In this document: piece after piece, positions 1 through 64,000 of the stretch
How the letters are laid out: each line of letters starts with the position of its first letter
Numbering within the stretch: the stretch's first letter is position 1
Source of the DNA: a virus
Taxonomy: Duplodnaviria; Caudoviricetes
Direction: 5' to 3' (one strand)
Virus record (IMG/VR): IMGVR_UViG_3300048575_000392
Location: 12,145 to 76,144 of that record
Length of the DNA: 64,000 nt
Notes under the pieces: generated by a model
The model's input: the letters and a program-made list of their open reading frames with translations, nothing else
Databases searched by the model: none
What the model was told of the DNA's origin: nothing
Position numbers and translations under genes: made by a program

Positions 1-812
1 GGCGCCTGCCGAGCAAAGATCACGTACTTGCCGGAATCGCAATCCCACCTCCCAAAAAGCTCATACAACGGCGGCGGGATGATCGACTGCCAAATCTGCC
101 AGATATTGTTCTCGCCGACATGATAGAGGCCTATCGCAAGGTCGTACCAGCTTTCGATTGAATCCGACATGCCCTTGTCTAGGTCGAGGTAGTTGTCGAT
201 GAGGACCTTTACCCCGTAGTTCATGGTTCCAGAATCCGGAACGGTCACCAGCTTGATGAAGCTGTCATAGATCGTTTTCAGCGTGGCCTTAAGCTTCCTG
301 CCAGCCTTGCTCTCGAGCTCAATGATGAGTTGCTTCGATGCCGTCTCGGCATCAGCGCCGTTCACCCAAAGGTGGTAGTTCATTACGAGCTGGAACGAGG
401 CGATGAGATGCCCAAAGCCGTTCCCCGAGATGATGACGCTTCTCGATGGGCCGTCTTGGCCCATGCGGGCAGAATATCTCACCTGATGGACGACGCCGCA
501 GTACCGGACCTTTCCGAATTCCTCAATGAATACGAGGTCCATCTTGGATATCTTGTCTAGCCAGGTGAGGCCGTTCTTATCCATCTCGGGAAGCACGGAC
601 ATCGAGAAAGGCGAGTCCACACTGACGATGGACTCGGTATAGGAGTAGGAAAGGAGCGCGTCCGCCTCGGCCTCGCTCGCCTTCGCCTTCGCATCCTCCG
701 AGACCGGCCGGGGGACAAAAGTGACGATCGTGGTCTCCTTGTAGGTAGTCGAGGTGTAGTCGGGACGAACCACCTTGATCGAGAGGGTCGGTCTCCGCTT
801 GATGTAGTCCAT
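1..812 (-). CDS. Tail/baseplate hub-like structural protein, 3'-truncated by the window edge
   Basis: Manually read open frame starting MDYIKRRPTLSIKVVRPDY; its ATG overlaps the tape measure stop (TAATG); no stop before base 1; position follows the tape measure gene. Confidence 0.6.
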   Translation of the reverse strand, partial: MDYIKRRPTLSIKVVRPDYTSTTYKETTIVTFVPRPVSEDAKAKASEAEADALLSYSYTESIVSVDSPFSMSVLPEMDKNGLTWLDKISKMDLVFIEEFGKVRYCGVVHQVRYSARMGQDGPSRSVIISGNGFGHLIASFQLVMNYHLWVNGADAETASKQLIIELESKAGRKLKATLKTIYDSFIKLVTVPDSGTMNYGVKVLIDNYLDLDKGMSDSIESWYDLAIGLYHVGENNIWQIWQSIIPPPLYELFGRWDCDSGKYVIFARQA

Positions 813-3121
813 TATTTCTTCGCCCCCGGTTCGGTGACCACTTCGAGGTACATGTTCTCCGCGGCCCGCTGCATCGCCTTCGAAGTCTCGCCCATGTTGG
901 CCTGGAACTCGCTCAGGACCGCCCGAAGCATCGCCACGCCCTCGTCACGGGTAACCGCGGAGCCGCCCGGCGAGTCGGGCTTCGTTGCGGCGGAGCGTGC
1001 ATCATCGAATGCCCGGAGCGCCTTGGCCCCGCCCACCGTGGCGAAGAACTCGTCCGGGCCGCCCTTGTAGCGGTTCCAGATCGAGTCCATAAGAATCTTC
1101 GCCTCTTCGTTCCCAGAGGCAGCTGCGTTCGCAATGTATTGATGAGCGTCCCCACCAGGACGAGTAACCTTCTTCCCCATGACGGTTCCGGAAGCTGAAC
1201 CTTTATAGGACCAGGGGACGGCGGCCGCGAATGCAGCGCCTGCGCCCTCGTCGTCCATGCGATCCACACTTGCCGAGTATTTTGAATATTCGGAGGCGAT
1301 CGTCTTGTTTCCAAAGAGCCCTTGGAGTGTCTGTTCCAAGGCGGGGATCGACTCAAGCCCCTTCCCCTTGAACATGCCGTTCAGAACGTTGTTCTCGTCG
1401 AGGAACGACGACTGCCTCGTCGATAGCGAGCTGATCCAGCTCAGGATGCCGCCGGCGGCGTTCTGTTCGTCGGGCGTGCCCTCCTTGAAGGCCTTCTGGA
1501 GGAGCGCCACCATCGTGTCTCGGTCCGCCTTGTCCGCACTGCTCCCGGCCACCTTCTCGGTCATGCGCCCCAGGCTCGCCTTCCAGCGGTCGCCAGCCAC
1601 GGCCGCGACGATGGAATTCAGCGCGCTCATCACCTCTACCTTGCCAGGGAGCACCCACTTCCCGATGTTCGCGACGTTCGTGCGGATATCCTGTTGCAGG
1701 CTCAAGAGCTTCTGCTCGGGAGACTCAGCGCTGGCCGGTTCCTTAATCGTCGACACGGCCCCCTTATAGGACCCGCTCAAGTAGGAATCGTACACGTCGG
1801 ACGCTGCATTATAGTTGATACCGTACTGCTTCCGGATGCCTTCGATGACGCCGGGCCGGTTCTGCGTCCCCCCCGCGATCTGCGTCACGATCGTCTTCAT
1901 CTGCTGCTCGAAGAGCTCGGGCGTAAGGCCGCCTTCCATGGCGCGCATGACCTCGACATAGCTGCCCGAGCCGTACTTGGCATACTGACTCCAGGCGCCG
2001 TCCTTGTCGTCCTTGAAGCCGCGGCTCCGCGCCTTGTCGATCGTCGACCGCATCGCCTGGTAGGTGATCACGTCATACTCGCGCTCGAGGCTCGTCGCCC
2101 CGGTCACGGAGTCGCTCATCTGCCGATAGCGCTGGTATCCCTGCTCGCCCTTCCAAAGCTGGCTCCCGTTCCCGAGGGCCGCGACAAAGTTCTGGGTCCG
2201 CGTCACCTCACCAAATCCCTTCACGACGCCCTTGGAGAGCCCCTCCTCGAAGATGCGCAGGGTCGCGTTGAGGTACTCCTGGTACTGACCCTGCTGCATC
2301 CCGGACGCTTCCGTGCCGCCGAGGCCGTAGCCCAGGGCGTTCCCCGCGTTGTAGCGCCTCCCGAGCGCCTCGGCCTGCATGAGGAGGCTCCGGTCGGCGC
2401 CGGTACCTCGCTCGTACTGAAAGACGTGAGAGGCGGCGCCATAAGCGCCGTAGCTGGTCACGCCGAGCTTGGCGAGCTGCTCGACGGCCGTCATGCCTTC
2501 CTCGATCGTGAATCCGAACCTGGACGCCGACTTGGCGGCCATGTTGAACGCGAGGCTGATGGCGTCGGAGTTTTCCTGATACTTGCCCGAGAGGGCCCCC
2601 AGCGTGGCCGCGAGGCGCATCGCGGGCTGCATGACCTTCTCATACTGCTCGGAGAGCTTGTTCGCCGCCATGCCGGCGGCCACTACTGCGACACCGACGC
2701 CGGCCGCGGCCAGGGCCCCGGTCGACACTCCGCCGGCGGCGGCGGTCTCTCCTGCCTTGGCCGCATCCCCGGCGATGCCGAGCGCGGCCCCCGCGGGGTT
2801 CCCACCGCCCATGGCGCCGATATAGTTCGGAGCCCGGCTGATGACCTTCGTCGCATTCTCGAGGACGCGAAAGAGGGGGCTCTGCTTCAAGGCGGAGACA
2901 GCGGTAGTAGTGGCCGTCTGCTCCTCGGCATCCTGCATGCCCACGGCCTTCTTGTATTTGAGAAGGGCGCTGGCATAGTCCGTCACGCCTTTCGTGTCCC
3001 CCGCGATGGCCGCCTTCTGCATGGCCTGCCCGAGGGAGCCGAGAGCTTGAGTAAGCTGATTCGCATTCGATACGGCGTCGCCCGTTTCCAGTCTTGCACG
3101 TATCGCTATCTCATCGCTCAT
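812..3121 (-). CDS. Tape measure protein
   Basis: 769 aa, Ala/Gly-rich and helical; follows the chaperone pair, tube and sheath genes. Confidence 0.8.
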   Translation of the reverse strand: MSDEIAIRARLETGDAVSNANQLTQALGSLGQAMQKAAIAGDTKGVTDYASALLKYKKAVGMQDAEEQTATTTAVSALKQSPLFRVLENATKVISRAPNYIGAMGGGNPAGAALGIAGDAAKAGETAAAGGVSTGALAAAGVGVAVVAAGMAANKLSEQYEKVMQPAMRLAATLGALSGKYQENSDAISLAFNMAAKSASRFGFTIEEGMTAVEQLAKLGVTSYGAYGAASHVFQYERGTGADRSLLMQAEALGRRYNAGNALGYGLGGTEASGMQQGQYQEYLNATLRIFEEGLSKGVVKGFGEVTRTQNFVAALGNGSQLWKGEQGYQRYRQMSDSVTGATSLEREYDVITYQAMRSTIDKARSRGFKDDKDGAWSQYAKYGSGSYVEVMRAMEGGLTPELFEQQMKTIVTQIAGGTQNRPGVIEGIRKQYGINYNAASDVYDSYLSGSYKGAVSTIKEPASAESPEQKLLSLQQDIRTNVANIGKWVLPGKVEVMSALNSIVAAVAGDRWKASLGRMTEKVAGSSADKADRDTMVALLQKAFKEGTPDEQNAAGGILSWISSLSTRQSSFLDENNVLNGMFKGKGLESIPALEQTLQGLFGNKTIASEYSKYSASVDRMDDEGAGAAFAAAVPWSYKGSASGTVMGKKVTRPGGDAHQYIANAAASGNEEAKILMDSIWNRYKGGPDEFFATVGGAKALRAFDDARSAATKPDSPGGSAVTRDEGVAMLRAVLSEFQANMGETSKAMQRAAENMYLEVVTEPGAKK

Positions 3122-3390
3122 CGAAACGACCTCTTGATATCCGCTATCTCGCTCTCGGAATACCCGAGGGCCCTGAGCTCTGCCTCGTCGAACTGCGGTT
3201 TCTGCCGCCGCTCATGCCACGCCTCACGTATGGCTTTCTCGTCGTACTGCGCCCAGAAATGGAACAGAATAGACGCCTGGGCGTCACTTAGCCGGTCGAG
3301 CTTCGGGTCCGTAGGCAAGACCCGAAAATGCTCCATCACCCACAGGCGCTGAAGCAGGAGCGGGTTCGACTCGTCCAGGGATTTCGCCAA
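3118..3390 (-). CDS. Tail assembly chaperone, downstream (T-like) ORF; possibly reached by frameshift
   Basis: LWVMEHFRVLPTDPKLDRLSD resembles the pre-tape-measure ORF of SPO1/Twort-like phages; TTG start with no clear RBS; overlaps the upstream ORF by 107 nt. Confidence 0.65.
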   Translation of the reverse strand: MAKSLDESNPLLLQRLWVMEHFRVLPTDPKLDRLSDAQASILFHFWAQYDEKAIREAWHERRQKPQFDEAELRALGYSESEIADIKRSFR

Positions 3391-3853
3391 GTCGAGATTC
3401 TCGAATTCGCTTCTGCACGTCTCCGCGAAACGTCTCGACCAGATGATAGAGTTCGGTTACGAACTCCTCATCCGGGCACTCCTCCCAAGTCCAGTTCGGA
3501 TTCTCATCCCTGGCGGACTTGAACCAGTCCGGGCCGTTGATGATAGTCACGTCGAGCGTCGACCACACCTCGTTGTTGTAAAGGGCTCCGATGTCGAAGG
3601 TCGAGGCAGGAATTCCCCCTCGCCTAAGTGCGCGGAGATGGTCGATGCGCAGCCGGTCCTTCCCTGACGGGTATCGAGCGGTAAAGACCCCGCGTCGTGT
3701 CTCGATCTTCTTCTCGATCGCCTTTCCGAGGAGGAGAACGCCGAGCACGTCGATTCCGTCCGTCTTGCCAGCGTCGACAGGGGGCGCTTTCTCGGGGGCA
3801 GCGGCCGCCTCTTTGGGCTTGTCCACTATGTCGAACTCGAGTTCGTTGGTCAT
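3284..3853 (-). CDS. Tail assembly chaperone (G-like)
   Basis: 189 aa between tube and tape measure genes; GGAG RBS. Confidence 0.65.
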   Translation of the reverse strand: MTNELEFDIVDKPKEAAAAPEKAPPVDAGKTDGIDVLGVLLLGKAIEKKIETRRGVFTARYPSGKDRLRIDHLRALRRGGIPASTFDIGALYNNEVWSTLDVTIINGPDWFKSARDENPNWTWEECPDEEFVTELYHLVETFRGDVQKRIRESRLGEIPGRVEPAPASAPVGDGAFSGLAYGPEARPAK

Positions 3854-3935
3854 ACATACTCCTAAGGCTTTTTATTGCCCCTCCTTCAGAGGGAGAAGGC
3901 GGCCAGGGCCCCGAGGAGTCCCGGCCGCCATGAAC

Positions 3936-4421
3936 CTACAGCGTCCGCTCGAGAGAGCGGAGCTGGATGTTCGCCTTCGCGTAGGCGTTCCCGTCGATGT
4001 TCATGCCGTCATTCGTGACGATGACGCCCGAGAAGGCCGCGAGGACCACCCCCTCTTTCTGGTTGTAGAAGTCGAGGTACTGGAACCCCTTCGGCTTACC
4101 GGCCGTCATCACGTCGGTGCGGGTCGGCAGGAGCTCGGAGAGCGTGACGTTTCCGCCGCCCTCGTACTGCTGCGACCCGGTGACGCGCTTGGCCGGGATG
4201 AAGGTGCCGATGGTGATCTCGCAGTTGTAGCCGTTCGGGTCGATCGAGACCGGGCCGAGATGGCCAATGACGACTGCATCCTGCACCTGGAAGTTCTCCG
4301 AGTAGGAGACGTTCGTCGCAAGCCCGATCACCTTCTCGGGCGTCGCGGAGTTGATGCCGACGCGGACCTGTACGTTCGCCCCGGTCGCTATGATCTGCTC
4401 TTTGATATTGGGCAGGGCCAT
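3936..4421 (-). CDS. Tail tube protein
   Basis: 161 aa, beta-rich, directly downstream of the sheath gene. Confidence 0.75.
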   Translation of the reverse strand: MALPNIKEQIIATGANVQVRVGINSATPEKVIGLATNVSYSENFQVQDAVVIGHLGPVSIDPNGYNCEITIGTFIPAKRVTGSQQYEGGGNVTLSELLPTRTDVMTAGKPKGFQYLDFYNQKEGVVLAAFSGVIVTNDGMNIDGNAYAKANIQLRSLERTL

Positions 4422-4432
4422 TCAGTTCCTCC

Positions 4433-6166
4433 TTAGACCGAGACGGATTCGGTCGATCCCTCGTAGACGTGCTGGTTCGCGGTGATGAAGAAGAAGTTCT
4501 TCGGCGCCGTGAGGTAGGTGTGGTACTCGATGTAGGTCGCGCTTCCGCTTCTCCTGATCACGAGTCCCCAGGCGAGGCTTCCGTCGTCGGCCTTCACGAT
4601 GAGGCCTTCCCCGTGCCAGGACTTCACCTTGGTCCAGAAAATGGCCTCCTCGGTGCCTCCGGAGGAGTCGTCGCCAGCGGAGCCGACGCTCTTCGAGATG
4701 GCCTCGCGCAGGTCCCGCGACATGTAGTTGGACTCGCGCCTCATGGAGCGCTCGCAGCGCTGGAGCTCGTTCCCCTGATAGGTCGTGAGCGAGCGAATCG
4801 TCGCCAGGCGGTTGTCCTGGCTCTTTCCGCCCGCGGTGACGCCGGCCTGGATGAGCTTCACGAGGTCGCCCTTCTTGAGGTCTGCCTCCCACGAGAGGAT
4901 GTCCACGCTTTTATTGGTCATCGGCTCGTTGATGGCGAGGGCCACCTCCTGGCCGATGAGCTTCGCTGCGTACATAGCCGGGCTGTACGTCTTCTTGACC
5001 GAGTAGTCGCTGAAGTCGTAGTGGACGAATCCGGGGTACGCGAGGGAGCCAGTGTCTGTGGCGAGGTTTTTTGCCCGCATGATGGCCTGATCGACCGTCT
5101 CGCCGGCGGCTCCTCCGACAAGGAACATGCGCTCCTTGCGGCCTTCTACGGACGACATGTTGATGCAGTGGTTCCTGATGAGGATGTGCACGGCCTCGTC
5201 GGTAGCCGAGCTTCCGATGATCTGCACGTCCTCGTTCTCGAGGGCGCTCAGGGACGCGGTGTACTCGGTCACCGTGCAGGCGCCGTGCGATCCGCCAGAG
5301 AAGTACACCCAATCGGTGTCCACGTCGGGAACGACGCGCGTCGGGGCCGCGTCCACGAAGACCGCGGAGTAGACGTAGGGGTTCTTGGCGATCGCTTCGA
5401 TGACGGCCTGGAGGTTCGAGTAGGCCACATAGGACGCGGCCTTGATGGCCTGCCCGGTCACGCCGTCGAGGTGGGCCGACTTCTGGGTCAGGTCGCCCGT
5501 CTTGGCCACGCAGGTGTAAGCCGAGTGGTCGTTGATGTAGCTCACGAGGTCCTCTATCGTCGGGAAAGAGGCGAAGTCGACGTTCAGGCTATCGTCGGCT
5601 CCCGTGACCGTCGTGGTAAGGCTCGTCTTCGAGATCGACATGGTGGCCGCGGAGCCCGCTCCTACGTACTGAATCTCGATCGAGGGGCGCACGATGTTGT
5701 CGATCGCCGACTCGCTTCCGAGGAAGGAGAGGGTGACCTTCTTCGACCCGGCCGCGGTTCCGGCCTCGAGCTTCATCTTGAGCTGGTTCGTGTGGAGGCC
5801 CCAGTCCCAGGCCTTGACCAGGATGACATCCGTCGTGCTGGCCTTAAGGGCCCGGCTCGACTGGGTTCCGGGGTTGGTGCGCATCGCACCGACCATCTGG
5901 GGAACCAGGTCGCCGCCGGGAGAGAAGGCGCAGAGAACGGCCTCGAGGAGAGGGCCGCTCCTGAGCGTGTCTATCGCCTCGGAGGGCGAGTAGAACCAGT
6001 AGAACGTGTTGGGCTTGCCGCCCTTCGACTCTCCGATGAACACGGCGCGATTCGCCGAGACCCCGCCACCCGCGCTCTTCACGTAATTCGTGCGAGAGTA
6101 TGCGCCGGGGATATAATGCTCCGTCCGCTGTCCGGCCGACTGGAACGGTACGCTGTCGACACCCAT
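4433..6166 (-). CDS. Contractile tail sheath protein
   Basis: 577 aa; N-terminal HYIPGAYSR and C-terminal sheath-like pattern; GGAGG RBS. Confidence 0.85.
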   Translation of the reverse strand: MGVDSVPFQSAGQRTEHYIPGAYSRTNYVKSAGGGVSANRAVFIGESKGGKPNTFYWFYSPSEAIDTLRSGPLLEAVLCAFSPGGDLVPQMVGAMRTNPGTQSSRALKASTTDVILVKAWDWGLHTNQLKMKLEAGTAAGSKKVTLSFLGSESAIDNIVRPSIEIQYVGAGSAATMSISKTSLTTTVTGADDSLNVDFASFPTIEDLVSYINDHSAYTCVAKTGDLTQKSAHLDGVTGQAIKAASYVAYSNLQAVIEAIAKNPYVYSAVFVDAAPTRVVPDVDTDWVYFSGGSHGACTVTEYTASLSALENEDVQIIGSSATDEAVHILIRNHCINMSSVEGRKERMFLVGGAAGETVDQAIMRAKNLATDTGSLAYPGFVHYDFSDYSVKKTYSPAMYAAKLIGQEVALAINEPMTNKSVDILSWEADLKKGDLVKLIQAGVTAGGKSQDNRLATIRSLTTYQGNELQRCERSMRRESNYMSRDLREAISKSVGSAGDDSSGGTEEAIFWTKVKSWHGEGLIVKADDGSLAWGLVIRRSGSATYIEYHTYLTAPKNFFFITANQHVYEGSTESVSV

Positions 6167-6184
6167 GAATTACCTCCTTGCTTC

Positions 6185-6388
6185 CTAGAAGACCCTGCGG
6201 TTGATGACCGATTCGATTTCAGTTTTCCAATCGGCCTCGGTCTTGATCTTGCCCCGATACATGACCTTGAGCATGTCGCCGATGCTCTTGTCTTTCGGGT
6301 TCTTCACCAAGTAGCGGTTGATGTCCATGACGGGAACCGCTACCTCTTCCGTGGTGGTGTTGTCACCATCGCCGCTACTCTTAGCCAT
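6185..6388 (-). CDS. Small hypothetical virion-module protein
   Basis: 67 aa with GGAGG RBS, coupled to its neighbours. Confidence 0.55.
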   Translation of the reverse strand: MAKSSGDGDNTTTEEVAVPVMDINRYLVKNPKDKSIGDMLKVMYRGKIKTEADWKTEIESVINRRVF

Positions 6389-7082
6389 TCAATACCTCCG
6401 CCCATACGGATTCGTTGAGCTCTTGAAGATTGGAATCGAGTATTGTCTGCTCGATCCAGTAATCGGCCTCGAACGAGACCTGTCCCCCGTAGAGAATCTG
6501 CCCAAAGTCGAGGTTGTAGTTCCCGCTTCGCTGCCCCCTGATCGTGTCGTCGAAGACCGTGATGCCCTGCTTTTTGCTCAGCTCCACGCGCCTCGGCCCG
6601 CAGAAGAAGAGCTCGACGAGGTTGTAGAGCTCGTTCTTGAGCTGGATGTTCTCGCTCCAAATCTCGACCGTCACACGGTCCCGCCTCGGCCCGAAGCCTG
6701 TTACCCCGTAGAGCGCGGAATGGCTGGCGAAATAGGTCTTGAGCCAGGCCAGGGCCCCCGTGGAGATCTGGTACCCGGCGCCGACGATCTGATCCACATC
6801 GGCGGATACAAGGGTGCAGCTCTTCCACTCGTGGACCTCGGCGAGCTGGGGCACCTTCTCATCGCTTCCGGAGACGACCGTGATCGAGGGGAAGAGCTGC
6901 CCGTCGTAGATGGTCCCGTTCGACTTCTGGTTCAGAAGCTGAGCGAACGGATGCTCGTTGGAGACCCGGACGCTTCCGATCACGGGGTACAGCTCATCAA
7001 AGCGAACGTCGGCGAGATACTTCTTGAGCTCTTCGATGAGCACGTCCTCTATGAGGGCGCCCTTGTTCATGATGACTATCAT
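6381..7082 (-). CDS. Putative tail terminator/neck protein
   Basis: 233 aa just upstream of the sheath gene; synteny with SPO1-like neck genes. Confidence 0.5.
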   Translation of the reverse strand: MIVIMNKGALIEDVLIEELKKYLADVRFDELYPVIGSVRVSNEHPFAQLLNQKSNGTIYDGQLFPSITVVSGSDEKVPQLAEVHEWKSCTLVSADVDQIVGAGYQISTGALAWLKTYFASHSALYGVTGFGPRRDRVTVEIWSENIQLKNELYNLVELFFCGPRRVELSKKQGITVFDDTIRGQRSGNYNLDFGQILYGGQVSFEADYWIEQTILDSNLQELNESVWAEVLNG

Positions 7083-7930
7083 GCCAACCCCAAATCGGTC
7101 TTGAGCGCGTCCTCGACCATTTCAGAGATGATGTCGCGCGAGTTCTCGGCGACGTGCTTTGCGACGTTCCGCGCCGGCGTCGCGGGGCGTATCCAGGACC
7201 CCTCGGGCGAATCCGCGGAGATGACCCGGAAGGTGAAATAGGTCGAACCGGACTTCTTCGCGGAGTCGGCATCCATTACCGAGAGCCCCTCGATGTCTCC
7301 GCCTACCCCGCGCAGCATGGAGCCCCAGTCGGGCCGCCCGTTCTCCCCCTGATAGTTCGCGCGCTGGACCGCCTCGCCCCAGAAGTTCGGCTCGACATGA
7401 GTCTCCTCAGCGACCTGCGTGCGGATGAAGGACCCGGCCTTGATCTGCGTCCGGAGCATTGCGTAAATCTGCTCCGGGATGATGTTCCGGAAGTGCCCGC
7501 TCGAGGCCCCCGGCGTCCCCCAGCGGAAGGGGACGATGAGATAGGGGACCCAGCGCGGGTTGGTTCGAGTTCCCTTGTTCGCCACGCGTCCCTTGTTTCC
7601 GTAGGGGTGGGTCTGCTTCATGTCGAGCTGAGGGGTCCCGTTTTCGATGCCCGCGGCCACCTTCGAGTCGTTGTAGACCGTGTAGTCGAAGGGCCCCGAC
7701 TGCTTCACCTTGACCCCGGCGGCATATCCCCCCGTCGGATTCTTTACGCGGTAGGAGGTTCCGGGGATCGGGGCTCCCATCGCATAGGACTTCCAAGTCG
7801 CCTCCACGATCTTCACGCCGGCCTTGAATGCCTCCTCGGTCGCGGGCATCGCGCCCGCCCCGATCGTGCTCATGCGCGCCTGAAGCGCTGCGAGGTAGCT
7901 GTTTTTCGGCACTACGGAGAGTTGGATCAT
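7079..7930 (-). CDS. Putative neck/tail-completion protein
   Basis: 283 aa, coupled by ATGA overlaps; contains YLIVPFRW and SWIRP, resembling SPO1/K-like neck proteins. Confidence 0.5.
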   Translation of the reverse strand: MIQLSVVPKNSYLAALQARMSTIGAGAMPATEEAFKAGVKIVEATWKSYAMGAPIPGTSYRVKNPTGGYAAGVKVKQSGPFDYTVYNDSKVAAGIENGTPQLDMKQTHPYGNKGRVANKGTRTNPRWVPYLIVPFRWGTPGASSGHFRNIIPEQIYAMLRTQIKAGSFIRTQVAEETHVEPNFWGEAVQRANYQGENGRPDWGSMLRGVGGDIEGLSVMDADSAKKSGSTYFTFRVISADSPEGSWIRPATPARNVAKHVAENSRDIISEMVEDALKTDLGLA

Positions 7931-9072
7931 ATCGCCTTCCTCTCCGCATACGTCGAGAGAAGCTTCAGCGCGACACGGCGCGGAAGGTTCTGGTTCTCTC
8001 CCGATCGAACGTTCGGGAATTCCTTCACGACCCGGTAGGTCGGATTGAACTCATAGAACACGAAGTACGCGGCCCCGGCGGCCGGGCGGTTGCTCCCCAG
8101 CCAGCGTATCTTGTTCGCCCCCCAGAGCATGTAGTCCACGTTCGGCAGGTAGATCGCGCTTCCGCTCTCGATTGCCGGAATGGAACCAATGTAGAACTCG
8201 GGGAGCGCGTCGATGTCGCTAGACCCCCGCGAGATGATGCGCTTTCCGACCTGGGTCGCGGCGAGGAGCGTCACGATGTCGCCCTCGCCGACCTTGTAGC
8301 TCTCCGGGAAGGACATGCTGGCGTCGCCCTGCGCCATTTCCAGGAACCGGGCGTCTGACTCACGGTATTGCTGCCCGGTGACAACGAAGAAGGCCGGCTC
8401 GATGTACTCAACATCGGTTGCGGCCAGGACATCCCCAGTCGCGGGTGCGGCGGCGACGACCGCGAAGGCGAGGTTCCTTCTCGTCGTGGACACCGCGTAC
8501 TCGATGGCCTGCGTCTCGTTCTTGAGCGACCCAATGGATACGATGTCCGCATTCGTCTCCTTGTCCGAAGCGACGCCGGCTGCTCCCGCGATCGAGAGCC
8601 CGTCGAGCGAGAAACAGCCGTTCCCCAGGTAGGTAGCGATGGCCCGGTCGAGCTTCTTGACGAGGGGCTTCATGACCGTCAGGTCGAAGCGTTCGCCCTT
8701 CGCCGGAGTTCTCGCGCCGGCGAGACGGACGAATCGGCCGTATCGGCCAACCTCTTTGAACAGCCCGCCCTTGTAATCGTGAGCCTCGAGCACCGAGGCG
8801 CCCGAATATGACTCCGGAAGCTCGACGACAAAACCATCCGCGACCACAAGGGAAAGCGTCTCCTCGATGGTCTTCTGGAATCGATACTGCCATCCCTCGC
8901 CGCCACAGAGACGGCACTGGATGTCGGGGCGGCCGTTCTTGAGTGTGCAGGAGCACCGGATAGCCTGGAGCCATCGAACCCACTGCCCGTGGCGCTCGAT
9001 GAGGGCCTCGTAGTTGTCCTTCCCAAGGCTGAGGTGGACCGGGGAATTCTTGCCGAGCCCCTGGTTCTTCAT
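7927..9072 (-). CDS. Putative head-completion protein
   Basis: 381 aa; N-terminal CSC-x10-CRLCGGEGW Zn motif, as in SPO1/K-like post-capsid genes. Confidence 0.55.
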   Translation of the reverse strand: MKNQGLGKNSPVHLSLGKDNYEALIERHGQWVRWLQAIRCSCTLKNGRPDIQCRLCGGEGWQYRFQKTIEETLSLVVADGFVVELPESYSGASVLEAHDYKGGLFKEVGRYGRFVRLAGARTPAKGERFDLTVMKPLVKKLDRAIATYLGNGCFSLDGLSIAGAAGVASDKETNADIVSIGSLKNETQAIEYAVSTTRRNLAFAVVAAAPATGDVLAATDVEYIEPAFFVVTGQQYRESDARFLEMAQGDASMSFPESYKVGEGDIVTLLAATQVGKRIISRGSSDIDALPEFYIGSIPAIESGSAIYLPNVDYMLWGANKIRWLGSNRPAAGAAYFVFYEFNPTYRVVKEFPNVRSGENQNLPRRVALKLLSTYAERKAI

Positions 9073-9689
9073 ACCGAGAGCTCCTCGTAGAAATGCGGTT
9101 GGGCCGTGCTTCCGGTTCGGACCACAGGGAAGCCGCGGCGGGAGAATCCGTCGACGACACCCTCGTGCTGCCCGACGCGCACGCGGGACCCCTTCTTGAG
9201 CTGGAGCATGGCCGTCTTCCGGTTGTTCAGCATCGCCACGGCCTTGTCGGTCTTCTCGTGATATTCCCGCTGGTAGTCGGCGGCGTTCTGGGGATGGTCC
9301 TTCATCATCTTGAGGTACCAGGCCGTCTGGTAGTCGACCTCGATGTCCTTCTCCTTCGTGTCCCGGTCGAATTGGTAGTTCTTGTACTTCGCCTCGATGC
9401 GCTTCGCGAGCTCGGGATCGTAGGCCGCCACATGGCCGACGAGGGGCTTGATCTGGTAGTCCTCCGCCACGCGGTCGAGGTGGTCGAAGTAGCCGCGGTC
9501 GCCGTTCTTGGACGGCCCGCCGGCGGCGGTCCCCGTGAAGAGGTTCGCCTGTCCCTTTAGATGCCCTTCGTTCCGGTCTTCAGGAGAGACCCAGTAGGTC
9601 ATAGAGCGCCCGTCGGCGCGGGTGATCTTCTCGGGCACGAGCCGACCGTACTCCTTCGATTTGGCCATCATGGGGATGCACAGCGTCAT
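9069..9689 (-). CDS. Hypothetical protein carrying the shared cargo N-terminal module and a C-terminal SH3/KOW-like segment
   Basis: IPMMAKSKEYGRLVPEKITRADGRSMTYWVSP matches the module in the polyvalent proteins. Confidence 0.6.
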   Translation of the reverse strand: MTLCIPMMAKSKEYGRLVPEKITRADGRSMTYWVSPEDRNEGHLKGQANLFTGTAAGGPSKNGDRGYFDHLDRVAEDYQIKPLVGHVAAYDPELAKRIEAKYKNYQFDRDTKEKDIEVDYQTAWYLKMMKDHPQNAADYQREYHEKTDKAVAMLNNRKTAMLQLKKGSRVRVGQHEGVVDGFSRRGFPVVRTGSTAQPHFYEELSV

Positions 9690-9690
9690 G

Positions 9691-10806
9691 CTAGATGCTC
9701 CCCATAACCGTGTATCCGAACTTGTTGCGGTTTTCCTTGAGGTAGGTTTCGATGTCCTTCAGATAGACCTGGATACGCGCCCCGAAGTAGGCGTTGGTCG
9801 CGCTCTGGGTCGAACTGAACGATTCCGAAACGCCATCCATGGACAGTGAAGATGAGGAGAACCCAGCAATTAGCCCGTCTCCGATGATGTTGAGCAACTT
9901 ACAGGCCGCCACTTTCCCGATCACGTCCCGTAGATCATTGGGAATCAGGCCGGCGTGCCCAAAACCTGCGGTATAGTCAACTTTGTAGCCGTGTGGGTAG
10001 TCGCCGTTCATCCAGCTCAGTCCCATGGTCATGGCGGCCGGAGCGATCCTGAATTGCCCATTCTCCCCCGCCTTGGGGTAGAAGCTCACGACGCCCTTAC
10101 GGTGATCGAGGCGAGCCCAGGAGAACAGGTCGAGGACTTTCTGGTCGGCGATTCCAAAGAGTTCGAAGCGGTCAAGGGAGAGCACGGGTCGCCGTCGAAG
10201 CACAATGCGCCCCGTTCTGTTCCAGAGGTCGTGCCGATAGGTATAGGGGTCTTCAGCTTCATCATAGTCGCTCCCCAGCGCGAGTTCTGCACCAGGCTGG
10301 CACTTGATCCGCGTCTTGAGCAAGGTAACCTTGAGCGCCCGCTCCATTTCAGCGACCGCCGAGCGAATTTTTGCCCTCACCTGAGCATCGGAAAAGGTAT
10401 CTCCGTTCGATGCTCGGAAGTCGACGCCCCAAAGATACGTGTACCGAAGATCGTCCGCAGTCAGAATCTCACCAAAGAGGCCATCGGGCGGGGCGTAATT
10501 CTCGAAGGTCCAGCCGACACGGCCGGACCCGATTTTCACCCAGTCCGAGGAGGCGTAATCGGAAAGCGTCCCTGTGTCGATGGCGTAGCGGTACTGGTAG
10601 ATGCCGTTGGCTACGTCGTAGTCGGTGAAGCGATTCGTCTTGATGGGAGAATATCCGGAGGTGGAGAAGGCGGCGCCGTCCCAGGTGAGCCACGCCCCAT
10701 CTTCGCGCTTGCGCTCCACTCTGTAGCCGGCGAAGCCAGCCACGCCTGAAGCGTTCTCGAGCGTGAGGATGATGTCGTTGTTGCTGGAGACGGCGCGAAT
10801 TTCCAT
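9691..10806 (-). CDS. Head-tail adaptor-like protein with N-terminal Fn3/Ig-like domain
   Basis: 371 aa downstream of the capsid gene; C-terminal SLSMDGVSESFSSTQSATNAYFGARI resembles SPO1/K-like adaptors. Confidence 0.6.
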   Translation of the reverse strand: MEIRAVSSNNDIILTLENASGVAGFAGYRVERKREDGAWLTWDGAAFSTSGYSPIKTNRFTDYDVANGIYQYRYAIDTGTLSDYASSDWVKIGSGRVGWTFENYAPPDGLFGEILTADDLRYTYLWGVDFRASNGDTFSDAQVRAKIRSAVAEMERALKVTLLKTRIKCQPGAELALGSDYDEAEDPYTYRHDLWNRTGRIVLRRRPVLSLDRFELFGIADQKVLDLFSWARLDHRKGVVSFYPKAGENGQFRIAPAAMTMGLSWMNGDYPHGYKVDYTAGFGHAGLIPNDLRDVIGKVAACKLLNIIGDGLIAGFSSSSLSMDGVSESFSSTQSATNAYFGARIQVYLKDIETYLKENRNKFGYTVMGSI

Positions 10807-10809
10807 GTC

Positions 10810-11247
10810 CTATGCCTTCTCGTAGCCGGGGACCTGGGCGAGGTAGTCGAAGTCGGCCCCCTCTACGGAGGCCACCCCCTTCTCGTCGAAGTCGATCGGC
10901 TGGCCGCTGGCCGCGAAGACGCGCTGGCCGGCCATGGCCTTGTTCTTGATCTTCCCGCTCGAGGCCTTCTTGGCGGCCGCGGGGGTCGTCTGGTCGGTGG
11001 CCGGCGTGGTGGCGGCGGCCTGGTCGTTCTGAACGGCAGCCTGAGCCTCTCCGCTCGCCGGGGCGCCGGTATCGGCCGCCTGATCCTGCCCCTCCGCGGG
11101 GGTCGTCTGGTCGGTGGCCGGCGTGGTGGCGGCGGCCTGGTCGTTCTGAACGGCAGCCTGAGCCTCTCCGCTCGCCGGGGCGCCGGTATCGGCCGCCTGA
11201 TCCTGCCCCTCCGCGGGGGTCGTCTGGTCGGTGGTTCCGCGTGCCAT
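10810..11247 (-). CDS. Low-complexity acidic Ala/Thr/Gln-rich protein (possible head decoration)
   Basis: 145 aa containing a 39-aa tandem repeat; GGAGG RBS. Confidence 0.55.
   Translation of the reverse strand: MARGTTDQTTPAEGQDQAADTGAPASGEAQAAVQNDQAAATTPATDQTTPAEGQDQAADTGAPASGEAQAAVQNDQAAATTPATDQTTPAAAKKASSGKIKNKAMAGQRVFAASGQPIDFDEKGVASVEGADFDYLAQVPGYEKA
10977..11234. repeat. Perfect 117-bp tandem repeat, about 2.2 copies, in frame
   Basis: CCGCGGGGGTCGTCTGGTCGGTGG recurs at 10977, 11094 and 11211, with identical sequence between copies. Confidence 0.9.
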
Positions 11248-11256
11248 GCGCGCCTC

Positions 11257-11451
11257 CTACAGCTTGTCCACCGCGGGGCTTGTCACCACGTTCGTGGCGT
11301 CGGCAGCGGTATGGGTTCCGGTCCCCATCGCGCAGTGCGCGTTGTGGTCCGTCTTCAGCTCGTTGACGAGGGTTATCGTCGCGTCCAGCCTCGTCGAGAG
11401 CGCTTTGAGAGCCGGGCAGGCCCGGCACATCTTGTCCTTCAGTTCGGGCAT
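11257..11451 (-). CDS. Small hypothetical virion protein
   Basis: 64 aa between the capsid gene and the repeat protein; AAGGA RBS. Confidence 0.55.
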   Translation of the reverse strand: MPELKDKMCRACPALKALSTRLDATITLVNELKTDHNAHCAMGTGTHTAADATNVVTSPAVDKL

Positions 11452-11476
11452 CCTTCTTCTCCTTGCCTTGAGGGAA

Positions 11477-11502
11477 GCCCGGCCCGCCGAAGCGGACCGG
11501 GC
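11477..11502 (-). terminator. Hairpin after the major capsid gene, possible weak terminator
   Basis: GCCCGGTCCGC-TTCG-GCGGGCCGGGC followed only by TTCCCT. Confidence 0.4.
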
Positions 11503-11508
11503 CGTAGG

Positions 11509-12924
11509 TCAGTTGTAGAAGCCGTCGTTCGTGTAGCCGACGTTCTTCACGACGCCGTGGTACCACGGCACCTTCACATCCGGCGTGCCGAAGAGCACGA
11601 GGAGGAAGGGCGTGACCGCCGCGCGGGTCGGGTAGAGGTCGAACTTCATGAGCGGGAGGAACTGGTCGAACTGGACGCTCGGCTCCAGCGCGTCGTGGCT
11701 GAGGTACAGAATCTCGCCGGTACCCGGCAGGTCCTCGTTCTGGTCGAGCACGACAGTGGTCGCGGCGCCCGAGTCGCCGACGCGAACCATCTCCCGCACG
11801 TCGGTGCCGCTTCCGGCGTCCTTCTTCGAGCGGCAGATGATGTAGCCGGTTCCCTTCTTGGTACCGGGGGTGATCGTGATCTTCGCTTCCTTTCCGGCAG
11901 CGAGGGCGAGGGACGCGGCGGCCGCTCCCGCGGAGACGCCGTACTCGTTGATCGCGAAGACCTGGTAGTAGTAGGTCCCGGCCGACGTGGAGTCGAAGCC
12001 GCGGCCACCGCCGGCGGTGAGGTCCTGGGCCGCGAGGGCGAAGGTGGGGGCGTTGGGGCGCTTGGTGGCGTCGCCGGAGGCCGCGATCTTGCCCTTCACG
12101 TAGAACATCTTGTCGGGGCCCGCCTCCTTGCCGGCGATCTTGATGTCGCTGGAGAAGGTGGTCGGGTACTCCATCACGACCTGCGCGCCGCGGCGGTCGT
12201 CCGGGTTGAAGCGGAGCCTGTCCTTGGCGAGCTTCTGGAAGTCCTGGGCGATCATCGAGGGCATGAAGGCGTGGGAGAGGCTTCCTCCGTTCTCGAAGAC
12301 CTGGCGGGAAATCTCCGTGATGGAGTCCTCGCCGGCGGCGTCGGACATCTTGGCGCCGCGGAGGTCCACGAGGTTGCGGCGACTCGCGTTCGCCTTGATC
12401 TGCTTGCTCACGGAGTCGAACTGGACGGGTACGACCGCGCTGTCGGCCTGGAACAGGCCGTACTCGCAGCCCTTGAGGACGGTGAGCGTGCCGGCGACCT
12501 TCTCGGAGGCCATGGCGTCCTCGAGGGTCTTGGCGACCTGCATCTGGAGCGTGACCTCGCGGTAGGTCTGCATGTACTTCATGGGCCGGGTCACGCGCTC
12601 GAGGGCCTGACTGGAGTCCCCGGCGTCGCCGCCCTCGCTCGTGAAGATGTTCATGAACTCGCCGGCGTCGTTCCGGCGGGTGTACTCGTGGACGGTGGAG
12701 CCGACCTTGGGCTTCGAGAGGAGGTTCATGAGCTTGAAATCCTCCTGCTTGGCCGCGAGGGCGTTGACCATGGTCATCTCGATGTCCTGCGGAATGAGAG
12801 CGCGGCCGCCAGTCATGGCCGCAGAGTCGGTGCCGTATCCCGCGGAGAGCGCCTTCTGGAGCTCGCCCTCGGTGACGGAGCCGAACATGTACTCGCTGGC
12901 ATTGGTGGGTTCGAGGAAGTTCAT
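11509..12924 (-). CDS. Major capsid protein (SPO1/Twort-like type)
   Basis: 471 aa; N-terminal LQK|ALSAGYGTD resembles processed Herelleviridae-type capsid N-termini; directly follows the protease gene. Confidence 0.85.
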   Translation of the reverse strand: MNFLEPTNASEYMFGSVTEGELQKALSAGYGTDSAAMTGGRALIPQDIEMTMVNALAAKQEDFKLMNLLSKPKVGSTVHEYTRRNDAGEFMNIFTSEGGDAGDSSQALERVTRPMKYMQTYREVTLQMQVAKTLEDAMASEKVAGTLTVLKGCEYGLFQADSAVVPVQFDSVSKQIKANASRRNLVDLRGAKMSDAAGEDSITEISRQVFENGGSLSHAFMPSMIAQDFQKLAKDRLRFNPDDRRGAQVVMEYPTTFSSDIKIAGKEAGPDKMFYVKGKIAASGDATKRPNAPTFALAAQDLTAGGGRGFDSTSAGTYYYQVFAINEYGVSAGAAAASLALAAGKEAKITITPGTKKGTGYIICRSKKDAGSGTDVREMVRVGDSGAATTVVLDQNEDLPGTGEILYLSHDALEPSVQFDQFLPLMKFDLYPTRAAVTPFLLVLFGTPDVKVPWYHGVVKNVGYTNDGFYN

Positions 12925-12939
12925 TTCGTTCTTCCCTCC

Positions 12940-14418
12940 TTACATGGACTTGATGAGACGGAGCGTGCCGTCGTTGAGGGGCATGCCCTTGTTGAGCCGC
13001 TCCTCGATGATGGCTGCGTCCTGCGCCGTCATCTTGCCGCTCTGGACGGCCTGCATGGACTTCTGGATGATCTCCTGACGGGTCATCGAGGTCTGCTTGC
13101 CGTCGGAGCCCACGAAACTGCGCTCCTGCTTGTTGACGACCGCCTGGCGGGGGGCCGGGGCATCGGCGAGGCTCTTCACGAGCTTGCCGGTGTTGACGAG
13201 GGCGCCTCCCATGGACTTCTGAAAGGCGACCATATCGCCCACGGACTTCTCGAGGGCGGACATCCGCCTGGAGATGCCCTTCGTGAGGTTGTCGAGGTAC
13301 GGCGTCACGTCGAGGAAGTCGGCGGACGACTCCCGCATCTCGTCGTACAGGGACTTCTGCATCCCCTTCTTGGGAGCCTTCGCGGGGGCCCTGGCAGGCT
13401 CCTCGTGGGTCTCCTCCTCGCCCTCGCCGTCGAGGTCGTCCTTGTCGTCGTTGGCTTCGACGGCCTCTTCCGGGGGAAGCTCGGGGAAGCCATTGTCGGT
13501 CTCCTCCTCGCCCTCGGCCTCAGCCTTGCCCTTCTTGGGCGGATTCTTCATGGACTTTTCGAGAGTCGCGATGGACTCGTCGAATGCCTTCTCGAGTTCG
13601 GGGTCTTTCATAAGAACCTCCTCCTTGAACTTGTCTTTCTTGGAAAGTACGTCGCTCAGAATTGCCTTCGCCTCTTCGGGCGAGCATCCACGGTTCTTCA
13701 AGAGCTGTTCGGCTTCGTCTTCATCGCTCACGTCTCCGTAGGCCATGGCCATGACAACGGCGTAAACATCGGGCTTGCGCCGCTTGCCGCCGTCCAAGTC
13801 GGACGGGATCATGGCCCGGCCTCCGGTCATCGCGGAGGAATCGGTTCCGAATCCCGCCTGAAGGGATTTCACGAACGCGGCGCTCGAGAGCGCCACGGGT
13901 TCGAGCGTTTGGTTGACCGGCTTGAAGGTGATCGCGAGCTCGTCCCACAGGACCTTCACGACCTTCTCGATCGCCTGGCCGATGCGAGAATCCCAGCCCG
14001 AGACCACCTCGGGCCGCTTGCCACCTACGGAGGTCTTCAGCCTCGTCGAGCCGTCCTTGAGCTTTTTCACGATCTCGCGGGCGATCGAGTTCGACTTGTA
14101 GAGCTTCGCCTTGACGAAAGTCCGGTCGCCCTCCGACCACACGTCGATGGGCTCTCCGATGATGTACTTTTCCGGGGACCAGTTCGGGTCCTCAGGGTCG
14201 GGGCGGAGGTGGCGATGGTCATAGGAGATGACGCCGTTCGCGAGGAAGTATTCCTTCGAGCCGAGAAGTGCACGCTGAAGCACGACCTGACCGTCGAAGT
14301 CCAGGTTCTCGTTCGACGCTTCGGCTTCGATGATCCAGTTGCCGTGTTCGTCGGTTTCGATGGCCTTCGACAGACTCAGTTCGAGGTAGACACGCTCTCC
14401 GAGCTCGATGTCGTCCAT
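12940..14418 (-). CDS. Prohead protease fused to acidic scaffold region
   Basis: Start re-called at MDDIELG (GGAG RBS); ASNENLDFDGQVV, ISYDH and SVGG protease-type motifs; acidic linker with many xKS sites. Confidence 0.8.
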   Translation of the reverse strand: MDDIELGERVYLELSLSKAIETDEHGNWIIEAEASNENLDFDGQVVLQRALLGSKEYFLANGVISYDHRHLRPDPEDPNWSPEKYIIGEPIDVWSEGDRTFVKAKLYKSNSIAREIVKKLKDGSTRLKTSVGGKRPEVVSGWDSRIGQAIEKVVKVLWDELAITFKPVNQTLEPVALSSAAFVKSLQAGFGTDSSAMTGGRAMIPSDLDGGKRRKPDVYAVVMAMAYGDVSDEDEAEQLLKNRGCSPEEAKAILSDVLSKKDKFKEEVLMKDPELEKAFDESIATLEKSMKNPPKKGKAEAEGEEETDNGFPELPPEEAVEANDDKDDLDGEGEEETHEEPARAPAKAPKKGMQKSLYDEMRESSADFLDVTPYLDNLTKGISRRMSALEKSVGDMVAFQKSMGGALVNTGKLVKSLADAPAPRQAVVNKQERSFVGSDGKQTSMTRQEIIQKSMQAVQSGKMTAQDAAIIEERLNKGMPLNDGTLRLIKSM

Positions 14419-14441
14419 GCGTCTCCATGGCGCGGAAAAAC

Positions 14442-14546
14442 AAAAAGGGCCGCACGCCCCGAAGGGTATGCGGCCCGAGTCTTTCGGCACCTACTACTGC
14501 TCTAAAATTACCGTATCAGAATGCTCCACGCAAGTGGGAAAGTCAA
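14442..14546 (-). promoter_or_regulatory. Promoter plus conserved leader box plus terminator hairpin upstream of the protease/capsid genes
   Basis: TTGACT(14546-14541)-N17-CATTCT, then AGTAGGTGCCGAAAGACTCG, then hairpin GGGCCGCA...TGCGGCCC and TTTTTG. Confidence 0.65.
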
Positions 14547-14767
14547 GCCACCGTTTTCCTTCCTCGTAACAGGGCCATGTAGGCGGCCTCCGCAGCCACG
14601 TTCCCTCCCTGGGCCTTCCGCCTCAGGATCTCCACGTTCGCCTGGTTGTCGTCGAAGACCTCCCCCGTGGCGGCCTCGATCTCCTTCCCCTTCGCCTCGG
14701 CTTCGGCTCGGCGCCGTCCGATGCGCGCAAGGAGCCCGTATAGCTCCTCCCTCCTGTCCTGCTTCAT
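14543..14767 (-). CDS. Small helical hypothetical protein
   Basis: Start re-called at MKQDRREE; ATGA coupling to the upstream gene; GGAGG RBS. Confidence 0.5.
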   Translation of the reverse strand: MKQDRREELYGLLARIGRRRAEAEAKGKEIEAATGEVFDDNQANVEILRRKAQGGNVAAEAAYMALLRGRKTVA

Positions 14768-15066
14768 GCTTCCCTCCATTCGCCATGCTCGAGCCAGCCG
14801 TGCCAGGTGTGTTTCGCGGTCCACTCCGGCGGTGAATTCGGATAGCCACCACGGCCCCAGAAGATCGAGGGGCTAACCGTGATCGTGCCGTCTTCATGTT
14901 CGGTAACGCTCCACGTCGAGACATCGGCGGTCAAAAGGAAGCCGTCGTCGTCACGCGGCACTGGGGCGGCGACCTGCCAATGGCCGTCCTTGTCCTTCCA
15001 ATAGTTTCCGGGTTCAACGGGCGAGCTGGTGATATTTCCCGGATTCTCTATGCGTCGCCCCTTCAT
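14764..15066 (-). CDS. DUF6527-like small protein
   Basis: C-terminal 100 aa of track ORF 14764..15501; WSVTEHEDGTITVSPSI...WHGWLEHGEW; ATGA-coupled. Confidence 0.55.
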   Translation of the reverse strand: MKGRRIENPGNITSSPVEPGNYWKDKDGHWQVAAPVPRDDDGFLLTADVSTWSVTEHEDGTITVSPSIFWGRGGYPNSPPEWTAKHTWHGWLEHGEWREA

Positions 15067-18000
15067 GCGGCCTTCTCCTTGTCGATCCCCTGATTGTAAC
15101 GGTCCTGCCGAACGGCCGCGATCGTCGCCGCGAGGCCCGTGTCGTCGAGTACGCCGGGGTCCTCCTCGAAGATGCTCCCGATGGCTTTCTTGCGCTGGAT
15201 GCGCTCCCACTTCTTCTTCTCGTGTTCCGTGTCGGACACGATGTCGTGGTACTCGATCTCCTTGTGAGCCTGACCCATGCGGTCGATGCGGCCTTCGCGC
15301 TGTTGCTTCACCCACGAGGTCTGAGGCAGGTCGAAGTTCATGAGGTAGGCCGCGTTCTGAAGGTTGAGGCCCGTCGCGCCGGCATCCGAGCACAGGATGA
15401 TGTCGTAGATTCGGTCTTTCGGGTTCGGGGGGTTGAACCCTACCTTGACCTTCTCCTTCTCGGCTCCGTTCATGCTGCCCTGGATGATCCCGACCCGGCA
15501 TCCCTTCGCTTCGAGGGCGGCCCGGAGATTCTCCACGGTCTGGATGTTGTGGGCAAAGATGACACCGGGCTTCCGGTCGCCCGCTTGGCTTGCCGTCTTC
15601 GGGTTGGCCTCCTCGTAGACCTTCTTCTCGATGATGTCGACCGCCCGGCTGATCTTAGCGTTCTTCTTCCAGTCGAACTGGTTCACGACGCGGTTGAGCG
15701 CCTCCTCCTTGATCGTCCCGGAGGACTCCTGGAGGCGTCGCGCGATCTCCTCATGCTTCGCCTCGGGCTGATTCCTGAACGAGCTCGGGGAGAGCGCCCT
15801 CATGGCCTCCACGTCGACGGTGCCCGAGCGCTGCGCCTTGCTCGCGCGCTGGAACATCGTCTCGACGTTGGCGTACTCGGCCGCCTGCTCCCCGGTGAGG
15901 GGGACGATTTCCTTCTTGGAGACCTTCTTGACCCCAGTCACGGTGGGACTCGCATAGTTGTAGCGCGAGATGAGCCGCTGTAGGGACCGGCGAGCGAAGT
16001 CCGAATCGACCCCGTACCGCTTGATGAACTCGTTCCGGTCGTTGAATCGGTCCGGAGCTACCTTGTGGAGCATGTCGAAGGCCTCTGAAATGTCGTTCTT
16101 GACCGGCGTGGCGGTCTGGTTCATGAAGTACGTGACATTCTGGTTCAGAGCATCGATGACGTTCGAGAGCGTCGTGTCCTCTTTCCCCTTCCGGTTCGTC
16201 GTGTAGTGGGCCTCGTCCACGGTGAGCATGTCGAAGGCAATGCCCTCCTTCTTCAATGCCTCGCCAAGCAGGCGTTGACGCTCCTCGGGCGACTGGGCAT
16301 TGAAGTGAGCCTTCATCGCCTCCGGGTCCTTGTCGTTGTGCTTGGCCATAAGGTGCACCATATCGTCCCGGAGGGACTGGTGCGTGAAGACCACCATATC
16401 GAGCTTTCCGTCCTTCATGGCCTGGATGCGATCGTCTCGGGAGAGCGAGGGGTCCGACTTCACACGGTACTTTCCCGGCTCGCAGAAGACGTTCACCTCA
16501 TTGCCGAACTGCGAAAGAACGACCGAGGGAACCGCGAAGATCGCACGTTTCGCCTTTCCCTTCGACTTCAGCTCCGTGAAGGCGCCGATCGAGATGATCG
16601 TCTTCCCTTTTCCGGTCCCGAAGGTGAGGTTCATCCTCTTCGTCGCCTCGAACATCTTGATGGCGCGCTGGCGCTCGCCCTTCGCCTGCATCGTGGACAC
16701 GGCGTATCGCTGCCCGCGGAGCTGATTCCTAGACAGGTCGGGGATCATGGATGCGAGCTGGGTCTCCGCGCGCCTCCCGATCGAGAGAATCTCGGTTCCG
16801 TCGTCCTGCTTGAGGTCATCCCCGCCGAACATGTCGCCCTGGGCGGCCTCGGCGCGCTTCTTCTCCTCGATGTACTCCCCGAGCTTGTCTTTCCACGAGC
16901 CCGAGGCGAAGCGGCCGTTGGCCCGGTTCGCTAGCTCGCCTCCGGCCTCGCCCATCTCGCGCTTGAAGCGATCGGTGTAGGAGTCCCGGACATCCTTGTG
17001 GAGCATCCCGAGCACGTGATCCTGGGCGTTCCTGATCTTCTCGACCTTCGTGGCGAGCTTCTTCCCCGTCACCCTGCCGTAGTTTTTGATGAAGCGCTCT
17101 GTGAAATCCCCGCGGATGCGGTCGATGATGGCGGCCTGGGCCCGGTCGGTGTCTCCGTGCATCCGGGCATACTCACCCCAGGGACTCTTCTCCTGGCGGC
17201 TCTCTCCCGCGTTGAATTCCTCCTCGGTATGCCCGGACATCCACTTTAGGTAGTGGTCCTTCATCTGGCTCTGGTAGAGCTCTTCCAGCTTCCCAGGGAG
17301 CTCTCCCTCGAGCTTCTTCACCTCGCGCTCGGCCGCGGCCGCGTCCGTGACCATGGACGGGTCGCGCAGGTCGTCGATCGCGTCGAAGAGCTCACGGGCT
17401 CCGTCCACATTCGCCCGATACGTCGCCCAGTTGCCGGGTACGACTCGAGCCAGAGGGGGGATGTCCTTCTCGCCGAACATGTCTTCCGTCGAGTGGTTCT
17501 CGATGAGGTCCTGACGGATCGCCGCGAAGGCTGCCTCCTCGCTTCCCCCGTTCTCCCCCTTGAGGAACTTCGCCCAAGCCCCCTGCCGGGACGCCGCCTT
17601 GCCCGTCGCGAGGTTCTGCCCTGACGTGGCCTCGGCCATGCTCCCCTTGTAGATGTTCCGCTCCCAGTACCGTCGGAGGTCGGTCTGATCCTGCGGGGTA
17701 AGGTCTTCCAGGAGCTTGAAGGCAAAGGCCCCTTCGGGCATCTCGCCGAGAGTCCGGTGAACGGCCTCCTCGGTCTTGTGGATCGCCTCCGCGTCGTCCC
17801 CGAGGCTCTGGTTGTCCACGTCTCCTGCCGGGGTTTCGGTGTCGGGGCCGGGGTCGTCGAAGCTCTCGGCGTCGCGACGGACGAGGCCCGCCGGCAGCCA
17901 GTTCTCCTCGTCGCGCTCCCCGGCCTTGATGGCGTCGACTTCCTCCTCGATCTGGAGCTCCTCGGCGTCGACCGGGTGGATGAGCTTGTCGGGGGTCTTG

Positions 18001-20030
18001 ATCGTCACCACCTTGCTTCCGCCGACCGAATCGATGGCATAGTCGTCTTTCGACAGCCCGAGGGCGTGCATCCTGACGATCGCGTCCTCGTTCGAGATAT
18101 CCCCGAGGTTGACCTCCAGGCTTTCCGGGTCTTTCGAGCCCTTGAGCTCCACAACCATAGCCGCGGAGGCTTCGAGGCTCCCAAGGGCCTGGCCGATGAT
18201 GCGATTCGCCTCATCGAGGTAGGAAAGCCGTGACTCGTTGAGCTCGGCCGCGGCCGCGAGGTCGGCGGGGTTGGCCGCGATCTCTTCCTTGATCGATTCG
18301 GCTCGCGCGAGGAGGTCCTTTCCCCTCTCGATGGCCTCGGAGGCGATGGTCTCGTTGACGGCTTCGTGGTAGCGCGCCATGCCCTCCGCGAAGGTCTTGT
18401 AGTCCTCCGTGGACATCGATCGGCGAGCCATCATCGCTAGGAGCTTCGAACTCGCCCCGACCCCGAGAAGGTCGACAGCATCGCGGTCGAGGCCTTCCGT
18501 CTTCATGGCTGCCAGGGCGATAGAGTTGAAACCGGAGTAGTTGCCGTTGGCTATCCACTTCTCGGCGCCGCCGGGGTTCTTCGCGATCGCGTCGAGAAGG
18601 GAGGAGTGAACGGTCGCCTGGCGCTCCGTCTTGATTCTCTCAGCCTCGCTCTCGAGGTCGGCGTCCAGGAGCTCGTGGAAGTCCAGCGTGACGCCCTTGC
18701 CGTAGGCGAGGTCCTCGACTGAATCGGCGGCTTCGTCGGCCGTCCCGTCGAGCTTGATTTGGGTCCCGCCGTCCTTCTTCTTGTCGAGCTCGGCGAGCTT
18801 CTTCTTCATCTCCAGATAGTGCTTCAGGACCTCCGTCTTCTTGTCCACCTCGGCTATTGGGGCGCGGGGCGTCTCCTCGCGCTCGTACATGTCGTTCTTG
18901 ACGCCGTTGATCCGCCGGTTCGTCTCAATGCCGCGGGTGATCATGAAGGCCAGACTGGGGTTATCCTTTGCGATCTCGGCCATGCGCTCGGAGAACATCT
19001 CGTCCTTCTCCTGCTTCAAGGCCTCCTCGTCCAGACCGCCCTTCTTTTCGGCGCTCTCCCGGTATCCGGCCACGAAGCCCTTGCCGTGCCCGGAATTCTC
19101 CTTTTTGAGCACTTCCCCGGCGCCGGTGTCTCCGCCAAGGCCGGCCTCCACCTGCGCCCGCAGGTCCGCGTCGCCGATGAGCTCGCGCTGTATCTGCCTC
19201 ACGGCATCCTTAGCTGAGGACATGAAGTTCGCCCTCTGGCTCTTGACGGCGCGCTCCTCGGCCTTCTTGTTGACTTCGAGCTCCTTCTCCAGCCGCTTCA
19301 CGGCCACCTTGTCCCCGTCCTCCTCGGCCTGCGTCATCTCTTCGAGGAGGGCCTTCCGCGGCTGGGCGAAGTCTTCCTCGATCGGGGACGGGTCCCACCC
19401 CATGAGGTCGGCCATGTAGGAGGTGAAACCCTCTTCGGCCTCAGCTCGGGCCTTCTTTTCTTCCGCCACGGCCTGTTTTTGCAGATCCTTGGCTGCCTTC
19501 TTCTGGGACTTGTACTCCTTCCGCTCGTCGGCGCCCATGCGGGAGACTTCCTCTTGCTCTCGGAGCTTCTCCTCGAGCTGCTTCCGCTTCTTGTCTTCCT
19601 TCCGCTGCTCCATCGCCTGGGCGTACTCGTCCTTGCTCTTGATCTTGTTCAGCTTGAGCCCGTTGAGCTTGCCGCCGGCGCCGGCGATGACGTGGGCCGT
19701 CCCGCTGCCGGTATCCTGGATTAGGACCGGAGTCCCGTCTTCTGCCCCATTTGGATGGACCGTGATCCACCGCGCACCCCGCGGAAGAGCCGCCTTCGCC
19801 TTCGGGGCGGCAGCCTGGCGCTCTCCTCCGGTTCCGGCGCCGATGGACTCGGCCTTCTGGAGGCGGATGTACTCCCGCGCCACGCGGAGCGACTTCTGCA
19901 TGGTGAAATACTCGCGGATCGAGAGTTCGGTATACCCGTCGGGCTCTACGTCCAGGACGCCGGACTTCCGAAGCTGTTCGAGCCCCTCGGGCCTGTATGC
20001 GTAGCTTTCGATTCTGTAGAACATGCTCAC
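15063..20030 (-). CDS. Large polyvalent protein with C-terminal SNF2-family helicase
   Basis: 1655 aa; FGTGKGKT, TVDEAH, SDAGATGLNLQ and QREGRIDR motifs; N-terminal ARWITVHPNG segment. Confidence 0.8.
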   Translation of the reverse strand: MSMFYRIESYAYRPEGLEQLRKSGVLDVEPDGYTELSIREYFTMQKSLRVAREYIRLQKAESIGAGTGGERQAAAPKAKAALPRGARWITVHPNGAEDGTPVLIQDTGSGTAHVIAGAGGKLNGLKLNKIKSKDEYAQAMEQRKEDKKRKQLEEKLREQEEVSRMGADERKEYKSQKKAAKDLQKQAVAEEKKARAEAEEGFTSYMADLMGWDPSPIEEDFAQPRKALLEEMTQAEEDGDKVAVKRLEKELEVNKKAEERAVKSQRANFMSSAKDAVRQIQRELIGDADLRAQVEAGLGGDTGAGEVLKKENSGHGKGFVAGYRESAEKKGGLDEEALKQEKDEMFSERMAEIAKDNPSLAFMITRGIETNRRINGVKNDMYEREETPRAPIAEVDKKTEVLKHYLEMKKKLAELDKKKDGGTQIKLDGTADEAADSVEDLAYGKGVTLDFHELLDADLESEAERIKTERQATVHSSLLDAIAKNPGGAEKWIANGNYSGFNSIALAAMKTEGLDRDAVDLLGVGASSKLLAMMARRSMSTEDYKTFAEGMARYHEAVNETIASEAIERGKDLLARAESIKEEIAANPADLAAAAELNESRLSYLDEANRIIGQALGSLEASAAMVVELKGSKDPESLEVNLGDISNEDAIVRMHALGLSKDDYAIDSVGGSKVVTIKTPDKLIHPVDAEELQIEEEVDAIKAGERDEENWLPAGLVRRDAESFDDPGPDTETPAGDVDNQSLGDDAEAIHKTEEAVHRTLGEMPEGAFAFKLLEDLTPQDQTDLRRYWERNIYKGSMAEATSGQNLATGKAASRQGAWAKFLKGENGGSEEAAFAAIRQDLIENHSTEDMFGEKDIPPLARVVPGNWATYRANVDGARELFDAIDDLRDPSMVTDAAAAEREVKKLEGELPGKLEELYQSQMKDHYLKWMSGHTEEEFNAGESRQEKSPWGEYARMHGDTDRAQAAIIDRIRGDFTERFIKNYGRVTGKKLATKVEKIRNAQDHVLGMLHKDVRDSYTDRFKREMGEAGGELANRANGRFASGSWKDKLGEYIEEKKRAEAAQGDMFGGDDLKQDDGTEILSIGRRAETQLASMIPDLSRNQLRGQRYAVSTMQAKGERQRAIKMFEATKRMNLTFGTGKGKTIISIGAFTELKSKGKAKRAIFAVPSVVLSQFGNEVNVFCEPGKYRVKSDPSLSRDDRIQAMKDGKLDMVVFTHQSLRDDMVHLMAKHNDKDPEAMKAHFNAQSPEERQRLLGEALKKEGIAFDMLTVDEAHYTTNRKGKEDTTLSNVIDALNQNVTYFMNQTATPVKNDISEAFDMLHKVAPDRFNDRNEFIKRYGVDSDFARRSLQRLISRYNYASPTVTGVKKVSKKEIVPLTGEQAAEYANVETMFQRASKAQRSGTVDVEAMRALSPSSFRNQPEAKHEEIARRLQESSGTIKEEALNRVVNQFDWKKNAKISRAVDIIEKKVYEEANPKTASQAGDRKPGVIFAHNIQTVENLRAALEAKGCRVGIIQGSMNGAEKEKVKVGFNPPNPKDRIYDIILCSDAGATGLNLQNAAYLMNFDLPQTSWVKQQREGRIDRMGQAHKEIEYHDIVSDTEHEKKKWERIQRKKAIGSIFEEDPGVLDDTGLAATIAAVRQDRYNQGIDKEKAA

Positions 20031-23000
20031 CTCACGATCAGCTTTTTGCCGTGATTCGCCTTCTTGAAGGCCTCTTCCTTGAACGCCTCGATGCTCGTCT
20101 CATCCATCCGGCCGAAGAATCCGGGCCGGTCATACTGTTTCAAGTAGGCCGCCTTGGCCTCCTCGGGGCCGTCGAAGCCGAACATGATCTTGTCCTCGTC
20201 GTAGTCCCCGGTCACCGGGTCGTTCTGATGGACCACGAAGACCTTCTCCGACTCGGTATCGGGGCCGATGTAGCAGTCGAGGTGGTCCTTATCCTTCCCG
20301 ACGGTCCCTCGGATGTACCCGTAGTCGAAGTGCATCTTCGTTTCCCACTCGTGGCCGTCCTTGTCGACGCCGCGGCGGACGCTGCCCTTCCGGTTCTCGA
20401 TGCTGATGTCCATGCCCTGGAGCGTCGTCCTGCCCTGGAGCTTATGCCCGCTCCAGGTCTCGGCCTTCTCTAGGCGGAGAGCCTTGAGGAGCTCGTCGTC
20501 CTCAACGAAGAAACGCTCGACGAGGGGGAGGACCTTCGCCTCGTAGACCTCCTGCTTGGGATGATTCCCGCGCTTGTTCCAGGTTTCCTGGTATTCGGCC
20601 TGGGCTTCGCGCTTCGTGGCGAAGAACTGCTCGAGCGCGCGGGCGAAGCACTCGCAGGTACGGTTCTGGTAATCCGAGGTCTGGGCCGTGGCCATGTTCG
20701 AGCGGAACGTCCGCGCGATCTGGCCGGGGAGCGAGGACCAATCGTCCGAGGCGTAAAAGTGGCGCCCTCCCCGCGTGCCGAGGTAGTTGTCCATGAAGTG
20801 CGCCCACTCGTGCGCGAGCGTGAACCCGAAGCCGGTTTCGCCGTTCTGCATGGTGACGCCGATCGCATGATGGGCAGGAAAGTAGACGCCGGCCGCGTTC
20901 CGGGCGTGCATGAGCACCTTCCCGGAGTGGCTCACCTTGAGGCCGAAGCCTTTGGCCATGGAGGAGCGGTTCCCATAGATGCTGTATACCGCGTCCAGGG
21001 CGGTCTTGATGTCCTGGATCTCCTTCGTGTTGATCGCGTCGCCATTCTGGCGCTTCACGAGCACGCCGTACTCGTCCAGGAGGTCCTTCCTCGTCCCCTT
21101 GTCGCCGTAGGCCGTCTCCTGCCCCTTGGCATAGGCGGAATAGTTCTCCTCGATCTGGATGTTCATGTCGGAGAGCTTCTGCTTCATGTCGACGACGGCC
21201 TCTCGGATAGGCTTCCACCTCGCCGAGCCCTGCACGTCGAGAAGGGCGGAGGCCATGGAAAGCGTCGTCCTCATGGCCTTGTTCTCTCCGAGCATCCTCA
21301 CGGAGGTCTTCTTGAGCCTCATGCCGGAATAGAGCTTCGCCTGCTTTTCGTCGTACTCCTTCGCTCGGACCTTCGCCCGCTTCAGGTAGTAGTCCTGCAT
21401 CGCAGCCAGGACATCGACCCCGACTCGGGCGTAAAGCACGCCCAAGGAAGCCTTCCCGTCGCCAAGGCGCACCATGTAGTCGCCGTCGCCGAGCTTCACG
21501 GCCTCGACGCGGTTCCCCGAGCTGTCGAAGTACCTGTCGTCGATTCGGGGTATCCAGCCAGGCGCGGGCTTCCCCAGAATATCCTTCTCGGAGGCGAGGC
21601 TGATCTTGACGGGGATCGCATCCCGGAAGTCGAGGTACTCCACCTTGTCGCCCTTCACGCGCCGCGGCTCGAAGGTGTAGGGCTCCGGAGGCCGCTCCTC
21701 CAGCTTCGCGCCGAAGAGCTGGGCCTCGGTGGCGGCCCGCGTCTCGGGCGAGGCCTTGGCCATGAGGGCGGCCACTTTGTCGGGTTCCCTCTCAGGGATA
21801 ATCTCCTTGATGTCCTCGGGCTTCACGGCGAGCATCTCCCTGTCCGCGAGGACGTGGGACACGCCGCCGGCGAAGTAGCTGATCTTCCCGATGGCCTTCT
21901 TACCGTTCTTCCCCTTGAACGACACCTTGGCGCCGTTCTTGAGCTGGGCGAGGAGCTTCTGGCGCCAGAGGGCCTCCTCGACCTCCGCCTCGGCGAACAT
22001 GTCGAACTGCACCCCGAGGGGGGTGTCTTTCTTGGCCTCCGCGGGAAGGACCCACACGGTCGTCTCGAAGCGCGTCCCGTCCCTCGTCACGAAGACCTTC
22101 TTCGGTACCAGCTTCGGGTTCCTGCGCGATTTCTCCAGCATGGGGATGATGAAAAGGGCCTTCCTGAGCGACTCCGACTCTTGCAAGTCGCTATTAGCGG
22201 CGGTATACTCTGAGGTGGAGGGTCTGGAAATGCCTAACATCGAATCCAAAGACATGGACTTCTTCGAGCGCGAGGACGTGCCCTTCGCCCGCGACAACGC
22301 CTCCCGGAAGTGCTTCCGCGTCTTCTCCGACAGCTCCTTGAAGGAATCCCCGATCACCCTCGCCGACTTGATGGTGAACGGCCGCGCGATCTCGAAGGAC
22401 GAGGCCCTGCGGTTGGCGAAAGCCTCCGGAGACTGACTCGCCGCCCACGCTTCCTGATACAGCGCTATCTGTGCGCCCCCGACCAATCGAGTGATCTTGT
22501 CGTTCTTCGGCTCATCCTTCAGCTCCCGCCACACCTCATAGAACACGTGCCCTTCGCTCTTGGCCTCGGCCATCGCCTTCGTGGTGAGCTGGACCTCGGA
22601 TATCATCCCATTCGGTAGCTTCACGTTCATGTTGATGTCACGGTACCCGACCGGCGAAGGCGTGGCGAAGTTGTTCTTCAGTCTCATCACCCGCGGGTCC
22701 GCCATGAAGAACTCCACGGCGGCCGCCATGGATTCCAGCCCGTCGAATATCAGGGTATGGCCGTCGAAGTCGTAGACCTGGGAGGCGTCGGGGGCGCAGT
22801 CCTCGCGCATCTTCTCCTCAACGCGGCCGCGGTCCTTCAGCTTGTCCCGAGACTGCACTTCGAGGGCCCCGAGCTTCTTCGCGGCCTCTTCGACGGAGGC
22901 CTTGAACCCCGCCCTGGCGTCCTCCGCGAGGCGGTAGAGCTCCTCGATATCCTTGGAGGGCTGCACGAGGTTCTTCTTGTCGATTCTCTTCTGGTAGTCC

Positions 23001-23872
23001 GGGTCGAGAAGATGCTCCACCTGTTCCGATGAATGCCGAGGGGAGGAGGCCTCTTCGCCCGCCGGCCGCCGCGGGGTGGCCTCCTCGTCTCCAGGGCGGA
23101 CGTAGCGCATCTGCTTGACGATGGCCCCGTCCTTTCGATGCACGTCGACGGCCCGCCGGACCAAGCGGGAGAGGTCACGCGCTTTCGCGAGGATAGGAAC
23201 CGCGAGGAGCGCCGACATCGCCTTCTTGAGTCCGAGCCTCTTCGCCGATTCGATGGCCGCCGGCTCGTCAACCAGGCCAGCCTCGATGAGCTTCTTGTAG
23301 TAGTCGGGATCTTCCTTGAGGTGGTCCTCGGCGATCTTGCGGGCCTCCGCGCGGCCTTCGTGGTGCTCCATCTCGACCTTGATACCCACAGCCAGCTCGG
23401 GGTTATGGGTTTCGGCTACACCGAGGAGCTCCTTTTCCGTCAAAAGGCCCGCCGAGGATACTGCCTTCCACACGGGGCTCGATTTCTGAATGACGAGCTT
23501 CTTCGCGACTTCCCTGCGCTCCGTCCTGGCCTGGGGCCGAACCTCGTCGAACTTGGAAATGATCGCGAGCTTCCCGTCCTTGAGCCCTACGCCGAGGACT
23601 ACTCCGCGCTGCCAGTCGCCACCGGCCTCGAAGTAGGCGATGTCCTTCCCGTAGCGGATAAGCTCGCAGTTCTCGAGGTCGAGCCCCTGAGGGAATCCAT
23701 CCAGGTCTTTCAGCTTGCTCTTGTTGCCGTAGATGTCGATCTTCCCATCTTCCCCCGCGAACAGCTTCATGAAGGCCGCGTAGAATCGGCTATCCAGTCC
23801 TCCCTCGGGGATCGATTTCGCTACGAGGCTCTCCTCGTTGTCGGTGTTCTTCCTGATATACAATCCGGGCAT
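20027..23872 (-). CDS. Large polyvalent protein: DUF5661-like, RelA/SpoT-type synthetase, KOW-like, zincin/LPD1-like and inorganic pyrophosphatase domains
   Basis: GIKVEMEH...DHLKEDPDYY; LKDRGRVEEK/DFDG/GYRDINMNV/EVQL/GHVFYE; AHEWAH and ECFARALEQ; YGYIRGTVGKDKDHLDCYIG...YDEDKIMFGF. Confidence 0.8.
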   Translation of the reverse strand: MPGLYIRKNTDNEESLVAKSIPEGGLDSRFYAAFMKLFAGEDGKIDIYGNKSKLKDLDGFPQGLDLENCELIRYGKDIAYFEAGGDWQRGVVLGVGLKDGKLAIISKFDEVRPQARTERREVAKKLVIQKSSPVWKAVSSAGLLTEKELLGVAETHNPELAVGIKVEMEHHEGRAEARKIAEDHLKEDPDYYKKLIEAGLVDEPAAIESAKRLGLKKAMSALLAVPILAKARDLSRLVRRAVDVHRKDGAIVKQMRYVRPGDEEATPRRPAGEEASSPRHSSEQVEHLLDPDYQKRIDKKNLVQPSKDIEELYRLAEDARAGFKASVEEAAKKLGALEVQSRDKLKDRGRVEEKMREDCAPDASQVYDFDGHTLIFDGLESMAAAVEFFMADPRVMRLKNNFATPSPVGYRDINMNVKLPNGMISEVQLTTKAMAEAKSEGHVFYEVWRELKDEPKNDKITRLVGGAQIALYQEAWAASQSPEAFANRRASSFEIARPFTIKSARVIGDSFKELSEKTRKHFREALSRAKGTSSRSKKSMSLDSMLGISRPSTSEYTAANSDLQESESLRKALFIIPMLEKSRRNPKLVPKKVFVTRDGTRFETTVWVLPAEAKKDTPLGVQFDMFAEAEVEEALWRQKLLAQLKNGAKVSFKGKNGKKAIGKISYFAGGVSHVLADREMLAVKPEDIKEIIPEREPDKVAALMAKASPETRAATEAQLFGAKLEERPPEPYTFEPRRVKGDKVEYLDFRDAIPVKISLASEKDILGKPAPGWIPRIDDRYFDSSGNRVEAVKLGDGDYMVRLGDGKASLGVLYARVGVDVLAAMQDYYLKRAKVRAKEYDEKQAKLYSGMRLKKTSVRMLGENKAMRTTLSMASALLDVQGSARWKPIREAVVDMKQKLSDMNIQIEENYSAYAKGQETAYGDKGTRKDLLDEYGVLVKRQNGDAINTKEIQDIKTALDAVYSIYGNRSSMAKGFGLKVSHSGKVLMHARNAAGVYFPAHHAIGVTMQNGETGFGFTLAHEWAHFMDNYLGTRGGRHFYASDDWSSLPGQIARTFRSNMATAQTSDYQNRTCECFARALEQFFATKREAQAEYQETWNKRGNHPKQEVYEAKVLPLVERFFVEDDELLKALRLEKAETWSGHKLQGRTTLQGMDISIENRKGSVRRGVDKDGHEWETKMHFDYGYIRGTVGKDKDHLDCYIGPDTESEKVFVVHQNDPVTGDYDEDKIMFGFDGPEEAKAAYLKQYDRPGFFGRMDETSIEAFKEEAFKKANHGKKLIVR
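22181..22209 (+). promoter_or_regulatory. Near-consensus sigma70 promoter inside the polyvalent gene, on the antisense strand
   Basis: TTGCAA(22181-22186)-N17-TATACT(22204-22209), followed by GAGGTGGAGG RBS at 22212-22221. Confidence 0.75.
22230..22436 (+). CDS. Nested antisense 68-aa protein, candidate immunity/antitoxin for the RelA/SpoT domain
   Basis: MPNIESKDMDFFEREDVPFARDNASRKCFRVFSDSSLKESPITLADLMVNGRAISKDEALRLAKASGD; own promoter and RBS; GC3-rich phage-like codons. Confidence 0.72.
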   Translation: MPNIESKDMDFFEREDVPFARDNASRKCFRVFSDSSLKESPITLADLMVNGRAISKDEALRLAKASGD

Positions 23873-23942
23873 ATTGGCCTCCGTGCACGTTCGGTAATAG
23901 GTTTTTTCTATGGCTCGGGCGCCCCAGCGGCGCCCGGCCTAT

Positions 23943-24326
23943 TCAGAATCCCGCGTTCTCGTCGAAAAGCGTATAGGAATGGTCGACCCCCTCAGGATCG
24001 GTCCAGGAATGGTCGCTGACGTAGGCCTCTTGGCGGCCGTGGTAGTAGACCCCGGCCAGTACCGACCTGAAGAGGTCGCCGTGCCAGGCCCGCTCCTTCA
24101 TGAGCTCATCGCTGTAGGGGCCCATGAACCACGCCGACTTGTCGGGGTAGAACTGCCGTAGTGCATCCTTCACGGCCCACCAGTAGACCCCGAAGCTCTT
24201 GTAGATGCGGCGGTTCTTCTTCAGCATGTCCCCGATGCTGAGGGCGATCTGCTTCAGGTACTCGTCACCGCCCGGAACGCGGAGCTTGTTGACGAGGCCA
24301 TCCACGAATTCATTGTCGTAGAACAT
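23943..24326 (-). CDS. Hypothetical protein (YKSFGVYWWAVKDAL motif) following the DarB-like gene
   Basis: 127 aa, GGAGG RBS, typical codon usage. Confidence 0.65.
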   Translation of the reverse strand: MFYDNEFVDGLVNKLRVPGGDEYLKQIALSIGDMLKKNRRIYKSFGVYWWAVKDALRQFYPDKSAWFMGPYSDELMKERAWHGDLFRSVLAGVYYHGRQEAYVSDHSWTDPEGVDHSYTLFDENAGF

Positions 24327-24329
24327 GCT

Positions 24330-27300
24330 TCAGCCCTCCTTTCTCATTATACCCAGTCGCGGACCATTCCGGTAGATCATGCGCATCGACTTCTCGACCT
24401 GCGGGCGCTTCCTGAACGCATAGCCCGCCCTTCCGCCGTAGGCGCGGTTGTACTCGACCTCGTAGTCCGGGTTCATCTCGATGATGTCGTGGAGCTCATA
24501 GGCCGAGGCCCCGCGGACCCCGCGGCGCTTCATACGCTCCACGATGTCTTCCACGGGCTTCCAATAGGTCGAGGCCATGGAGTCGATATACTCGGCCTCC
24601 TTGTGGGCCCGGTAGGCCTTCATGGCCGGCTCCTTGAGCGCCTCGGCGATGCCTGTCTGCTCGAAGACCGGATCGTTGATCGCGCCGCCATCCGCCTCAG
24701 CCTCGCCCGAGCGCACGGCCGCGACGATCCGCGCCCGGTCCTCAGCGACATAGGGGTTGAGCGCCTCCTTGATGTCTTTCTCGGAGAAGGACCATCCCTT
24801 CGAGGCGATCTCAACCTTCCCCTCGGCGTTGACCTTGCAGTACCGGGTCTCCCGGTCGGGCGAGAGCCGGAGCATATCCCGATAGCGGTCCCGCTTGAAG
24901 GCTTCCGCCTGGCCGGCGAAGTCCGCCGGGGCATAGAGAGACTTGAGGCCGGACAGGTCTTCCTTTGTCGGGCTCGCTACGTGCGTCCAGTGCTCCCCGC
25001 CGCCCTGCTTCCACTCGACCCAATCGGAAGTCCACCCGCTCCCCTCCTGGGAAGCGGGCTTCAGGAGCATCGTCTGCTTCTTGTGGTTGATGGTCATGGC
25101 GACGAAGGGGCCGCTCCTCATCATGAACACGTCGCCCGGCTTGTAGACCCGACGCTCCGCCTTGTCGTAGATGAAGTCGGGCGGGTTGTCCTTGAGGAGC
25201 TCGAGATTCTGAAATTCCGGGTTGCCTCTGAGGGCCTCTTCCATGTTGTAGAGCTTCCGGAGGCGGTTCTGGTACTGGACGGTGCCCTTGTCCCCCTCGA
25301 AGCCGCGGATCGAGCCCCGCATGAGGCTGAGGGCCGCGAGCGTCTCGTGGACCTTCTGGGCGTTCGCCTCCTTGATCTTGCCGGTCTTGATCTTCTCCAT
25401 CTCCGCGCGCCGCTCGTTGGCCTTCTCCTTGTCGCCCCACTCTTCGGTGAGGGCGAGGAGGAGCTCGTCGGGATCTACGAAGGAGTCGTCGTTCGGGTTG
25501 GTGAAGACGTTGGACTTGGTGCGGAGAAGCTGGTCGATCCAGTTCGCCTTGTTCTGTACGAGGTTGACGGAGTAATTGTCGATCGTCCCCGCGGTGAGGT
25601 AGGTGTTGAGCGCCACGGATGCCTGCCTGTTCCCCTGGCGGTCGATACGGCCGTTCCTCTGGATGAAGTCCGACGGGCGGTAGGGGATGTCGAAGTGGTG
25701 AAGGGCAGCGCTGTTGTCCTGGAGGTTCACACCCTCGCCGAGGGTCGGCGTCGTCCCTATGATTACCTTGTACTTCCCCGCGTTGAAGCCATCGATCGCC
25801 GCCGACACCTCCTTCTCGAGCGCCGTGTCGCTCTTCTTCCCGCCGGCCTTCGTGATGCCGTTCACCACGACGATCTCGGAGTCCTTGAATCCCTGTGCGA
25901 CGAGGGCGGCCTTGATCTTGTCGTGCATGTTGAAAGAGCCGTCGCCTGAGAGGACGCGGTCGCAGAATACGACCTGCCCGCCTCCCGTCGCCTTGAAGCT
26001 CTCCATGGCGTTCTCAGCGAGCTTCGACAGCTTCGGGTTCTTCCACCCAGCGTACTTCGAGGGGTTGTAGAGCTCGAGGTCGAGCGAGGCCGTCCGCATC
26101 CGCGAGTAGAAGGTGAGGAAGCTCTGGCCGGGGTACTTCTCGGCCTTTTCGTCGTTCCCCAGGGCCTTGAATTCCTCGAGCTGGGCCGAGAGATCGCGAA
26201 GCACGCCCGTCTGGTCTTCCTGCATGGGGATGACGTTCGGGTTGTTGTTGGCCTTCGGCTTCGGGAGGCCGATCTTCGTGGGATCGTTCTGGAGGTCGGT
26301 GTACTTGAAGAACATGTCCTGGAGGGTCCGCAGGTTCTTGAATCCCTTGAGTACCTTCGCGTCTATGGTCTTGCCCGTGCCCCAGTCGCACTTCGGCTGC
26401 ACCTCTATATCGGCGAAATTCCGGATGAAGTCGTCGATCGTCCTTATGTTCAGGCGGTCGAGCTCCTCCGGCGCGACGTGCATGAGCATGTTGTAGTATT
26501 CGAGCGGGCTGTTCGTGAGCGGCGTGGCGGTGAGAAGGAAGACGTTCTTGCCGTCATGCCCCCGCCGGATGAACTCGCTCTTCTTGAACAGGCTCATGGC
26601 GCGGTCCGAGCGCCGACCGTCGTTCATCCCCGTATCGCGGGAGAGGCTCGAGCTGAAGAGGTTCTTGTAGTTGTGGGCCTCGTCCACGAACAGGGCATCG
26701 CAACCGAAGTCCTCGAAGTTGATGGTCTGGTTCGTCTTCCCGGCTTCGAGCTTCCCGCGAGCCGTCTCCTTGGCCTGCTCGATCTTTCGGGAGCTCTTCG
26801 CGGCCGCCTTGTCCATGATCTGGCCGGCTACGATGTCGTCGGTGATGCGCTGGTCCTCCTCGGGCCTAAGCTGTATCTCGGAGGCCGCGGACTCGGGAAG
26901 GACGATCACGTCGAAGTCCCCGTTCGCGAGCTCCTGGTACATCTTGTAGCGCTTCACCTGGTTCGAGTATCCCTCCGTCTCGGGGTCCACGGCGCCCACC
27001 TTGAGGCCGGGCATGGCCTTGGCGATCTCCTTGATCCAGTCCTTCACCTTGTTGTTCGGGACCTGGACCATGGGCCGCTTGATCTTCCCCTCCTGCCGGA
27101 GGAGCCCGATCAGGCCGATCGCGGCAAGGGTCTTCCCGAAGCCCGTCCCGAGCGCCGTGATGCCCTTCCCGGCCCGGTAGAGGTGGTGGATGGACTGCCA
27201 TTGATGCCCGCCCAGGACGATCTTGGGGCTCCATCCGTCGATTCTCACGGCGTAGGTCTTCGTCGGAGCCCCGATCTCCGCGTTGAACTTCCGGTTGTAG

Positions 27301-30110
27301 AGCTCTTCGAGCTGCTTCCGGACCTCGGGGTTGTTCGACACCCAGTTCTTGAAGTTGTCCTCGGCGTTCCGGTTGAAGGTCTCGGTGTCGATCCGGCTCG
27401 AGCGCTGCTTCTGCATGTTGAGGAAGTAGACGAGCTCGTGGTTGTAGTCCTGCCAGTCCCCGGCCGCGATGGTATGCCCCGCCTCGCGCCAGTTCTTTCC
27501 TCGGACGTACTTGTCCTCGTCGTAGACGACGCCCCACTTCCCCTCCTCATTCCTCGCGAGGTGGAACTCACCGAAGGCGTACCCGAAGTCCATGCCGTTG
27601 CCGTCGCGGGCCCACTGGTCGATGAGCTCCTCAGGAATCCACGAGGACTGGGGCGTGAACTCCGCTTCCTCGATCGGGACCCATCCGACAGCCTTCTCCA
27701 GCTCGTCCACGCCATGCTGCCACTTCTCCCGCGCGGCCGCGAACTTCTCGCCGGGGTGCTTATCTATCGCCTTGCGGAGGGCGTCAACCTTGTCCCAGGC
27801 GTTCCCCGCGATGAAGTCTTCCCGAAGCTGCCAGGCCCCCTCGGGCGTCAGAAAGGCATCGGCGCACTCCTGAAGGGAGGCCTTGAGCCCCTCGAAGTCA
27901 TTCGGGAAGTAGGCGCGGAGCTGCTTCGGCGTGGCCTCGATCATGTTCCTCTGGAGGGTGAGGAGGGCCGTGACCGCCGGATTGTGCCCGTCGACGATCT
28001 CGATCTCCTTCGCATAGACGTTCTGCTTCGTGAGGAGGTCGTCGTCTATACCCACGAGGCCCTCGTAAACGCCCGCCAGAGCCGCATTGGCGTTGAGGAC
28101 CTTCCGGATATCCTTGTCTTCCCGCGGCGCCACGCCATAGGCCTCCTCGTAGGCCTGGAGGAGGCGCCGGGCCTCTCTCTGGAGATCGTCGACGGGTTCG
28201 TCGGCCCTCATGGCGTCCCGGATGCCTTTGACGGCCTCGGCTATCGCCTTGACGCGCTCGAGCTTCTCGGCCGCCACCTCGTCGGCGCCCTTCACGCGCT
28301 CCCATCGATGGTTCGCGTTCAGGCGGTAGACCCGGCCGTCCTCGCTCTTCGTCGCCCCCACGGTCAGGGTCTTGGCCGCGACGGCCTCCGCCTCTCCCTC
28401 CGTGAGCGCGAGCTCGTCGCCTTTCTTCTTTGGCGCCGCCGCGCCGCCCTTCGTCATGGAGCGCAGCCTGTCGAGGTCCTCCACCGTCATGTCCGCCTCG
28501 GGCTCGAAGCGGGACGCGGCCGCGTCCATGTCGGCGAGCGAGAGCTCCCCCTCTACCACGTCCCGGCCCCAGTTTCCGGCGCCCTCCGCGAGTGCGCCAA
28601 GGATGTGCTCGGGCTTCACTTTGTAGTAGGAGCCCTCGACCCATGCCTCATTCCAGAACCCGGCGGCCTTGAGACCTTTCTCGTCGAGCTGGGCGAGGCG
28701 CTGGCGCGTCTCCTCGGGGTACTTCCGGAAAAAGATGATATCCGGCTGTACGCCGGTCTGCGTATGCTTGAAGGAGCCGTTCGGGAGCCTCGCGGCGCCC
28801 ATGAACTGCCCCTTCTTGAGCATCTCGGCCCGCCAGTCCCGGTTCCCCTTGCCATCCATCACGCCGGGATGGACGATCAGCGCCATGGACCCGCCGTCGG
28901 CAAGTGCGTCCAGGGAGCGGGAGAGGAAGTAGCGGTCGAGACTCTTCTCCTCGGGCATGTCCATGAAGGAGGTGAGGACCGACCGATCGCCGAACGGGGC
29001 ATTCCCGACCACGCGCGAGAACTGGCGCTCGTTGTAGAGGTTGAACTGCTCGAAGCTCCCGGAATGGATCGCTGCGCCCTCCTGGAGGATCGAGGCGGCC
29101 GCGGCCGTCCTCTTGTCGAGCTCCACGCCGTGAAGATCCAGCCCTTCCGGGGCGACCTCGAAGAAAACGCCTGTCCCGCACGAGGGTTCAAGGACCGACT
29201 CGCCGGCCGCGATCGGGGCTATCTTGTCGAGCATCTTCCACGTCATCTTCGCCACTGGAGGGGAGGTGAAGAAGTCGTAGAGGACTCCGCGCTCGTCGTC
29301 CGCCTTCACGCCGCCGAAGCCCGAGTACCTCCGGACCTTCTCGACATCCTCGGCCGAAAGCTCATCGCGCGGCTTAAGGAGGAGCTCGGCGACCTCCTGA
29401 TTGAGCTTCGCCCTCGCCGCGGGGTTTAGGTGCTTTCCCTTATTTCCCCATGATCCGTAGTCCCTGAACGGGGTCTCCTTGATGGAGAGCGACAGGTCAC
29501 GCCGCTTCGTGTCCTCCGGGGAGGCTTCCTTTTCAGCCTTCTTGCGCTCCACGAGGTCCCCGAGCTTCCGCGCGAGGGAGTCAACGCGGGCCTGCTTCTT
29601 ATCCCCCGCGGCTTTCCGCTCCTTCAGCTTCGTCTCGCCAGCGGTCCCCGTGATGGCGTAGAAGGTCGCCCGTCCGTTGTTCCAGGCGAAGGCCTCGCCG
29701 GCGGCTACCTTGGCCTCCATGTAGCGCTTGGCCGCCGGCCCGCTTGTCTCGAAGCACTTCGTCACATCGGCCGAACTGAGTACGAGGTCCCCGTGGTCCT
29801 TCTTCCACTCCTGGAACTTGCCGTCCAGCTTGGAGCTCGCCGCCTTGACTGCCGGCGTCGGAGTCTTGGGCTTCTCGATGCCGAGCTTCGGCTCCTCCGC
29901 CGCGGGGGCGCCGCCATCGAAGAGGTCGAACTGGGCCGCCCGAGGCTTCTCCGCCTTGGCCTCGCTGGGGAGGACCCATACGCGCTTTCGGTAGGTGGTC
30001 CCGTCCTTGTTCGTGAGCGTGATGTCTCTCTGTACGAGGCGGGCGCTTCTCCTCGCCTTCTCGAGCGCGTCCTGCGCCGGTATCAGGATGAATCGCTGAA
30101 AAATGTTCAT
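24330..30110 (-). CDS. DarB-like polyvalent protein: N6-adenine methyltransferase plus SNF2 helicase
   Basis: Start re-called at MNIFQRF (ATGA overlap with MuF), 1926 aa; VLEPSCGTG and GNAPF methylase motifs; GTGFGKT, FVDEAH, LTATP and QRNGRIDRQG helicase motifs. Confidence 0.85.
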   Translation of the reverse strand: MNIFQRFILIPAQDALEKARRSARLVQRDITLTNKDGTTYRKRVWVLPSEAKAEKPRAAQFDLFDGGAPAAEEPKLGIEKPKTPTPAVKAASSKLDGKFQEWKKDHGDLVLSSADVTKCFETSGPAAKRYMEAKVAAGEAFAWNNGRATFYAITGTAGETKLKERKAAGDKKQARVDSLARKLGDLVERKKAEKEASPEDTKRRDLSLSIKETPFRDYGSWGNKGKHLNPAARAKLNQEVAELLLKPRDELSAEDVEKVRRYSGFGGVKADDERGVLYDFFTSPPVAKMTWKMLDKIAPIAAGESVLEPSCGTGVFFEVAPEGLDLHGVELDKRTAAAASILQEGAAIHSGSFEQFNLYNERQFSRVVGNAPFGDRSVLTSFMDMPEEKSLDRYFLSRSLDALADGGSMALIVHPGVMDGKGNRDWRAEMLKKGQFMGAARLPNGSFKHTQTGVQPDIIFFRKYPEETRQRLAQLDEKGLKAAGFWNEAWVEGSYYKVKPEHILGALAEGAGNWGRDVVEGELSLADMDAAASRFEPEADMTVEDLDRLRSMTKGGAAAPKKKGDELALTEGEAEAVAAKTLTVGATKSEDGRVYRLNANHRWERVKGADEVAAEKLERVKAIAEAVKGIRDAMRADEPVDDLQREARRLLQAYEEAYGVAPREDKDIRKVLNANAALAGVYEGLVGIDDDLLTKQNVYAKEIEIVDGHNPAVTALLTLQRNMIEATPKQLRAYFPNDFEGLKASLQECADAFLTPEGAWQLREDFIAGNAWDKVDALRKAIDKHPGEKFAAAREKWQHGVDELEKAVGWVPIEEAEFTPQSSWIPEELIDQWARDGNGMDFGYAFGEFHLARNEEGKWGVVYDEDKYVRGKNWREAGHTIAAGDWQDYNHELVYFLNMQKQRSSRIDTETFNRNAEDNFKNWVSNNPEVRKQLEELYNRKFNAEIGAPTKTYAVRIDGWSPKIVLGGHQWQSIHHLYRAGKGITALGTGFGKTLAAIGLIGLLRQEGKIKRPMVQVPNNKVKDWIKEIAKAMPGLKVGAVDPETEGYSNQVKRYKMYQELANGDFDVIVLPESAASEIQLRPEEDQRITDDIVAGQIMDKAAAKSSRKIEQAKETARGKLEAGKTNQTINFEDFGCDALFVDEAHNYKNLFSSSLSRDTGMNDGRRSDRAMSLFKKSEFIRRGHDGKNVFLLTATPLTNSPLEYYNMLMHVAPEELDRLNIRTIDDFIRNFADIEVQPKCDWGTGKTIDAKVLKGFKNLRTLQDMFFKYTDLQNDPTKIGLPKPKANNNPNVIPMQEDQTGVLRDLSAQLEEFKALGNDEKAEKYPGQSFLTFYSRMRTASLDLELYNPSKYAGWKNPKLSKLAENAMESFKATGGGQVVFCDRVLSGDGSFNMHDKIKAALVAQGFKDSEIVVVNGITKAGGKKSDTALEKEVSAAIDGFNAGKYKVIIGTTPTLGEGVNLQDNSAALHHFDIPYRPSDFIQRNGRIDRQGNRQASVALNTYLTAGTIDNYSVNLVQNKANWIDQLLRTKSNVFTNPNDDSFVDPDELLLALTEEWGDKEKANERRAEMEKIKTGKIKEANAQKVHETLAALSLMRGSIRGFEGDKGTVQYQNRLRKLYNMEEALRGNPEFQNLELLKDNPPDFIYDKAERRVYKPGDVFMMRSGPFVAMTINHKKQTMLLKPASQEGSGWTSDWVEWKQGGGEHWTHVASPTKEDLSGLKSLYAPADFAGQAEAFKRDRYRDMLRLSPDRETRYCKVNAEGKVEIASKGWSFSEKDIKEALNPYVAEDRARIVAAVRSGEAEADGGAINDPVFEQTGIAEALKEPAMKAYRAHKEAEYIDSMASTYWKPVEDIVERMKRRGVRGASAYELHDIIEMNPDYEVEYNRAYGGRAGYAFRKRPQVEKSMRMIYRNGPRLGIMRKEG

Positions 30111-31390
30111 AGCCCGCCCTCCGTCGTGCCCTTGTAAATCTCGTTGATGCGATCGAGGTAGCCCGGCGTTGAGTCGTCGAGGCGCTTGACGCCCTTGGCC
30201 TCGAACTCGGCCCGAGCCTTCGCCACCGCCGCGCCCCACGCCTCCTGCCGGCCTTTCAGCTTAGCCATGGCGGCATCGTACATGCTCTTCGCGTCCTTCA
30301 CCGCCGGGGCCAGCCAGCGGGCCCACGATCCGCGGCACCATGGATGCTGAGAACCGGCCGCTACCCAGTCGTCGGAGGCGCGCTTCCCGACCCGCGTCTT
30401 CCCCTCCCAGATAGCCACCTTCGCGTAGGGGTCGTCGATCTTCTCGTCACCGAGGGCCTCGTCGGACCAGAGGACCACCATCCCCCGGATGCGCTGGCAA
30501 TGGGCGCACGTCGCCTCGTCGTGCATCTCGATCCTTTGGAAGTAGAGCTTCTCTCCCGCCTTTGCATCCGAACGTTCGGATAGGAGGAAGGCGGTGTTCA
30601 TGTTCTCGTTGATCTCCGTCTCGACTATCCGCTGCCAGTCCCGGTTCAGCCCGCCGAAGCGGTCGAAGAGGTCCTGAGCCACCTCGCTCTTGGACTTCCG
30701 CTCCCTCACGCCCGAGATGAAGCTCTGCGTGATCGCGCTCTTGGTCTTCTGGTCTATGTCGCGGATGTACTGCGCGCACGCCGTCTCCGCTACCTTGATC
30801 CTATCGGCCTCGAAGTCGCCCACGCCGAACATGCGTTTGAAATTAACGGGATCGGACATGTACTCGAAGTTGTGTCTCCAGTACTCGATTTCAGCGAGGC
30901 GCTTCGCCTCCACGGCCTCCCATGAGTTGTACTTGAGCATCCGATCAAGGACCTTCCCGAGGGCGGCCGAGTCGAGGACGATGCGCTCCTCGCCCCCCCA
31001 CAGCCCCCGGTTCAAGAAGCGCTCGATCGCCCGGGTGAACTCGCCCCACTGCCTCATGGACATGGGCCGCCCCGTCTCGGGCGAGTAGATGACCTTCCCC
31101 TTGTAGACGAGCGGGTCCGTGTCGGCCGCCTTACTGAAGATCGTTATCCGGGGTAGGTCGAAGGCATGGCACGCAGCCTCGTAGATGCGGTCTAGGAGTC
31201 CCGCATACATGAAGGTCCATTTCTGCACGAGGTCCTCGTAGGACCGGTACGGGAAGGCCTCCTGATGCTCCGACTTCGGCTTGAGGGTGACGGGGACCTT
31301 CATCGCCTTGGCTAGTGAATCGACCGCCGTCAGGTACTTCTCTTTCCGATTCTCCTCGTCCACATCCCGGACGATCAGCTTGTACTCCAT
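30107..31390 (-). CDS. MuF / SPP1 gp7-like minor head protein
   Basis: 427 aa directly after the portal; RIVETEINE, CAHC and HPWCRGSW motifs. Confidence 0.8.
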   Translation of the reverse strand: MEYKLIVRDVDEENRKEKYLTAVDSLAKAMKVPVTLKPKSEHQEAFPYRSYEDLVQKWTFMYAGLLDRIYEAACHAFDLPRITIFSKAADTDPLVYKGKVIYSPETGRPMSMRQWGEFTRAIERFLNRGLWGGEERIVLDSAALGKVLDRMLKYNSWEAVEAKRLAEIEYWRHNFEYMSDPVNFKRMFGVGDFEADRIKVAETACAQYIRDIDQKTKSAITQSFISGVRERKSKSEVAQDLFDRFGGLNRDWQRIVETEINENMNTAFLLSERSDAKAGEKLYFQRIEMHDEATCAHCQRIRGMVVLWSDEALGDEKIDDPYAKVAIWEGKTRVGKRASDDWVAAGSQHPWCRGSWARWLAPAVKDAKSMYDAAMAKLKGRQEAWGAAVAKARAEFEAKGVKRLDDSTPGYLDRINEIYKGTTEGGL

Positions 31391-31400
31391 GCCCGGCCCC

Positions 31401-33143
31401 TTAGACGATGATCTCTATCACGTCGTCCGAGATGGACTTCCCCATCTCGTCGAAAATGCTCCGCTTGCCGCCAGCCTCCGGGCCCGCGCTCCGCCCCCCG
31501 CTCCCCCGCGGCCGGGACTGCGCCGACGCCTCCCGGTCGCCGACCTGAGGCTTCCCGGAGCCCGCCTCGGGGCCCTCCTGCCCGCCGTCACCCATAAGGA
31601 GCTTCTTGTAGGCAGCCATGGCGTCCTCGGAGTCGCCCTTGCCCTCCTCGTCGCCTCCGTCGTACTCCTCGGCCCCCGGAGGCGTGGGCGCCTCGCCGGC
31701 GCCGTCCTGCCCGCCCTGAGCCTGCCCCTGGGCCGCCATGACCATCTGCACGACGTAGGGATTGAGGGGAATCTTGGACCACGGCTGATTGAAGGGCTTC
31801 TGGTCCCTCTCCGCCAATAGTTGGTCGATCGACTTGATGGACCGGAGCTCCGCCTCCATGGTCGTGTTCTTCAGGCCCGGATCGTCCTTCTCGTAGCCGA
31901 TGAACTCGAAGTCGAAGCGCGGGTCCAGGCGGTCAAGGATCTTCTGATAGTGGGACTCCAGGAAGGACAGGACCGCCGCGAGGCCGCGGGATTTCGAGGC
32001 TTCGAGCCGGGGCGCCGGGTTCTCGGGGATGACCGATGTACTCTTCGAGGTCCGGATGCCGAGTTCCTCAAGGTCGATCCCGAACAGGGCCGCTACGCTC
32101 GACCATAGGAACTCCGTCCACTGGGTGAATTCCATGTCCTTGTTCGAGCCCTGAAGGGACACCCACTCGAACTTCCTGCCCTCGCTTCCGTTGCCCGTGC
32201 TCCCCGCAGGGATGATCGGCACGCGCCACTTCGACATGGGCCCGCCGGACATGATGTTGACGAGGTAGTCCTCGATCATCTCGACCTCTTCCATATCCGC
32301 GTCGCCCTGTAGAAGGAGCATTCCGCGGGGGAGGCGGTCCTCGGTGAAGAAGCCCATGTTGTACATGAAGGAGTTGATCATGCCCGTTATTAGGTCGATC
32401 GCCTGCTCGACCACGGAATAGCCGTAGCCCGCGTGTTCGATGTCCGTCCTCGGGTTCTGGTAGTCGAAAATCATGTCGTTCCGGGTGTAGTAGGCCGTCA
32501 CCTGGAGGTCGACCTCCTGCACGAAGCGGATGCGGTCGTCCCCGTTGTAGCCCTCCTCGGAGCACTTGAAGACCGTCGCCGGGTCCACCGCCCAGAAGGC
32601 ATAGAGCTTGCCCGCCTGCGTCCGCTGAAGCTCCGTGGTCACCTGGTCGAGGGTGAGGAGGTCCCGGATTACCTTGGCCGAGAAGTTCGTAAGGTCATCC
32701 TCGCGGTCCGGATCGCTTCCAAAGCCGGTCCTAAGGAAGAAGTCCGTGTAGCCCTTCATGAGCTCCTTCTCGCGCGCCGAAGGGGCCCTCTCGCCGTCCT
32801 TCAAGCGAATCTGGAAGCCACGGATGTTGTTGTCGGTCGATGGCTTCAAGAAGGGACGGGCCTGGTTGATCTGGTGCCCGATAATGGCGTTGATGATCCA
32901 CGCCCGCTCGGCCACGACGCGGAGGATGCGGTAGTCCAGCTTCCTGTTCGGCTCAATGACGTTCCGCGTCCCCTTGTACATGAGGCGGCTGTAGGGGTTC
33001 AGCATGACCGACCGGATCGGCTCAATGGCCCGATCCGGGGAGGCCGCGGGCTTGGCCGGCACTAGGGCCTTGGCCTCCGGCTTCACGACGCGCGACTTAG
33101 CAAGGAAGCTAAGAATTTCATCCTGAGATATGCGGTTCATCAT
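31401..33143 (-). CDS. Portal protein
   Basis: 580 aa after the terminase; GYGYSVVEQ, FFTEDRLPRGML and SNKDMEF resemble SPO1/K-like portals. Confidence 0.85.
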   Translation of the reverse strand: MMNRISQDEILSFLAKSRVVKPEAKALVPAKPAASPDRAIEPIRSVMLNPYSRLMYKGTRNVIEPNRKLDYRILRVVAERAWIINAIIGHQINQARPFLKPSTDNNIRGFQIRLKDGERAPSAREKELMKGYTDFFLRTGFGSDPDREDDLTNFSAKVIRDLLTLDQVTTELQRTQAGKLYAFWAVDPATVFKCSEEGYNGDDRIRFVQEVDLQVTAYYTRNDMIFDYQNPRTDIEHAGYGYSVVEQAIDLITGMINSFMYNMGFFTEDRLPRGMLLLQGDADMEEVEMIEDYLVNIMSGGPMSKWRVPIIPAGSTGNGSEGRKFEWVSLQGSNKDMEFTQWTEFLWSSVAALFGIDLEELGIRTSKSTSVIPENPAPRLEASKSRGLAAVLSFLESHYQKILDRLDPRFDFEFIGYEKDDPGLKNTTMEAELRSIKSIDQLLAERDQKPFNQPWSKIPLNPYVVQMVMAAQGQAQGGQDGAGEAPTPPGAEEYDGGDEEGKGDSEDAMAAYKKLLMGDGGQEGPEAGSGKPQVGDREASAQSRPRGSGGRSAGPEAGGKRSIFDEMGKSISDDVIEIIV

Positions 33144-34717
33144 CGTATCCTCCCGAGTCTCGCCAGCACGCCAGGAGCGACATATCTCTTCGTCGTCGAC
33201 TTCACGGGCTTGCCCTGCTTTTCTGCGTACTGTTTATAGAAACCGCCATTCCCGGCCGCCTTCGCGGTGTCGGTGATGGCGAAATTCGCCAGAGCCCACG
33301 CCCAGAAGCTGTCGGCGTGGCCTTGTTCGTCCCTCTGGGCGTCATAGCGAAATCGGCCCGCCAAGGTCGTCATTCGCTTTATGGAGTGGATCTGCTTGTG
33401 GAACTTCGGGTCGTTCTGGAGAAGGAACTCGCGCTTCTCGAGCCCTGCCCTGACGCCTATGGCGAGGGTTTCCTTGGACTCGGGGCTGAAGATGACCCCC
33501 TCGATCTTCGCGGCGCCGAACTCGTCCTGGAGTTTCTCGCAGAGCGGCTCTCCCTGGCCTGTCTGGTCCATGCAGCCGCGGACCACAGGCAGGTTCTTCA
33601 TGATCTTCCGGATCACGTCGAGCTGGAACTCGAACTTCGTGTTCGTCATCTCGATCTCGGCCACGCTGCGCTTCTTCCCGTCTTTCGTGACCCCGATAAC
33701 GAAGACGACGGCCGCGTCTCGGCGGCGCGCCACGTCGTAACCAAGGTATATCCGGCCATGGACCTCCGGATCGTAGCCGAGAAGGAGGGAGTCCGCGTCC
33801 TTGAAGACGTGAACCTCGATGTCCGCTTCCTCGTCCTCGTCCCGGAGCTCCTCCGTGCGGTCTTCGGGCCTCATCCCCGGCGTATTGGCATGGATCAGGT
33901 CCAAGGTGATGTAGCTGCTCGCGCTATCGACGAAGGAGCACTCGAATTCCTGCTGGAAATCCTCCAGGAACATGGAATTGAAGATGCTCTTGATGGATGC
34001 CGAGCCGAAGATGTTGACCCGCTCCTCCGTCTCCATGTGCGGGCAGAGCTTCACAGCCTCCTCTACGTTCGTGCAGAGAGAGGTCGCAAACCACCACGGG
34101 ACCACAAATCGGGCGTACTCGGGGTATTTCTGCTTGTCCGTGCAGATTTCGTAGAAGGTTCCGACCTTCCCGAGCGGCGAGCTCCCCGCCTCGACGCATC
34201 CGCCGCGGGCGATCACCGGGAGGCCGGCCGTGTAGATGATCCGCGCCTTGTTGGACGGGTAGATGCCCATCTCGTCGAAGGAGATGTCGCCTCCCTTGCC
34301 CCGCGGCGGCCGACAGGCGATGGATATCAGGCGGCTTGTCGTCTTCCCGCCGGCATCCAGGAACTCGAGCTGGGTCTTTGTGTCCGAGACGATCTTCTTT
34401 TTGTACTTCTTGGGGATGCTGTTATAGAATTCCTTGACGTAGTTGATCTTCTCCTTCGCGTCGTCCTCGTTGTAGGAGACGAACTGCTTCACGTACTTGA
34501 TCCTGGCCGGGTCCATGGCCTTCACGAAGCCCTTAAGGCCCGTGGCGAAGGAAAAGCCGGTACGGCGCGACTTCAGGATGCAGGAGTACTTGTAGTTGGC
34601 TTTGACGAACTTCTCCTGCCAGAAATCGAGGTCGATATCCTTCCCGTCCACCTTGATGAAGGCGTCTATGTAGTTGAGGCGCTCCTCGGGCGTCCAGAGC
34701 TTGCCGGTTACCGCCAT
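33140..34717 (-). CDS. Terminase large subunit
   Basis: KSRRTGFS Walker A, ISFDE Walker B, LGYDVA and HADSFWA nuclease motifs. Confidence 0.9.
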   Translation of the reverse strand: MAVTGKLWTPEERLNYIDAFIKVDGKDIDLDFWQEKFVKANYKYSCILKSRRTGFSFATGLKGFVKAMDPARIKYVKQFVSYNEDDAKEKINYVKEFYNSIPKKYKKKIVSDTKTQLEFLDAGGKTTSRLISIACRPPRGKGGDISFDEMGIYPSNKARIIYTAGLPVIARGGCVEAGSSPLGKVGTFYEICTDKQKYPEYARFVVPWWFATSLCTNVEEAVKLCPHMETEERVNIFGSASIKSIFNSMFLEDFQQEFECSFVDSASSYITLDLIHANTPGMRPEDRTEELRDEDEEADIEVHVFKDADSLLLGYDPEVHGRIYLGYDVARRRDAAVVFVIGVTKDGKKRSVAEIEMTNTKFEFQLDVIRKIMKNLPVVRGCMDQTGQGEPLCEKLQDEFGAAKIEGVIFSPESKETLAIGVRAGLEKREFLLQNDPKFHKQIHSIKRMTTLAGRFRYDAQRDEQGHADSFWAWALANFAITDTAKAAGNGGFYKQYAEKQGKPVKSTTKRYVAPGVLARLGRIR

Positions 34718-34749
34718 TTCAGCCTCAAAGTGTATGCTTTTGTATTCAC

Positions 34750-35517
34750 CTACTCTTCCTCCGGGAGGCTTCTGGAGGCCTCAAGGAAGTCAGCCGCAGC
34801 CTCGGCGGTCAGGTCCTTCTTCTTCCGCACGGTCGTCTTGACCGAGAGCTTGTCCTTGATGATTTCGGCCGTGGTCTCTACATCAAAGCCGTCATCGCCC
34901 TTGTCGCCGAAGGTCTTCTGGAACATGGAAACGAGGTCGTCCATGCTCTTCTCGCGATTGGCCATGATGTAGACCTTGAGGCCGCGCTGGGAGCGATAGT
35001 CGACCGAATCGATGGCCTGGCGCTGTTCGTCCGAGAGCTCGTCTAGGTCCTTGAGGACCTCCTTCTGGTATTGCTGCTTCGTGTCCGGGTCGGTGACCGT
35101 AACCTTCTTGAAATAGTCCTTGATGTCGTAGTGGACCCGGCGCCTCTTCAGCTCCAGAATGCGGTGGTACTCCTCTTCCAGGTCGGCTTTGACGGTGTTC
35201 TCGACCACCCGGCGAATCACCTTGGCTACTTCGGGGTCATGGCGGAGCTTGTAGCCCATCTGGCGGCTCTGCCCCTTGGAGTACCCCGCCTTCACCGCCG
35301 ACTCCGAGGACCGCATGTAGGACGAGCTTCCGGGGTAGGTGTACCAGAAGATAAAGCGCTTCCGCATGGCCGTCAGCTTTGCGTCACCCCAGTCAATGGA
35401 GTCCAGGTCGAGGACCTCCCCGTCTGGGAGGGCGTTCTCCTGTTTCCCCTTCCCGCGGCCCCCAGCCCCCCGCGCGGCCTCGGCGCTGGCGGGGTCAGCC
35501 TTCTTCTTTCTGGGCAT
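34750..35517 (-). CDS. Terminase small subunit
   Basis: SAVKAGYS helix-turn-helix-type motif; immediately upstream of the large subunit. Confidence 0.8.
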   Translation of the reverse strand: MPRKKKADPASAEAARGAGGRGKGKQENALPDGEVLDLDSIDWGDAKLTAMRKRFIFWYTYPGSSSYMRSSESAVKAGYSKGQSRQMGYKLRHDPEVAKVIRRVVENTVKADLEEEYHRILELKRRRVHYDIKDYFKKVTVTDPDTKQQYQKEVLKDLDELSDEQRQAIDSVDYRSQRGLKVYIMANREKSMDDLVSMFQKTFGDKGDDGFDVETTAEIIKDKLSVKTTVRKKKDLTAEAAADFLEASRSLPEEE

Positions 35518-35671
35518 CGGCCCCGTCCTTGCATTGATGGCGAAGATATCCCCGAGCCTGGCGCCCGGTGTTGGTGATGATGGTCACGAGGGTGTCGTCG
35601 ACGATGATGATGTCGTCGGAGACGGCGCTATTGATGTACTTCACCTTCTCCCCGCACTTCTTGCAGACCAT
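35495..35671 (-). CDS. Small Zn-binding protein (CxxC...HxC), 58 aa
   Basis: Manually read MVCKKCGEKVKYINS...TGRQARGYLRHQCK; overlaps the small terminase start. Confidence 0.55.
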   Translation of the reverse strand: MVCKKCGEKVKYINSAVSDDIIIVDDTLVTIITNTGRQARGYLRHQCKDGADAQKEEG

Positions 35672-35691
35672 CCAGCCACCCCTCGCAAATG

Positions 35692-35797
35692 AAAAAGGCC
35701 GACACCGCCGCTACTAGGAGCGTGGTGTCGGCCCGAGTCTTTCAGCACCGACTTACATATCGGAAAAACTATAGAACCTTCAAGAATAGACGGTCAA
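35692..35797 (-). promoter_or_regulatory. Promoter plus conserved leader box plus terminator hairpin upstream of the terminase operon
   Basis: TTGACC(35797-35792)-N18-TATAGT, then AGTCGGTGCTGAAAGACTCG, then hairpin GGCCGACACC...GGTGTCGGCC and TTTTT. Confidence 0.7.
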
Positions 35798-36051
35798 CCG
35801 TTGCCGGCCTTGCCTGTCTCCTCTTGCGGCGATGGTTCCGCCGGCCTTCGCACGATCACAAGGCGCCGCCGGGGCGAGGCCTCGCTCTCGGGCAGGATCG
35901 ACCGGATGTCGGCGAGGCGGAGGGAGAACTTCTGTTCGATACCCTCGATGACCCCCCGTTCGATCTTGATCGAGAGCGTGCCGTAGAACTCGTTCCGGCA
36001 TATCTCGTCGATGTAGTCATGAACTTCCTTGGTTGCCGGGGCTCCCATCAT
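35794..36051 (-). CDS. DUF2292/YezD-like small protein, candidate late regulator
   Basis: FYGTLSIKIERGVIEGIEQKFSLR pattern; AAGGAG RBS; its stop overlaps the -35 of the late promoter. Confidence 0.5.
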   Translation of the reverse strand: MMGAPATKEVHDYIDEICRNEFYGTLSIKIERGVIEGIEQKFSLRLADIRSILPESEASPRRRLVIVRRPAEPSPQEETGKAGNG

Positions 36052-36202
36052 CGCTCCTTGGACAGACATGCGGTCGCGCCCCTCGTGCGCTCCGCCCGCT
36101 GGCCGTGATTATCTCGATTTCCTCTTTCTCGACCATCATGGGCTCGCCCAAGGTCGTGACCCAACGGATCAGGGCGCCGCAGTGGGGGCACTTGGCGGTC
36201 AT
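36017..36202 (-). CDS. Small Zn-binding protein (CxxC...HxC), paralog of 35495..35671
   Basis: MTAKCPHCGALIRWV...SGRSARGARPHVC; ATGA-coupled. Confidence 0.55.
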   Translation of the reverse strand: MTAKCPHCGALIRWVTTLGEPMMVEKEEIEIITASGRSARGARPHVCPRSDDGSPGNQGSS

Positions 36203-36600
36203 GGCGCAACGGCACCCCCCGCCAAGCTCTCCCCCGCATCCATGGAGACGGCTCCGGGAATGAGCCCCTCGGCTGGCGCCTGTCCGGCCTCCAGGCTCGC
36301 CACGAGGCCGGCAATGTACTGGGCGACGACGTGCTGATGGGTCCCCGGCATGGCGTCGACTAGCCCGAGCGCTCGGAGGGATTTCTCGACCGCTCCCATG
36401 TCCTGAGCCTCCACGGGCGCCGCGGTGAGCGCGGGGGCCGTGCCGAGGAAGGCGCCAATCTCGCGATGAACGAGGGCGAGCGCCAAGATGAGGTCTCGGG
36501 GATACTTGGAATCGGTATCGATCTGGGCCTTCATGAGGCCCTCCACTTCGTTCTTGATGCTCTTCAGGGTCCAGTTCACCGATGCGCCGGCGTGCGACAT
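36199..36600 (-). CDS. Hypothetical protein
   Basis: 133 aa, GGAGG RBS. Confidence 0.5.
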   Translation of the reverse strand: MSHAGASVNWTLKSIKNEVEGLMKAQIDTDSKYPRDLILALALVHREIGAFLGTAPALTAAPVEAQDMGAVEKSLRALGLVDAMPGTHQHVVAQYIAGLVASLEAGQAPAEGLIPGAVSMDAGESLAGGAVAP

Positions 36601-36893
36601 GCGCCATCCTCCTTTTCTGATTCACCATAGACGAGATATTCGTGAGCGTATTGAAGGCGGGCCTCCAGGGCCCTCCTGGCGACGCCCTCCGTAACCATAT
36701 CGTAGAGTTCGGGAAACCCGAGGGTGACGGCGCAATGGCGTTCCGGCGCTGCGCGATTCTCGGGGATGGCGATGATGTCCGCGACGATCGCATTCAGGTG
36801 ACTCTCGTGCCGGAGCTGAACGATGTACTCGGGATGATCGAGAGTGAACTTCAGGATCACGCTGTCAATCTCGGGCATCATCGGGTTGTCCAT
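36576..36893 (-). CDS. Hypothetical protein
   Basis: 105 aa, GGAGG RBS; first gene after an AT-rich promoter region. Confidence 0.5.
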   Translation of the reverse strand: MDNPMMPEIDSVILKFTLDHPEYIVQLRHESHLNAIVADIIAIPENRAAPERHCAVTLGFPELYDMVTEGVARRALEARLQYAHEYLVYGESEKEDGACRTPAHR

Positions 36894-36923
36894 TTTCCCT
36901 CCATTTTTGCCTTCAAAAACTGC

Positions 36924-36938
36924 CTGATATTATATCAG
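36924..36938 (-). promoter_or_regulatory. Extended -10 promoter (TGaTATAAT) inside a perfect 15-bp palindrome
   Basis: CTGATAT-T-ATATCAG at 36924-36938; the minus strand reads TGATATAAT at 36937-36929. Confidence 0.6.
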
Positions 36939-36973
36939 AATAATGATTTACCCACAATCAATTCAACGTTCAA

Positions 36974-37264
36974 TTACGGATTCATCGCCTCTTTCGCGAG
37001 CCTCTCCCATTCCGCCGGCTCGATCTTCTCGAAGACCTCCTCCTTCGAGAACAAGATGAGCTTGTGCCCCTTCGGGCATGTGAGCTCGATGCGGCATATC
37101 TTGTCGATTCCCCAAAGCGCAGTCAGGATCGTCCTTCCATCCTCAAGCCGATTCAGCATCGTCAAGCGGCCGCATACCGGGCAGACATACCAGAGATCCC
37201 GCTGCTTCGAGAACCCCGGCTCCGTCTTCGGGGCTCGCCGAACCTCCAGCCCAAACAGTTTCAT
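36974..37264 (-). CDS. Small Zn-ribbon protein
   Basis: CPVC and CPKGH motifs. Confidence 0.5.
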   Translation of the reverse strand: MKLFGLEVRRAPKTEPGFSKQRDLWYVCPVCGRLTMLNRLEDGRTILTALWGIDKICRIELTCPKGHKLILFSKEEVFEKIEPAEWERLAKEAMNP

Positions 37265-37587
37265 CCTCGCCCTCCCTTCGCAATCCAGGCTCGCACATCA
37301 CAGAGGTCGAGTACCGGGATACCCATCCCCCGCGCGAACTCCGCCTCCACCCGCGCCCCGCGGCTGGCCATCGAGCCAGGCAGCGAGACGAGAGCGTCGG
37401 CTCCGCGAAGCGCCCGCAGGTCGATGAGCATCCAGTCCGCCCAGTTCCAGCCGTCCTCCCCGGCGAAGGTTGAGGGGTCGATGATCTCGACTTCATCCCC
37501 GAGGTGTCCGAGATACCCCGCGGCCTGGGAGAACTTCTCCTTGTAGTCCGGCACGCCCGTGATGGGTCCTGAGATGTAGAGCTTCAT
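37261..37587 (-). CDS. DUF4406 (nucleoside deoxyribosyltransferase-like) protein
   Basis: LYISGPITG, and SRGARVEAEFA near the C-terminus. Confidence 0.7.
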   Translation of the reverse strand: MKLYISGPITGVPDYKEKFSQAAGYLGHLGDEVEIIDPSTFAGEDGWNWADWMLIDLRALRGADALVSLPGSMASRGARVEAEFARGMGIPVLDLCDVRAWIAKGGRG

Positions 37588-38234
37588 GGCCGCGCCTCGT
37601 CGAAGAGCTGGGCCTCCGGCTCGTGCTCAAGACGCCAGCCGTCCCGGCGGATCACGTCCGCGTCGTTGTCGAGCCATCGAATGACAGGCGCGCTCCTCGT
37701 TGGCGCGTCTCGGTGCTCCCAGACATACCATGCCCACGTGATCATGCCCGTGTGGTACTTCCCGTCCGCCCGTACCCCGTCCTCGAGCATAGCCCGGCGG
37801 ACGAAGACGTTGAACGAGACGAGCGGCCACTCGTCTACCACGTCGAAGACCTCCCGGAAGCGGGCCGACCCGTGGAGGTAGTCAATCGGCAGGAGAAGAG
37901 CGAACCGGCGACGCGCGACAGCCTTGCACTTCTTAATGAAGTCCAGGGCGAGGGAGAAGGGCGGATTCGTGATGATCGTCTCCGCCTTCCGGTCCTCGAG
38001 AAGGAAGTCGATTCCGTCCTTGATGTCGTAAGCCATGATCCGAGCGCCGGGGTAGCGCCGCTCGAGCACCTGCACGATCGCCCCTCCGCCGCAAGCCGGC
38101 TCCATGACCGGGAAATCGGCCGCCTCCAGGGGCATGAGCTCAAGGAGCCGCTCTGTCATCGAGAGGGGCGTCTGGTAGAAGTCGTTGGCCTTCCTCTGGC
38201 CCAAGTTGTTACGCGAGAAGTTTTTTCGTCCCAT
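37584..38234 (-). CDS. Amino-DNA methyltransferase (probably N6-adenine)
   Basis: DFYQTP, MEPACGGG and ITNPPF motifs. Confidence 0.8.
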   Translation of the reverse strand: MGRKNFSRNNLGQRKANDFYQTPLSMTERLLELMPLEAADFPVMEPACGGGAIVQVLERRYPGARIMAYDIKDGIDFLLEDRKAETIITNPPFSLALDFIKKCKAVARRRFALLLPIDYLHGSARFREVFDVVDEWPLVSFNVFVRRAMLEDGVRADGKYHTGMITWAWYVWEHRDAPTRSAPVIRWLDNDADVIRRDGWRLEHEPEAQLFDEARP

Positions 38235-38237
38235 GCC

Positions 38238-38489
38238 TTACTTCCCCGCCTTCCCAATCTCCCGGAGGCCTCGGAGGATGCTTTTCGCGTTCGCTACTAC
38301 ATGCGTGTCGATCCGTACCTTTGTCGTTTCGAGACCAGGCCCCGAGCAGCCTATTTCCACGGGGCCGACTTTCCCAAGGTTTATGATCGCCTGGATCGCC
38401 TTCTTCGCCTCAGGAACCTGGAGCCCCGTCTTCTGGATATAGTCCAGGGCCCTTATCCTATCCATTCTCAAATCGTTCTTTTCGTTCAT
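38238..38489 (-). CDS. Hypothetical protein
   Basis: Start re-called at MNEKND; ATGA-coupled; GAGGA RBS. Confidence 0.45.
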   Translation of the reverse strand: MNEKNDLRMDRIRALDYIQKTGLQVPEAKKAIQAIINLGKVGPVEIGCSGPGLETTKVRIDTHVVANAKSILRGLREIGKAGK

Positions 38490-38743
38490 ATCTTCCTCGT
38501 TCCTATGGTGGCGCGCGCCCATGCGTCGCAGATCCCAAGAGGGGAAATGAAACCGGTGGACCACCTCCTATGTGGATTCGCCTTCGAGCATTCGTCGGCG
38601 TCTTCGATTGATATCCCAGCCCTGTAGCCTTCACAATTCGCGCAGCACGGGCTCTCGGATATCCGGTAATGATGCCTTTTGAGGTACCGCTCGGCCTGGC
38701 GCTCAGTTCTCATGAGGTCATCGTACTCGGGATCGTCGCTCAT
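38486..38743 (-). CDS. Small Cys-rich protein
   Basis: CCANC...C...CDAW pattern. Confidence 0.5.
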   Translation of the reverse strand: MSDDPEYDDLMRTERQAERYLKRHHYRISESPCCANCEGYRAGISIEDADECSKANPHRRWSTGFISPLGICDAWARATIGTRKI

Positions 38744-39300
38744 GATTCCTCCCCGGACAGCGCCTCTTCAGTGCTCGCATCGATGCTCACGCTCGCCCGT
38801 AGCCCGTCGGACAGGCTCTTCGTATAGGCCCGGATCGCGATATGCGGGCCGTCCTTCACCTCCAGGCGCCTCATAACCGACAGGAGGAGCGCTATCTCAG
38901 CGTCTCGACGGCAGGGGAATTCTCCGGAGACCCTCGTCGCCGTCACGCGGCCCGTGTCTCCGACTTCTAGAAGCCCCCAGCCCGCGGGCAGTCGATCGGC
39001 CGGAAGGAGCCCCGCGGGGGCGAGGAAGAAGCGGAGGACTCCAATGCCGTCCTCGGGGATCTGACGGAATGGCTTCGCGGCGTCGGCTCGGAAGTCCGAG
39101 ATGGAGGTCTTACACTCGATAAGGATGGACCGCCCCTTCGAGACATCCCAGCCAAGCACATCGGGAATCTCCCCGGTGTAGTTCCACGTGTTCAGCTCCG
39201 TGAGGACCACGGCGCAAGCGGAATGCCCCTCGCGAGCCGCGTTCCGCCACGGCCGGAGGAGCCAGCGGCGACCAACCTCGACGAGCTCATCATGCGTCAC
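38740..39300 (-). CDS. MmcB-like PD-(D/E)xK nuclease
   Basis: GTG start; PDVLGW...IECKTSISDFRAD motif. Confidence 0.65.
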   Translation of the reverse strand: MTHDELVEVGRRWLLRPWRNAAREGHSACAVVLTELNTWNYTGEIPDVLGWDVSKGRSILIECKTSISDFRADAAKPFRQIPEDGIGVLRFFLAPAGLLPADRLPAGWGLLEVGDTGRVTATRVSGEFPCRRDAEIALLLSVMRRLEVKDGPHIAIRAYTKSLSDGLRASVSIDASTEEALSGEES

Positions 39301-39781
39301 GGCCAACCATCTCCCGGAGCTTCGCGAGCGTCGCCAGGAGGTCCTTGTCGTTGTCCTGGACGGCCTGCTTCTCGTAGAGCTCAAGCTTAACTATGGCCTC
39401 GCCGATCGCCTCCTTTGCAGACTGGAGGGCGGCCGGATACCCTTCCCCATGAGCGCGATACTCCATGCACGCACGGCCGAGGGCCCGGAAGGTGTCGCTG
39501 TAGCCGCCCGGCGCTGCTCCCCCGTCGATGTTCAGAAGCTGAATTCCGTCGTTCACGGCCGCATGGACGCCGTGGAAAAGGAAGCAGAGCGCATGGTGCT
39601 CGCAGGTGAAGCAGGAGCGTTCCGCCTCGCCCTTCATCGTCTCGGCCAGGGCCTTCACCCCAATGTAGCCGACGTTCATCGCGAGCGGATGGTCATTTTC
39701 GTCCCGGAAATCCGACTTCTCGACCTGCTCGACGAGGAGCCCCATCGCCGCCTTGATCGCTTCATGTGTCGTTTCTTTCAT
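39290..39781 (-). CDS. Hypothetical protein
   Basis: Start re-called at MKETTHE; CFTCEH motif. Confidence 0.45.
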   Translation of the reverse strand: MKETTHEAIKAAMGLLVEQVEKSDFRDENDHPLAMNVGYIGVKALAETMKGEAERSCFTCEHHALCFLFHGVHAAVNDGIQLLNIDGGAAPGGYSDTFRALGRACMEYRAHGEGYPAALQSAKEAIGEAIVKLELYEKQAVQDNDKDLLATLAKLREMVGRDA

Positions 39782-39795
39782 GATTTTCCCACTCC

Positions 39796-40083
39796 CTACC
39801 GGTACATCATGTCGCTGGGGCTGCGAAGCTCCCGAACCAGCTGCTGAAATCGCACACCGTCCGGCTTGTTCTCGGTCCATTGCCACTGCCACTCGTACCA
39901 CCTATCTCCGTCCAGGTGCATGATCATCGTGCGGGTGAACTTCGTAGTTTTAAGGTCGAGCCCATGAACTGCCTTGAGATGCTCCAGCATCTCTTTGTGC
40001 TCAAACTCAGGGAGATCGGCGCACGATTGGCAGATGCAGATATTGCAGGGCTTCGTTTTTCCGCTCTCGTCTCTCTTGCTCAT
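39796..40083 (-). CDS. Small Zn-finger protein
   Basis: CQSC...HLKAVH motif. Confidence 0.5.
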   Translation of the reverse strand: MSKRDESGKTKPCNICICQSCADLPEFEHKEMLEHLKAVHGLDLKTTKFTRTMIMHLDGDRWYEWQWQWTENKPDGVRFQQLVRELRSPSDMMYR

Positions 40084-40751
40084 ACGCTCTCCTTTCCTTC
40101 ACTTGGCATGTTGGGCGGTTCAGGAGCAGGCATCCAGAACGAGGCCCTTGTCCCGCGACTCGGGAAAGAGAACTCGTGGTCTATCCAGCCATCGCTGAAC
40201 TGGTACCGATGGTAGTGGCCCTTCTGCACCGATCCCGCGTAGTCTTCGTCTCCAGCCTCGACGACGAATATGACTTCTTGCCCGTTCTCGGGGTATCGAT
40301 CTTTCACGCTTATCCAGCCGCCCATGCCAGGAAGCGCAAGCAGGATTCGCATCTCGCCTACAACCGCCTCGGCCGAACCGCCGGCGCGGACCAGATCATC
40401 GAGGGCCCGAGTTAACCGGTCGAACCTTCCATCCAGCGCGGGGGCGGGCACGACCTGGCCCGAGGCGCTGATCGCGCATCCGCTCAGGTCAGTCTTTCCC
40501 TCCCGATCAGCACGAGCACGTTCCTGAAAAAAGGTCGCATAGGCCGTCTGCTTCAGGTCGAAGTTGGCAAGTCCCCTCTCCCCAGCCTCGGCCACGGCAG
40601 CCATGAGCGATTGCCTTGCTCCCTTGTCGCGCGTGTAGACCCGCGCGTGCCATTCCTCGGCGGCATTGATGCATCGGCTCACGACCTCCATGCGAAGGTC
40701 GCTTATCGCCAGCATGAGGCCCAGGGCTTCGACGCTTTCATCGCTTTTCAT
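40080..40751 (-). CDS. Hypothetical protein with C-terminal DUF551-like domain
   Basis: WISVKDRYPE...FWMPAPEPP. Confidence 0.6.
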   Translation of the reverse strand: MKSDESVEALGLMLAISDLRMEVVSRCINAAEEWHARVYTRDKGARQSLMAAVAEAGERGLANFDLKQTAYATFFQERARADREGKTDLSGCAISASGQVVPAPALDGRFDRLTRALDDLVRAGGSAEAVVGEMRILLALPGMGGWISVKDRYPENGQEVIFVVEAGDEDYAGSVQKGHYHRYQFSDGWIDHEFSFPSRGTRASFWMPAPEPPNMPSEGKESV

Positions 40752-41332
40752 GCCTCTATCCTCCTAATCCCGAGAACCCATACCCAGGGATTCGTGCCCC
40801 ATCCGAAGCCGCGGTCTGAATTGATCGAGTCCCAGAGCTTCCGGAACCGCTCACGGCAATAACCTGGAATGCTCGCGTTCGTCCTATCGACACCCTCACG
40901 CTCCGCGTCCGCGTCGGTGATATCCTGCACCTGTTCTACGCGCTCCTCCTCGATTTCGAGGAGGATTCGCGACAGCTTGCGCGGCATGTAAATCGAGGGG
41001 CGCCAGGACCACGCGAAATCCCCCGGCCCCATTCCGTCGAACATCGGGTCGGCTCGGTATATCGGCTCCCCTTCCTTGGTGGTGACGAACGTCTCGCGAA
41101 CCCAAAGCCGACCACCGACTCGGCCGTATGGGCAGTGTTCCAGGATATCGGACCTGTCGGGGTAGAAGCGGAGCGCGTACAACCCGCCGCGCCACGAGTA
41201 GGAAGTCCTTCGCCCGTCGTCGCCGAGCGGCTTCGGTTGGGGCGTTATGACCCGCCTAGTCATCGTCTTCCGACCTTCTTGTATCTCCCGGATCATGCTT
41301 CCACAGAACAGGATGGGATGTTCTAGCTTCAT
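40748..41332 (-). CDS. ASCH/PUA-like phage protein
   Basis: PILFCGSMI..IQEGRKTMTRR, CPYG, LWVRETF and WRPSIYMPR motifs. Confidence 0.65.
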   Translation of the reverse strand: MKLEHPILFCGSMIREIQEGRKTMTRRVITPQPKPLGDDGRRTSYSWRGGLYALRFYPDRSDILEHCPYGRVGGRLWVRETFVTTKEGEPIYRADPMFDGMGPGDFAWSWRPSIYMPRKLSRILLEIEEERVEQVQDITDADAEREGVDRTNASIPGYCRERFRKLWDSINSDRGFGWGTNPWVWVLGIRRIEA

Positions 41333-41889
41333 TCTACGCGCCCTCCGCACCCGCCGTGCCGCTCGTCGTGCGTCTCCTCGAAGGTGACTTCCTCCGCGGG
41401 GACCTCCTTATCGCAGGTGGGGCAGTACCACGTCCGCCGCGGCGCCTTCGGAATCTCCCGCCAGAAGAGCACGTCGAGGCTGTCGCCGAAGCCATTCCGC
41501 CAAGAAAAGCCGTTGAAGGCCGCCGTGCCCGGCATGGCCCAGCCCTGGGCGAGCGCGAGATAGACGGCCGCCACGTCCTCCGTGGGCGGGTCTTTCTTGG
41601 CGTCCTTCCAGCCGAAGAGCGCGTGCGCCTCCTTGAGGATCTGCGCGACATCGGCGCGAGCGTCCTGATACCCATCAGCCCACTCGTCCTCGTCGTCGTC
41701 CGACAAGCGCTCGCCGTGGAGCCACGAGTAGAAGCACCCGAACTCAACCTTGAGCGCCTCGAGCTTCGACGCAACGGCAGCCAGAGCCCACTCCGTCGTC
41801 TCGGGATCGGGCACGAACCCCTCCGAGCCGATCTTCTTGGCGTACTCGAGCGCCTCCCAGTAACGCATGATCCCCTTCGCCTCAGCCAT
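41329..41889 (-). CDS. Hypothetical protein with C-terminal Zn ribbon
   Basis: CPTC...GGCG motif; start re-called at MAEAKG. Confidence 0.45.
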   Translation of the reverse strand: MAEAKGIMRYWEALEYAKKIGSEGFVPDPETTEWALAAVASKLEALKVEFGCFYSWLHGERLSDDDEDEWADGYQDARADVAQILKEAHALFGWKDAKKDPPTEDVAAVYLALAQGWAMPGTAAFNGFSWRNGFGDSLDVLFWREIPKAPRRTWYCPTCDKEVPAEEVTFEETHDERHGGCGGRVE

Positions 41890-42022
41890 GGTAGGCCCCC
41901 AATCGATGCTTGATGTACCCCGGCCCAAGAAGGGGCGGGTTGACCGGCCGCTGTGGGGCCGGGACGTTCTTCTGCTTATTTCCGGCCTTCTCCGGGTTGA
42001 TCTTCGGTGATTCCTTTTCCAT
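41882..42022 (-). CDS. Small hypothetical protein
   Basis: MEKESPKINPEK; fills the gap between neighbouring genes. Confidence 0.3.
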   Translation of the reverse strand: MEKESPKINPEKAGNKQKNVPAPQRPVNPPLLGPGYIKHRLGAYHG

Positions 42023-42038
42023 CTTCACGCTTCCATTC

Positions 42039-42428
42039 TCAAACGATAGGCTCGGGGAGCACCCCGGCCGGATATACGAAAAGCCAGTAGACGTTGACGA
42101 GATCGACGAGTTTCGACTCCTGCGGGAAGTACTGGACCGCAACGGCTTCTTCCCCGAACACCTCGTTCTTGATTCGCTGAAGGTCCTTCCAGAACACGTC
42201 ACGGCCGGTGTTGTGCGCCGAGATGTAGGCCTGGATCACGGGCCCCTTCGTCGACCGGGCGGCGTCGTTCACCATGACTGTATAGCGGTTGTTCTGGTAA
42301 ACCCGCGTCGCAAAGGCCGGCCAGGGCACGCCCTTCTCCCCACGGACGATCGCCCGCATGGGCTCCCAGCCTGACTTCGCCATGCTCCGCGCGATTGCCT
42401 TTCGGACGGCCTTGTCGCGCGCCATCAT
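42039..42428 (-). CDS. Conserved phage hypothetical protein
   Basis: WKDLQRIKNEVFGEEAVAVQYFP motif; GGAGG RBS. Confidence 0.6.
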   Translation of the reverse strand: MMARDKAVRKAIARSMAKSGWEPMRAIVRGEKGVPWPAFATRVYQNNRYTVMVNDAARSTKGPVIQAYISAHNTGRDVFWKDLQRIKNEVFGEEAVAVQYFPQESKLVDLVNVYWLFVYPAGVLPEPIV

Positions 42429-42556
42429 CGGCCTCCCTTCCATCCCAGGATGACAGACGCCGCAATCATAGCTAACGAGACGACCAGGAGGAGCACACCC
42501 AGGGTCACGCTGATCTCGGTCCCTCCAACCCGAAACCGAAGCCAGATATTCGCCAT
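42425..42556 (-). CDS. Small single-pass membrane protein
   Basis: 43 aa with hydrophobic stretch VTLGVLLLVVSLAMIAASVILG. Confidence 0.5.
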   Translation of the reverse strand: MANIWLRFRVGGTEISVTLGVLLLVVSLAMIAASVILGWKGGR

Positions 42557-42891
42557 TACCGCCCTCCCGCCGCTGCAAGGCGGTCGATCCGCTCCACGAG
42601 TTGGGCAACGCAGGCTCCTAGCTGAACAGCTTCCTCTCGGACGGCCGCAAGATCGTCGGATGCGAACGTCTCCCAGAATTCCTCGGCGCAGATGTCGAAG
42701 TAGGTCAGGGCTCCGGCGGCCACATGCTTCCGGCAGCGCTCCTTGGCCTGCATCTCGTGGGCGCAGAAGCTTCGGGCGTTCCCAATGGGATGATTCTGCT
42801 CTCCCCAAAGCTCATTCTGACGCGCCCGCTCCGCGCAGAATTCTTCAAGGACTGCCCTCGTTCTTTTTTCGTCGAATGTTGCCTTCTCCAT
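42556..42891 (-). CDS. MazG-like nucleotide pyrophosphohydrolase
   Basis: ERARQNELWGEQ...EEFWE...REEAVQLGA pattern. Confidence 0.55.
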   Translation of the reverse strand: MEKATFDEKRTRAVLEEFCAERARQNELWGEQNHPIGNARSFCAHEMQAKERCRKHVAAGALTYFDICAEEFWETFASDDLAAVREEAVQLGACVAQLVERIDRLAAAGGR

Positions 42892-42900
42892 GGTTGCCTC

Positions 42901-43371
42901 TCAGAACGGGATGTCGTCGGTAAATTGCTGATCCACGTTGTCCGGAGCGTCGGGTACATGCCCCTCGCCGCCGGCGGAGCCCTGCCGCTGCGCCTGCCCC
43001 GAGGAGGGCCTCGGCGATCCTCCGGCGGCTCCTTCCTGTCGCTCTCCCCCGCCGAGGAGCTGCACGCTCGCCGCGTTGACTTCGACCTTCGATCGAGCCT
43101 TTCCGTCCTGTTCCCAGCGGTCCTGCTCGAGCTCCCCCTGGATGGCGACTTGCTTCCCCTTCTTGAGGTACTGGTTTAGCGTTTCGCCCTGCTTGCCCCA
43201 GAGCACGATATCGAAGAACCGGGCCACGTCGGTCCATCCATCACCGGACTTCTTCCGCTTATTGTTCGCGATCGAGAACCGGCACACGGCCATTCCCGAG
43301 TTGGTATACTTGAGCTCCGCGTCGCGGGTCAGTCGCCCGACGAGCACTACGATGTTCGTGTCGTTTGCCAT
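42901..43371 (-). CDS. ssb: Single-stranded DNA-binding protein
   Basis: VVLVGRLTRDAELKYT N-terminus; acidic DDIPF C-terminus. Confidence 0.92.
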   Translation of the reverse strand: MANDTNIVVLVGRLTRDAELKYTNSGMAVCRFSIANNKRKKSGDGWTDVARFFDIVLWGKQGETLNQYLKKGKQVAIQGELEQDRWEQDGKARSKVEVNAASVQLLGGGERQEGAAGGSPRPSSGQAQRQGSAGGEGHVPDAPDNVDQQFTDDIPF

Positions 43372-43733
43372 TTCCCTTTCCTCAGCTTGTCCAAAAAATC
43401 TGAAAGTATACTCACGCCGGCGGAGCGCTCCTCATCGGAGATTGGAGCCTCGGGCAGCGCCTTCGGCTGCGGCCGGTACCCGATCATGAGCCTATCTCCG
43501 CCCACCTTGTTCTTGAGCTCCTCGTTGATGTCCTGGACGGCCTTGTCGATGATCGCGATGTCGGGCGCGAACCGAAACTGGCCGGAGTAGGTCAGCGTGA
43601 GCCGGTCGAATATCTTCGAGAGCTCCTCCTCGTTGTAGTCCTTGATGTACGTTTGAACGAGCGCACGGCGGAGGGGCAGCTCGTACCTCCCGTAGTACCC
43701 CTCGACGTTGCGGATGAACTCGTCGCAATTCAT
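43347..43733 (-). CDS. Replication accessory protein (helicase loader/inhibitor-like)
   Basis: 128 aa directly after the initiator; PDIAII motif. Confidence 0.45.
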   Translation of the reverse strand: MNCDEFIRNVEGYYGRYELPLRRALVQTYIKDYNEEELSKIFDRLTLTYSGQFRFAPDIAIIDKAVQDINEELKNKVGGDRLMIGYRPQPKALPEAPISDEERSAGVSILSDFLDKLRKGKWQTTRTS

Positions 43734-44695
43734 TTCCGAGACGCCCCAATAGCCGAAATAGCGGCTGCTACCGTGGACTCGTCTAGCCCTTCGACCTTTC
43801 CCTCGGCCTTCTCAAGTTCCTTCTTGACCCGAGGCCAGATGCCGCCCGAGGCCAGAACCGAGGGAATGAAGGGCTGTCCGGACCAATACCGGTCCTGCGA
43901 CTCGGTGAGGTTCTTGAAAACGACGAGCATCCGGCGGATGAATTCCTTCGGGTCGGTGGGGGAGTCCCGCGCAGCGAAGCTCACGATCCGCTTGATCGCG
44001 GGGCCCTCGCGCCGGTAGTCCGCGAACGGACCGCCAACGCCCTCGAATGAGTCCTGGATGAGATGGTAGAGCTCCTTCTCGCCCTCGCTCATTTCGGCCT
44101 TGTCTTTTCCCTTATGGCGCGGGAGCGCCGCCGAAGGCGTGGCCGGGGTTGCCCCTATTATTATTCTCTTCTCTTCCTTTCCTTTCTCTTCTCTTCCTTT
44201 CCTTTCAGGATGAGGCCTCAGTGAGTCCTCAGTGAATAGTTCAGGCTCATTCACTGTATGTTCATTGAATGGATAGTCGGGGACATGCTTCTCTCGCGTC
44301 CCGTCGCCCTTCTTTTCGTAGGTGGTGAAGGTCTGGCGCCAGGCCTCGATGTAGTCGGGGAACCGCTCCACGATCTTCCGCGGCGGCCGCACGAGCTTGG
44401 TCTTCGAGGGGCGGTTGAGAACCTGATGCTTGTACCACGACGGGATGAAGCCGTAGCTTCCGTATAGGATCACCATCCCCTGGGCCACGACCTCCCCAAA
44501 GGCCGCTTGGATCTTCTCGGGGGAGAGCTCGCGCCGGGCGAACTCGTAGAACCAGCCCTCCGCGTCGGGCTCGATGATGCCTTCGTCGTCGGCCATGGTG
44601 ATGCAGCCGATCCAGACGATGAAAGCTGCATCGCTAATCCGGACAACCTTTTTATCTCGCCAAATCTCCGGGGAGATCATTCGTTTTCTAGCCAT
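43730..44695 (-). CDS. Phage replication initiator
   Basis: MARKRMISPEIWRD...ADDEG N-terminus; internal repeats and EEKGKEEKR tract. Confidence 0.75.
   Translation of the reverse strand: MARKRMISPEIWRDKKVVRISDAAFIVWIGCITMADDEGIIEPDAEGWFYEFARRELSPEKIQAAFGEVVAQGMVILYGSYGFIPSWYKHQVLNRPSKTKLVRPPRKIVERFPDYIEAWRQTFTTYEKKGDGTREKHVPDYPFNEHTVNEPELFTEDSLRPHPERKGREEKGKEEKRIIIGATPATPSAALPRHKGKDKAEMSEGEKELYHLIQDSFEGVGGPFADYRREGPAIKRIVSFAARDSPTDPKEFIRRMLVVFKNLTESQDRYWSGQPFIPSVLASGGIWPRVKKELEKAEGKVEGLDESTVAAAISAIGASRK
44129..44272. repeat. Putative origin: hairpin, polypyrimidine tract and TCA(C/G)TGA iterons at about 11-bp period inside the initiator gene
   Basis: CGCC-GAA-GGCG at 44129; CTT tract 44164-44206; TCAGTGAGTCC TCAGTGAATAG ... 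TCACTGTATGT TCATTGAATGG. Confidence 0.6.
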
Positions 44696-44741
44696 GATGC
44701 CTTTCCTTCTACTTCTATCCGAACGTTCGGATGGAACCCAA

Positions 44742-45545
44742 TTACCTTGTTCCGTAGCGATTTGCCGCGAGCTCTCTCGCCCGTTTTACCCTACCTTCGA
44801 GATGGGGGTACTTCTCCAAGAAGGCCGCCCACCCATTCTGATGCTGCAAGAACCGATGCTCCTCGGGGAGAAGCGCAAGCCAGTTCCATGGTTCGTCAAT
44901 GTCCGTCGAGTCGGCGCCGCGGCTCACGATGTGGGCCTTCTCGATCGCGCCGCCTATGCCCGAGGCGTCGGAGACCATGTGGCTCGCTCGCCATTCCCCC
45001 TCGTCGGCGGCCTTGTCGGTCTCCTCGTCGTAATCCAGAGGGTCGCGCTCGAGGCCGCCGCGCCACCGATGCCACTCCCAGAAGAGCGTCCGCACATCCG
45101 CTTGCAGGTCCATGCCCAGGTCGCAGTAGTCGCGGATGATGTCGAAACAAGCCTGGATGAGCTTCGCGGCGTGAACGGTGTCGCTCTCCGAGATATGGAT
45201 GGGCCTCAGGCGGTGGGTGAAGCGAGTGGGCACCCTGTCGGCGTACTCCTCCAGGATGTCGAGGTACAACTCCTGCTTCTCCTCCGCCGTCGGCTTCTTC
45301 CCGTTCATCGAGACGAAGATGATGGTGATCAGCGCCCAGAGCGTGTTGTTCTGCTTGAAGGTCCGCCCCTCAGTGGGAAGGTCGAGGGTCACGACGGGAA
45401 GAATCTTCTTCTCGAACCGCTCTTCCTTCTTCGCCTTCGTGGAGAAGAACCTCATGAAGACCTGGAGGTCGGCGGGATTCGGCTTGAGCCAGACCACACC
45501 TTTCTGAGGAATCATGACAGCTTCGCACGCTCCGGACACTTTCAT
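44742..45545 (-). CDS. Hypothetical protein, NinB-like N-terminus and HNH-like C-terminus
   Basis: RTFKQNNTLW; EKAHIVSRG...WNWLALLPEEH. Confidence 0.5.
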   Translation of the reverse strand: MKVSGACEAVMIPQKGVVWLKPNPADLQVFMRFFSTKAKKEERFEKKILPVVTLDLPTEGRTFKQNNTLWALITIIFVSMNGKKPTAEEKQELYLDILEEYADRVPTRFTHRLRPIHISESDTVHAAKLIQACFDIIRDYCDLGMDLQADVRTLFWEWHRWRGGLERDPLDYDEETDKAADEGEWRASHMVSDASGIGGAIEKAHIVSRGADSTDIDEPWNWLALLPEEHRFLQHQNGWAAFLEKYPHLEGRVKRARELAANRYGTR

Positions 45546-45557
45546 CTTCCACCTCGC

Positions 45558-46565
45558 CTACGAGAAAAGACTGGCCTTGGCCGGGGATGCCGTCGGCCGC
45601 GCCGCGGCGGCTACCGACTCGGGCGCCCGCTCCTCCTGGGCCGCCGGGGCTGACTCGGCCGGCGCCGCCTCCGCGGACGGCTGATCGGCGATCTGGGCCG
45701 GGGCCTCTTCCTCATCAGCGGGCGTAGGCTCCTCCGGGGGCTCCGGCAGGGCAGTGGCGTCGAGGTCGAAGCCGGGCGTCACGTTCCGCATGTCGGCGCG
45801 GTCCTCGCGGCTCACGGCCTCCAGGGCCTCCACGCTCATCGGGCAGAGCTTCAGCGTCTTGATGATGACCGTCTTTAGGGCCATCTCGTCGAAGTTCTTA
45901 TTCCAGATGTTGTCCTGATCGTCCGCGTTTTGCTGGAACCCCTTCGAGTAAAGGTCGCGGTGCTTGATCACGTCCTTCATGGTCATGACGCCGAACTGCG
46001 TCCCGCCGTTCTCGAGCTCGACGAGGCAATAGTAGGCGATCGGGTCCCCGCGCTCTTCGCGGATGTCCAGCTGGTGGGTGAGACGCCGCCCCATGCCGAG
46101 CTCGACCTCGAACTTGTCGTGATCGTAGACGACCTCCGCGGAGATGGTCTTGATCGTCTTAGAGCGCCGGGCGAGCATGACGATGCCCTTGTACCCGAGT
46201 TGGAAGTGGCAGGTCATCACCTTTTCGGTCGACCCGTTGGCCATCTTCCGCTTCTCGTTGTAGGGGATAAGCCAGGCCTGCCCGAGGAGGGCCCCGACCT
46301 CCAGACCGTAGCGTGCGGCCTGCCCGAGCGATATCGCGATCGACTGGCGATCGCACTGCATGAGCTTCGGGGAATTCGCGATCTCGATCGCCGCCGCGGC
46401 GATGAACCTGTCTATGTCGATGGTCCCCTTGGGGAGGGCCGCCTCGAACCGGGTCTTGTTGTCGTTGAGCCAGTCGCGCAGCGTCCGCTGCTTGGGCTTC
46501 TCCTGGGTGGCCACGCCAGTGGCCGCCGGAAGCCGCGCCCCGGCGTCCTGTCCATTCGCTTTCAT
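45558..46565 (-). CDS. recT: RecT-family single-strand annealing recombinase
   Basis: GQAWLIPY, FQLGYKG and WNKNFDEMALKTVI motifs; start re-called at MKANG. Confidence 0.88.
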   Translation of the reverse strand: MKANGQDAGARLPAATGVATQEKPKQRTLRDWLNDNKTRFEAALPKGTIDIDRFIAAAAIEIANSPKLMQCDRQSIAISLGQAARYGLEVGALLGQAWLIPYNEKRKMANGSTEKVMTCHFQLGYKGIVMLARRSKTIKTISAEVVYDHDKFEVELGMGRRLTHQLDIREERGDPIAYYCLVELENGGTQFGVMTMKDVIKHRDLYSKGFQQNADDQDNIWNKNFDEMALKTVIIKTLKLCPMSVEALEAVSREDRADMRNVTPGFDLDATALPEPPEEPTPADEEEAPAQIADQPSAEAAPAESAPAAQEERAPESVAAAARPTASPAKASLFS

Positions 46566-46777
46566 GCTTTCCTCCATTCGTGCTTGTTGCACCAAGCCAT
46601 CTTCTTCACCGCAAACTTGCCGAGGGAGCACCGGAGGTTCTTCTCCACCGGGTACTCGCTCGTCCCATCCCAACCGGTCCGCTTCTGGATATCGCTCGTG
46701 AAGTTCTTGCAGTTTCCGCAGCGAGGCCCCTCCTCGCGGAAGCCGAGCATCTTCTTCGTCTCTTCGAGCTTCGTCAC
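46562..46777 (-). CDS. Small Cys-rich protein
   Basis: GTG start; CGNC...C...C pattern. Confidence 0.5.
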   Translation of the reverse strand: MTKLEETKKMLGFREEGPRCGNCKNFTSDIQKRTGWDGTSEYPVEKNLRCSLGKFAVKKMAWCNKHEWRKA

Positions 46778-46779
46778 GC

Positions 46780-47349
46780 CTACACCCTCGCTCTCTCGCG
46801 AAGCCTGAGCGCGAGCTCGCGGGTCATTTCGATGTCCGCGAGGGCGTTGTGGGCGTCCGGGAAGGGCACGCCATAGTGCGCAGCCAGCGTTTCGAGGTTC
46901 CGACGGTCGGGCGCCGTGGCGAGGCCGGCCCACTCCATGAAGGGGTGGACCTTGAACACGTCGACCGGGAAGTGGTTCACCCACGAGTAGAAGTACCGGT
47001 CCCCCGACTCCAGCCAGAGCTCCTCCAGGAAGCCGAGGTCGAAGTCGACGTTGTAGCCCGCGGCCGTGAACTTGTCGGCCTTGTCGAACTTCTCCACGTA
47101 CTGGGCCAGGAAGTTCTCGATATCCTTCTTGACCGAGAGCGAGGGCGGGAAGGAGGCGAGGTCCGCCTCCGAGAGGCCGTGAACGGCCATTGCCTGGGGG
47201 TCGAGGACCTTCCCGATGGGGTTCATCTTGAAGTCCCGCTTCTCCTTCACCTGCCCGTCGATCTCGACGATGAAGGCGGCCTGGATGATGCCGTTCTTGA
47301 TCGGATCGAGGCCTGTCGTTTCGAGGTCGAGCCAGAGGATCTTCGTCAT
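46780..47349 (-). CDS. DEDDh 3'-5' exonuclease
   Basis: LDLETTG, GYNVDFD and HNALADI motifs. Confidence 0.85.
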   Translation of the reverse strand: MTKILWLDLETTGLDPIKNGIIQAAFIVEIDGQVKEKRDFKMNPIGKVLDPQAMAVHGLSEADLASFPPSLSVKKDIENFLAQYVEKFDKADKFTAAGYNVDFDLGFLEELWLESGDRYFYSWVNHFPVDVFKVHPFMEWAGLATAPDRRNLETLAAHYGVPFPDAHNALADIEMTRELALRLRERARV

Positions 47350-48632
47350 GCCTGGCCTCCCGCGCGCTCGGCTACGAGCTGGCCGGCGATCTCCTTCGTG
47401 GAGAGGATTTCCCCCTCCTCGATCCAGACGACGCCATCGTCGGTTCCCTCATAGGAGTCGTCTACGATTTCCATGATGACCTGGAAGTCTTCCGCCTCCG
47501 CGAAGTCCTTCACCTTGGCGAGGCTGGCCGCGTCGAGGGCCTCCCCGCGCTTGATGTAGACGGCGCGGAGTTCGCCCGAGAACGCCACGGCGAGCATGAG
47601 GGCGATCTTGAGGGCTTCGGAGTCGCTCCAGTTCTCGTCGCTCACGCCGTTGTGCGAGAGGCCGGTCTCGGTGATCTGGAGCCCCTCGACGGGGAGCTTC
47701 GCAGCCTTCACCATGTCGATGCGCTCCTGCCGGAGGTCGTCTACGCGCTTCCCGAGCTCCTCGTATTCGCGCTTCTTGGCCTCCTTCTGGTCCCGCTTCG
47801 CGATGTACTCGGTGTACTTTCTGGCCTTCTCGTTCGTCGCCTCGGCGTTCGCGATCTTCCCCTCGACCTCCGAGAAGTCGCGCTTCTCCTGCGGCATGAC
47901 GATGGTCATGTCCACGAGGCGCTTCTTGTGCTCAGCCTTGGCCGCATCGAGGGCCTCGGAGAGCCCCTTGATGGAGTCCTTCCCATCGAAGCACCGCAGC
48001 ATGGCCGCCTTGGCGTCCTGGACGATCCTCGCGAGGGCCGCGGCCGCATTGTCCTGCCGCGAATTCCAGTCGGCAAGCTCCTTCCGCTTGGCCATGAGGT
48101 CCGTCAGCGACACCGCCTCGCAGGGCGACACCGGCGCCGGGTCGCCCAAGGCCTTGAGCTCGCGGCCGCACACGAGCCGATCCTGCTCCGCCTGGGCGAT
48201 CTTCGCGTCGATCGCGGTGAAGTCGATCCCGACGTACCCCATGAGCACGGAGCGCTTCTCGGTTCCCGGCAGCTTCGCGAACCACTCCGGGTCGAGGAAC
48301 TGCCCGGAGATCGAGTCCAGAAACTCCTGGGGCCGGGCGACCTTTCCCCCCTCGCGCTCCACGGAGAGCGCGCTCCGGCCGTCGGCCTTGATGGTCCTCC
48401 TGACGATGTAGTCGTCGAGCTTCCCCAAAAGGACCGATTCATCGACTCCCTGCGTCACCACGCCGCCGGGGATGTCGCGCGTCCCCTTAAGAAGAAAGCG
48501 GATCGCGTCGAGGACGGTGCTCTTGCCCGCGCCATTCGCGCCTCGCACCTGTACGAGATGCTTCCCGTTGAAATCGAGCTCGGCCGCCTTGATCTTCCGG
48601 AGGCCCTCGATGGATAGCCCTATCAGTTTCAC
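47346..48632 (-). CDS. SMC/RecF-like coiled-coil ATPase
   Basis: GANGAGKS Walker A, central coiled coil, WSDSE signature variant. Confidence 0.75.
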   Translation of the reverse strand: MKLIGLSIEGLRKIKAAELDFNGKHLVQVRGANGAGKSTVLDAIRFLLKGTRDIPGGVVTQGVDESVLLGKLDDYIVRRTIKADGRSALSVEREGGKVARPQEFLDSISGQFLDPEWFAKLPGTEKRSVLMGYVGIDFTAIDAKIAQAEQDRLVCGRELKALGDPAPVSPCEAVSLTDLMAKRKELADWNSRQDNAAAALARIVQDAKAAMLRCFDGKDSIKGLSEALDAAKAEHKKRLVDMTIVMPQEKRDFSEVEGKIANAEATNEKARKYTEYIAKRDQKEAKKREYEELGKRVDDLRQERIDMVKAAKLPVEGLQITETGLSHNGVSDENWSDSEALKIALMLAVAFSGELRAVYIKRGEALDAASLAKVKDFAEAEDFQVIMEIVDDSYEGTDDGVVWIEEGEILSTKEIAGQLVAERAGGQA

Positions 48633-48644
48633 GTTCTCTCCTTT

Positions 48645-49673
48645 TCAGCTCACCGTGAGCCGCGACGAGGGCTTGGCCTCGCAGAATTGGTCGTAGACGC
48701 CGGGGAAGGCTTTGTCGAACTTCTCCCGGTTGAACGACGCCCTCTCGAAACGGCTCCAGGTGATCTTGTGGCCGCCAGCTACGCCGACCTTGGCGTTGCC
48801 GAGGCGGACCTTGAAATTGGCCTGTAGCCGTTTCTTCTCGTCCTCGAGCTCCTTCAGATCGCCATTGATCTGGACGTAGCGCTCCGTGTCCGCCGCGAGC
48901 TCGGGGGCCTGAACCACGGCCACGTCGTCCTGCTCGCCATAGAGGGTTATGAGGTAGCTATCCTCGTCCTCGAGCCCCGAGGGGGCCGGGATCGCCTTCG
49001 CGACGATGTTGTCGTTCCAGAAAGAGGCCTCGGCCGCTATGAGCTTCGCTATGAACTCATCGTTCCTCGGGATGATCCGATAATCGAAGTGGTTCCCGAT
49101 GAGAACGGGGAGCATGAACCACTTGAGACCGAGGACGGCCATGTAATGCTGAACCTGGGCATAGTAGGAATCCGGAACACTGTCGTCGTCCCACTCTTTC
49201 GCCATGAGCCAGTGGGCCGTCTTGATTTCGAGACCGCCCATGCCTTCAAGATGCAAGAGCCCATCCGGCGTGGTGTACCCGCCCTCGGGCAGTACGACGA
49301 GACCGTCGATGTTTGCGATCATGAAGGGATGCTCGACGGACTGGTAGAAGAACGGAGACTCGAAGACGCCGATCGGCATCCCGGTCTTCTCGCTGAAGAG
49401 GAGCGGGAACTCGCGACGCAGTACGGGCTCCATGCGCTTCCCGTGCTTGATGGCGTCGTTTTCCTCCATCTCGGGGGCCAGCCCCAGCTTGTCGAGGTAA
49501 ACCATGAAAGCGCTCTTATAGTGGTTGAGTCCCAGGATGGCTCCGGCGTCCGATCCGCCAAGGCCACGATGGCGCTCGACCCTCCAATCCGCCTCGGTCA
49601 TAGAGGAGTTGTCGGAAAGAACGACGCAGGACGGATTTTCGACCTTCAGCCTGTCGATGACGGTGATATTCAC
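48645..49673 (-). CDS. YqaJ-like viral recombination exonuclease
   Basis: GLGGSD, ANIDG, LEIKT and YYAQVQHYM motifs. Confidence 0.88.
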   Translation of the reverse strand: MNITVIDRLKVENPSCVVLSDNSSMTEADWRVERHRGLGGSDAGAILGLNHYKSAFMVYLDKLGLAPEMEENDAIKHGKRMEPVLRREFPLLFSEKTGMPIGVFESPFFYQSVEHPFMIANIDGLVVLPEGGYTTPDGLLHLEGMGGLEIKTAHWLMAKEWDDDSVPDSYYAQVQHYMAVLGLKWFMLPVLIGNHFDYRIIPRNDEFIAKLIAAEASFWNDNIVAKAIPAPSGLEDEDSYLITLYGEQDDVAVVQAPELAADTERYVQINGDLKELEDEKKRLQANFKVRLGNAKVGVAGGHKITWSRFERASFNREKFDKAFPGVYDQFCEAKPSSRLTVS

Positions 49674-50068
49674 GCAGCTACCCTCCTGGCAGCGGCCGCC
49701 GGGACGAGGTATCCCACGGGCTCTCCGTCGTCTACGACCTTGAGGCCGTAGTAGTTGATGAAGTCCTCAAAGGACACCTGCGTGAACGAATCGGGATCGG
49801 CCCCATCGGGGAAAATAGAGGCCTCGAGGCGGTCCCCGATCCAGACAATGCCCCAGTGGTCGTGTTCGGTCAGCCAGGCCCAGGCCAGATGTACGCTGAC
49901 CATCCCGTAAACGATGCTGGCGCGGGTGGCGCTCATGACGCGGAGGAAATCCAGCTTCGGGAATCGCTTCCTCCAGTCGACCGACCCCTTGCCGAGCTCG
50001 GGCGCGGGCTTGATTTCGATGGAGACAGACGCTGCTTGCTCGCGCTCGTCTCCGGCTTGTATACTCAA
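49670..50068 (-). CDS. Hypothetical protein
   Basis: 132 aa; TTG start with AAGGAG RBS. Confidence 0.45.
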   Translation of the reverse strand: MSIQAGDEREQAASVSIEIKPAPELGKGSVDWRKRFPKLDFLRVMSATRASIVYGMVSVHLAWAWLTEHDHWGIVWIGDRLEASIFPDGADPDSFTQVSFEDFINYYGLKVVDDGEPVGYLVPAAAARRVAA

Positions 50069-50123
50069 AGTAGGCTCCTTATCCGGATTGCGGTTTCCAG
50101 GCCTTTGGTCCGGGTGGGAATCT

Positions 50124-50180
50124 GGCCCCTCGAAAGAGGGGCCTTTCTTTTCAGATCCACAGATATGCAGATGGTCAGAT
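50124..50180 (-). other. DGR-type cis elements: four ATCTG repeats at 8-bp period and an 8-bp GC hairpin with a 4-nt loop
   Basis: CAGAT at 50152, 50160, 50168 and 50176; GGCCCCTC-GAAA-GAGGGGCC at 50124-50143. Confidence 0.6.
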
Positions 50181-51107
50181 TCACAGGAGAAAAGCGGGGC
50201 GAAGGCCGATGAAGCTGCTCACGAGCGACCGGCGGTCGCTCAGGTTCAGAGCCGCGAGCCCATCGAGCGCGCCACTGCTCCAGCTGCCACCCCGGAGCGG
50301 AAGCCGCTCGCCGTAGTTGCGAACGAACAGGCCTCCGGACATCTCCGAGAACATCGACTTCGCCGCGGGCTCGATCATCATCCTCGCCATCCTCTCGCGG
50401 GTGGCCTGGTCGAGCTTCCTATACGAGTCCGAGAGCTCCAGGTCCTCGATATCGCCGACGTAGGCATAGCCATCGTCGCGGTCATCCGCGGCGCCTTTGG
50501 GGTTCGGCTCGGAGAAATTGGTCACCTCAGCCGAGAGAACCGGATCGTCTCCGTCCGCGTCGAAGCAGGCGCCCTGGAACGGCCAGTTGGCCTCGGGAAG
50601 CGCGTAGTCGTTACCGTTCGGGAAGAACAACTTCCCATCCACGATCTTCAGACCGTCGACCCACTCCCACCAGCCAGAGCGATCGAAGTACTTCTGAAGG
50701 CCGTGCTTCGTGACGTAGTAGGCCGCGGCCGCCCAGTCCCAACCGCTCGTGAGGTGCCAGCCCTTGCCCTTGGCGATGCAGGCAGCGCGCGAGTCGTCGA
50801 AATCGATGTCATACTGCGGCTTCTCGTCGGGCAGCGAGTACGCGCGGCCGCTTTTCACCATGGCCTGGCAGTGGCCGATGAACAGCTCGCTCTTCTCCTG
50901 GCCGTCCACGATGAAGGCCGGGAAGGTCCCCGTGCCCAGGGCGGGATCGATCTCCTCGCACTGGAACTTCGGGATTACCAGCATGTGGGACGGGTTGTCC
51001 CGATCGTCCCGTAGCACCGTCACGTGGCCGTCCGTCTCCTTCTCGACCCGCTCCCGCAGAGCGTCGCGAACCAGAACCGTCGGGGCCTCTTTCTTGTCTT
51101 CTTTCAT
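50181..51107 (-). CDS. Mtd/FGE-sulfatase-like C-type lectin-fold protein, candidate DGR target
   Basis: HMLVIPKF, FPAFIVDG, GWHLTS, WWEWVDG and C-terminal RGGSWSSGALDGLAALNLSDRRSLVSSFIGLRPAF; start re-called at MKEDKK. Confidence 0.72.
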   Translation of the reverse strand: MKEDKKEAPTVLVRDALRERVEKETDGHVTVLRDDRDNPSHMLVIPKFQCEEIDPALGTGTFPAFIVDGQEKSELFIGHCQAMVKSGRAYSLPDEKPQYDIDFDDSRAACIAKGKGWHLTSGWDWAAAAYYVTKHGLQKYFDRSGWWEWVDGLKIVDGKLFFPNGNDYALPEANWPFQGACFDADGDDPVLSAEVTNFSEPNPKGAADDRDDGYAYVGDIEDLELSDSYRKLDQATRERMARMMIEPAAKSMFSEMSGGLFVRNYGERLPLRGGSWSSGALDGLAALNLSDRRSLVSSFIGLRPAFLL

Positions 51108-51158
51108 CGCTCTCTCCTTCCCAGTTTTTTGTACGCATCCCAACAGATGCGCATGTTC

Positions 51159-51401
51159 TTAGTCCGTTACGGCGTCCTTCGCCTTGTCCATGATCGCGTC
51201 TATGGCTTCGGGCGCCAGAAGCTCGTAGATCGACTTCCCATTGAGGAGGATGTCGGAGTCCTCGAAGTAGCCGCCGTCAGACGGGTCTCCGGGATCTCCG
51301 TGCCGGTTGTACATAGTCCCCGGCGTCGGCGGCTCCCAGTCGCCCGAGACCTCGAAATCGAAGCCCTCGTGCGTGACGGTGACCGTCTTCTTCACTGTCA
51401 C
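51159..51401 (-). CDS. Small acidic hypothetical protein
   Basis: GTG start coupled to the antirepressor stop (GTGA). Confidence 0.5.
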   Translation of the reverse strand: MTVKKTVTVTHEGFDFEVSGDWEPPTPGTMYNRHGDPGDPSDGGYFEDSDILLNGKSIYELLAPEAIDAIMDKAKDAVTD

Positions 51402-52027
51402 GCCAGAACTCCTTCGGCGGCCCAGCGCTTCACCTGGGGCACTACGCGCGTCCTCCAGGTCTCGAGCTGGGAGACGAGGACGACCGCCTGTTTCCTCACG
51501 GTCCCGTCCGGGCACTTGGTCTCGCGGAGGGCGAGATACCCGGCGTCGATAGCGTCCTGAGAAGGCATGTCGTCCTTCGTGAGGTACTCGCGATCCCTGA
51601 GGTACGGGAAGACGTGGGTCTTGGGATGAAGCCCGAAATGCTTGGCGGCATCCGTGATGCTCATGGTCTGCTCCGAGCGCATGAGGGCGTTGAAGCCCTC
51701 GATCTTCGGACCGGCCGCCGTCAGTTCGGCGCGCAGGCGCTCGGCCTCGGCCTTGTGGTAGGCGAGGACCTTGATCGTCATTTCCTCGATATCGAGAGCA
51801 CTGAGGGCCGAATCAACCTTACTTTTCAAAGTAAGGTCACGAGGGACAAGTGATTTCTTGAGGAGATAGACCTGCTCCTCGTTCAAGTAAGTCGCCTTCC
51901 CGTTCTCGACGGCTTCAGGGAAAAGCTCTCTGGCCTTGTTCCTGATCGTACTCTCGGCGGTCCCGAGGGCCTCGGCGACCTCCTTCACGGTCATCCTCTT
52001 GTCGCCTTCCTTCACCAGCTCGTTCAA
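51398..52027 (-). CDS. Phage antirepressor (N-terminal HTH plus ANT/KilAC domain)
   Basis: MTVKEVAEALG; PKIEGFNALMRSEQTMSITDAAK. Confidence 0.75.
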   Translation of the reverse strand: MNELVKEGDKRMTVKEVAEALGTAESTIRNKARELFPEAVENGKATYLNEEQVYLLKKSLVPRDLTLKSKVDSALSALDIEEMTIKVLAYHKAEAERLRAELTAAGPKIEGFNALMRSEQTMSITDAAKHFGLHPKTHVFPYLRDREYLTKDDMPSQDAIDAGYLALRETKCPDGTVRKQAVVLVSQLETWRTRVVPQVKRWAAEGVLA

Positions 52028-52040
52028 TTCACACCTCCTT

Positions 52041-52235
52041 TCACGCTATCGATTCGACGACCGCGCCGATCGTCTCGTAGTTCTCTTCACGCGTCGCCTC
52101 GATCACCATGAGCGCCAGAAGACGGCGATAAGAGCATCCGTGGCCATGAACGAGCTCCGAAGCCCGCGCAATGCCGGACGGTGACTTCATGTAGTCCTTC
52201 GTCTGCCTTGCCATACCATCAATCTTCGTGCTCAT
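52041..52235 (-). CDS. Small hypothetical protein
   Basis: 64 aa with RBS. Confidence 0.4.
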   Translation of the reverse strand: MSTKIDGMARQTKDYMKSPSGIARASELVHGHGCSYRRLLALMVIEATREENYETIGAVVESIA

Positions 52236-52245
52236 GTTCTTCCTC

Positions 52246-52878
52246 TCACGGGTACTCGTGGGCGTCGAATTCCGGCCACAGCTTCGTGATGCTCTCCTTG
52301 AAGAACACGGCGACGCCGTGATGCCGGCAAAGCGCTAGAATGTCCTCAACCCACTCGCGCTTCGGAACCACCTTCTCCTTGCGGTTGCCCGACTCAGCCC
52401 CGATGATGACCCAGGAGTAAAGGGGGTCGATCCAGAGTATGGGGCCAAGAAGGGGCTCCACAGACAGGAAGCGGACCCTCCCGTTCCGCGGCGCCGCCGG
52501 GGCGTAGCCCTCGGTCGCGGAACACCCTAGCCAGGCGTTCTCTGGGAAGGAAAACCGCGAATAGACCTCAGGCCGCTTCGTGAGGAACATGAAGTCGTGC
52601 TGGGGATGGTCCACCATCTTGGCCGCCACGGCCGTCATCCAGCCGGGCTCCCAGTCGGCTACATCGCTCATCGAATTAACGAAGATGCGGGCCCGTTCGC
52701 GGGGCAGCTCCCGGTTGAAGTTCTTCTCGATGAAGGTCGGCACGAAGTCGTCGCGCCCCGCGATCATCTTCCCCCAGCGCCGCGCCGTGTTCCGGGCGTA
52801 GCAGTACGGGCATCCGAACGTGCAGCCCCAGACGGGATTCCACGTGTAGTCGGCCCAATCTATCTTCGTCTTTTTCAT
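52246..52878 (-). CDS. Gp37/Gp68 (DUF5131) family protein
   Basis: TKIDWADYTWNPVWGCTFGCPYCYA, IFVNSMSD, FLTKRP, SVEPLLG and WVIIGAESG motifs. Confidence 0.85.
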   Translation of the reverse strand: MKKTKIDWADYTWNPVWGCTFGCPYCYARNTARRWGKMIAGRDDFVPTFIEKNFNRELPRERARIFVNSMSDVADWEPGWMTAVAAKMVDHPQHDFMFLTKRPEVYSRFSFPENAWLGCSATEGYAPAAPRNGRVRFLSVEPLLGPILWIDPLYSWVIIGAESGNRKEKVVPKREWVEDILALCRHHGVAVFFKESITKLWPEFDAHEYP

Positions 52879-52891
52879 CGTCTTCCCCTTA

Positions 52892-53761
52892 CTAGAACAG
52901 GATCGAGCCAGGATCGTCCCATCGCGTATAGAGCTTGCAGTTCGGCCGAAGGACGAGGTACCGGATCGCGTCCTTCGAGTCCGCGGTTGACATACAGTCG
53001 CCATCGAGGACGGTGGAGATCCCGTCCACGGAATAGCGACGGGCCCCGAAGGGAAGGACATCGAGGGCGCGCCCTGCCTGCGCTATGTAGGCGTCGATGG
53101 CTCCTATGTACTCCTCCGACGCGGCGTTCTCCTTGACCCAGGCCGCCTCCGGCGTGTCGCCATCAGCGTAGAGCTTCCTGAACGTGATCTGGTCGGCTCC
53201 AAGCTCAGCGGCACGCTTGAAGACCTCCTCAGGCGAACGCTCCTCGTAGCGCTTGGTCAGGTTCAGCGAAAGGCGAAGCCCGAAGTCGTAGCGTTTGATC
53301 TCCGAGCACATTGAGGCCAGAAGGAAGCGAAGCCCCTCCGGCGTGCCCATGATCTGGTCGTTCTCGGCATGGTCGAAGAGGTCCGAGATGGATAGAGAGA
53401 TCATCGAGACCCGGACGGTGTTCCTCAGCCAGCGGAGCTTTTCGTCGTCCAGGAGCACGCCCGAGGTTTGGAGCTCGATCCAGCGGAACGGAGAAGGCAG
53501 ACGGATATTGCAGGCCGCGAAGAAATTCAAGAATGGCACGTTGGCGAGTGGCTCCCCGTTGCCCGTGAGTAGGGCCGTGTTGCAGCCGTTGTCCCTCGCG
53601 AACTGGAGGCGATCGATATAGTCGCGCTCGTAGAGGTCGCGGAATCGCAAATTCTTCTCGATGTGATCGGCGTACTCTTCCTCGTGCATGTGCGCGACGC
53701 AGAAGGCGCATTTATTCGGGCACCCTCCAGGGACCACGATCGACAACGACTGGATATTCAT
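52892..53761 (-). CDS. Radical SAM protein
   Basis: CPNKCAFC (CxxxCxxC) and LTGNGEP motifs. Confidence 0.8.
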   Translation of the reverse strand: MNIQSLSIVVPGGCPNKCAFCVAHMHEEEYADHIEKNLRFRDLYERDYIDRLQFARDNGCNTALLTGNGEPLANVPFLNFFAACNIRLPSPFRWIELQTSGVLLDDEKLRWLRNTVRVSMISLSISDLFDHAENDQIMGTPEGLRFLLASMCSEIKRYDFGLRLSLNLTKRYEERSPEEVFKRAAELGADQITFRKLYADGDTPEAAWVKENAASEEYIGAIDAYIAQAGRALDVLPFGARRYSVDGISTVLDGDCMSTADSKDAIRYLVLRPNCKLYTRWDDPGSILF

Positions 53762-54091
53762 CTACTCCTTCTCCTTTGCCGGCTCGCCCTGGTAGTCGCT
53801 GAACCACTCGTCGAGGAGGAAGGCGCAGGCCGCCTCCTTGTGCTCGTGCTTCGGCTCGAATGACCTCATGATCGCCGAGAGGTGCCGCATGGCCTTCACG
53901 CCGTCGACACCCTCGCGCGGGGTCGCCCTGAGCCCCTTCACCCCGCTGTAGAACCACATGTTGAAGAAGGCATTCGCGGGCGTGTTCCCGTCCTTATACT
54001 TCTCGGGGATGTCTTTGAACTCAGGCATCAGGCCAAGGACGTGAGCCGGAAAGGCGTAGTCCACGTCGGAGATATCGCTTACGGGGAACAT
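53762..54091 (-). CDS. Conserved phage hypothetical protein
   Basis: RSFEPKHEHKEAACAFLLDEWF motif. Confidence 0.6.
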   Translation of the reverse strand: MFPVSDISDVDYAFPAHVLGLMPEFKDIPEKYKDGNTPANAFFNMWFYSGVKGLRATPREGVDGVKAMRHLSAIMRSFEPKHEHKEAACAFLLDEWFSDYQGEPAKEKE

Positions 54092-54093
54092 AG

Positions 54094-55260
54094 CTACTTA
54101 CCCTCCTTATCGCGGCGGCGCCCCTCGGAGGCCTTGAAGTTGTAGGTCGGCTTGAGCATGGAGACCACCTGGACGGTGGGCTTGATCGCTTCGAGGATCA
54201 TGTCCCTGGACTTGTAGGCCATTGGGGCCTCGTCGAGCGTGCTGGAGTTCGCCGTCGAGGAGTAGACACCATTTGCGGCGAGCCTGGCTTGGTATTCCTT
54301 GTAGTCGAGCTGCGCGAAGGCCTGGGTGCGGCTCATGATACGCCCTGCGCCGTGCGGGGCCGACTGGTTCCAATCCTCGTTCCCTAGGCCGCAGCAGATG
54401 GCGGACCCCTCCGCCGAATTGAAGGGGATAATGCAGAGCTCGCCGGCGCGCGCGCTGATGGCGCCTTTCCGGATCACCCTGTCCTCGAAGTCGATGTAGT
54501 TGTGTACTGACTCGATGGTCGTCGTGTCCGACCCACCAATGCAGCGCCCGATGAAGGTGGAGATTTTCACCATCATGTCGTGCCGGTTCAGCGACGCGTA
54601 GCGCTGCGCGACCGCCATGGCATCGAGATACTCCGCGGCGAGGGGATTGTCCCTCGGGATGAACTCCATGTCGCGCTCAGGCTCGATAAGGAAGCTCTCC
54701 AGGAGCTTCCTCGCCGCCGCCTGATAGAAGTCGGCTACACGCTTCCCGAAGTTCCTGGAGCCGGAATGGATGACCACCCAGGTATCTCCAGTCTCGTCCA
54801 CGTCGACCTCGATAAAGTGATTGCCCCCCCCCAGCGAGCCTATGGCCCGGCGCACGTCGATGAAGCTCGCGCCGATGCGCTTGCAGACCTTGGCCAGCGA
54901 GTCGTAGAAGCCCGCCTCGAGCCCGTCGCGCGGCTCCTCGTTGATGCAGTGCCCCGAGGGGATGTTAGCCTTGATGAAGGCATCGAGCTCCTCGTATTCG
55001 ACCCCAATGGCGCCGAGGCGGCAGGCGAGCATCCCGCAGCCGATGTCCACGCCCACGATCTGGGGCATGATGTAGTCCCCGAGCTGGCTCGTGAACCCCA
55101 CGCAGGACCCCTTGCCGGCGTGGCAGTCGGGCATGATCGCGATCCGGCGCTTCCCGAAGGCGGGATGATTGAGGAAGCCCTGGATCTGCTCCCTCGTGGC
55201 GTCATCGATCGAGTCGATCATGACTTTGGCGAAATTGTACTTCCCCTTCATCACCTGCAT
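54094..55260 (-). CDS. rtcB: RtcB-family RNA ligase
   Basis: IMPDCHAG, GVDIGCG, GSLGGGNHF, IHSGSR, SAPHGAGR and DEAPMAYK motifs; start re-called at MQVMKG. Confidence 0.92.
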   Translation of the reverse strand: MQVMKGKYNFAKVMIDSIDDATREQIQGFLNHPAFGKRRIAIMPDCHAGKGSCVGFTSQLGDYIMPQIVGVDIGCGMLACRLGAIGVEYEELDAFIKANIPSGHCINEEPRDGLEAGFYDSLAKVCKRIGASFIDVRRAIGSLGGGNHFIEVDVDETGDTWVVIHSGSRNFGKRVADFYQAAARKLLESFLIEPERDMEFIPRDNPLAAEYLDAMAVAQRYASLNRHDMMVKISTFIGRCIGGSDTTTIESVHNYIDFEDRVIRKGAISARAGELCIIPFNSAEGSAICCGLGNEDWNQSAPHGAGRIMSRTQAFAQLDYKEYQARLAANGVYSSTANSSTLDEAPMAYKSRDMILEAIKPTVQVVSMLKPTYNFKASEGRRRDKEGK

Positions 55261-55270
55261 GTTTTTTCCC

Positions 55271-55453
55271 TCACAGCCCGGAATCGGCGTCCGAGAACGC
55301 CATCCCGTGCGCATCGGTAGTCACATCGCAAGGTATTCCCCTGCGAGCCGTCTCTACTTCCTTCTTCCGGCGGAGATCTTTTTGGAGGTCATCGAAATCG
55401 TAGGTCCTCCCTGAGCACACCTCATCGACCATTTCCCGCGTCCTGTTTTTCAT
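55271..55453 (-). CDS. Small hypothetical protein
   Basis: MKNRTRE start, ATGA-coupled. Confidence 0.35.
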   Translation of the reverse strand: MKNRTREMVDEVCSGRTYDFDDLQKDLRRKKEVETARRGIPCDVTTDAHGMAFSDADSGL

Positions 55454-55965
55454 GCCGTTACTCTCCATTTTCTCATCTGATCTTCGAGCACCTTATAGAG
55501 CCCTTCCTTGTCGCATCCTTTCCGAATCGCGTCGATGATGTTCCCCGTGTCGTCGCTGCCTTCTTCGGACTTGCTCCTTTGGGCCGAAGCTACGCAAGGA
55601 ACGGAATTACTTGCTTGCCGTCGTATCTCTGCCACAAGGCGAGCTCGTTTTTCCGCCATCTCTCTTGCGTGTTCGGCGTCCCATTGCGGGTCCTCTTCAA
55701 TTCCCGCTCCTGGTATCGCCGTCAGCTCATCGATGTAGTCCTTCACTTCCCCTTCGTACCTGAACCATTCGCCGGTCAGACGGTACTCTTTGAACCGCCC
55801 GTGCAGTGCCCTTTCGAGAGACTCCCCGCCGTTCTGCATAGCGAGCATCCGAAGCTCTCCTGGGTGACCGACCTGTAAGCTCCGCAGACGACGCCACGGG
55901 GTCTCTGATTGCCCAACTTTTACGGCGTTGGCAACGACGCTGAAGACGAAATAAACCTTGCTCAT
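55450..55965 (-). CDS. T5orf172/GIY-YIG family protein
   Basis: VYF...VKVG.S..PWRRLRSLQ...ERALHGRF...GEWF. Confidence 0.8.
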   Translation of the reverse strand: MSKVYFVFSVVANAVKVGQSETPWRRLRSLQVGHPGELRMLAMQNGGESLERALHGRFKEYRLTGEWFRYEGEVKDYIDELTAIPGAGIEEDPQWDAEHAREMAEKRARLVAEIRRQASNSVPCVASAQRSKSEEGSDDTGNIIDAIRKGCDKEGLYKVLEDQMRKWRVTA

Positions 55966-55970
55966 AGTCG

Positions 55971-56144
55971 CTATTTATTAGCCTCTATGAGGAGTTCGCC
56001 GATGTTTGAGGCGGCGATGATCTTCCCGACCAACCAAGAACGAGAGCACCCCACCGCTTCGCAAACCTGGTCGATTTTCTCCAGGTTCTCCTCGATTATC
56101 CAAAGCGTCACGGGCTTTCCGCCCTTGGTTTCCTGCGTAATCAT
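55971..56144 (-). CDS. Ribbon-helix-helix (CopG-like) small regulator, 57 aa
   Basis: Manually read MITQETKGGKPVTLWIIEENLEKIDQVCEAVGCSRSWLVGKII. Confidence 0.55.
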   Translation of the reverse strand: MITQETKGGKPVTLWIIEENLEKIDQVCEAVGCSRSWLVGKIIAASNIGELLIEANK

Positions 56145-56147
56145 CTT

Positions 56148-56816
56148 TCAGTCCTTCTTGTAGTTCGAGAGCTCGTGCGCCTTGGCCGAGGGCCAGCCCG
56201 GTTTTCCGAGCTGGAGCGTAGCCGCGACATGCTTGAAGCCGAACCACTCCGGGGGAAGATGGGTCACGATGTCGTTGGCGTAGCGGTAGCGGAGGGTCAA
56301 CGGGACCCGCTTGTTGAAGCTCTCCACGAAGGCCTTGTTGCCGACCCGCGGCGACCCGAAAGTGATGCACTCCACGGCGTCCTCGGAGATGAAGCGGTCT
56401 GCGAAGTTGTACTGGAGATCGACCGCGCAAAGCGTCGCCAGAGCACCGCCCAGGGAGTGACCCGCGACGACCAAGCCCTTCACCTCCGAGTGATCCTTGA
56501 GCCATGAGTGAATGAAGCCGCGGGCGTAACCCGTGTAGTCCAAGAAGAACCCGAGATGCAGCCTGATCTTGCTCGCCTTGTTTCCGTAGGCCAGGGATTT
56601 CTTCACGAAGACGAAGTTTGTGAACCAGTTCTCCGTGGAATCCGTGCAGCGAAAAACGATGTAGGCCGTCGTGCTTCCGTCGCGGAAGATCGCGCCCTCG
56701 ATGTCGAGGAATCCGTCGTTGAAGGTCTCCATGGTCCATCCATCGGGCGCGGCGCCGCGGAGCTCGGCCTCGATAAGGGCAATCGCCTTTCCTCTCTCAA
56801 GATCGAATCCGAGCAT
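56148..56816 (-). CDS. Class 3 lipase (alpha/beta hydrolase)
   Basis: IVFRCTDS, HLGF, GHSLGG, TFGSPRVG, DIVTHLP and terminal His. Confidence 0.85.
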   Translation of the reverse strand: MLGFDLERGKAIALIEAELRGAAPDGWTMETFNDGFLDIEGAIFRDGSTTAYIVFRCTDSTENWFTNFVFVKKSLAYGNKASKIRLHLGFFLDYTGYARGFIHSWLKDHSEVKGLVVAGHSLGGALATLCAVDLQYNFADRFISEDAVECITFGSPRVGNKAFVESFNKRVPLTLRYRYANDIVTHLPPEWFGFKHVAATLQLGKPGWPSAKAHELSNYKKD

Positions 56817-57373
56817 CAGAGTCCCCCTTCTTCAAGAACCCAGTTCGCGTACAGGATGGTCTTCTCGGGGACCTCACCGGTGCGGACGCGCGAAAGCCCC
56901 GCGTTGTAGGCGCACACGGCGTCGTACCAGCCCCCCGTCACGTCGTAGAGGTGGCGGAGGTACCGCATCCCCACCGCCAGATTGTCGCCGGGGGCGAGCG
57001 GGTCGAATGCACGGTCGTCGTTGTAGCGCCACTTGTAGTCGGCCAGGTAGCGAGAGTTGAGCTGCATGAGGCCGTAGTCCGTCGACCCGTTCGGATTGGC
57101 CCGCACGCAGGACGCATCCCAGCCCGATTCCCACTCGATGAGCCGTCCAAGGACGGCCTCGGGGATCTGCAAGGAAGCGTTGAGCTCGGCTATCTTCGCG
57201 GCGTACTCGATCGGGAAGACGTAGCCGGGGATCATTTTCGTGACCTCACGAAAATGGTAGGAGGCCTCTATGCGCTGGACCGCGGGTTCGGCCTTGACCT
57301 CGGAATAAGGCATTGCCGATCCGCAGGTCATCACAACGAGTGCGACGATGGCCAAGTAACTACCTTTTCGCAT
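56816..57373 (-). CDS. Lytic transglycosylase (SLT) with N-terminal signal/anchor
   Basis: IEWESG, GLMQL and AYNAG motifs; hydrophobic N-terminus. Confidence 0.85.
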   Translation of the reverse strand: MRKGSYLAIVALVVMTCGSAMPYSEVKAEPAVQRIEASYHFREVTKMIPGYVFPIEYAAKIAELNASLQIPEAVLGRLIEWESGWDASCVRANPNGSTDYGLMQLNSRYLADYKWRYNDDRAFDPLAPGDNLAVGMRYLRHLYDVTGGWYDAVCAYNAGLSRVRTGEVPEKTILYANWVLEEGGL

Positions 57374-57494
57374 TCTTGACCTCCCGGCGCCGGCGGTCCT
57401 TGTCGATCATCTGAAGTACGCCTTCGACCGCCACGGCGAGGAGGACGAACATCATGAAGTAGAGGAACGCATAGCCCAAAATAATCCCGACCAT
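57360..57494 (-). CDS. Small single-pass membrane protein
   Basis: 44 aa with one hydrophobic helix and a basic C-tail; GGAG RBS. Confidence 0.5.
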   Translation of the reverse strand: MVGIILGYAFLYFMMFVLLAVAVEGVLQMIDKDRRRREVKNAKR

Positions 57495-57513
57495 CTCTCC
57501 CCTCCCCGTTTCG

Positions 57514-57828
57514 TTATGCGGCTTGTTCTCGCTGATTTGAGACTTCCCGGCGTTGTGCCGGTGTAAGAGCGCCCCATCGGCGCTCGTGCTCGCAGAGAGG
57601 CAGCGCAACCCACTCGAGAAAATGCTCACGTGAAAAGCGCTTATGGGCCGGGTCATCAAAGACCCCGAAGCCAGGGAGAAGATGCTTACGTCGGTGAAAA
57701 TACGTCTTCTCAAAACCCCACGCGAGCGCGCAGTCCTCCATGCTGAACCAGAGTTTCTCCTGAGTCCCCGCGTTGTTCGCGAAGCGAAATATGTTTTCCA
57801 GCACTTGGGCATCAAGCTCTATCGTCAT
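57514..57828 (-). CDS. Putative excisionase-like winged-helix protein
   Basis: Start re-called at MTIELD (GGAGG RBS); WFSMEDCALAWG resembles Xis/AlpA helices. Confidence 0.45.
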   Translation of the reverse strand: MTIELDAQVLENIFRFANNAGTQEKLWFSMEDCALAWGFEKTYFHRRKHLLPGFGVFDDPAHKRFSREHFLEWVALPLCEHERRWGALTPAQRREVSNQREQAA

Positions 57829-57871
57829 TGTTCCGATCCTCCGAATAAGGGGGTTTGAGAGCCCCATGAAT

Positions 57872-57943
57872 AGCGAAGCGCGGGAATCGAACCCGCCTAA
57901 ACCGGCGTGGAAGGCCGGCGCCCAACCGATAGGCCAGCTCCGC
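57872..57943 (-). tRNA. tRNA-Gly (TCC), CCA not encoded
   Basis: Cloverleaf: acceptor GCGGAGC/GCTTCGC, anticodon arm CCGGC-CTTCCAC-GCCGG, T arm GCGGG-TTCGATT-CCCGC, discriminator U. Confidence 0.88.
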
Positions 57944-58205
57944 GAAGTAGGGGCGGACGGCTCGCAGCTATCCGTTCCGTCCACCCCAGTCATTCAATAT
58001 TCGATGATGGAAGCATCAGTATGAGCGGGCTTTCAGCCGATCGCTCTCAGAGCCCCGCTCCCGGCTCACTGGGCCCCTTCTCCCAGTGCCGGACTTCCAT
58101 CCCGCCGTAGCCATCCGCCTCGTCATCATCACCAAGGCGTCCGGGGTTTTGTTCTTGAGCTGGCCTTACCCCGACAACCAGCGCGAAGTAGCCGCAGTGC
58201 ATCGC

Positions 58206-58940
58206 CTACGCGATGATTGCGATGTCCTGGATCTTCTCCGCGAGCCAGTCGCGGATCGCCAGTACGGCGAAGTTGCGCCAGCGCCCGCCGTCAGCCTCGA
58301 AGAGGGCGCACACAGGCGCCTTCCCCTCGCCGTCCACGCGGACGCGGAAGAGGAACTCGGACTCGACCTGATCGAGCTCCCGGAAGGTCCGGAAGGGCTT
58401 CAGGTTGACGATGACCGGCGCCTGCTCGTTCTTCTTCAGCGCGCCCGTCACGCCGACCTTGACGGTGGCGGTCTGGGTGATGCCGTCGTCCTCGGTGACG
58501 ACGTTCGTGCCGGAGAAGAGGTTCGAGGTGTAGGCGATGACGCGCTCGAGGTCCGGCGACGGGGAGTACATAGAGCGGAGCCGGATGACGAACTCCTCCG
58601 TCGGCATGAACCTGCCGAAGGGGTACTCCTCGAGCTCCTCGTCCACGTTGGCCTCGGCGAAAGCGTCGCGCTTTCGGTTGACCCCACAAATCTTGGACAC
58701 GAGCTTCACCGTCTTCGGGTTGACGACGTGGAGCATGAGCTCGAGCCTCTTGAGCTCGTCGACGTTCTTCTCGATGTAGTCGGAGAGGCCGGTTAAGGTG
58801 AGTACCTCCACCGGGTCGGGCCTGGGCTCGAAGAAGACGGGCTTGAGATCGCGGACGGAGTAGTTGACCCCATCCACTTCCTTCACGGTCGCATCGTCTC
58901 CGAGGGAGACGATCTTATCGACGAAATTTGCATCGATCAC
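58206..58940 (-). CDS. Conserved phage protein (DUF2303-like)
   Basis: DDGITQTATVKVG and LKPFRTFRELDQVESEFLFRV; paired with the upstream gene. Confidence 0.6.
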   Translation of the reverse strand: MIDANFVDKIVSLGDDATVKEVDGVNYSVRDLKPVFFEPRPDPVEVLTLTGLSDYIEKNVDELKRLELMLHVVNPKTVKLVSKICGVNRKRDAFAEANVDEELEEYPFGRFMPTEEFVIRLRSMYSPSPDLERVIAYTSNLFSGTNVVTEDDGITQTATVKVGVTGALKKNEQAPVIVNLKPFRTFRELDQVESEFLFRVRVDGEGKAPVCALFEADGGRWRNFAVLAIRDWLAEKIQDIAIIA

Positions 58941-58952
58941 TGCACAGCCTCC

Positions 58953-59330
58953 TTACTTGGCTATCGAGAAACTTCTCATGCCGGGGACGGCCTGTTCCTC
59001 TTGCCCGTCCTCGATACCTTCGAGCTTGCCCTGATGCGGATCGTCCGGGTACGCCACCAGGTCGCCGTCTTTTCTGTCGAAGAAGACGAACGATTCATGG
59101 GGCTGCATGGCCGGCAGCTTCGATGTGACCGCGACCTTGGACACGGCCGTCCTGCGCAGCTTGTCGGGGCGAATCACCACCTTGATGGTGATCTCGCGCG
59201 CGGCGTCGGGCTTAGTGTTGAGGTCGGCGATGTTGTCGACGATCTTCTTCCACTCCACATCGAAGAGCTCCTGGATGGCGCCTCCGTTCAGGTTCTCGAG
59301 GTCTACCTCGCGGATCGTCTGGTTGATCAA
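58953..59330 (-). CDS. Conserved phage protein, partner of 58206..58940
   Basis: LNGGAIQELF...NIADLNT....REITIKV. Confidence 0.6.
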   Translation of the reverse strand: MINQTIREVDLENLNGGAIQELFDVEWKKIVDNIADLNTKPDAAREITIKVVIRPDKLRRTAVSKVAVTSKLPAMQPHESFVFFDRKDGDLVAYPDDPHQGKLEGIEDGQEEQAVPGMRSFSIAK

Positions 59331-59393
59331 CGCTTTGCTCCTCCTTTTCCTCGAAATGCCTCCCCATACGAGGAGGAAAGAAACCTCTCGCCG

Positions 59394-60218
59394 CTACTCG
59401 CTGTCGGGGAGGGGGTCATCAGCGGCGAGAGGTGGGGTAACTTGGTTGATCCGTGCGAGGGCTCGCGCGGCGGCCGCGCGGCCCGAGCTATTAAGCTGGC
59501 GCTGCCAGGCCCCGACAGATGGAGCCCAGCGGAAGCCCTCGGACTTGAGGACGGCTCTCTTCGCCTCGTCGGGCTTGCCCTTGAAAACAAGCTGGATGCG
59601 CATGAGGTCCGGGTCCTCGACAACGCGCACGTCGCCAACCACACGCTCTGAGGCCGGCGCCGCCTTCTCCTCAGCGAGGGCCTTCCGTCGCGCCTCGAGC
59701 CTTCGGATGTTCGCGCCCAGGTTGGTGAGCTGGAAACTCTCGAATCCGTAGCATCCGAAGCAGTTCGGCTCCATAAGCTTTTTGGCTCTCTCAGGGGACC
59801 ATACAAGCTCGGCAAGCTCCGATTCGAGCGGCTTCCCGGCTAAAATGCCGCGAACGAGGACATTCGCCTTTTTCATGGTGTCCCGGAGCTTGCGCATCTT
59901 TTCGAGCTTCGCGTCTATCTCGGCAACGGGGTCCTCTGCATCCGCGTAGATCGACGTGTTGTTCTCGGCGGCATCGGCCCGGCGATCGAGATCGTCAGCC
60001 TGGCCTGAGGCGGCGATACTCTTCCGCATGAGGTTGTCACAGCGCTCGTGGTCCCGGCGTGCTCCCGCCTCGGAGTGATGGCCAACGAGGATGGGCTGGC
60101 CCATGTAGAAACGCTCTGCGATCTTATCGGAGCTCTTCTGGGCGGCCGCAGCCTCGCCTCGGGCCTCCTCGGCGCGCTCACGAAGACGATCCGCACGGCC
60201 TTCGCGTGCGGCTCTCAT
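59394..60218 (-). CDS. DUF3560-domain protein
   Basis: GQPILVGHHSE..ARRD; C-terminal RIQLVFKGKPD...LKSEGFRWAPSVGAWQR. Confidence 0.8.
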   Translation of the reverse strand: MRAAREGRADRLRERAEEARGEAAAAQKSSDKIAERFYMGQPILVGHHSEAGARRDHERCDNLMRKSIAASGQADDLDRRADAAENNTSIYADAEDPVAEIDAKLEKMRKLRDTMKKANVLVRGILAGKPLESELAELVWSPERAKKLMEPNCFGCYGFESFQLTNLGANIRRLEARRKALAEEKAAPASERVVGDVRVVEDPDLMRIQLVFKGKPDEAKRAVLKSEGFRWAPSVGAWQRQLNSSGRAAAARALARINQVTPPLAADDPLPDSE

Positions 60219-60532
60219 GAGTACGCCACCTTCTCAGCATGGTGAGCGCGCCAGTTCGCAAAGGTCCGCTGTACAGCGTCCATCCGACTCTGATCGGTGT
60301 GATAGTCGAGCCACTCGCCCCACGAGCTAGGAGTGTCCTTCGCCAAGTCAGTAGGTGTACTGCCGGTGAACGGCCTACAGGCGCATTCCGCGTGGATGAC
60401 GACTTTTTTGCCAGGGCGAAGCTCTCCCCAAACGACGGAATCGCCGTCGGCCATGATGCGATTGCAGACTCGGCACCGATGCGCGTGTTTTCGCAGATTG
60501 AGGGCGCGGCGATAGACGGCGAAGACCCTCAC
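60215..60532 (-). CDS. Zn-finger hypothetical protein
   Basis: GTG start coupled to the upstream regulator stop (GTGA); CRVC...HAEC motif. Confidence 0.5.
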   Translation of the reverse strand: MRVFAVYRRALNLRKHAHRCRVCNRIMADGDSVVWGELRPGKKVVIHAECACRPFTGSTPTDLAKDTPSSWGEWLDYHTDQSRMDAVQRTFANWRAHHAEKVAYS

Positions 60533-60723
60533 GACCGTTCCCTGGCAGATGAAAGACACTCGGCAAGATCCCGAGCCTGTACAGACTCGTCCATTCCAAT
60601 ATCGAGGAGATAGCGCGCCTCTTCCGCCAAGGTACGATGATCCTTCTTGGCGCGCGCTCGAAGTCGCTTTTTGAGAGCCTCGGGGCAACGAATTGTCATA
60701 AAATCGGTGTTACTGGTCGGCAT
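60529..60723 (-). CDS. Arc-like ribbon-helix-helix regulator (Cro position)
   Basis: FMTIRCPEALKKRLRARAKKDHRTLAEEARYLL; first gene of the lytic operon. Confidence 0.75.
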   Translation of the reverse strand: MPTSNTDFMTIRCPEALKKRLRARAKKDHRTLAEEARYLLDIGMDESVQARDLAECLSSARERS

Positions 60724-60743
60724 GGTTTCACCTCACGAAAACC

Positions 60744-60772
60744 AACATAAACCCACCAATACACCTTGTCAA
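60744..60772 (-). promoter_or_regulatory. Early lytic sigma70 promoter
   Basis: TTGACA(60772-60767)-N17-TATGTT(60749-60744), followed by a GAGGTG RBS. Confidence 0.75.
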
Positions 60773-60825
60773 TAGTTTTTGTTGATTTTTGTGGGATGAT
60801 TGCCGAAAATAAAGTGGAGGGAAAA

Positions 60826-61089
60826 ATGGCAAGACCGAAAAGCAAAGACCCAAAATCCGAATACATTACAATTCGAATTACCGAGGATCTGCGTGGGCGC
60901 TTTGATACGCTACATGAGAGGAGTTATTCCTCCCTTGAAAAGCAACAATTCGCAGGATTATTGATTTTGAAGGGAATCGAGCGGCTAGAGAGATTAGAAA
61001 AACTTGAGCTTGAGGCTGATGAAACAACTAATAGTGAAATGCCTAATGAAGTCGATACCAGTCTTTCCAAGGCGGCCGGAGACAAATAG
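60826..61089 (+). CDS. Ribbon-helix-helix regulator (repressor position)
   Basis: Start re-called at MARPKSK (GGAGG RBS); EYITIRITEDLRGRF; divergent from the Arc-like gene. Confidence 0.7.
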   Translation: MARPKSKDPKSEYITIRITEDLRGRFDTLHERSYSSLEKQQFAGLLILKGIERLERLEKLELEADETTNSEMPNEVDTSLSKAAGDK

Positions 61090-61196
61090 TTCCTTTCCCG
61101 GCTGGACAGGTTCCGGCCGCCATACGACAATATCAATGTAAAATATTGCCCTTTCGGGTAAAGGAATAAACGTCCAGCTATGAAACATGGCATCCC

Positions 61197-61700
61197 GTGA
61201 ACTTACCTGTGTTTAAAATATCAAAGCCAGCTACATGGGTATTCGCAGCCGATAAACCTGCCCAATGGAAAGGCATTCCGCTTTGTGATCGAGATACAAG
61301 TCGCCAGCTTACCGAAACCGATATTGTTCAGTTTTTCCAGGCAACCTTCGCGTTTCTAGAAAGAGATGGAAAATACATTCCCTATGACGAGAAGATCAAG
61401 GCCGTAAAAACAATCCTAAACAGAATGATCCGGCCACCTGAGAAAAGGGCGATCAACCGCGATGTGAATAAATCACTACTTGCCGCTGCCATGGCAAAAA
61501 TGAAAGCGAAAGAAGCCATTTGGGGTGATGCTGTCATCAGGGCAAAGGCCGAGTTCGAGAATAGAGGTATTAACGATCCTGATGATGATACGCCCGGCTA
61601 TCGTGAACGGGTGAACGAATTATTCCAAGAGATTTACAGCACATCTCCAGTCAATGACCGCGGCAAGTGGGCGGAAGACTGGTTCAAGAAGTACATGTAA
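61197..61700 (+). CDS. Mini-MuF: internally deleted homolog of the phage's own minor head protein
   Basis: Manual alignment to MuF aa about 78-153 and to a 54-aa segment at the MuF C-terminus (27/54 identical, ungapped). Confidence 0.75.
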   Translation: MNLPVFKISKPATWVFAADKPAQWKGIPLCDRDTSRQLTETDIVQFFQATFAFLERDGKYIPYDEKIKAVKTILNRMIRPPEKRAINRDVNKSLLAAAMAKMKAKEAIWGDAVIRAKAEFENRGINDPDDDTPGYRERVNELFQEIYSTSPVNDRGKWAEDWFKKYM

Positions 61701-61836
61701 AATGGCTTCGGCTGAACGCCAGGCCGTCAAGGATCGATTAACCCGGTCTCGGACATATCCGTTCATGTTCGAGAGTTTTCTGCCACTTCCTTTCCAATAT
61801 TTATTTTTCTGAATATTGACTCGGCGAAGTCCGAGT

Positions 61837-62166
61837 CGCCGAAGGCGTCTTTAGGTCAGTCGAGCGAATCGCTGTATTATATTAATTCTATTCCTTTCCT
61901 TTCCCTTCTATTCCTTTCTCTTCTTCTGGGGCTGAGGGCTCACTGAGCATCCACGTCATTGCAGTGAGGACTCACTGAATAGCGTTATTTTGATGACATA
62001 TTATGTCTTTTGCTTACATATGAAGCACGTTTGCATATTATCTCCATATTTTGGCATTGGAGTGATCCGGAGAGACAAAAAAGGCGCCCTCAGAGGTTTT
62101 TAGCCCCGAAAAGCGCCTTGTTTTGACGATTCACTGAATACTCAGTGAGGACTCAGTGATTGCTCA
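61837..62166. repeat. Non-coding second copy of the ori-like block, with TCA(C/G)TGA iteron arrays
   Basis: CGCCGAAGGCGT at 61837; pyrimidine tract; CAGTGAG-GA-CTCACTG at 61962-61977; 11-bp-period array at 62131-62166. Confidence 0.65.
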
Positions 62167-62177
62167 TTCTCTAGTCA

Positions 62178-62756
62178 TTAATCAAGCCTCGATTTTGAAC
62201 TGGACCGATCCGCTCTATACACATCCATCGCCTTATCTATTATTATTTTTAGCCATTTCCCTGATACGTATGTTACATGTTCAATACCGTAGCCAGAGTT
62301 TTCCCAGACAACAACTACTTCCTCGTTTTTTCTCCAAGAAGCCGTTTCGTATTGATAGCTACCGTATGAACCACGCACAGGAGAAACATCCCCATACTGA
62401 GTCTCCAATTCCTTTAATATCCTGTTTTGATTAAACTCAATTTCTACGGCCGATAAATACTGCCCCACAAAATAAAACTTCAACTTTTCTTTTTCAGATT
62501 CATATGCAGTAATACTTTTCGTTTCGTAGGCTAATGGATTCGGAACCCCTGATTCAATCTCATTAGAATAGAAGTACATTAATGCATACGAAGGTACAGG
62601 CCAGCGTATATAATCATACGCCTTTAAGTCTGGGCACTTCGCTGTAATTTGACTAAGCGTCATTCCCCAACCATAGCCCTTATACCCATTCTGGGCGTAT
62701 CCAGCGGTACACAATAACGCCCCCATAAACAACAGTGCGAGTAAATGCTTTTTCAT
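62178..62756 (-). CDS. Secreted/periplasmic protein, candidate moron or superinfection-exclusion protein
   Basis: Signal peptide MKKHLLALLFMGALLCTAGYA; low GC; ATGA-coupled to the integrase. Confidence 0.65.
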   Translation of the reverse strand: MKKHLLALLFMGALLCTAGYAQNGYKGYGWGMTLSQITAKCPDLKAYDYIRWPVPSYALMYFYSNEIESGVPNPLAYETKSITAYESEKEKLKFYFVGQYLSAVEIEFNQNRILKELETQYGDVSPVRGSYGSYQYETASWRKNEEVVVVWENSGYGIEHVTYVSGKWLKIIIDKAMDVYRADRSSSKSRLD

Positions 62757-64000
62757 AACCCCTCCTCGACCAAGGGTAAAAATAGTCCGTCGATTACTTC
62801 AAGGACGCCCTTCATGTCTGTCACATTAAAGTGAGTATAACCCTTTTGAACGCGCGTAACACGGGGGCCATCCTCACTCCATCCAAGGTATTCACGAACA
62901 AGGAGCGGATTGCATCCCGCCTGGAGAAGTATTGTGTTAAGAGAATGCCGAAGGCTATGCGGCGTCCGCTTATGCCCATCGATATCGAGCGCTGGGAGTT
63001 TCGACTTCAGCATGGGACCTTCGAAGTTTTTCTTCCACCACGTCGCTCCTCGGCGCGCTCCCTTCTTCTTCTCTTTCTCCTCTTCGCAGAAGAGAAGATC
63101 CTTGGCGGCCGTCATCTTCCTTGTCGGCTTGTATAACTCAAGGAGCTTCTTCGCTGATTCAGACGCGGGGATCGCGCGAGGCTTATCCCATTTCGGCTCT
63201 CCCGGTTCCGCAGTATCCTTCCAGGCATTCACGATGTCGAGAGTAAAGTCGGGGAAAAAACATCCCCACGGGAAGGCGAGAACTTCACCGCATCGCATCC
63301 CTGTCATAGCATCGAACAAGAAGCAGAAGAGGGCCTCCTTGTTCGTCCAATTTTCATTTTTGAAAAGAACCAGCAATTCTTCACGCGTATAGACACCGCG
63401 GGGGTTTTCTTCGGGGTCTAGGCGAACGATGCCCGAGCACGGGTTGTAGAGGAGGTCACGATTCAGGCACGCTTCTCTGAAAATGACCTTCACTCCAGCC
63501 ATGATTTTGTTGATCGTCTCCGCAGCGAGAGGCTTGGCCGAGGACTCGATCTTGGGCTCTGGCTCAGGATCTCCATCCTTACGTTCTTTCGGCTTCTTTT
63601 CCTGTTTCGCAACAGCCTTCTTCTCGAGACGAGCCCGATAATCCGTAATGTCGCGGATAGTGATATCGCTCATCACCTTGCTCGCGAGAGGGTCAGTGAA
63701 AAGGTGGTTCTCAAGATAGGCGCGCATGATCCGCGCGCTCTTCTTCGTGATACGGCGGCCTATCCGCTGAATATGGGGGCAGCGATCGTAGATGTAGAAC
63801 GGGTCCGCGTAGACGCGAAGGGTCATGCGCCCTTCGGCCTTTTGCTCGGCCTCTTTCAAGGCCTGCATGACCACGGTCATCGCTTCGCCTTTCAGTTTAG
63901 TTCCCGTCGTTTTGTAATCTTTCCAGCCCGCGAGCTTATACACGTAGTAGCCGGTATCCGGTCGTATTCTGAGCGACCACGGCAATGTATTTCTTCCCAT
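62753..64000 (-). CDS. int: Tyrosine recombinase (integrase)
   Basis: GMRCGE, HSLRH, LGW and GYTH catalytic motifs; N-terminal arm-binding-like region; start at the window edge. Confidence 0.9.
   Translation of the reverse strand: MGRNTLPWSLRIRPDTGYYVYKLAGWKDYKTTGTKLKGEAMTVVMQALKEAEQKAEGRMTLRVYADPFYIYDRCPHIQRIGRRITKKSARIMRAYLENHLFTDPLASKVMSDITIRDITDYRARLEKKAVAKQEKKPKERKDGDPEPEPKIESSAKPLAAETINKIMAGVKVIFREACLNRDLLYNPCSGIVRLDPEENPRGVYTREELLVLFKNENWTNKEALFCFLFDAMTGMRCGEVLAFPWGCFFPDFTLDIVNAWKDTAEPGEPKWDKPRAIPASESAKKLLELYKPTRKMTAAKDLLFCEEEKEKKKGARRGATWWKKNFEGPMLKSKLPALDIDGHKRTPHSLRHSLNTILLQAGCNPLLVREYLGWSEDGPRVTRVQKGYTHFNVTDMKGVLEVIDGLFLPLVEEGL

Follow-up and report, generated by a model that had tools for sequence, protein, structure and literature searches.

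How large enzymes are selected for packaging into a phage head is, to our knowledge, understood in detail only for T4 and partially for P1. The head block in our window (the 64,000-nt stretch of IMG/VR record IMGVR_UViG_3300048575_000392 analysed here) raises this question anew, with two giant genes, encoding a polyvalent protein (p1281) and a DarB-like protein, both placed between the MuF and the protease genes and both bearing copies of a short module. What does this module do? Judging from sequence comparisons, it is a cassette of ~60 residues that combines a greasy leader, a lysine site for the head protease, a small basic hairpin and often a clamp-like peptide, and its probable role is to label enzymes destined for the capsid and for injection, and to set them apart from one another.

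Module copies and the genes that carry them

The 76-kb phage genome contains four homologous copies of the module and no more, all on the minus strand and where the initial annotation had placed them (residues 10-48 of the DarB-like protein, 225-260 and 575-610 of p1281 and 5-36 of the 206-aa protein, p206). Each copy is found by a profile of the other three (E-values of 3e-14, 1e-6, 2e-14 and 3e-5 for copies 1 to 4), while these leave-one-out profiles, run on the whole genome cut into 1521 six-frame pieces, detect no fifth copy at E < 0.1. The module is absent from Pfam. A QFDLF, QFDMF or QANLF peptide comes after three of the four copies, as had also been described. On the DarB-like protein, p1281 and p206 the leader is 10-18 residues long. 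Leader and hairpin look accessible in the AlphaFold models, the former being disordered and the latter not docked; in copy 4 the hairpin is formed by strands 18-23 and 29-34 (pLDDT ~80-89).

Concerning the carrier genes (Table 1), the start ATG of the DarB-like gene at 30,110 overlaps the MuF stop codon (ATGA), and homologues share this start Met. The 206-aa protein has no family match in Pfam or PHROGs. The head-block helicase p1655 has no module copy and bears a hairpin of a different kind.

Table 1. Head-block features and module copies (positions in the window; a slash marks a predicted cut)
Feature	Position	Strand	Remarks
206-aa protein (p206)	9069..9689	-	Module at start; remainder helical with small C-terminal beta domain
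Module copy 4 (p206 N-terminus, residues 1-51)	9537..9689	-	Predicted cut K10/S11; hairpin 17-36; QANLF at 47-51
Major capsid protein, SPO1/Twort type	11509..12924	-	Single site LQK24/A25
Prohead protease fused to scaffold	12940..14490	-	PHROG head maturation protease; scaffold part with 12 h-x-K-[SA] sites
Helicase p1655 (1655 aa)	15063..20030	-	Three conserved sites in first 60 residues
Predicted polyvalent cargo protein p1281 (1281 aa)	20027..23872	-	DUF5661, RelA/SpoT-like, zincin-like HExxH, InPase
Paired junction sites LLK1130/A and LEK1136/A in p1281	20462..20491	-	Between zincin unit and InPase
Module copy 3 (internal in p1281, residues 566-626)	21995..22177	-	Predicted cut K581/S582; hairpin 588-610; QFDMF at 622-626
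Module copy 2 (internal in p1281, residues 215-260)	23093..23230	-	Predicted cut K230/A231; hairpin 237-260; without Q-x-D-L-F tail
N-terminal site LVAK19/S20 in p1281 (residues 16-20)	23813..23827	-	Conserved in relative L002
Ulx-like anti-restriction protein	23943..24326	-	Between the two giant cargo genes; PHROG match
DarB-like predicted cargo protein (1926 aa)	24330..30110	-	N6 methyltransferase and SNF2 helicase (Pfam, PHROGs)
C-terminal site VEK1907/S in DarB-like protein	24387..24398	-	19 residues before end; conserved in three relatives
Module copy 1 (DarB-like N-terminus, residues 1-64)	29919..30110	-	Leader 1-15; predicted cut K18/A19; hairpin 25-48; QFDLF at 60-64
MuF-like minor head protein	30107-31390	-	Site at residues 26-29
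Portal	31401-33143	-	Site at residues 14-17

Cassette architecture and spread

A profile search against 1.84 billion proteins led to 112 clusters at E<1e-3, two of them being unrelated repeat proteins. The cassette opens with a hydrophobic leader of 5-20 residues, often of the form h-h-h-P, which is followed by a hydrophobic-x-Lys and then Ala or Ser, the predicted recognition site of the protease. A basic stretch and a beta-hairpin come next (L-V-x-K-x-V-x-V-x-R-x-G-K ... W-V-x-P) and, in ~40% of copies, a Q-x-D-L-F peptide lies 11-12 residues beyond the hairpin. At the site, K stands in the Lys column in 117/118 module instances, A or S after it in 112/118 and L, I or M at P3 in 95/97; the leader is hydrophobic on the Kyte-Doolittle scale (+0.72 vs a background of -0.70).

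The module usually lies at the extreme N-terminus or is repeated within giant phage polyvalent proteins. Specifically, it starts within the first 25 residues in 79 of 145 instances, and the cut-site Lys falls within the first 40 residues in 68 (median Lys position ~15). Carrier proteins harbor InPase, DUF5661, LPD1, ART-PolyVal, Zeta toxin, MuF_C, RelA/SpoT, SNF2 and N6 methylase domains. The same columns are kept in >100 clusters, including phages of Bacillus and Bordetella and spirochaete-associated ones.

The similarity of the copies could also be only a by-product of recent duplication or of domain-shuffling recombination joints, with no function of its own, and the module is indeed the exact point at which relatives rearrange, join or separate their units. 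We consider this highly improbable, since the copies in this genome share only 30-42% pairwise protein identity and are too diverged for DNA recombination joints, and the module columns are conserved across that range of clusters despite divergence.

The hairpin and the Q-x-D-L-F peptide lie C-terminal to the predicted cut and would therefore remain on the mature fragment, only the hydrophobic leader being clipped away. Hairpin and peptide would thus not be a removed targeting peptide of the T4 kind, the precedent to which the initial annotation had pointed; the likeness to the T4 targeting sequence concerns the clipped leader. K[SA] is missing in ~19% of the module instances elsewhere (for example the R-E-G-L-V-P type in L018), which argues for a role of the hairpin itself. 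As a separate observation, the AlphaFold model predicts a short helix directly after Lys-Ala, and participation in this helix is an alternative explanation for the retention of Lys-Ala.

Cut motif and head protease

The motif sites named by the initial annotation are all present, namely LVAK/S in p1281 (16-20), LEK/A in the DarB-like protein (16-19) and in p1281 (1134-1137), LQK/A in the capsid protein (22-25) and VEK/S in the DarB-like protein (1905-1908), along with those in portal, MuF and, repeatedly, the scaffold (Table 1). Its wider reading is partly supported by the sequence evidence: the claim that x-K-[SA] marks domain borders stands for h-x-K-[SA], which clusters at fission borders of p1281, and is not supported for the plain motif. 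Bare K[SA] occurs near its expected count in most proteins, so it is too common to be informative without the hydrophobic P3 residue. With this residue included ([LMIVF]-x-K-[SA]), 12 sites are found in the protease-scaffold vs 2.0 expected (p<0.002) and 11 in p1281 vs 4.9 expected (p=0.014). No enrichment is seen in the DarB-like protein (8 vs 5.9 expected) or in p1655 taken whole, and several internal sites of both are conserved inside folded helicase domains and are thus probably structural.

The enrichment in scaffolds recurs in three relatives (10-12 sites vs ~2 expected, the present phage included), in Bacillus phage CP-51 (11 vs 1.1) and in Bordetella phage PHB04 (7 vs 0.7). Capsid proteins have one N-terminal site each in 6/6 lineages (the window's group, CP-51, PHB04, L009, L020 and L067). 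In a Staphylococcus relative, the solved mature capsid chain (PDB chain 9row_B, 439 aa) lacks the first 24 residues of 5lii_P (463 aa) and otherwise equals it; its first residue is the Ser after VVK24, a position that aligns with K24/A25 here. The sequence evidence thus supports a head protease of the SPO1/Twort-type capsid family that cuts after Lys and before Ser or Ala. The protease gene matches phrog_1028 head maturation protease at 1.7e-16 and adjoins the scaffold and the capsid gene, while Pfam gives no match for its protease domain; the true start of the protease-scaffold is likely Met25, at 14,418. The capsid protein matches phrog_752 major head protein at 2.6e-53, with SPO1 Gp6.1 and 5lii as PDB relatives.

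N-terminal motif sites are concentrated in the head block (6/13 ORFs, or 8/13 with corrected starts, vs 5/61 other ORFs, Fisher p = 0.003), and nearly all head proteins have one close to the N-terminus. Among 83 phage contigs sampled via shared cargo domains, whose loci are phylogenetically non-independent and whose flanks end at 10 kb, the module goes with the SPO1/Twort-type capsid family (6/11 against 2/72 contigs, p = 3e-5).

Unit borders in p1281

The borders of p1281 were defined by gene fission in relatives. In the syntenic relatives L001-L005 its units are separate genes, which start at the module or end at LLK/A, and the point of module copy 3 is the N-terminus of separate genes of 555 to 724 aa. 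Six of the 11 motif sites of p1281 lie <=10 residues from the three gene-fission borders (binomial p = 5e-6). K1130 is invariant in 27 homologues; in one relative a separate gene ends 3 residues past the equivalent of K1130, and an equivalent site precedes its InPase domain. These comparisons support the module as a real, mobile cassette at the start of autonomous cargo units.

Cutting at such borders might also be the work of a zincin-like metallopeptidase embedded in the polyvalent proteins themselves, or these proteins might stay unprocessed with the module as a conserved inter-domain linker. Autoprocessing by embedded metallopeptidase domains has been proposed for polyvalent proteins (PMC5512222). 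Residues ~900-1130 of p1281 do contain HExxH with a downstream Glu and are modelled as a zincin fold, for which Foldseek returns gluzincin peptidases as weak matches, and gp28 of CP-51 also has an HExxH. However, the h-x-K-[SA] motif is shared with two substrates of the prohead protease: the capsid protein is matured at it, and scaffolds contain it at 5- to 10-fold enrichment. N-terminal sites also occur where the same chain has no zincin (the DarB-like protein, p206, portal, MuF and the PHB04 cargo proteins); the PHB04 cargo genes have such leaders and no HExxH domain. Moreover, 68 proteins with the module at the extreme N-terminus are not expected of a mere linker. The site statistics point to the prohead protease rather than to an embedded metallopeptidase, and we regard the latter explanation, with its linker variant, as quite improbable.

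The clamp-like peptide

Another possibility is that the cassette is mainly a host-directed device, with K-[AS] as a secondary feature, which would be compatible with protease processing. After injection, the Q-x-D-L-F peptide would dock on the host beta sliding clamp (DnaN) and the basic hairpin would bind DNA or the clamp surface, tethering anti-restriction and effector enzymes to DNA. The tails QFDLF, QFDMF and QANLF agree with Q-phi-x-[LM]-[FL], the consensus for clamp binding, and the consensus across instances, Q-[FLAY]-D-[LM]-F, is close to the optimal QLDLF (PMC11139829). In the coding frames of the 76-kb genome the clamp pattern has three occurrences, all at module tails, and in 75.8 kb of carrier proteins it has 56, most of them at modules (46/145 module instances have one). 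The five peptide residues are kept while their flanks vary, and tandem copies exist; in the DarB of Bordetella phage PHB04, QLALF comes directly after K/A and QGSLF after the hairpin.

Nevertheless, a clamp-like peptide is found in only ~40% of instances and is missing in copy 2 and in the Bacillus-phage instances. Its spacing from the hairpin is 11-12 residues in 34/47 cases, a fixed distance more in keeping with a single structural unit than with a freely placed linear motif. At position 2 Phe is frequent (Phe or Ala in this phage), although known partners prefer an aliphatic residue, and the P1 Dar proteins have no such motif. The segment has low AlphaFold model confidence. A mainly host-directed cassette seems to us unlikely on this balance. 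We give a tentative and unlikely standing to the narrower proposal that hairpin and peptide, once exposed at the new N-terminus by the head protease, dock the injected enzyme on the beta clamp or on the entering DNA; if it were true, one tag of ~60 residues would encode the loading, the release and the in-cell targeting of virion cargo, and a functional peptide would point to a new way for injected phage proteins to reach their proper location in the cell.

Proposed mechanism and significance

The reading that we favor, and hold to be moderately likely, is that the module serves capsid-packed proteins as a portable leader cassette, in phages with an SPO1/Twort-type capsid and an HK97-like prohead protease. 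One cassette would open each autonomous cargo unit, namely the DarB-like methylase-helicase, the middle and zincin units of p1281, and p206. Precursor cargo proteins would enter the prohead, where the enzyme that processes the capsid protein and breaks down the scaffold would also cut the cargo at the cassette sites, removing N-terminal leaders and splitting the 1281-aa polyvalent protein into its units. Each mature unit would then begin with the basic hairpin. The hairpin may keep the cargo inside the head or bound to DNA, may steer its ejection, or may attach to a host factor. Cleavage, packaging and ejection of the cargo are steps that we infer.

A cassette common to >100 cargo families would amount to a concrete code for loading and processing, offering a prediction of mature injected proteins from sequence alone. 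It would also correct the current idea that an embedded peptidase does most of the processing of polyvalent proteins, and could be a general-purpose tag for bringing foreign proteins into phage capsids.

Comparison with known systems

The T4 internal proteins IPI-III and Alt carry a capsid targeting sequence that is removed by the prohead protease gp21. The cassette resembles it in placing a short leader at the N-terminus of proteins that lie inside the head and are injected (as is predicted for the cargo here) and in that the leader ends at a prohead-protease consensus also used to trim the capsid and degrade the scaffold. T4, however, cuts after Glu, whereas the predicted cut here falls after Lys and before Ala or Ser, there is no sequence relation, and the present cassette is much longer, has its most conserved part after the cut and is reused inside polyproteins. 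Given this site and no apparent similarity to T4, the resemblance is an analogy in mechanism and not one of membership.

In P1, an N-terminal 30-residue capsid localisation signal of DarB is sufficient for loading, and its authors found no consensus among the Dar N-termini (PMC9024508). As in P1, DarB-like methylase-helicase and Ulx-like genes adjoin the portal, and Bordetella phage PHB04 has the same DarB-type/Ulx gene order. The N-termini of P1 DarB, DarA, DdrA, DdrB and Ulx give no match to the module profile, and P1 differs further in cutting its capsid protein between Glu and Ser, while here a single cassette is common to several cargo units and many phages.

The giant multi-effector chains near head genes, with InPase, RelA/SpoT, zincin and DarB-like modules, are akin to the phage-type polyvalent proteins of Iyer, Burroughs, Anand, de Souza and Aravind (2017; PMC5512222), which were predicted to be packaged and processed; that work names no leader cassette, whereas the junctions here carry a prohead-protease motif and the hairpin module. 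In the giant phages phiKZ and SPN3US the prohead protease processes numerous proteins of the head interior during maturation, propeptide-bearing ejection and inner-body proteins among them, at a short motif common to them (PMC10052503, PMC7411985), but with another protease motif, another capsid lineage and no ~60-residue hairpin cassette reported. Finally, the tail peptide matches 4/5 consensus positions of the bacterial beta-clamp-binding motifs Q-L-[SD]-L-F (PMC11139829); unlike those motifs, it belongs to predicted virion cargo proteins and keeps a set spacing from a hairpin.

Genomic Setting of the Module

The 76-kb phage genome, of which the window covers 64 kb, has a G+C content of about 62% and carries nearly all of its genes on the minus strand. 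The module is a segment of about 60 residues in which a hydrophobic leader is followed by a predicted cut K|[SA], a hairpin and often a Q-x-D-L-F tail peptide. All four segments bearing it fall within the head block, located on the minus strand in an order that starts with the terminase. The stop codon of the MuF-like gene and the start codon of the DarB-like gene overlap in an ATGA at 30107-30110, an arrangement suggestive of translational coupling; the start of the longest ORF for the DarB-like gene, at 30239, is not the real one. A protein of 145 aa at 10810-11247 (-), between the capsid gene and its neighbor, consists mostly of two tandem repeats of about 47 residues rich in Ala, Gln, Thr and Asp, and is a candidate decoration or spacer protein.

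Head-block features and their positions in the window
Feature	Position	Strand	Remarks
Portal	31401-33143	-	Head block
MuF-like protein	30107-31390	-	Head block
DarB-like methylase + SNF2 helicase	24330-30110	-	Head block
Ulx-like protein	23943-24326	-	Head block
p1281, polyvalent, 1281 aa	20027-23872	-	DUF5661, RelA/SpoT-like, HExxH, InPase domains
p1655 helicase, 1655 aa	15063-20030	-	Head block
Prohead protease-scaffold fusion	12940-14490	-	Head block
Major capsid protein, SPO1/Twort-type	11509-12924	-	Head block
p206, 206 aa	9069-9689	-	Farther along, past capsid gene

Four Copies and Their Motif

The four copies described in the initial annotation, at the N-terminus of the DarB-like protein, twice within p1281 and at the N-terminus of p206, were found at those positions. 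They are alignable over about 60 residues with 30-42% identity, and three of them end, as claimed, in QFDLF, QFDMF or QANLF. Leave-one-out profiles of three copies recovered the fourth with E-values from 3e-5 to 2e-14 among 1521 six-frame pieces of the whole genome, in which no fifth copy was detected at E < 0.1. The copies are too diverged for a recombination joint, and that reading of the module was rejected on this ground. Every K(S/A) site named previously was also located. Plain K-[SA] is about as frequent as expected by chance, but becomes informative when a hydrophobic residue stands two positions before the Lys ([LMIVF]-x-K-[SA], abbreviated h-x-K-[SA]). This motif appears 12 times in the protease-scaffold (2.0 expected) and 11 times in p1281 (4.9 expected), with no excess in the DarB-like protein or in tail proteins.

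Distribution and Conservation

With the threshold at E < 1e-3, the four-copy profile picked out 112 clusters among 1.84 billion representative proteins; of these, P0021 and P0108 were discarded as unrelated repeat proteins. The module starts within the first 25 residues in 79 of 145 instances, and in 68 of the 145 the Lys of the cut site is among the first 40, while the remaining instances are two- or threefold repeats inside proteins of 900-2200 residues. Its column consensus runs from a hydrophobic stretch, often ending in Pro, through [LIM]-x-K-[AS], a basic stretch and L-V to the hairpin, whose conserved columns are V, R, G, an aromatic residue, T, W-V and P; Q-[FLAY]-D-[LM]-F follows the hairpin in about 40% of cases. 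Of 118 aligned instances, 117 keep the cut-site Lys and 112 have A or S as the next residue. The carriers contain domains characteristic of phage polyvalent proteins, and the founding paper on that class mentions no such element (PMC5512222). Neither the four module segments nor the protease domain matched Pfam, even at E = 5, and an ESM Atlas feature search with the module gave no usable match. A tblastn search of 50,697 phage records with a single copy as query also gave no match; distant phage carriers were located with full-length carrier queries instead, and genomic context was drawn from IMG/VR loci and annotated phages. In Bacillus phage CP-51, the module is present on gp27, gp28 and gp30, adjoining the portal.

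The Module at the Borders of Cargo Units

Five IMG/VR contigs share synteny with the window, and parts of p1281 are separate genes there. Specifically, one of them has a 650-aa gene spanning p1281 residues 19-221 and a 555-aa gene that corresponds to residues 571-1133, bears the module at its start and ends three residues past the equivalent of LLK1130|A. A third gene of the same contig has its own module at the start and an equivalent Lys-Ser site immediately ahead of its InPase domain. Across 27 homologues K1130 does not vary, both where the chain ends at this point and where it continues. The zincin unit of p1281 occurs in homologues alone, with InPase, or between DUF5661 and InPase, and their source names include Rectinema and Leptospira. 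Within p1281, 6 of 11 motif sites lie at most 10 residues from the three gene-fission borders (p = 5e-6), although two of these borders contain the module and the test is not fully independent. Judged by these sequence comparisons, the module is a mark of the start of autonomous cargo units.

A second recurrent junction, G-x-F-D-P-x-x-P-x-I-x-K-[AS], was observed in the syntenic relative L004 (11617-12840) and in three proteins of the profile search (P0024, P0110 and P0014); it closes some domains just ahead of the next unit or module. Additionally, a V/M-E-K-[SA] site at 24387-24398 (-), 19 residues short of the C-terminal end of the DarB-like protein, is conserved here and in three relatives, suggesting that a short C-terminal tail would also be removed.

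Relation to the Prohead Protease

The motif behaves as the hallmark of this capsid family's prohead protease. Its excess in the scaffold is repeated in three relatives (10-12 sites versus about 2 expected), in the distant CP-51 (11 versus 1.1) and in Bordetella phage PHB04 (7 versus 0.7). Each of the six capsid lineages seen has a single motif site in its capsid protein, between residues 20 and 60, with a conserved A/S-L/F stretch after it. The capsid protein of phage A511 is reportedly cut at Lys|Ser, and such a cut was tested with the PDB pair 5lii/9row. Chain 9row_B corresponds to the 5lii capsid protein minus its first 24 residues; its first residue is the Ser after V-V-K and aligns exactly with K24|A25 of the window's capsid protein, therefore the deposited mature chain begins where the model predicts. 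Querying the PDB with just the N-terminus of the capsid protein was uninformative.

A motif site lies within the first 30 residues of the portal, MuF, DarB-like protein, p1281, p1655, capsid protein and p206. With crude gene calls, N-terminal sites occur in 6/13 head-block ORFs versus 5/61 others (p = 0.003), the former rising to 8/13 after correction of two start codons. Among 83 phage contigs sampled via shared cargo domains, with lineages that are not independent and flanks limited to 10 kb, the module is associated with this capsid family and with a motif-rich scaffold (6/11 versus 2/72 contigs, p = 3e-5).

Alternatively, the embedded zincin-like peptidase of p1281 could process the polyprotein, in line with the processing by embedded metallopeptidases proposed in the founding polyvalent-protein paper (PMC5512222). 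The C-terminal half of the 566-1132 unit models as a zincin-like fold with HExxH, for which Foldseek returned weak matches to gluzincin peptidases. However, a zincin cannot account for the motif's presence in the scaffold, in the capsid protein and in cargo proteins that lack a zincin, and the PHB04 cargo genes have leaders without HExxH.

The protease-scaffold also contains, at 13789-13884 (-), a copy of about 32 residues of the capsid N-terminal cut region. It consists of F-V-K|S and then a G-T-D-S...T-G-G-R-A stretch as in capsid residues 20-50, is conserved in relatives, and could serve as a decoy or as an internal substrate by which the protease is positioned.

Leader, Hairpin and Tail Peptide

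While the module itself was confirmed as an observation, its earlier interpretation was only partly supported. The whole module had been read as a packaging or ejection tag; the predicted cut lies near its start, so the hairpin and the Q-x-D-L-F peptide would stay on the mature protein, and only the short hydrophobic leader (Kyte-Doolittle +0.72 versus -0.70) is comparable to the T4 targeting sequence. In the AlphaFold models of p206 and the zincin unit, the leader is disordered and the hairpin, of moderate to good confidence, docks on nothing; Foldseek found no significant match for the p206 model, the hairpin being too small for fold assignment. About one fifth of instances, including several in L018, a contig of a different phage lineage, keep the hairpin without K-[AS], and the hairpin therefore has a function of its own. 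L018 (1-14894) has six hairpin copies in five genes; these lie between the portal and a protease from a different PHROG family, and several of the copies are preceded by R-E-G rather than K-[AS]. Hairpins of the L018 type may come after a Glu-specific site.

The module is absent from the p1655 helicase, where three conserved h-x-K-[SA] sites in the first 60 residues precede a different hairpin, R-W-I-T-V-H-P-N-G ... P-V-L-I (sites and hairpin at 19716-19973, -). This hairpin is common to the PHB04 helicase, located there directly after its own K|A, and this N-terminus may represent a second type of cargo leader. The Dar proteins of P1 do not carry the module either; a DarB signal of 30 residues has been described, with no consensus among Dar proteins (PMC9024508).

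The peptide at the tail, Q-[FLAY]-D-[LM]-F, closely resembles the consensus for binding the bacterial sliding clamp (PMC11139829). In the coding frames of this genome the pattern occurs only at the three module tails; in other proteins it is far over-represented beside modules, at times in tandem, and conserved while its flanks drift. The distance from hairpin to peptide is 11-12 residues in 34 of 47 cases, a fixed spacing that points to the two acting as a single unit. In PHB04 DarB, QLALF stands directly after the K|A. Docking of the peptide on the clamp may be taken as a lead rather than a finding.

Comparison with Known Systems

As far as can be read from the sequences, the module would be a variation on a known principle, sharing with it a leader and predicted prohead-protease processing of head cargo. 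It differs in its form, a widespread and portable cassette absent from Pfam, with a retained hairpin and a clamp-like peptide.

Follow-up and report, generated by a model that had tools for sequence, protein, structure and literature searches.

How a phage can keep an alarmone-synthetase toxin domain inside one of its virion proteins and yet not kill the cell that produces it is the question raised by this locus, and a small reading frame on the opposite strand (ORF68) may explain it. The window, i.e. the whole stretch of 64,000 nucleotides that was analysed, is part of a provirus in which an integrase is present. The gene of the polyvalent virion protein is flanked by MuF-like, portal and terminase genes on one side and by a capsid gene on the other. 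The region contains the following features.

20027..23872, minus strand: gene of the polyvalent virion protein (1281 aa) with DUF5661, the RelA/SpoT-type (RSH) domain, a linker, a phrog_22901 region and InPase
22421..22975, minus strand: Tas1/Apk-like RelA/SpoT domain with the small alarmone synthetase fold (residues about 300–484)
22118..22276, minus strand: sense linker modelled with low confidence (residues 533–585, pLDDT < 50), opposite the N-terminus, the Shine-Dalgarno region and the promoter of ORF68
22181..22209, plus strand: predicted sigma-70-like promoter of ORF68 (TTGCAA 22181–22186, N17, TATACT 22204–22209)
22212–22221, plus strand: Shine-Dalgarno region of ORF68, GAGGTGGAGG, 8 nt upstream of the ATG
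22230..22436, plus strand: ORF68 (68 codons), a candidate immunity protein of a rare unnamed family with a Tis1-like fold (model)

The Pfam RelA_SpoT match of the sense protein comprises residues 345–441 (24.8 bits, just below the 27-bit cut-off). In a phmmer search of PDB sequences the best match of the sense domain is Tas1 (6OX6_A, E 1e-6), and YwaC is found with an E-value of 4.5e-3. Foldseek aligns the domain with SAS2, RelP and Tas1 (E 2–4e-7, TM by target 0.66). The sense domain is presumed to be a (p)ppApp-type alarmone synthetase. An HD-type (Aph-type) alarmone hydrolase, which could serve as an alternative immunity, was not found in the provirus. The linker residues 533–585 are probably disordered, judging from the model.

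ORF68 extends from ATG 22230 to the stop codon TGA (22434–22436), and the last base of the predicted -10 element TATACT is located 20 nt upstream of the ATG. The ORF, its promoter and its Shine-Dalgarno region lie entirely within the minus-strand ORF of 1281 aa. An earlier note had described this arrangement, and each of its elements is present at these positions. The note had also placed the stop codon at the edge of the RelA/SpoT domain. This agrees with the alignment to Tas1, which reaches about residue 484, as the stretch opposite ORF68 corresponds to sense residues 479–548; the stop thus lies at, or slightly inside, the C-terminal edge of the domain. The unusual composition that had been pointed out for the sense stretch was likewise recovered: Ser, Arg, Lys and Phe account for 48.6% of the residues opposite ORF68 vs 26% of the whole protein (top 1.2% of 70-aa windows). 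Over the promoter the sense GC3 dips to 0.65 with the rare codons TAT, TTG, CAA, TCA, AAT and GCT. Upstream of ORF68 the frame is open to position 21879 (185 codons). The start at ATG 22230 is supported by the sequences of homologs, one of which (P0002) shares the Met-Pro-Asn start. A 181-aa ORF with an upstream ATG (21891–22436) was rejected as the true product; the homologs all begin near the FFE motif. With transcription beginning at the predicted site, the leader of the mRNA would be very short, a point that counts against the explanation preferred below.

Openness of the frame, codon usage and the single promoter match, all of which the earlier note had used as evidence, carry no weight when taken from the window itself. 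GC3 is 0.90 in ORF68 and 0.87 in the sense frame, and the former is inherited from the latter, because the third codon position of ORF68 opposes the third position of the sense codons. In synonymous shuffles that hold the sense protein, the ORF68 frame is open in 2000/2000 cases, and the antisense frame of relatives is open in 69–100%. Since the sense sequence already precludes stops, this test is uninformative. It is not a negative result, because it is conditioned on a sense sequence that an antisense gene itself would shape. Promoter-like sites occur once in 6 kb, with 1.1 expected by chance, and long antisense ORFs are frequent in the window (62% GC). Substitutions silent in just one of the two frames were counted as well; as both frames share third positions, the discordant sites are too few to tell the frames apart.

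The decisive evidence comes from homologs outside the polyvalent gene. A profile built from four embedded copies matched 8 called proteins, and a full HMM scan of 1.84 billion proteins expanded the family to 23 clusters, nearly all of 66–103 aa. The protein P0002 (locus L016) is 87% identical to ORF68 and is encoded by a stand-alone called gene within a prophage gene row. Similarity between this locus and the window is confined to ORF68; it begins and ends at the ORF's own ends. P0005 (L012), also stand-alone, is 55% identical and has 5 stops in the opposite frame. Furthermore, stops interrupt the opposite frame in the stand-alone member P0010 and in locus L029. Free-standing homologs, some of them with a closed opposite frame, thus establish that the ORF68 frame codes. 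By this comparison of sequences ORF68 is a genuine protein-coding gene, and the proposal of a real antisense gene next to the RelA/SpoT domain, missed by gene callers, is upheld.

The family is rare. No more than 7 loci emerged from a scan of metagenomes, and when viral sequences were scanned again with the profile of the family, a single locus appeared, which was already known. A blastn search of phage and plasmid collections with 21500–23000 found nothing, and the alignment of the RSH domain and linker found no relatives among genome contigs. Pfam searches with 12 family members (E up to 10) gave no match, including to Tis1_ImmP (PF24154) and HicA_toxin (PF07927); the assignment of ORF68 as a HicA toxin was rejected because PF07927 is unmatched. 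For ORF68 itself, Pfam and NCBIfam returned noise only, with a weak HigA-like C-terminal helix at E 0.035–0.13. For many members the retrieved DNA contains no RSH gene (L012, L016, L024, L029). These orphan copies are located in prophage regulatory or moron regions. A HicB-like gene lies directly downstream of the family member in L010 and L011. In L016 a hicA-hicB pair is found two genes from the small gene, and there a separate true hicA adjoins hicB.

Where an RSH domain is present, the position of the small gene is kept. It lies across or directly beside the C-terminal end of the domain, in antisense orientation, in five divergent lineages (41–62% GC).

Lineage 1: the window, L001 and L002
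Lineage 2: L004
Lineage 3: L028
Lineage 4: L020 and L021, in which the RSH ORF stops just past the small gene
Lineage 5: L022 and L023, with an intact small gene alongside a frameshifted RSH

The order of the other domains around the RSH and the small gene varies among the polyvalent genes of these lineages. Between L002 and the window the small proteins are only 43% identical and the RSH domains 84%, which speaks against the explanation preferred below. The promoter has counterparts at the same distance as in the window:

TTGCAT-N17-TATACT in L002 and L001
TTGTCA-N17-TATACT in L020
TTGATT-N17-TATAAT in L022

A promoter pair at this distance is also present in L019 and L028. A Shine-Dalgarno sequence GGAGG or GGAGGTG is found in L001, L002, L004, L020, L022 and L028. 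Promoter, Shine-Dalgarno sequence and start codon are retained down to 41% GC. Hence the promoter attributed to the ORF, which is at chance level in the window, gains its support from conservation across divergent lineages.

Part of the overlap is apparently used on both strands.

22283..22436, both strands: probable dual-coding stretch (minus strand: residues 479–530, helices after the RSH core; plus strand: ORF68 residues about 18–68)

The sense model consists of helices over this stretch (pLDDT 62–85). In L002 a natural duplication of the stretch has given rise to one copy that favours the sense frame and one that favours the ORF68 frame. The first has a Smith-Waterman score of 161 in the sense frame vs 105 in the ORF68 frame, and its antisense frame contains a stop. 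For the second, copy B, the scores are 129 in the ORF68 frame vs 78 in the sense frame, and for L004 they are 69 vs 40. The ratio of ORF68 to sense scores in copy B and L004 is thus ~1.5–1.7, compared to shadow-to-coding ratios of 0.46–1.0 elsewhere in the same genes. As judged from these alignments and the sense model, both strands of some 150 nt appear to be coding. The duplication and the model support the earlier suggestion that both strands are constrained.

The AlphaFold2 model of ORF68 is confident (pLDDT 90.7 with a 12-row alignment). The best full-length Foldseek match is Tis1 (6OX6_B; probability 0.69, TM 0.49). In VIA, 61/68 residues align with 6OX6_B with Z 5.2 and an r.m.s. deviation of 3.9. 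This chain ranks 2 of 48,161 representatives and is the top full-length match among these about 48,000 folds; in pdb_via it ranks 1, the next entry having Z 3.2. The Atlas model of homolog P0004 is near a cluster (TM 0.53) in which 23% of the members carry PF24154 Tis1_ImmP. At the sequence level, family profiles did not reach 6OX6_B in a search of PDB sequences, and a search of the provirus with PF24154 gave no match up to an E of 10. A BFVD fold search retrieved only uncharacterised phage proteins at E of at least 0.06. A Z of 5.2 is within the chance range for small β-rich folds. The modelled likeness to Tis1 is therefore modest and represents similarity, not proof of homology. Since such a score is attainable by chance, what carries the argument is its coincidence with a neighbouring domain that is Tas1-like: Tis1 and Tas1, the closest solved relative of the sense domain, share one crystal structure as chains B and A. 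(pp)pApp synthetases are neutralised by Tis1-like domains, which occlude the acceptor site (PMC11782079). The IapK immunity proteins are specific to their partners and show rapid divergence (PMC12226406).

Taken together, ORF68 is an antisense-nested gene that probably encodes an immunity protein of the Tis1/IapK type, directed against the adjacent Tas1/Apk-like RelA/SpoT domain; this assignment combines the sequence comparisons with the predicted fold. The antitoxin role that the earlier note proposed as likely is supported by the same pairing. According to this explanation, the toxin domain would be packaged in the virion and then injected. The ORF68 protein would bind and block the domain. 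The sigma-70-like promoter and the strong ribosome-binding site would allow ORF68 to be expressed separately from the late operon in which it lies, presumably in the lysogen and soon after the DNA has entered the cell, and the protein would shield the producing or lysogenic cell. Toxin domain and antidote could not be separated and would be passed as a single cassette between polyvalent proteins of different architecture.

An extended form of this explanation is more tentative, its chances being slightly below even. Here, both frames would be under selection over ~150–200 nt, the inseparable pair would be shuffled as a unit and the promoter of the antidote would set the timing, with the antidote made in the lysogen and in early infection and the toxin made late and packaged. 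Free prophage copies would be a defence against virions that inject an RSH toxin. Such a defence against toxin-armed phages is a possibility suggested by the orphan copies that lie in regulatory regions of prophages.

Alternatively, ORF68 may be a real small protein with another role, a mobile moron that acts, for example, as a partner of HicB-like proteins, a regulator or an anti-defence factor and was inserted where the linker after the RSH tolerates it. The orphan copies without an RSH nearby fit this reading, as do the HicB-like genes of L010 and L011, the hicA-hicB pair of L016 and the purely structural, modest likeness to Tis1. Against it stand the same antisense spot at the C-terminal end of the RSH in five lineages with differing other domains, and a top full-length fold match that is the partner of the neighbouring domain's closest relative. 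Remnants of the RSH C-terminus persist beside the small gene in L010, L011 and L019, and the HicB neighbour in the first two of these may be secondary. Orphan immunity genes are, moreover, common in polymorphic toxin systems. An unrelated role is thus improbable.

Much less probable still is that the antisense RNA is the main product, lowering the late mRNA of the polyvalent gene in the style of type I toxin-antitoxin systems, with the peptide being incidental. The conserved promoter does point antisense into the late gene, and convergent transcription over the toxin region could reduce its expression. Conservation is nevertheless at the protein level, also in stand-alone copies, where there is nothing for an RNA to silence, the Shine-Dalgarno sequence and start codon are conserved and the fold is confident. 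An RNA role could exist in addition, not as the main one. The notion of a shadow ORF that yields no product, held open by high GC3 and the composition of the sense linker behind a chance promoter, agrees with the shuffles in the window and in relatives, the frequent long antisense ORFs and the promoter count, but it is already contradicted by stand-alone called homologs with closed opposite frames, by a family of 23 clusters, by the model confidence, by an ORF68 frame that at long range is conserved better than the sense frame and by start signals kept at low GC, and its probability is negligible.

The preferred reading as a toxin-immunity pair can be compared with known systems. Tas1 (Apk1)-Tis1 of Pseudomonas aeruginosa (PDB 6OX6; PMC10083569, PMC11782079) likewise pairs a toxin with a small structural immunity protein (about 70–76 aa), and it provides both the nearest solved relative of the sense domain and the best full-length fold for ORF68. 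A difference is that no similarity of ORF68 to Tis1 or PF24154 can be detected in sequence. Furthermore, the immunity gene of Tas1, a T6SS effector fused to PAAR, is separate from the toxin gene and lies beside it, whereas in the provirus the domain is embedded in a polyvalent protein of the phage and the small gene is nested on the opposite strand.

MuF-fused Apk2 toxins of phages are accompanied by IapK/BcTis1 and Aph1 immunity genes (PMC10083569, PMC12226406). They share with the present locus the temperate phage, a head-associated carrier protein in a MuF/portal neighbourhood and the combination of a Tas1-like RSH toxin domain with a fast-diverging small immunity protein (here a candidate). 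They differ in that the toxin domain described here is not C-terminal, the ORF running about 800 residues further, that the candidate immunity gene is on the opposite strand inside the ORF with its own promoter and that the provirus lacks an Aph-type hydrolase. The distant RSH relatives in L005 and L006 are organised in the usual way: a small ORF follows the toxin immediately and in the same direction. These ORFs show no similarity to the ORF68 family in hhalign and have no match in Pfam.

The RelA/SpoT polyvalent proteins surveyed by Iyer et al. 2017 (PMC5512222) are of the same class, i.e. giant virion-packaged multidomain proteins, with InPase, DUF5661, LPD and ART domains in relatives. Neither an immunity for the RSH domain nor any gene on the opposite strand is mentioned in that survey, whose text does not contain the word 'antisense' (0 occurrences). 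As far as we found, an antisense-nested, partly dual-coding layout of the Apk/Tas1-Tis1 kind has no prior report in the literature. It would be a new way to encode a toxin-immunity pair, and it illustrates that standard gene callers can conceal immunity genes within polyvalent genes. In addition, ORF68 and its homologs define a new sequence family, for which the model indicates a Tis1-like fold.

Embedded antisense genes of bacteria (PMC8850804, PMC9927249) are likewise ORFs that lie fully inside an annotated gene of a GC-rich genome and are discarded by callers. Those genes are young and lineage-restricted, and their function is unknown. Very few antisense nested protein genes of bacteria or phages have good support, and a role is known for almost none. 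Since free-standing homologs are available, comparative genomics is enough to make the case for ORF68, which also comes with a specific candidate function. Unlike the embedded antisense genes, it has homologs that stand alone, a predicted fold and a candidate functional link to the domain that it overlaps.

The source record is a 76-kb IMG/VR provirus, and the window forms its right-hand 64 kb. The GC content of the window is about 62% and the minus strand carries nearly all genes. The gene of the polyvalent protein is located in the head module, with a terminase, a portal and a MuF-like gene upstream and a capsid gene downstream, and is flanked by two other giant ORFs (helicase/methylase). 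The candidate immunity gene (ORF68) lies antisense within it. The promoter, SD, ATG and stop described in the earlier note are all present exactly as reported:

20027-23872, minus strand: polyvalent protein gene, 1281 aa
Residues 159-196 of this protein: DUF5661
Residues 345-441: weak RelA_SpoT match (24.8 bits, cut-off 27 bits)
Residues 747-1131: phrog_22901 region
Residues 1146-1266: InPase
22181-22209, plus strand: promoter-like TTGCAA-N17-TATACT
22212-22221, plus strand: SD region GAGGTGGAGG
22230 (ATG) to 22434-22436 (TGA), plus strand: ORF68
62753-64000: integrase

In the last 4 kb of the window (60001-64000), which include the integrase, the GC content is about 0.49-0.51, down from about 0.62. 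The early region contains genes for an RtcB RNA ligase (54094-55314, minus) and a DUF3560 protein (59394-60218, minus).

From the window sequence alone, ORF68 could be a shadow ORF. Its GC3 of 0.90 had been taken as a phage-typical sign of coding. This argument fails, because the third codon positions of both frames lie opposite each other and the value is inherited from the sense frame (GC3 0.87). The ORF68 frame stays open in 2000 of 2000 synonymous-codon permutations with the sense protein kept, and in 69-100% of trials in relatives. This shuffle is uninformative rather than negative, since it takes as given a sense sequence on which a genuine antisense gene would have left its mark. Within 6 kb, one promoter-like site is observed and 1.1 are expected by chance. 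The sense GC3 dips to 0.65 across the promoter and SD codons, and the -35, -10 and SD elements are spelled by the rare sense codons TAT, TTG, CAA, TCA, AAT, GCT and AGA. As the earlier note states, the sense residues opposite ORF68 are unusually rich in S/R/K/F (48.6%, top 1.2% of windows). Very long antisense open frames also occur in the giant minus-strand genes (plus strand, 20561-22213, 550 codons; 26478-29429, 983 codons; 24489-25949, 486 codons). At least the first is an in-register frame left open by GC3-rich genes.

Homologs show that ORF68 is almost certainly a real gene. Conserved antisense ORFs, which the earlier note proposed to look for, are present in the polyvalent-gene relatives L001, L002 and the distant L004, where ATG, GGAGG and the open frame are kept. 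ORF68 identity is 88% in L001 and 43% in L002. The L004 locus has 41% GC, an RSH (RelA/SpoT-type) domain about 35-42% identical and the start GGAGGTG-N6-TTG. A profile of the four embedded copies (window, L001, L002, L004) matches 8 proteins called by gene callers. An HMM search through all 1.84 billion representatives gives 23 clusters, nearly all of 66-103 aa, with the ordered motifs FFE-x(1-2)-[ED]D-[VI]-PFA, F-[KR]-[VI], SD-x-S-[LF]-K and I-S-x-x-E-A-x-R-L-A. One family protein, P0002 (68 aa, 87% identical to ORF68), has a free-standing gene in a row of prophage genes, with a sigma-70 region-4 gene on one side and a Bro-N gene on the other. The similarity of its locus to the window starts at the start of the ORF and ends at its stop. 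P0005 (55% identical, on 24 contigs) and P0010 are also stand-alone, and in both the opposite frame is interrupted by stops. These closed opposite frames bear out the claim of a coding antisense gene.

In five divergent lineages the family gene is antisense to the end of an RSH domain and overlaps it: (1) the window, L001 and L002; (2) L004; (3) L028 (44% GC); (4) L020 and L021, where the RSH ORF spans the small gene and ends about 60 nt past it; and (5) L022 and L023, in a bacterial chromosomal setting, where RSH is frameshifted and the small gene intact. The stand-alone copies at L010, L011 and L019 retain about 35 codons of an RSH C-terminus remnant. The domain order is LPD3-ART-InPase-DUF5661-DUF6582-RSH...LPD1 in L001 and DUF5661-RSH...InPase in the window. 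RSH and the antisense gene thus move as a cassette, as the surrounding domains differ between carriers. At the more distant RSH homologs L005-L009 the ORF68 family was not found. In L005 and L006 the RSH domain is the end of the toxin ORF and is followed, with a 4-nt overlap with the stop, by a co-directional ORF of 72-75 aa (L005:632-859 and L006:2604-2822, both plus), an ordinary toxin-immunity arrangement. These small ORFs have no Pfam match and no similarity to the ORF68 family.

In L022 (3709-5299) the RSH-bearing ORF is split into three frames, and the neighbours are peptidase M3, LysR and M20. The small antisense gene retains a near-consensus TTGATT-N17-TATAAT, SD and ATG and looks like an immunity gene kept after toxin decay. 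The polyvalent ortholog of L002 (2134-7215, plus) is about 400 aa longer than that of the window; its InPase domain is interrupted by an intein (Intein_splicing and LAGLIDADG_3 homing endonuclease, residues about 1210-1613). Just past a disordered linker, the sense protein of the window carries the motif KLVPKKVFVTRDGTRFETTVWVLP (22037-22126, minus), which recurs as RLVPVKKTVVRNGHTYSATYWILP in L001 and LVKKPILVTRMGKVYRAEKWVRP in L028.

The best solved sequence relative of the sense domain, which is modeled with a SAS fold, is Tas1 (6OX6_A, E 1e-6; YwaC, 4.5e-3). Tas1 is a T6SS (p)ppApp synthetase, and 6OX6 contains it in complex with its immunity protein Tis1. The AlphaFold2 model of ORF68 (12-row alignment, pLDDT 90.7) comprises strands and two helices. 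Its best full-length match is Tis1 (6OX6_B; Foldseek probability 0.69, TM 0.49). VIA-align ranks 6OX6_B 2 of 48,161 (Z 5.2, rmsd 3.9, 61 residues), and a second structure search places it first (next match Z 3.2). Furthermore, the ESM Atlas model of the family protein P0004 is near a cluster carrying Pfam Tis1_ImmP. A Z of 5.2 is weak alone; it gains weight because the closest relative of the neighbour and the closest fold of the small protein are partners in one complex. By sequence the family falls outside PF24154. ORF68 is classed here as Tis1-like in fold and context and as a new sequence family. Tis1-like domains obstruct the acceptor site of (pp)pApp synthetases (PMC11782079), and IapK immunity proteins are partner-specific and fast-diverging (PMC12226406). 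The provirus has no second ORF68-family copy and no HD-type alarmone hydrolase. The antidote reading of the earlier note thus gains support from the Tis1-like model and the Tas1-like neighbour, and ORF68 is probably the immunity protein of the adjacent RSH domain. The pair is of a known kind, but its genomic architecture is unusual: a non-exhaustive literature search found no protein antidote nested antisense within the coding sequence of its toxin.

Synonymous and non-synonymous counts cannot separate the two frames, as third positions are common to both. Substitution quality (Smith-Waterman scores per frame) was used instead. The shadow-frame/coding-frame ratio is 0.46-1.0 in ordinary stretches of these genes. 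Between the window and L004 the ORF68 frame scores 69 and the sense frame 40, so that the usual relation is inverted at long range. L002 bears a partial tandem duplication, which provides a natural experiment. In copy B the ATG is intact and the ORF68 frame is retained, with a score of 129 versus 78 for the sense frame. In copy A the start is lost and a stop interrupts the ORF68 frame; here the sense frame scores higher (161 versus 105). The pattern suggests that where there is only one copy both frames are important, as had been proposed, and that the two roles parted after the duplication. The sense-protein model agrees: beyond the RSH core, confident to residue about 480, helices (pLDDT 62-85) continue opposite ORF68 through about residue 530, and pLDDT is below 50 at 533-585.

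The proposed promoter also finds support in relatives, although the count in the window alone equals chance. In the window, L002, L020, L022 and L019, a pair of -35 and -10 elements that lie 17 nt apart and have at least 9/12 matches ends 19-22 nt ahead of the start. In L028 the pair ends 25 nt before the start, L001 has an 8/12 pair at the same place, and L004 has TTGACA-N17-TATGCT 31 nt from the start. For proteins sharing only 30-45% identity, repeated occurrence of the pair at a fixed distance far exceeds the single-site chance rate. The operon copies L016, L012 and L024, each behind another gene, have no such promoter.

The polyvalent protein would be synthesized late, packaged and injected, and its RSH domain would perturb host nucleotide pools. 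Host RNA polymerase may transcribe ORF68 from the gene's own promoter, in the direction opposite to the late operon. Its product would be found both in the lysogen and soon after entry, and would block the RSH domain by binding. Orphan family copies are found beside prophage repressors and integrases and could shield lysogens from toxin-armed relatives. Two stand-alone copies (L010:978-1286 and L011:494-943) immediately precede a HicB-like antitoxin gene and a third (L016:5624-6216) is two genes from a hicA-hicB pair. These copies may belong to a toxin-antitoxin or moron island, or may reflect a second partnership.

Follow-up and report, generated by a model that had tools for sequence, protein, structure and literature searches.

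Many phages package toxins and anti-defence enzymes in the capsid and inject them, and MuF proteins are the anchors with which this cargo is loaded. Different members of the family have been linked to different activities: the portal directs SPP1 gp7 to the procapsid (PMC6316719), the C-terminal domain of 80alpha gp44 binds DNA ends and protects them (PMC7290940), and effectors fused to MuF are anchored for injection (PMC5512222, PMC5576092). Proteins that act on virion assembly are also encoded by prophages. Tab, a prophage-encoded virion assembly blocker, acts on the tape measure protein, with anti-Tab as its partner (PMC10884400).

Here we analyze a small gene, mini-MuF, that sits in the lysogeny module of a temperate phage. 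The DNA that was analyzed (the window) comprises 64 kb on the right side of an IMG/VR provirus record of 76 kb and runs to the end of that record. The original prediction held the gene to be a spliced-looking mimic of the phage's own minor head protein. The evidence gives good support to a related account: mini-MuF is a conserved and selected paralogue of MuF that has kept two parts of the parent protein, residues 76-160 and 368-425, and has lost the core and the N-terminal 75 residues.

Two MuF modules without the core

The mini-MuF gene (61197..61700, plus strand) encodes 167 aa and has a GTG start without a clear Shine-Dalgarno site. Since homologues keep the F-x-I motif of residues 6-8, translation may begin at codon 1 or at codon 5, both of which are GTG. 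Four parts can be told apart, all on the plus strand. The N-domain (aa 5-86; 61209..61454), a beta-hairpin followed by two helices, is homologous to MuF 76-160 by hhalign and HMM comparison and is modeled by AF2 at a pLDDT of 87-96. A linker (aa 87-91; 61455..61469) takes, in the alignment, the place of the ~207-aa MuF core. The C-domain (aa 92-149; 61470..61643) is a helical hairpin homologous to MuF 368-425 and contains the motifs W-G, E-F, and T-P-G-Y..E-R. The C-terminal tail (aa 150-167; 61644..61697) bears a G-K-W-A-E-D-W-F motif; the tail is common to the MuF of locus L022, to protein P0011, and to the longer derivative (midi form) P0156, and is absent from the window's own MuF. The invariant residues of mini-MuF are the same as those of MuF. 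The AF2 model as a whole (pLDDT 88.6, pTM 0.51) drops to a mean pLDDT of 56 over residues 81-90, and reads as two rigid modules joined by a flexible linker.

Against general databases, mini-MuF has no Pfam, PHROG, or NCBIfam match, and no toxin family or fold was detected. Comparisons of the model with the PDB (Foldseek; VIA wide, best Z 6.3) and with BFVD returned generic helical hairpins only, and the ESM Atlas gave only sub-threshold leads, among which the sensible structural row was a MuF+InPase cluster (TM 0.43). In PADLOC no defence model fits the protein, the sole match being a spurious one to REase_II (E 0.003).

The resident MuF, a minor head protein of 427 aa (30107..31390, minus strand), consists of an N-terminal segment (NT, 1-75), the N-domain (76-160), the core (165-362), and the C-domain (368-425). 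This architecture was established with four segment HMMs on 106 relatives. Within the core, Pfam Phage_Mu_F matches residues 217-314, at an E value (4e-5) that falls short of the curated cut-off, and TIGR01641 phageSPP1_gp7 matches 222-314. The AF2 model (pLDDT 86, pTM 0.80) shows a disordered hinge at 368-374 (pLDDT <50); the protein has no match in the PDB by fold or by profile, nor in BFVD or among solved structures. The C-domain is optional in MuF: a subfamily of 381-393 aa lacks it altogether, so portal binding is likely a task of the core or the NT.

The relationship between the two proteins is visible at different depths for the two halves. BLASTP aligns mini-MuF 92-144 with MuF 368-420 without a gap (27/53 identical, E 1e-16), which corrects the earlier figure of 27/54, and finds nothing significant between the N-terminal half and the 427-aa MuF. 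Profile-profile comparison finds both: hhalign joins mini-MuF 5-86 to MuF 76-160 with a probability of 97% (E 9e-11), using an N-domain profile built from 27 non-MuF proteins only and, on the MuF side, an alignment of 46 MuF relatives, and joins the C-module to MuF 368-425 at E 2e-24. The N-terminal homology that had been claimed is thus real, over these boundaries, although it is invisible to BLASTP. When the two domain HMMs were run on all six-frame open reading frames of the window, each found mini-MuF and MuF only (N-domain, MuF at E 5e-5; C-domain, E 4e-26 and 2e-23). The C-terminal match had also been said to start exactly at a K|S site; both stretches do begin with K-S, but this is merely a shared dipeptide at a domain border, where the pLDDT of MuF is below 50 (368-374).

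The central MuF core is absent, as had been proposed: in the multiple alignment mini-MuF has only gaps across it, and MuF residues 161-367, the Pfam MuF core included, have no counterpart. The same is true of MuF 1-75. The two genes lie 29.8 kb apart. Mini-MuF is located between an RHH gene and the integrase gene, outside the head module, on the same strand as the putative RHH repressor, and has a GC content of 46.0%, compared with 62.5% for MuF; the low GC, the distance of some 30 kb, and the shared orientation all stand as first described. On these comparisons of sequence and position, mini-MuF is a MuF-derived paralogue and not MuF proper, because it has no core and lies outside the head module.

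The part of the original prediction that does not hold is its origin from the resident gene. The mini-MuF C-domain is 53% identical to that of the phage's own MuF, 61% to L022 MuF, 61% to P0011, and 78% to P0156; the closest MuF is therefore not the resident one. The gene has a GC content of 45-47% along its whole length, and no similarity to the resident MuF gene was found at the DNA level. A recent splice of the resident MuF was considered as the origin of mini-MuF and is excluded by the missing DNA similarity and by the difference in GC (46% versus 62.5%).

A family of derivatives in lysogeny modules

An exhaustive HMMER search of 1.84 billion representative proteins gave 49 matches, which show the first ~85 and the last ~60 residues to be separate modules. 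A word-based search of 5.8 billion proteins returned the query only, no further contig record encoding the exact mini-MuF protein was found, and tblastn against 50,697 GenBank phage records gave no match. The family that emerges comes in 3 sizes, mini (152-171 aa), midi (220-299 aa), and maxi (394-407 aa), and is found in the lysogeny modules of related uncultured phages. Its signature combines F-x-I..T-W..W-x-G at the start of the N-domain with W-G..E-F..T-P-G-Y..E-R in the C-domain; the window's gene has both motifs, has no MuF N-terminus, and lies beside repressor and integrase genes. All forms share the C-domain and the first ~33 residues or more of the N-domain; missing from all are the NT and the canonical MuF core. 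A Cys-x-x-x-Cys ... Cys-His-Gly-Glu pattern persists in the midi and maxi forms, aligned with the Cys-x-x-Cys ... His-Pro-x-Cys-Arg knuckle of MuF; the helical core is not kept in them, and a family-built core HMM has no match in the maxi protein P0003. Judged by sequence, the window's gene is a member of a separate, low-GC lineage of MuF paralogues without the N-terminus.

A search for intact copies beside repressors in related prophages had been suggested, and such copies are found there, in a conserved position. The mini form of L005/L021 comes from a prophage in an uncultured Spirochaetes MAG; the portals of this prophage and of the window are 75% identical, and the mini lies just downstream of a plus-strand RHH gene. 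The midi form of L007 is syntenic with the window, in the order RHH gene, midi, lipoprotein-like gene, a second such gene, and integrase. That of L017/L025 is next to an integrase that shares 90% identity with the window's integrase, and a DGR module resembling the one in this provirus comes next. The maxi form of L015/L016/L026 is divergent from an HTH_31 + Peptidase_M78 pair (ImmR/ImmA-type), which in L026 directly abuts a host 4-alpha-glucanotransferase gene; no virion genes were detectable in the stretches examined of this module. The mini form of L006/L023/L024 is found on the margin of an island of ~10 kb; the island carries integrase, HTH_17, and HicAB genes and adjoins host metabolic genes, and the stretches examined of this island likewise hold no recognizable virion genes. 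Where an RHH gene precedes the derivative, the gap is 107-143 nt; the L006 mini and the L015/L026 maxi have no RHH gene as a neighbor. One further mini form, P0004, is on a short contig, and two mini forms were annotated too short, their open frames holding the whole N-domain.

Two side observations concern the outer members of this set. Distant relatives (P0005, P0007, P0009, P0010, P0013, P0017, P0020; L010, L011, L018-L020) have 2-4 tandem N-domains with the C-domain ~65 aa further on, combined with SH3_3 or TerB_N; among them P0005, P0013, P0017, and P0020 are on short contigs, and P0020 matches the PADLOC SngA (Shango) model at 3.7e-9, with no SngB or SngC gene nearby. The mini-carrying island also contains a 1089-aa open frame without a Pfam match (L006:13329-16598, minus strand), of which 155 aa were called in the source record.

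In the window, the phage has a GC content of ~62% and most of its genes on the minus strand. Across the last 3.3 kb the GC content falls to 43-55%, and this segment holds two divergent RHH genes, mini-MuF, the convergent gene of a 192-aa protein, and the tyrosine integrase gene. The RHH gene upstream of mini-MuF (60826..61089, plus strand) encodes 87 aa from an ATG with a GGAGG site; it is a putative maintenance repressor, with a weak match to PHROG 876 (E 0.0026) and 36% identity to the L007 RHH protein. Divergent from it is an Arc-like RHH gene (60529..60723, minus strand; 64 aa), the first of the leftward early genes and a putative Cro analogue, with a weak promoter-like site at 60772-60744. 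Mini-MuF follows the plus-strand RHH gene after 107 nt on the same strand. A 10-bp perfect GC stem with a 31-nt loop and no U-tract (61071..61121, plus strand) lies between them, and a terminator-like hairpin (61747..61774, plus strand) is located 3' of mini-MuF.

The 192-aa protein (62178..62756, minus strand) begins with a hydrophobic stretch and a cysteine, a putative lipoprotein signal. It is 52%, 39%, and 36% identical to its homologues in L007, L026, and L015, and its gene is a conserved neighbor of mini, midi, and maxi forms; this may be another accessory gene of the cassette, with a possible role in exclusion. The integrase (62753..64000, minus strand; 415 aa, Pfam PF00589) closes the provirus record and is 90% identical to the L025 integrase and 53% to that of L007. 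Between mini-MuF and the lipoprotein-like gene are four copies of a 17-mer near-palindrome (61930-62166; consensus CAGTGAGGACTCACTGA), arranged as two pairs that flank ~180 bp, and between mini-MuF and these repeats are 10-nt CT-rich repeats (61886-61923). An Rfam scan of 60-64 kb gave no match, the 17-mer repeats included.

The sizes of the derivatives reflect deletions. When maxi P0003 is aligned with mini P0004, a ~235-aa gap separates flanks of 74% and 73% identity; the alignment of P0003 with midi L007 shows another gap, at 77% identity over 201 aa. Independent in-frame deletions thus gave rise to the short forms. Decay under neutral evolution, which would speak against a function, is not what the rates suggest: Nei-Gojobori dN/dS is 0.14-0.22 for five pairs of derivatives and 0.18 for two true MuF genes, values that are rough, with dS at 0.65-1.2 and near saturation, yet far from 1. 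The gene is therefore not decaying. The L005 mini is, in addition, a mosaic. Its 5' 300 nt have a GC content of 45% and its 3' 216 nt one of 61%, and the latter stretch aligns without a gap to the 3' end of the resident MuF gene at 81.5% nucleotide identity (82% in protein). The jump in GC together with this identity indicates that the C-domain of the L005 mini was replaced from the resident MuF; the window's mini-MuF bears no trace of such a replacement.

Cargo genes and the proposed function

The late genes of the window run from terminase (33140-34717) through portal (31401-33143) and MuF (30107-31390) to a polyvalent protein. In relatives, fused cargo comes after the C-domain of MuF, as with the InPase of P0072 and its like, and in P0070 a ~45-aa junction module directly follows the C-domain (residues 426-460). 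In the window, the gene directly after MuF encodes a 1969-aa polyvalent protein with methylase and SNF2-helicase domains (24330..30110, minus strand), which may resemble phage P1 DarB; from its ATG, it opens with the ~45-aa module seen in P0070. A 1281-aa polyvalent protein with RelA_SpoT and InPase domains comes next. Copies of the junction module are located at 29901-30110, 23027-23227, 21974-22174, and 9504-9689, all on the minus strand: it opens the methylase-helicase protein and a 206-aa protein, and two copies lie inside the 1281-aa protein. Its pattern is I-P...K-A/S-R...L-V...D-G...V-W-V-x-P, often followed by Q-F-D-L-F, and it is a candidate cargo junction or targeting module.

Other features of this gene region are noted for completeness. 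The MuF stop codon overlaps the ATG of the methylase-helicase gene (30107-30110), consistent with translational coupling or with a MuF-cargo fusion that split recently. A 776-aa MuF (L009:612-2942, record G002) has ~350 aa inserted between core and C-domain. In a Spirochaetes MAG prophage (L022:3511-4829), portal and MuF are separated by two genes, one of 251 aa and one of 188 aa with an LPD3 domain, unlike in the window, where MuF follows the portal directly.

The best explanation overall, which we advance tentatively, is that mini-MuF is a MuF-derived competitor, made by the lysogen, for the partners of the accessory MuF domains, and is directed against related phages. The lysogen would transcribe mini-MuF together with, or just behind, the RHH repressor gene; lambda rexAB is the analogue in immunity-region position. 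The protein would display the two accessory domains, stripped of the regions to which MuF owes its place in the virion, and would compete for the binding partners of the N- and C-domains. For the partner, the leading candidate is the junction module with which the polyvalent cargo proteins delivered by the virion begin, since P0070 has this module fused directly behind the C-domain ('Rosetta stone' logic). Cargo loading or cargo action of related superinfecting phages would be disturbed, their progeny or incoming particles would be crippled, and the outcome would be a population-level defence, like that of Tab.

We infer competition from the position of the gene, its selection, the members without detectable virion genes, and the exchange of C-domains with MuF. 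The members in elements without detectable virion genes point to a function in trans and argue against restraint of the prophage's own assembly, which had been offered as an alternative. Competition becomes less convincing in view of the GTG start without a Shine-Dalgarno site, and cooperation fits as well as antagonism where the C-domain of the L005 mini is 82% identical to that of the resident MuF.

As for the known activities of the parent protein, these are probably absent from mini-MuF, judging by what remains of it. Residues 184-284 of 80alpha gp44 align weakly (10.5% probability) with the MuF core that mini-MuF lacks, and gp44 has no homology in its sequence to the N- or C-domain modules. 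As gp44 aligns weakly and only over the core, mini-MuF would retain modules of interaction specific to its subfamily. DNA-end binding by mini-MuF was considered and dropped, since gp44 shares neither domain and only the weak core alignment.

A more general proposal extends the competitor reading to the family: temperate phages would repeatedly domesticate MuF, an injected head protein, into a cytoplasmic mimic made by the lysogen and cut down to two accessory domains by in-frame deletion, with the C-domain tracking MuF variants by gene conversion, and so intercept the polyvalent anti-restriction or toxin cargo of rivals. We regard it as rather doubtful.

An alternative that we consider unlikely places the protein in the phage's own cycle, as a cytoplasmic adaptor or chaperone that keeps MuF-linked cargo (polyvalent, alarmone-synthetase-like) inactive or assembly-competent, or as protection of the lysogen from the cargo of homoimmune siblings. 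The L005 gene, with its evidence of gene conversion and a C-domain 82% identical to that of its resident MuF, speaks for such a helper, and so do the junction module that cargo genes share next to the C-domain and the RelA_SpoT and InPase domains of the 1281-aa protein. It accounts less readily for members in the island and the host-adjacent module, where the stretches examined hold no MuF or cargo genes, or for the window's mini-MuF itself, which is just 53% identical to its own MuF C-domain and has a tail that its own MuF lacks.

An improbable reading is that of a satellite-like hijacking tool, in which a MuF mimic docks on the assembly line of a helper and the prophage copy arrived with a mobile lysogeny cassette. 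The cassette is indeed low in GC (43-46%) inside a phage of 62% GC, one mini lies at the edge of the ~10-kb integrase/HTH_17/HicAB island with no recognizable virion genes, and satellites are known to copy the ends of helper scaffolds, as in SaPI CpmB. However, the genes of the window, L005, L007, and L017 lie in full-size phage genomes beside their own repressor and integrase, and no satellite hallmark genes were recognized.

That mini-MuF is a functionless relic of MuF duplication, open by chance, is very improbable. The series of internal deletions and the weak translation signals are what a relic might show, and the searches find called open reading frames only, a bias against broken copies; against it, dN/dS is 0.14-0.22 on both kept parts, at least 8 intact forms at 37-77% identity keep the MuF invariant residues, and every deletion is in frame. 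Least plausible is a toxin or abortive-infection effector paired with an RHH antitoxin: the window, L005, and L007 do have an RHH gene on the same strand ahead of the derivative, but the genes are 107-143 nt apart, RHH is not adjacent in L006 or L015/L026, and neither a toxin family nor a toxin fold was detected.

Comparison with known systems

A selected, minimal two-module MuF in an immunity region marks both modules as functionally separable surfaces of interaction. With 167 aa and a confident AF2 model, mini-MuF provides a small soluble handle for finding the partner of both. If it is a true mimic acting against rival phages, it represents a new defence principle, a structural protein turned competitor with signs of tracking by gene conversion; if the domestication proposal is true, it represents a new class of prophage defence derived from a structural protein.

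Compared with MuF, SPP1 gp7, and 80alpha gp44 (PF04233, TIGR01641), mini-MuF has homologues of two of the four modules of the subfamily, with the same invariant residues, but has neither the core nor the N-terminal 75 residues and is located away from the head module and the portal. In gp44, the stretch with the weak alignment to the core missing from mini-MuF is part of the C-terminal domain that binds DNA ends (PMC7290940). The polyvalent and MuF-fused cargo systems (Iyer et al. 2017, PMC5512222; Jamet et al. 2017, PMC5576092) occur in the same phage group: in relatives the C-domain stands between the core and InPase-type cargo, and in the window MuF is followed by the methylase-helicase polyvalent protein. 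In those systems, unlike in mini-MuF, MuF is the N-terminal anchor of cargo in late genes. Neither in the searchable text of these two main MuF surveys (PMC5512222, PMC5576092) nor by full-text search did we find MuF derivatives without a core described from immunity regions. New here are this family of MuF derivatives, its series of deletions, and its exchange of C-domains.

The likeness to Tab is one of position and proposed result: both are prophage accessory genes in or beside the immunity region, and the outcome would be non-infectious progeny of the invader, with the infected cell not rescued. The two have no sequence relation, and mini-MuF itself comes from a virion protein. The closest parallel in construction is with the satellites. 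SaPI CpmB has a capsid-binding C-terminus in common with the helper scaffold (see also the review PMC6893505). Both CpmB and mini-MuF are small proteins in which only the interacting ends of a phage assembly protein are left and which, as we propose for mini-MuF, compete with it; unlike CpmB, a satellite gene product that redirects capsid size, mini-MuF is encoded in the phage's own lysogeny module.
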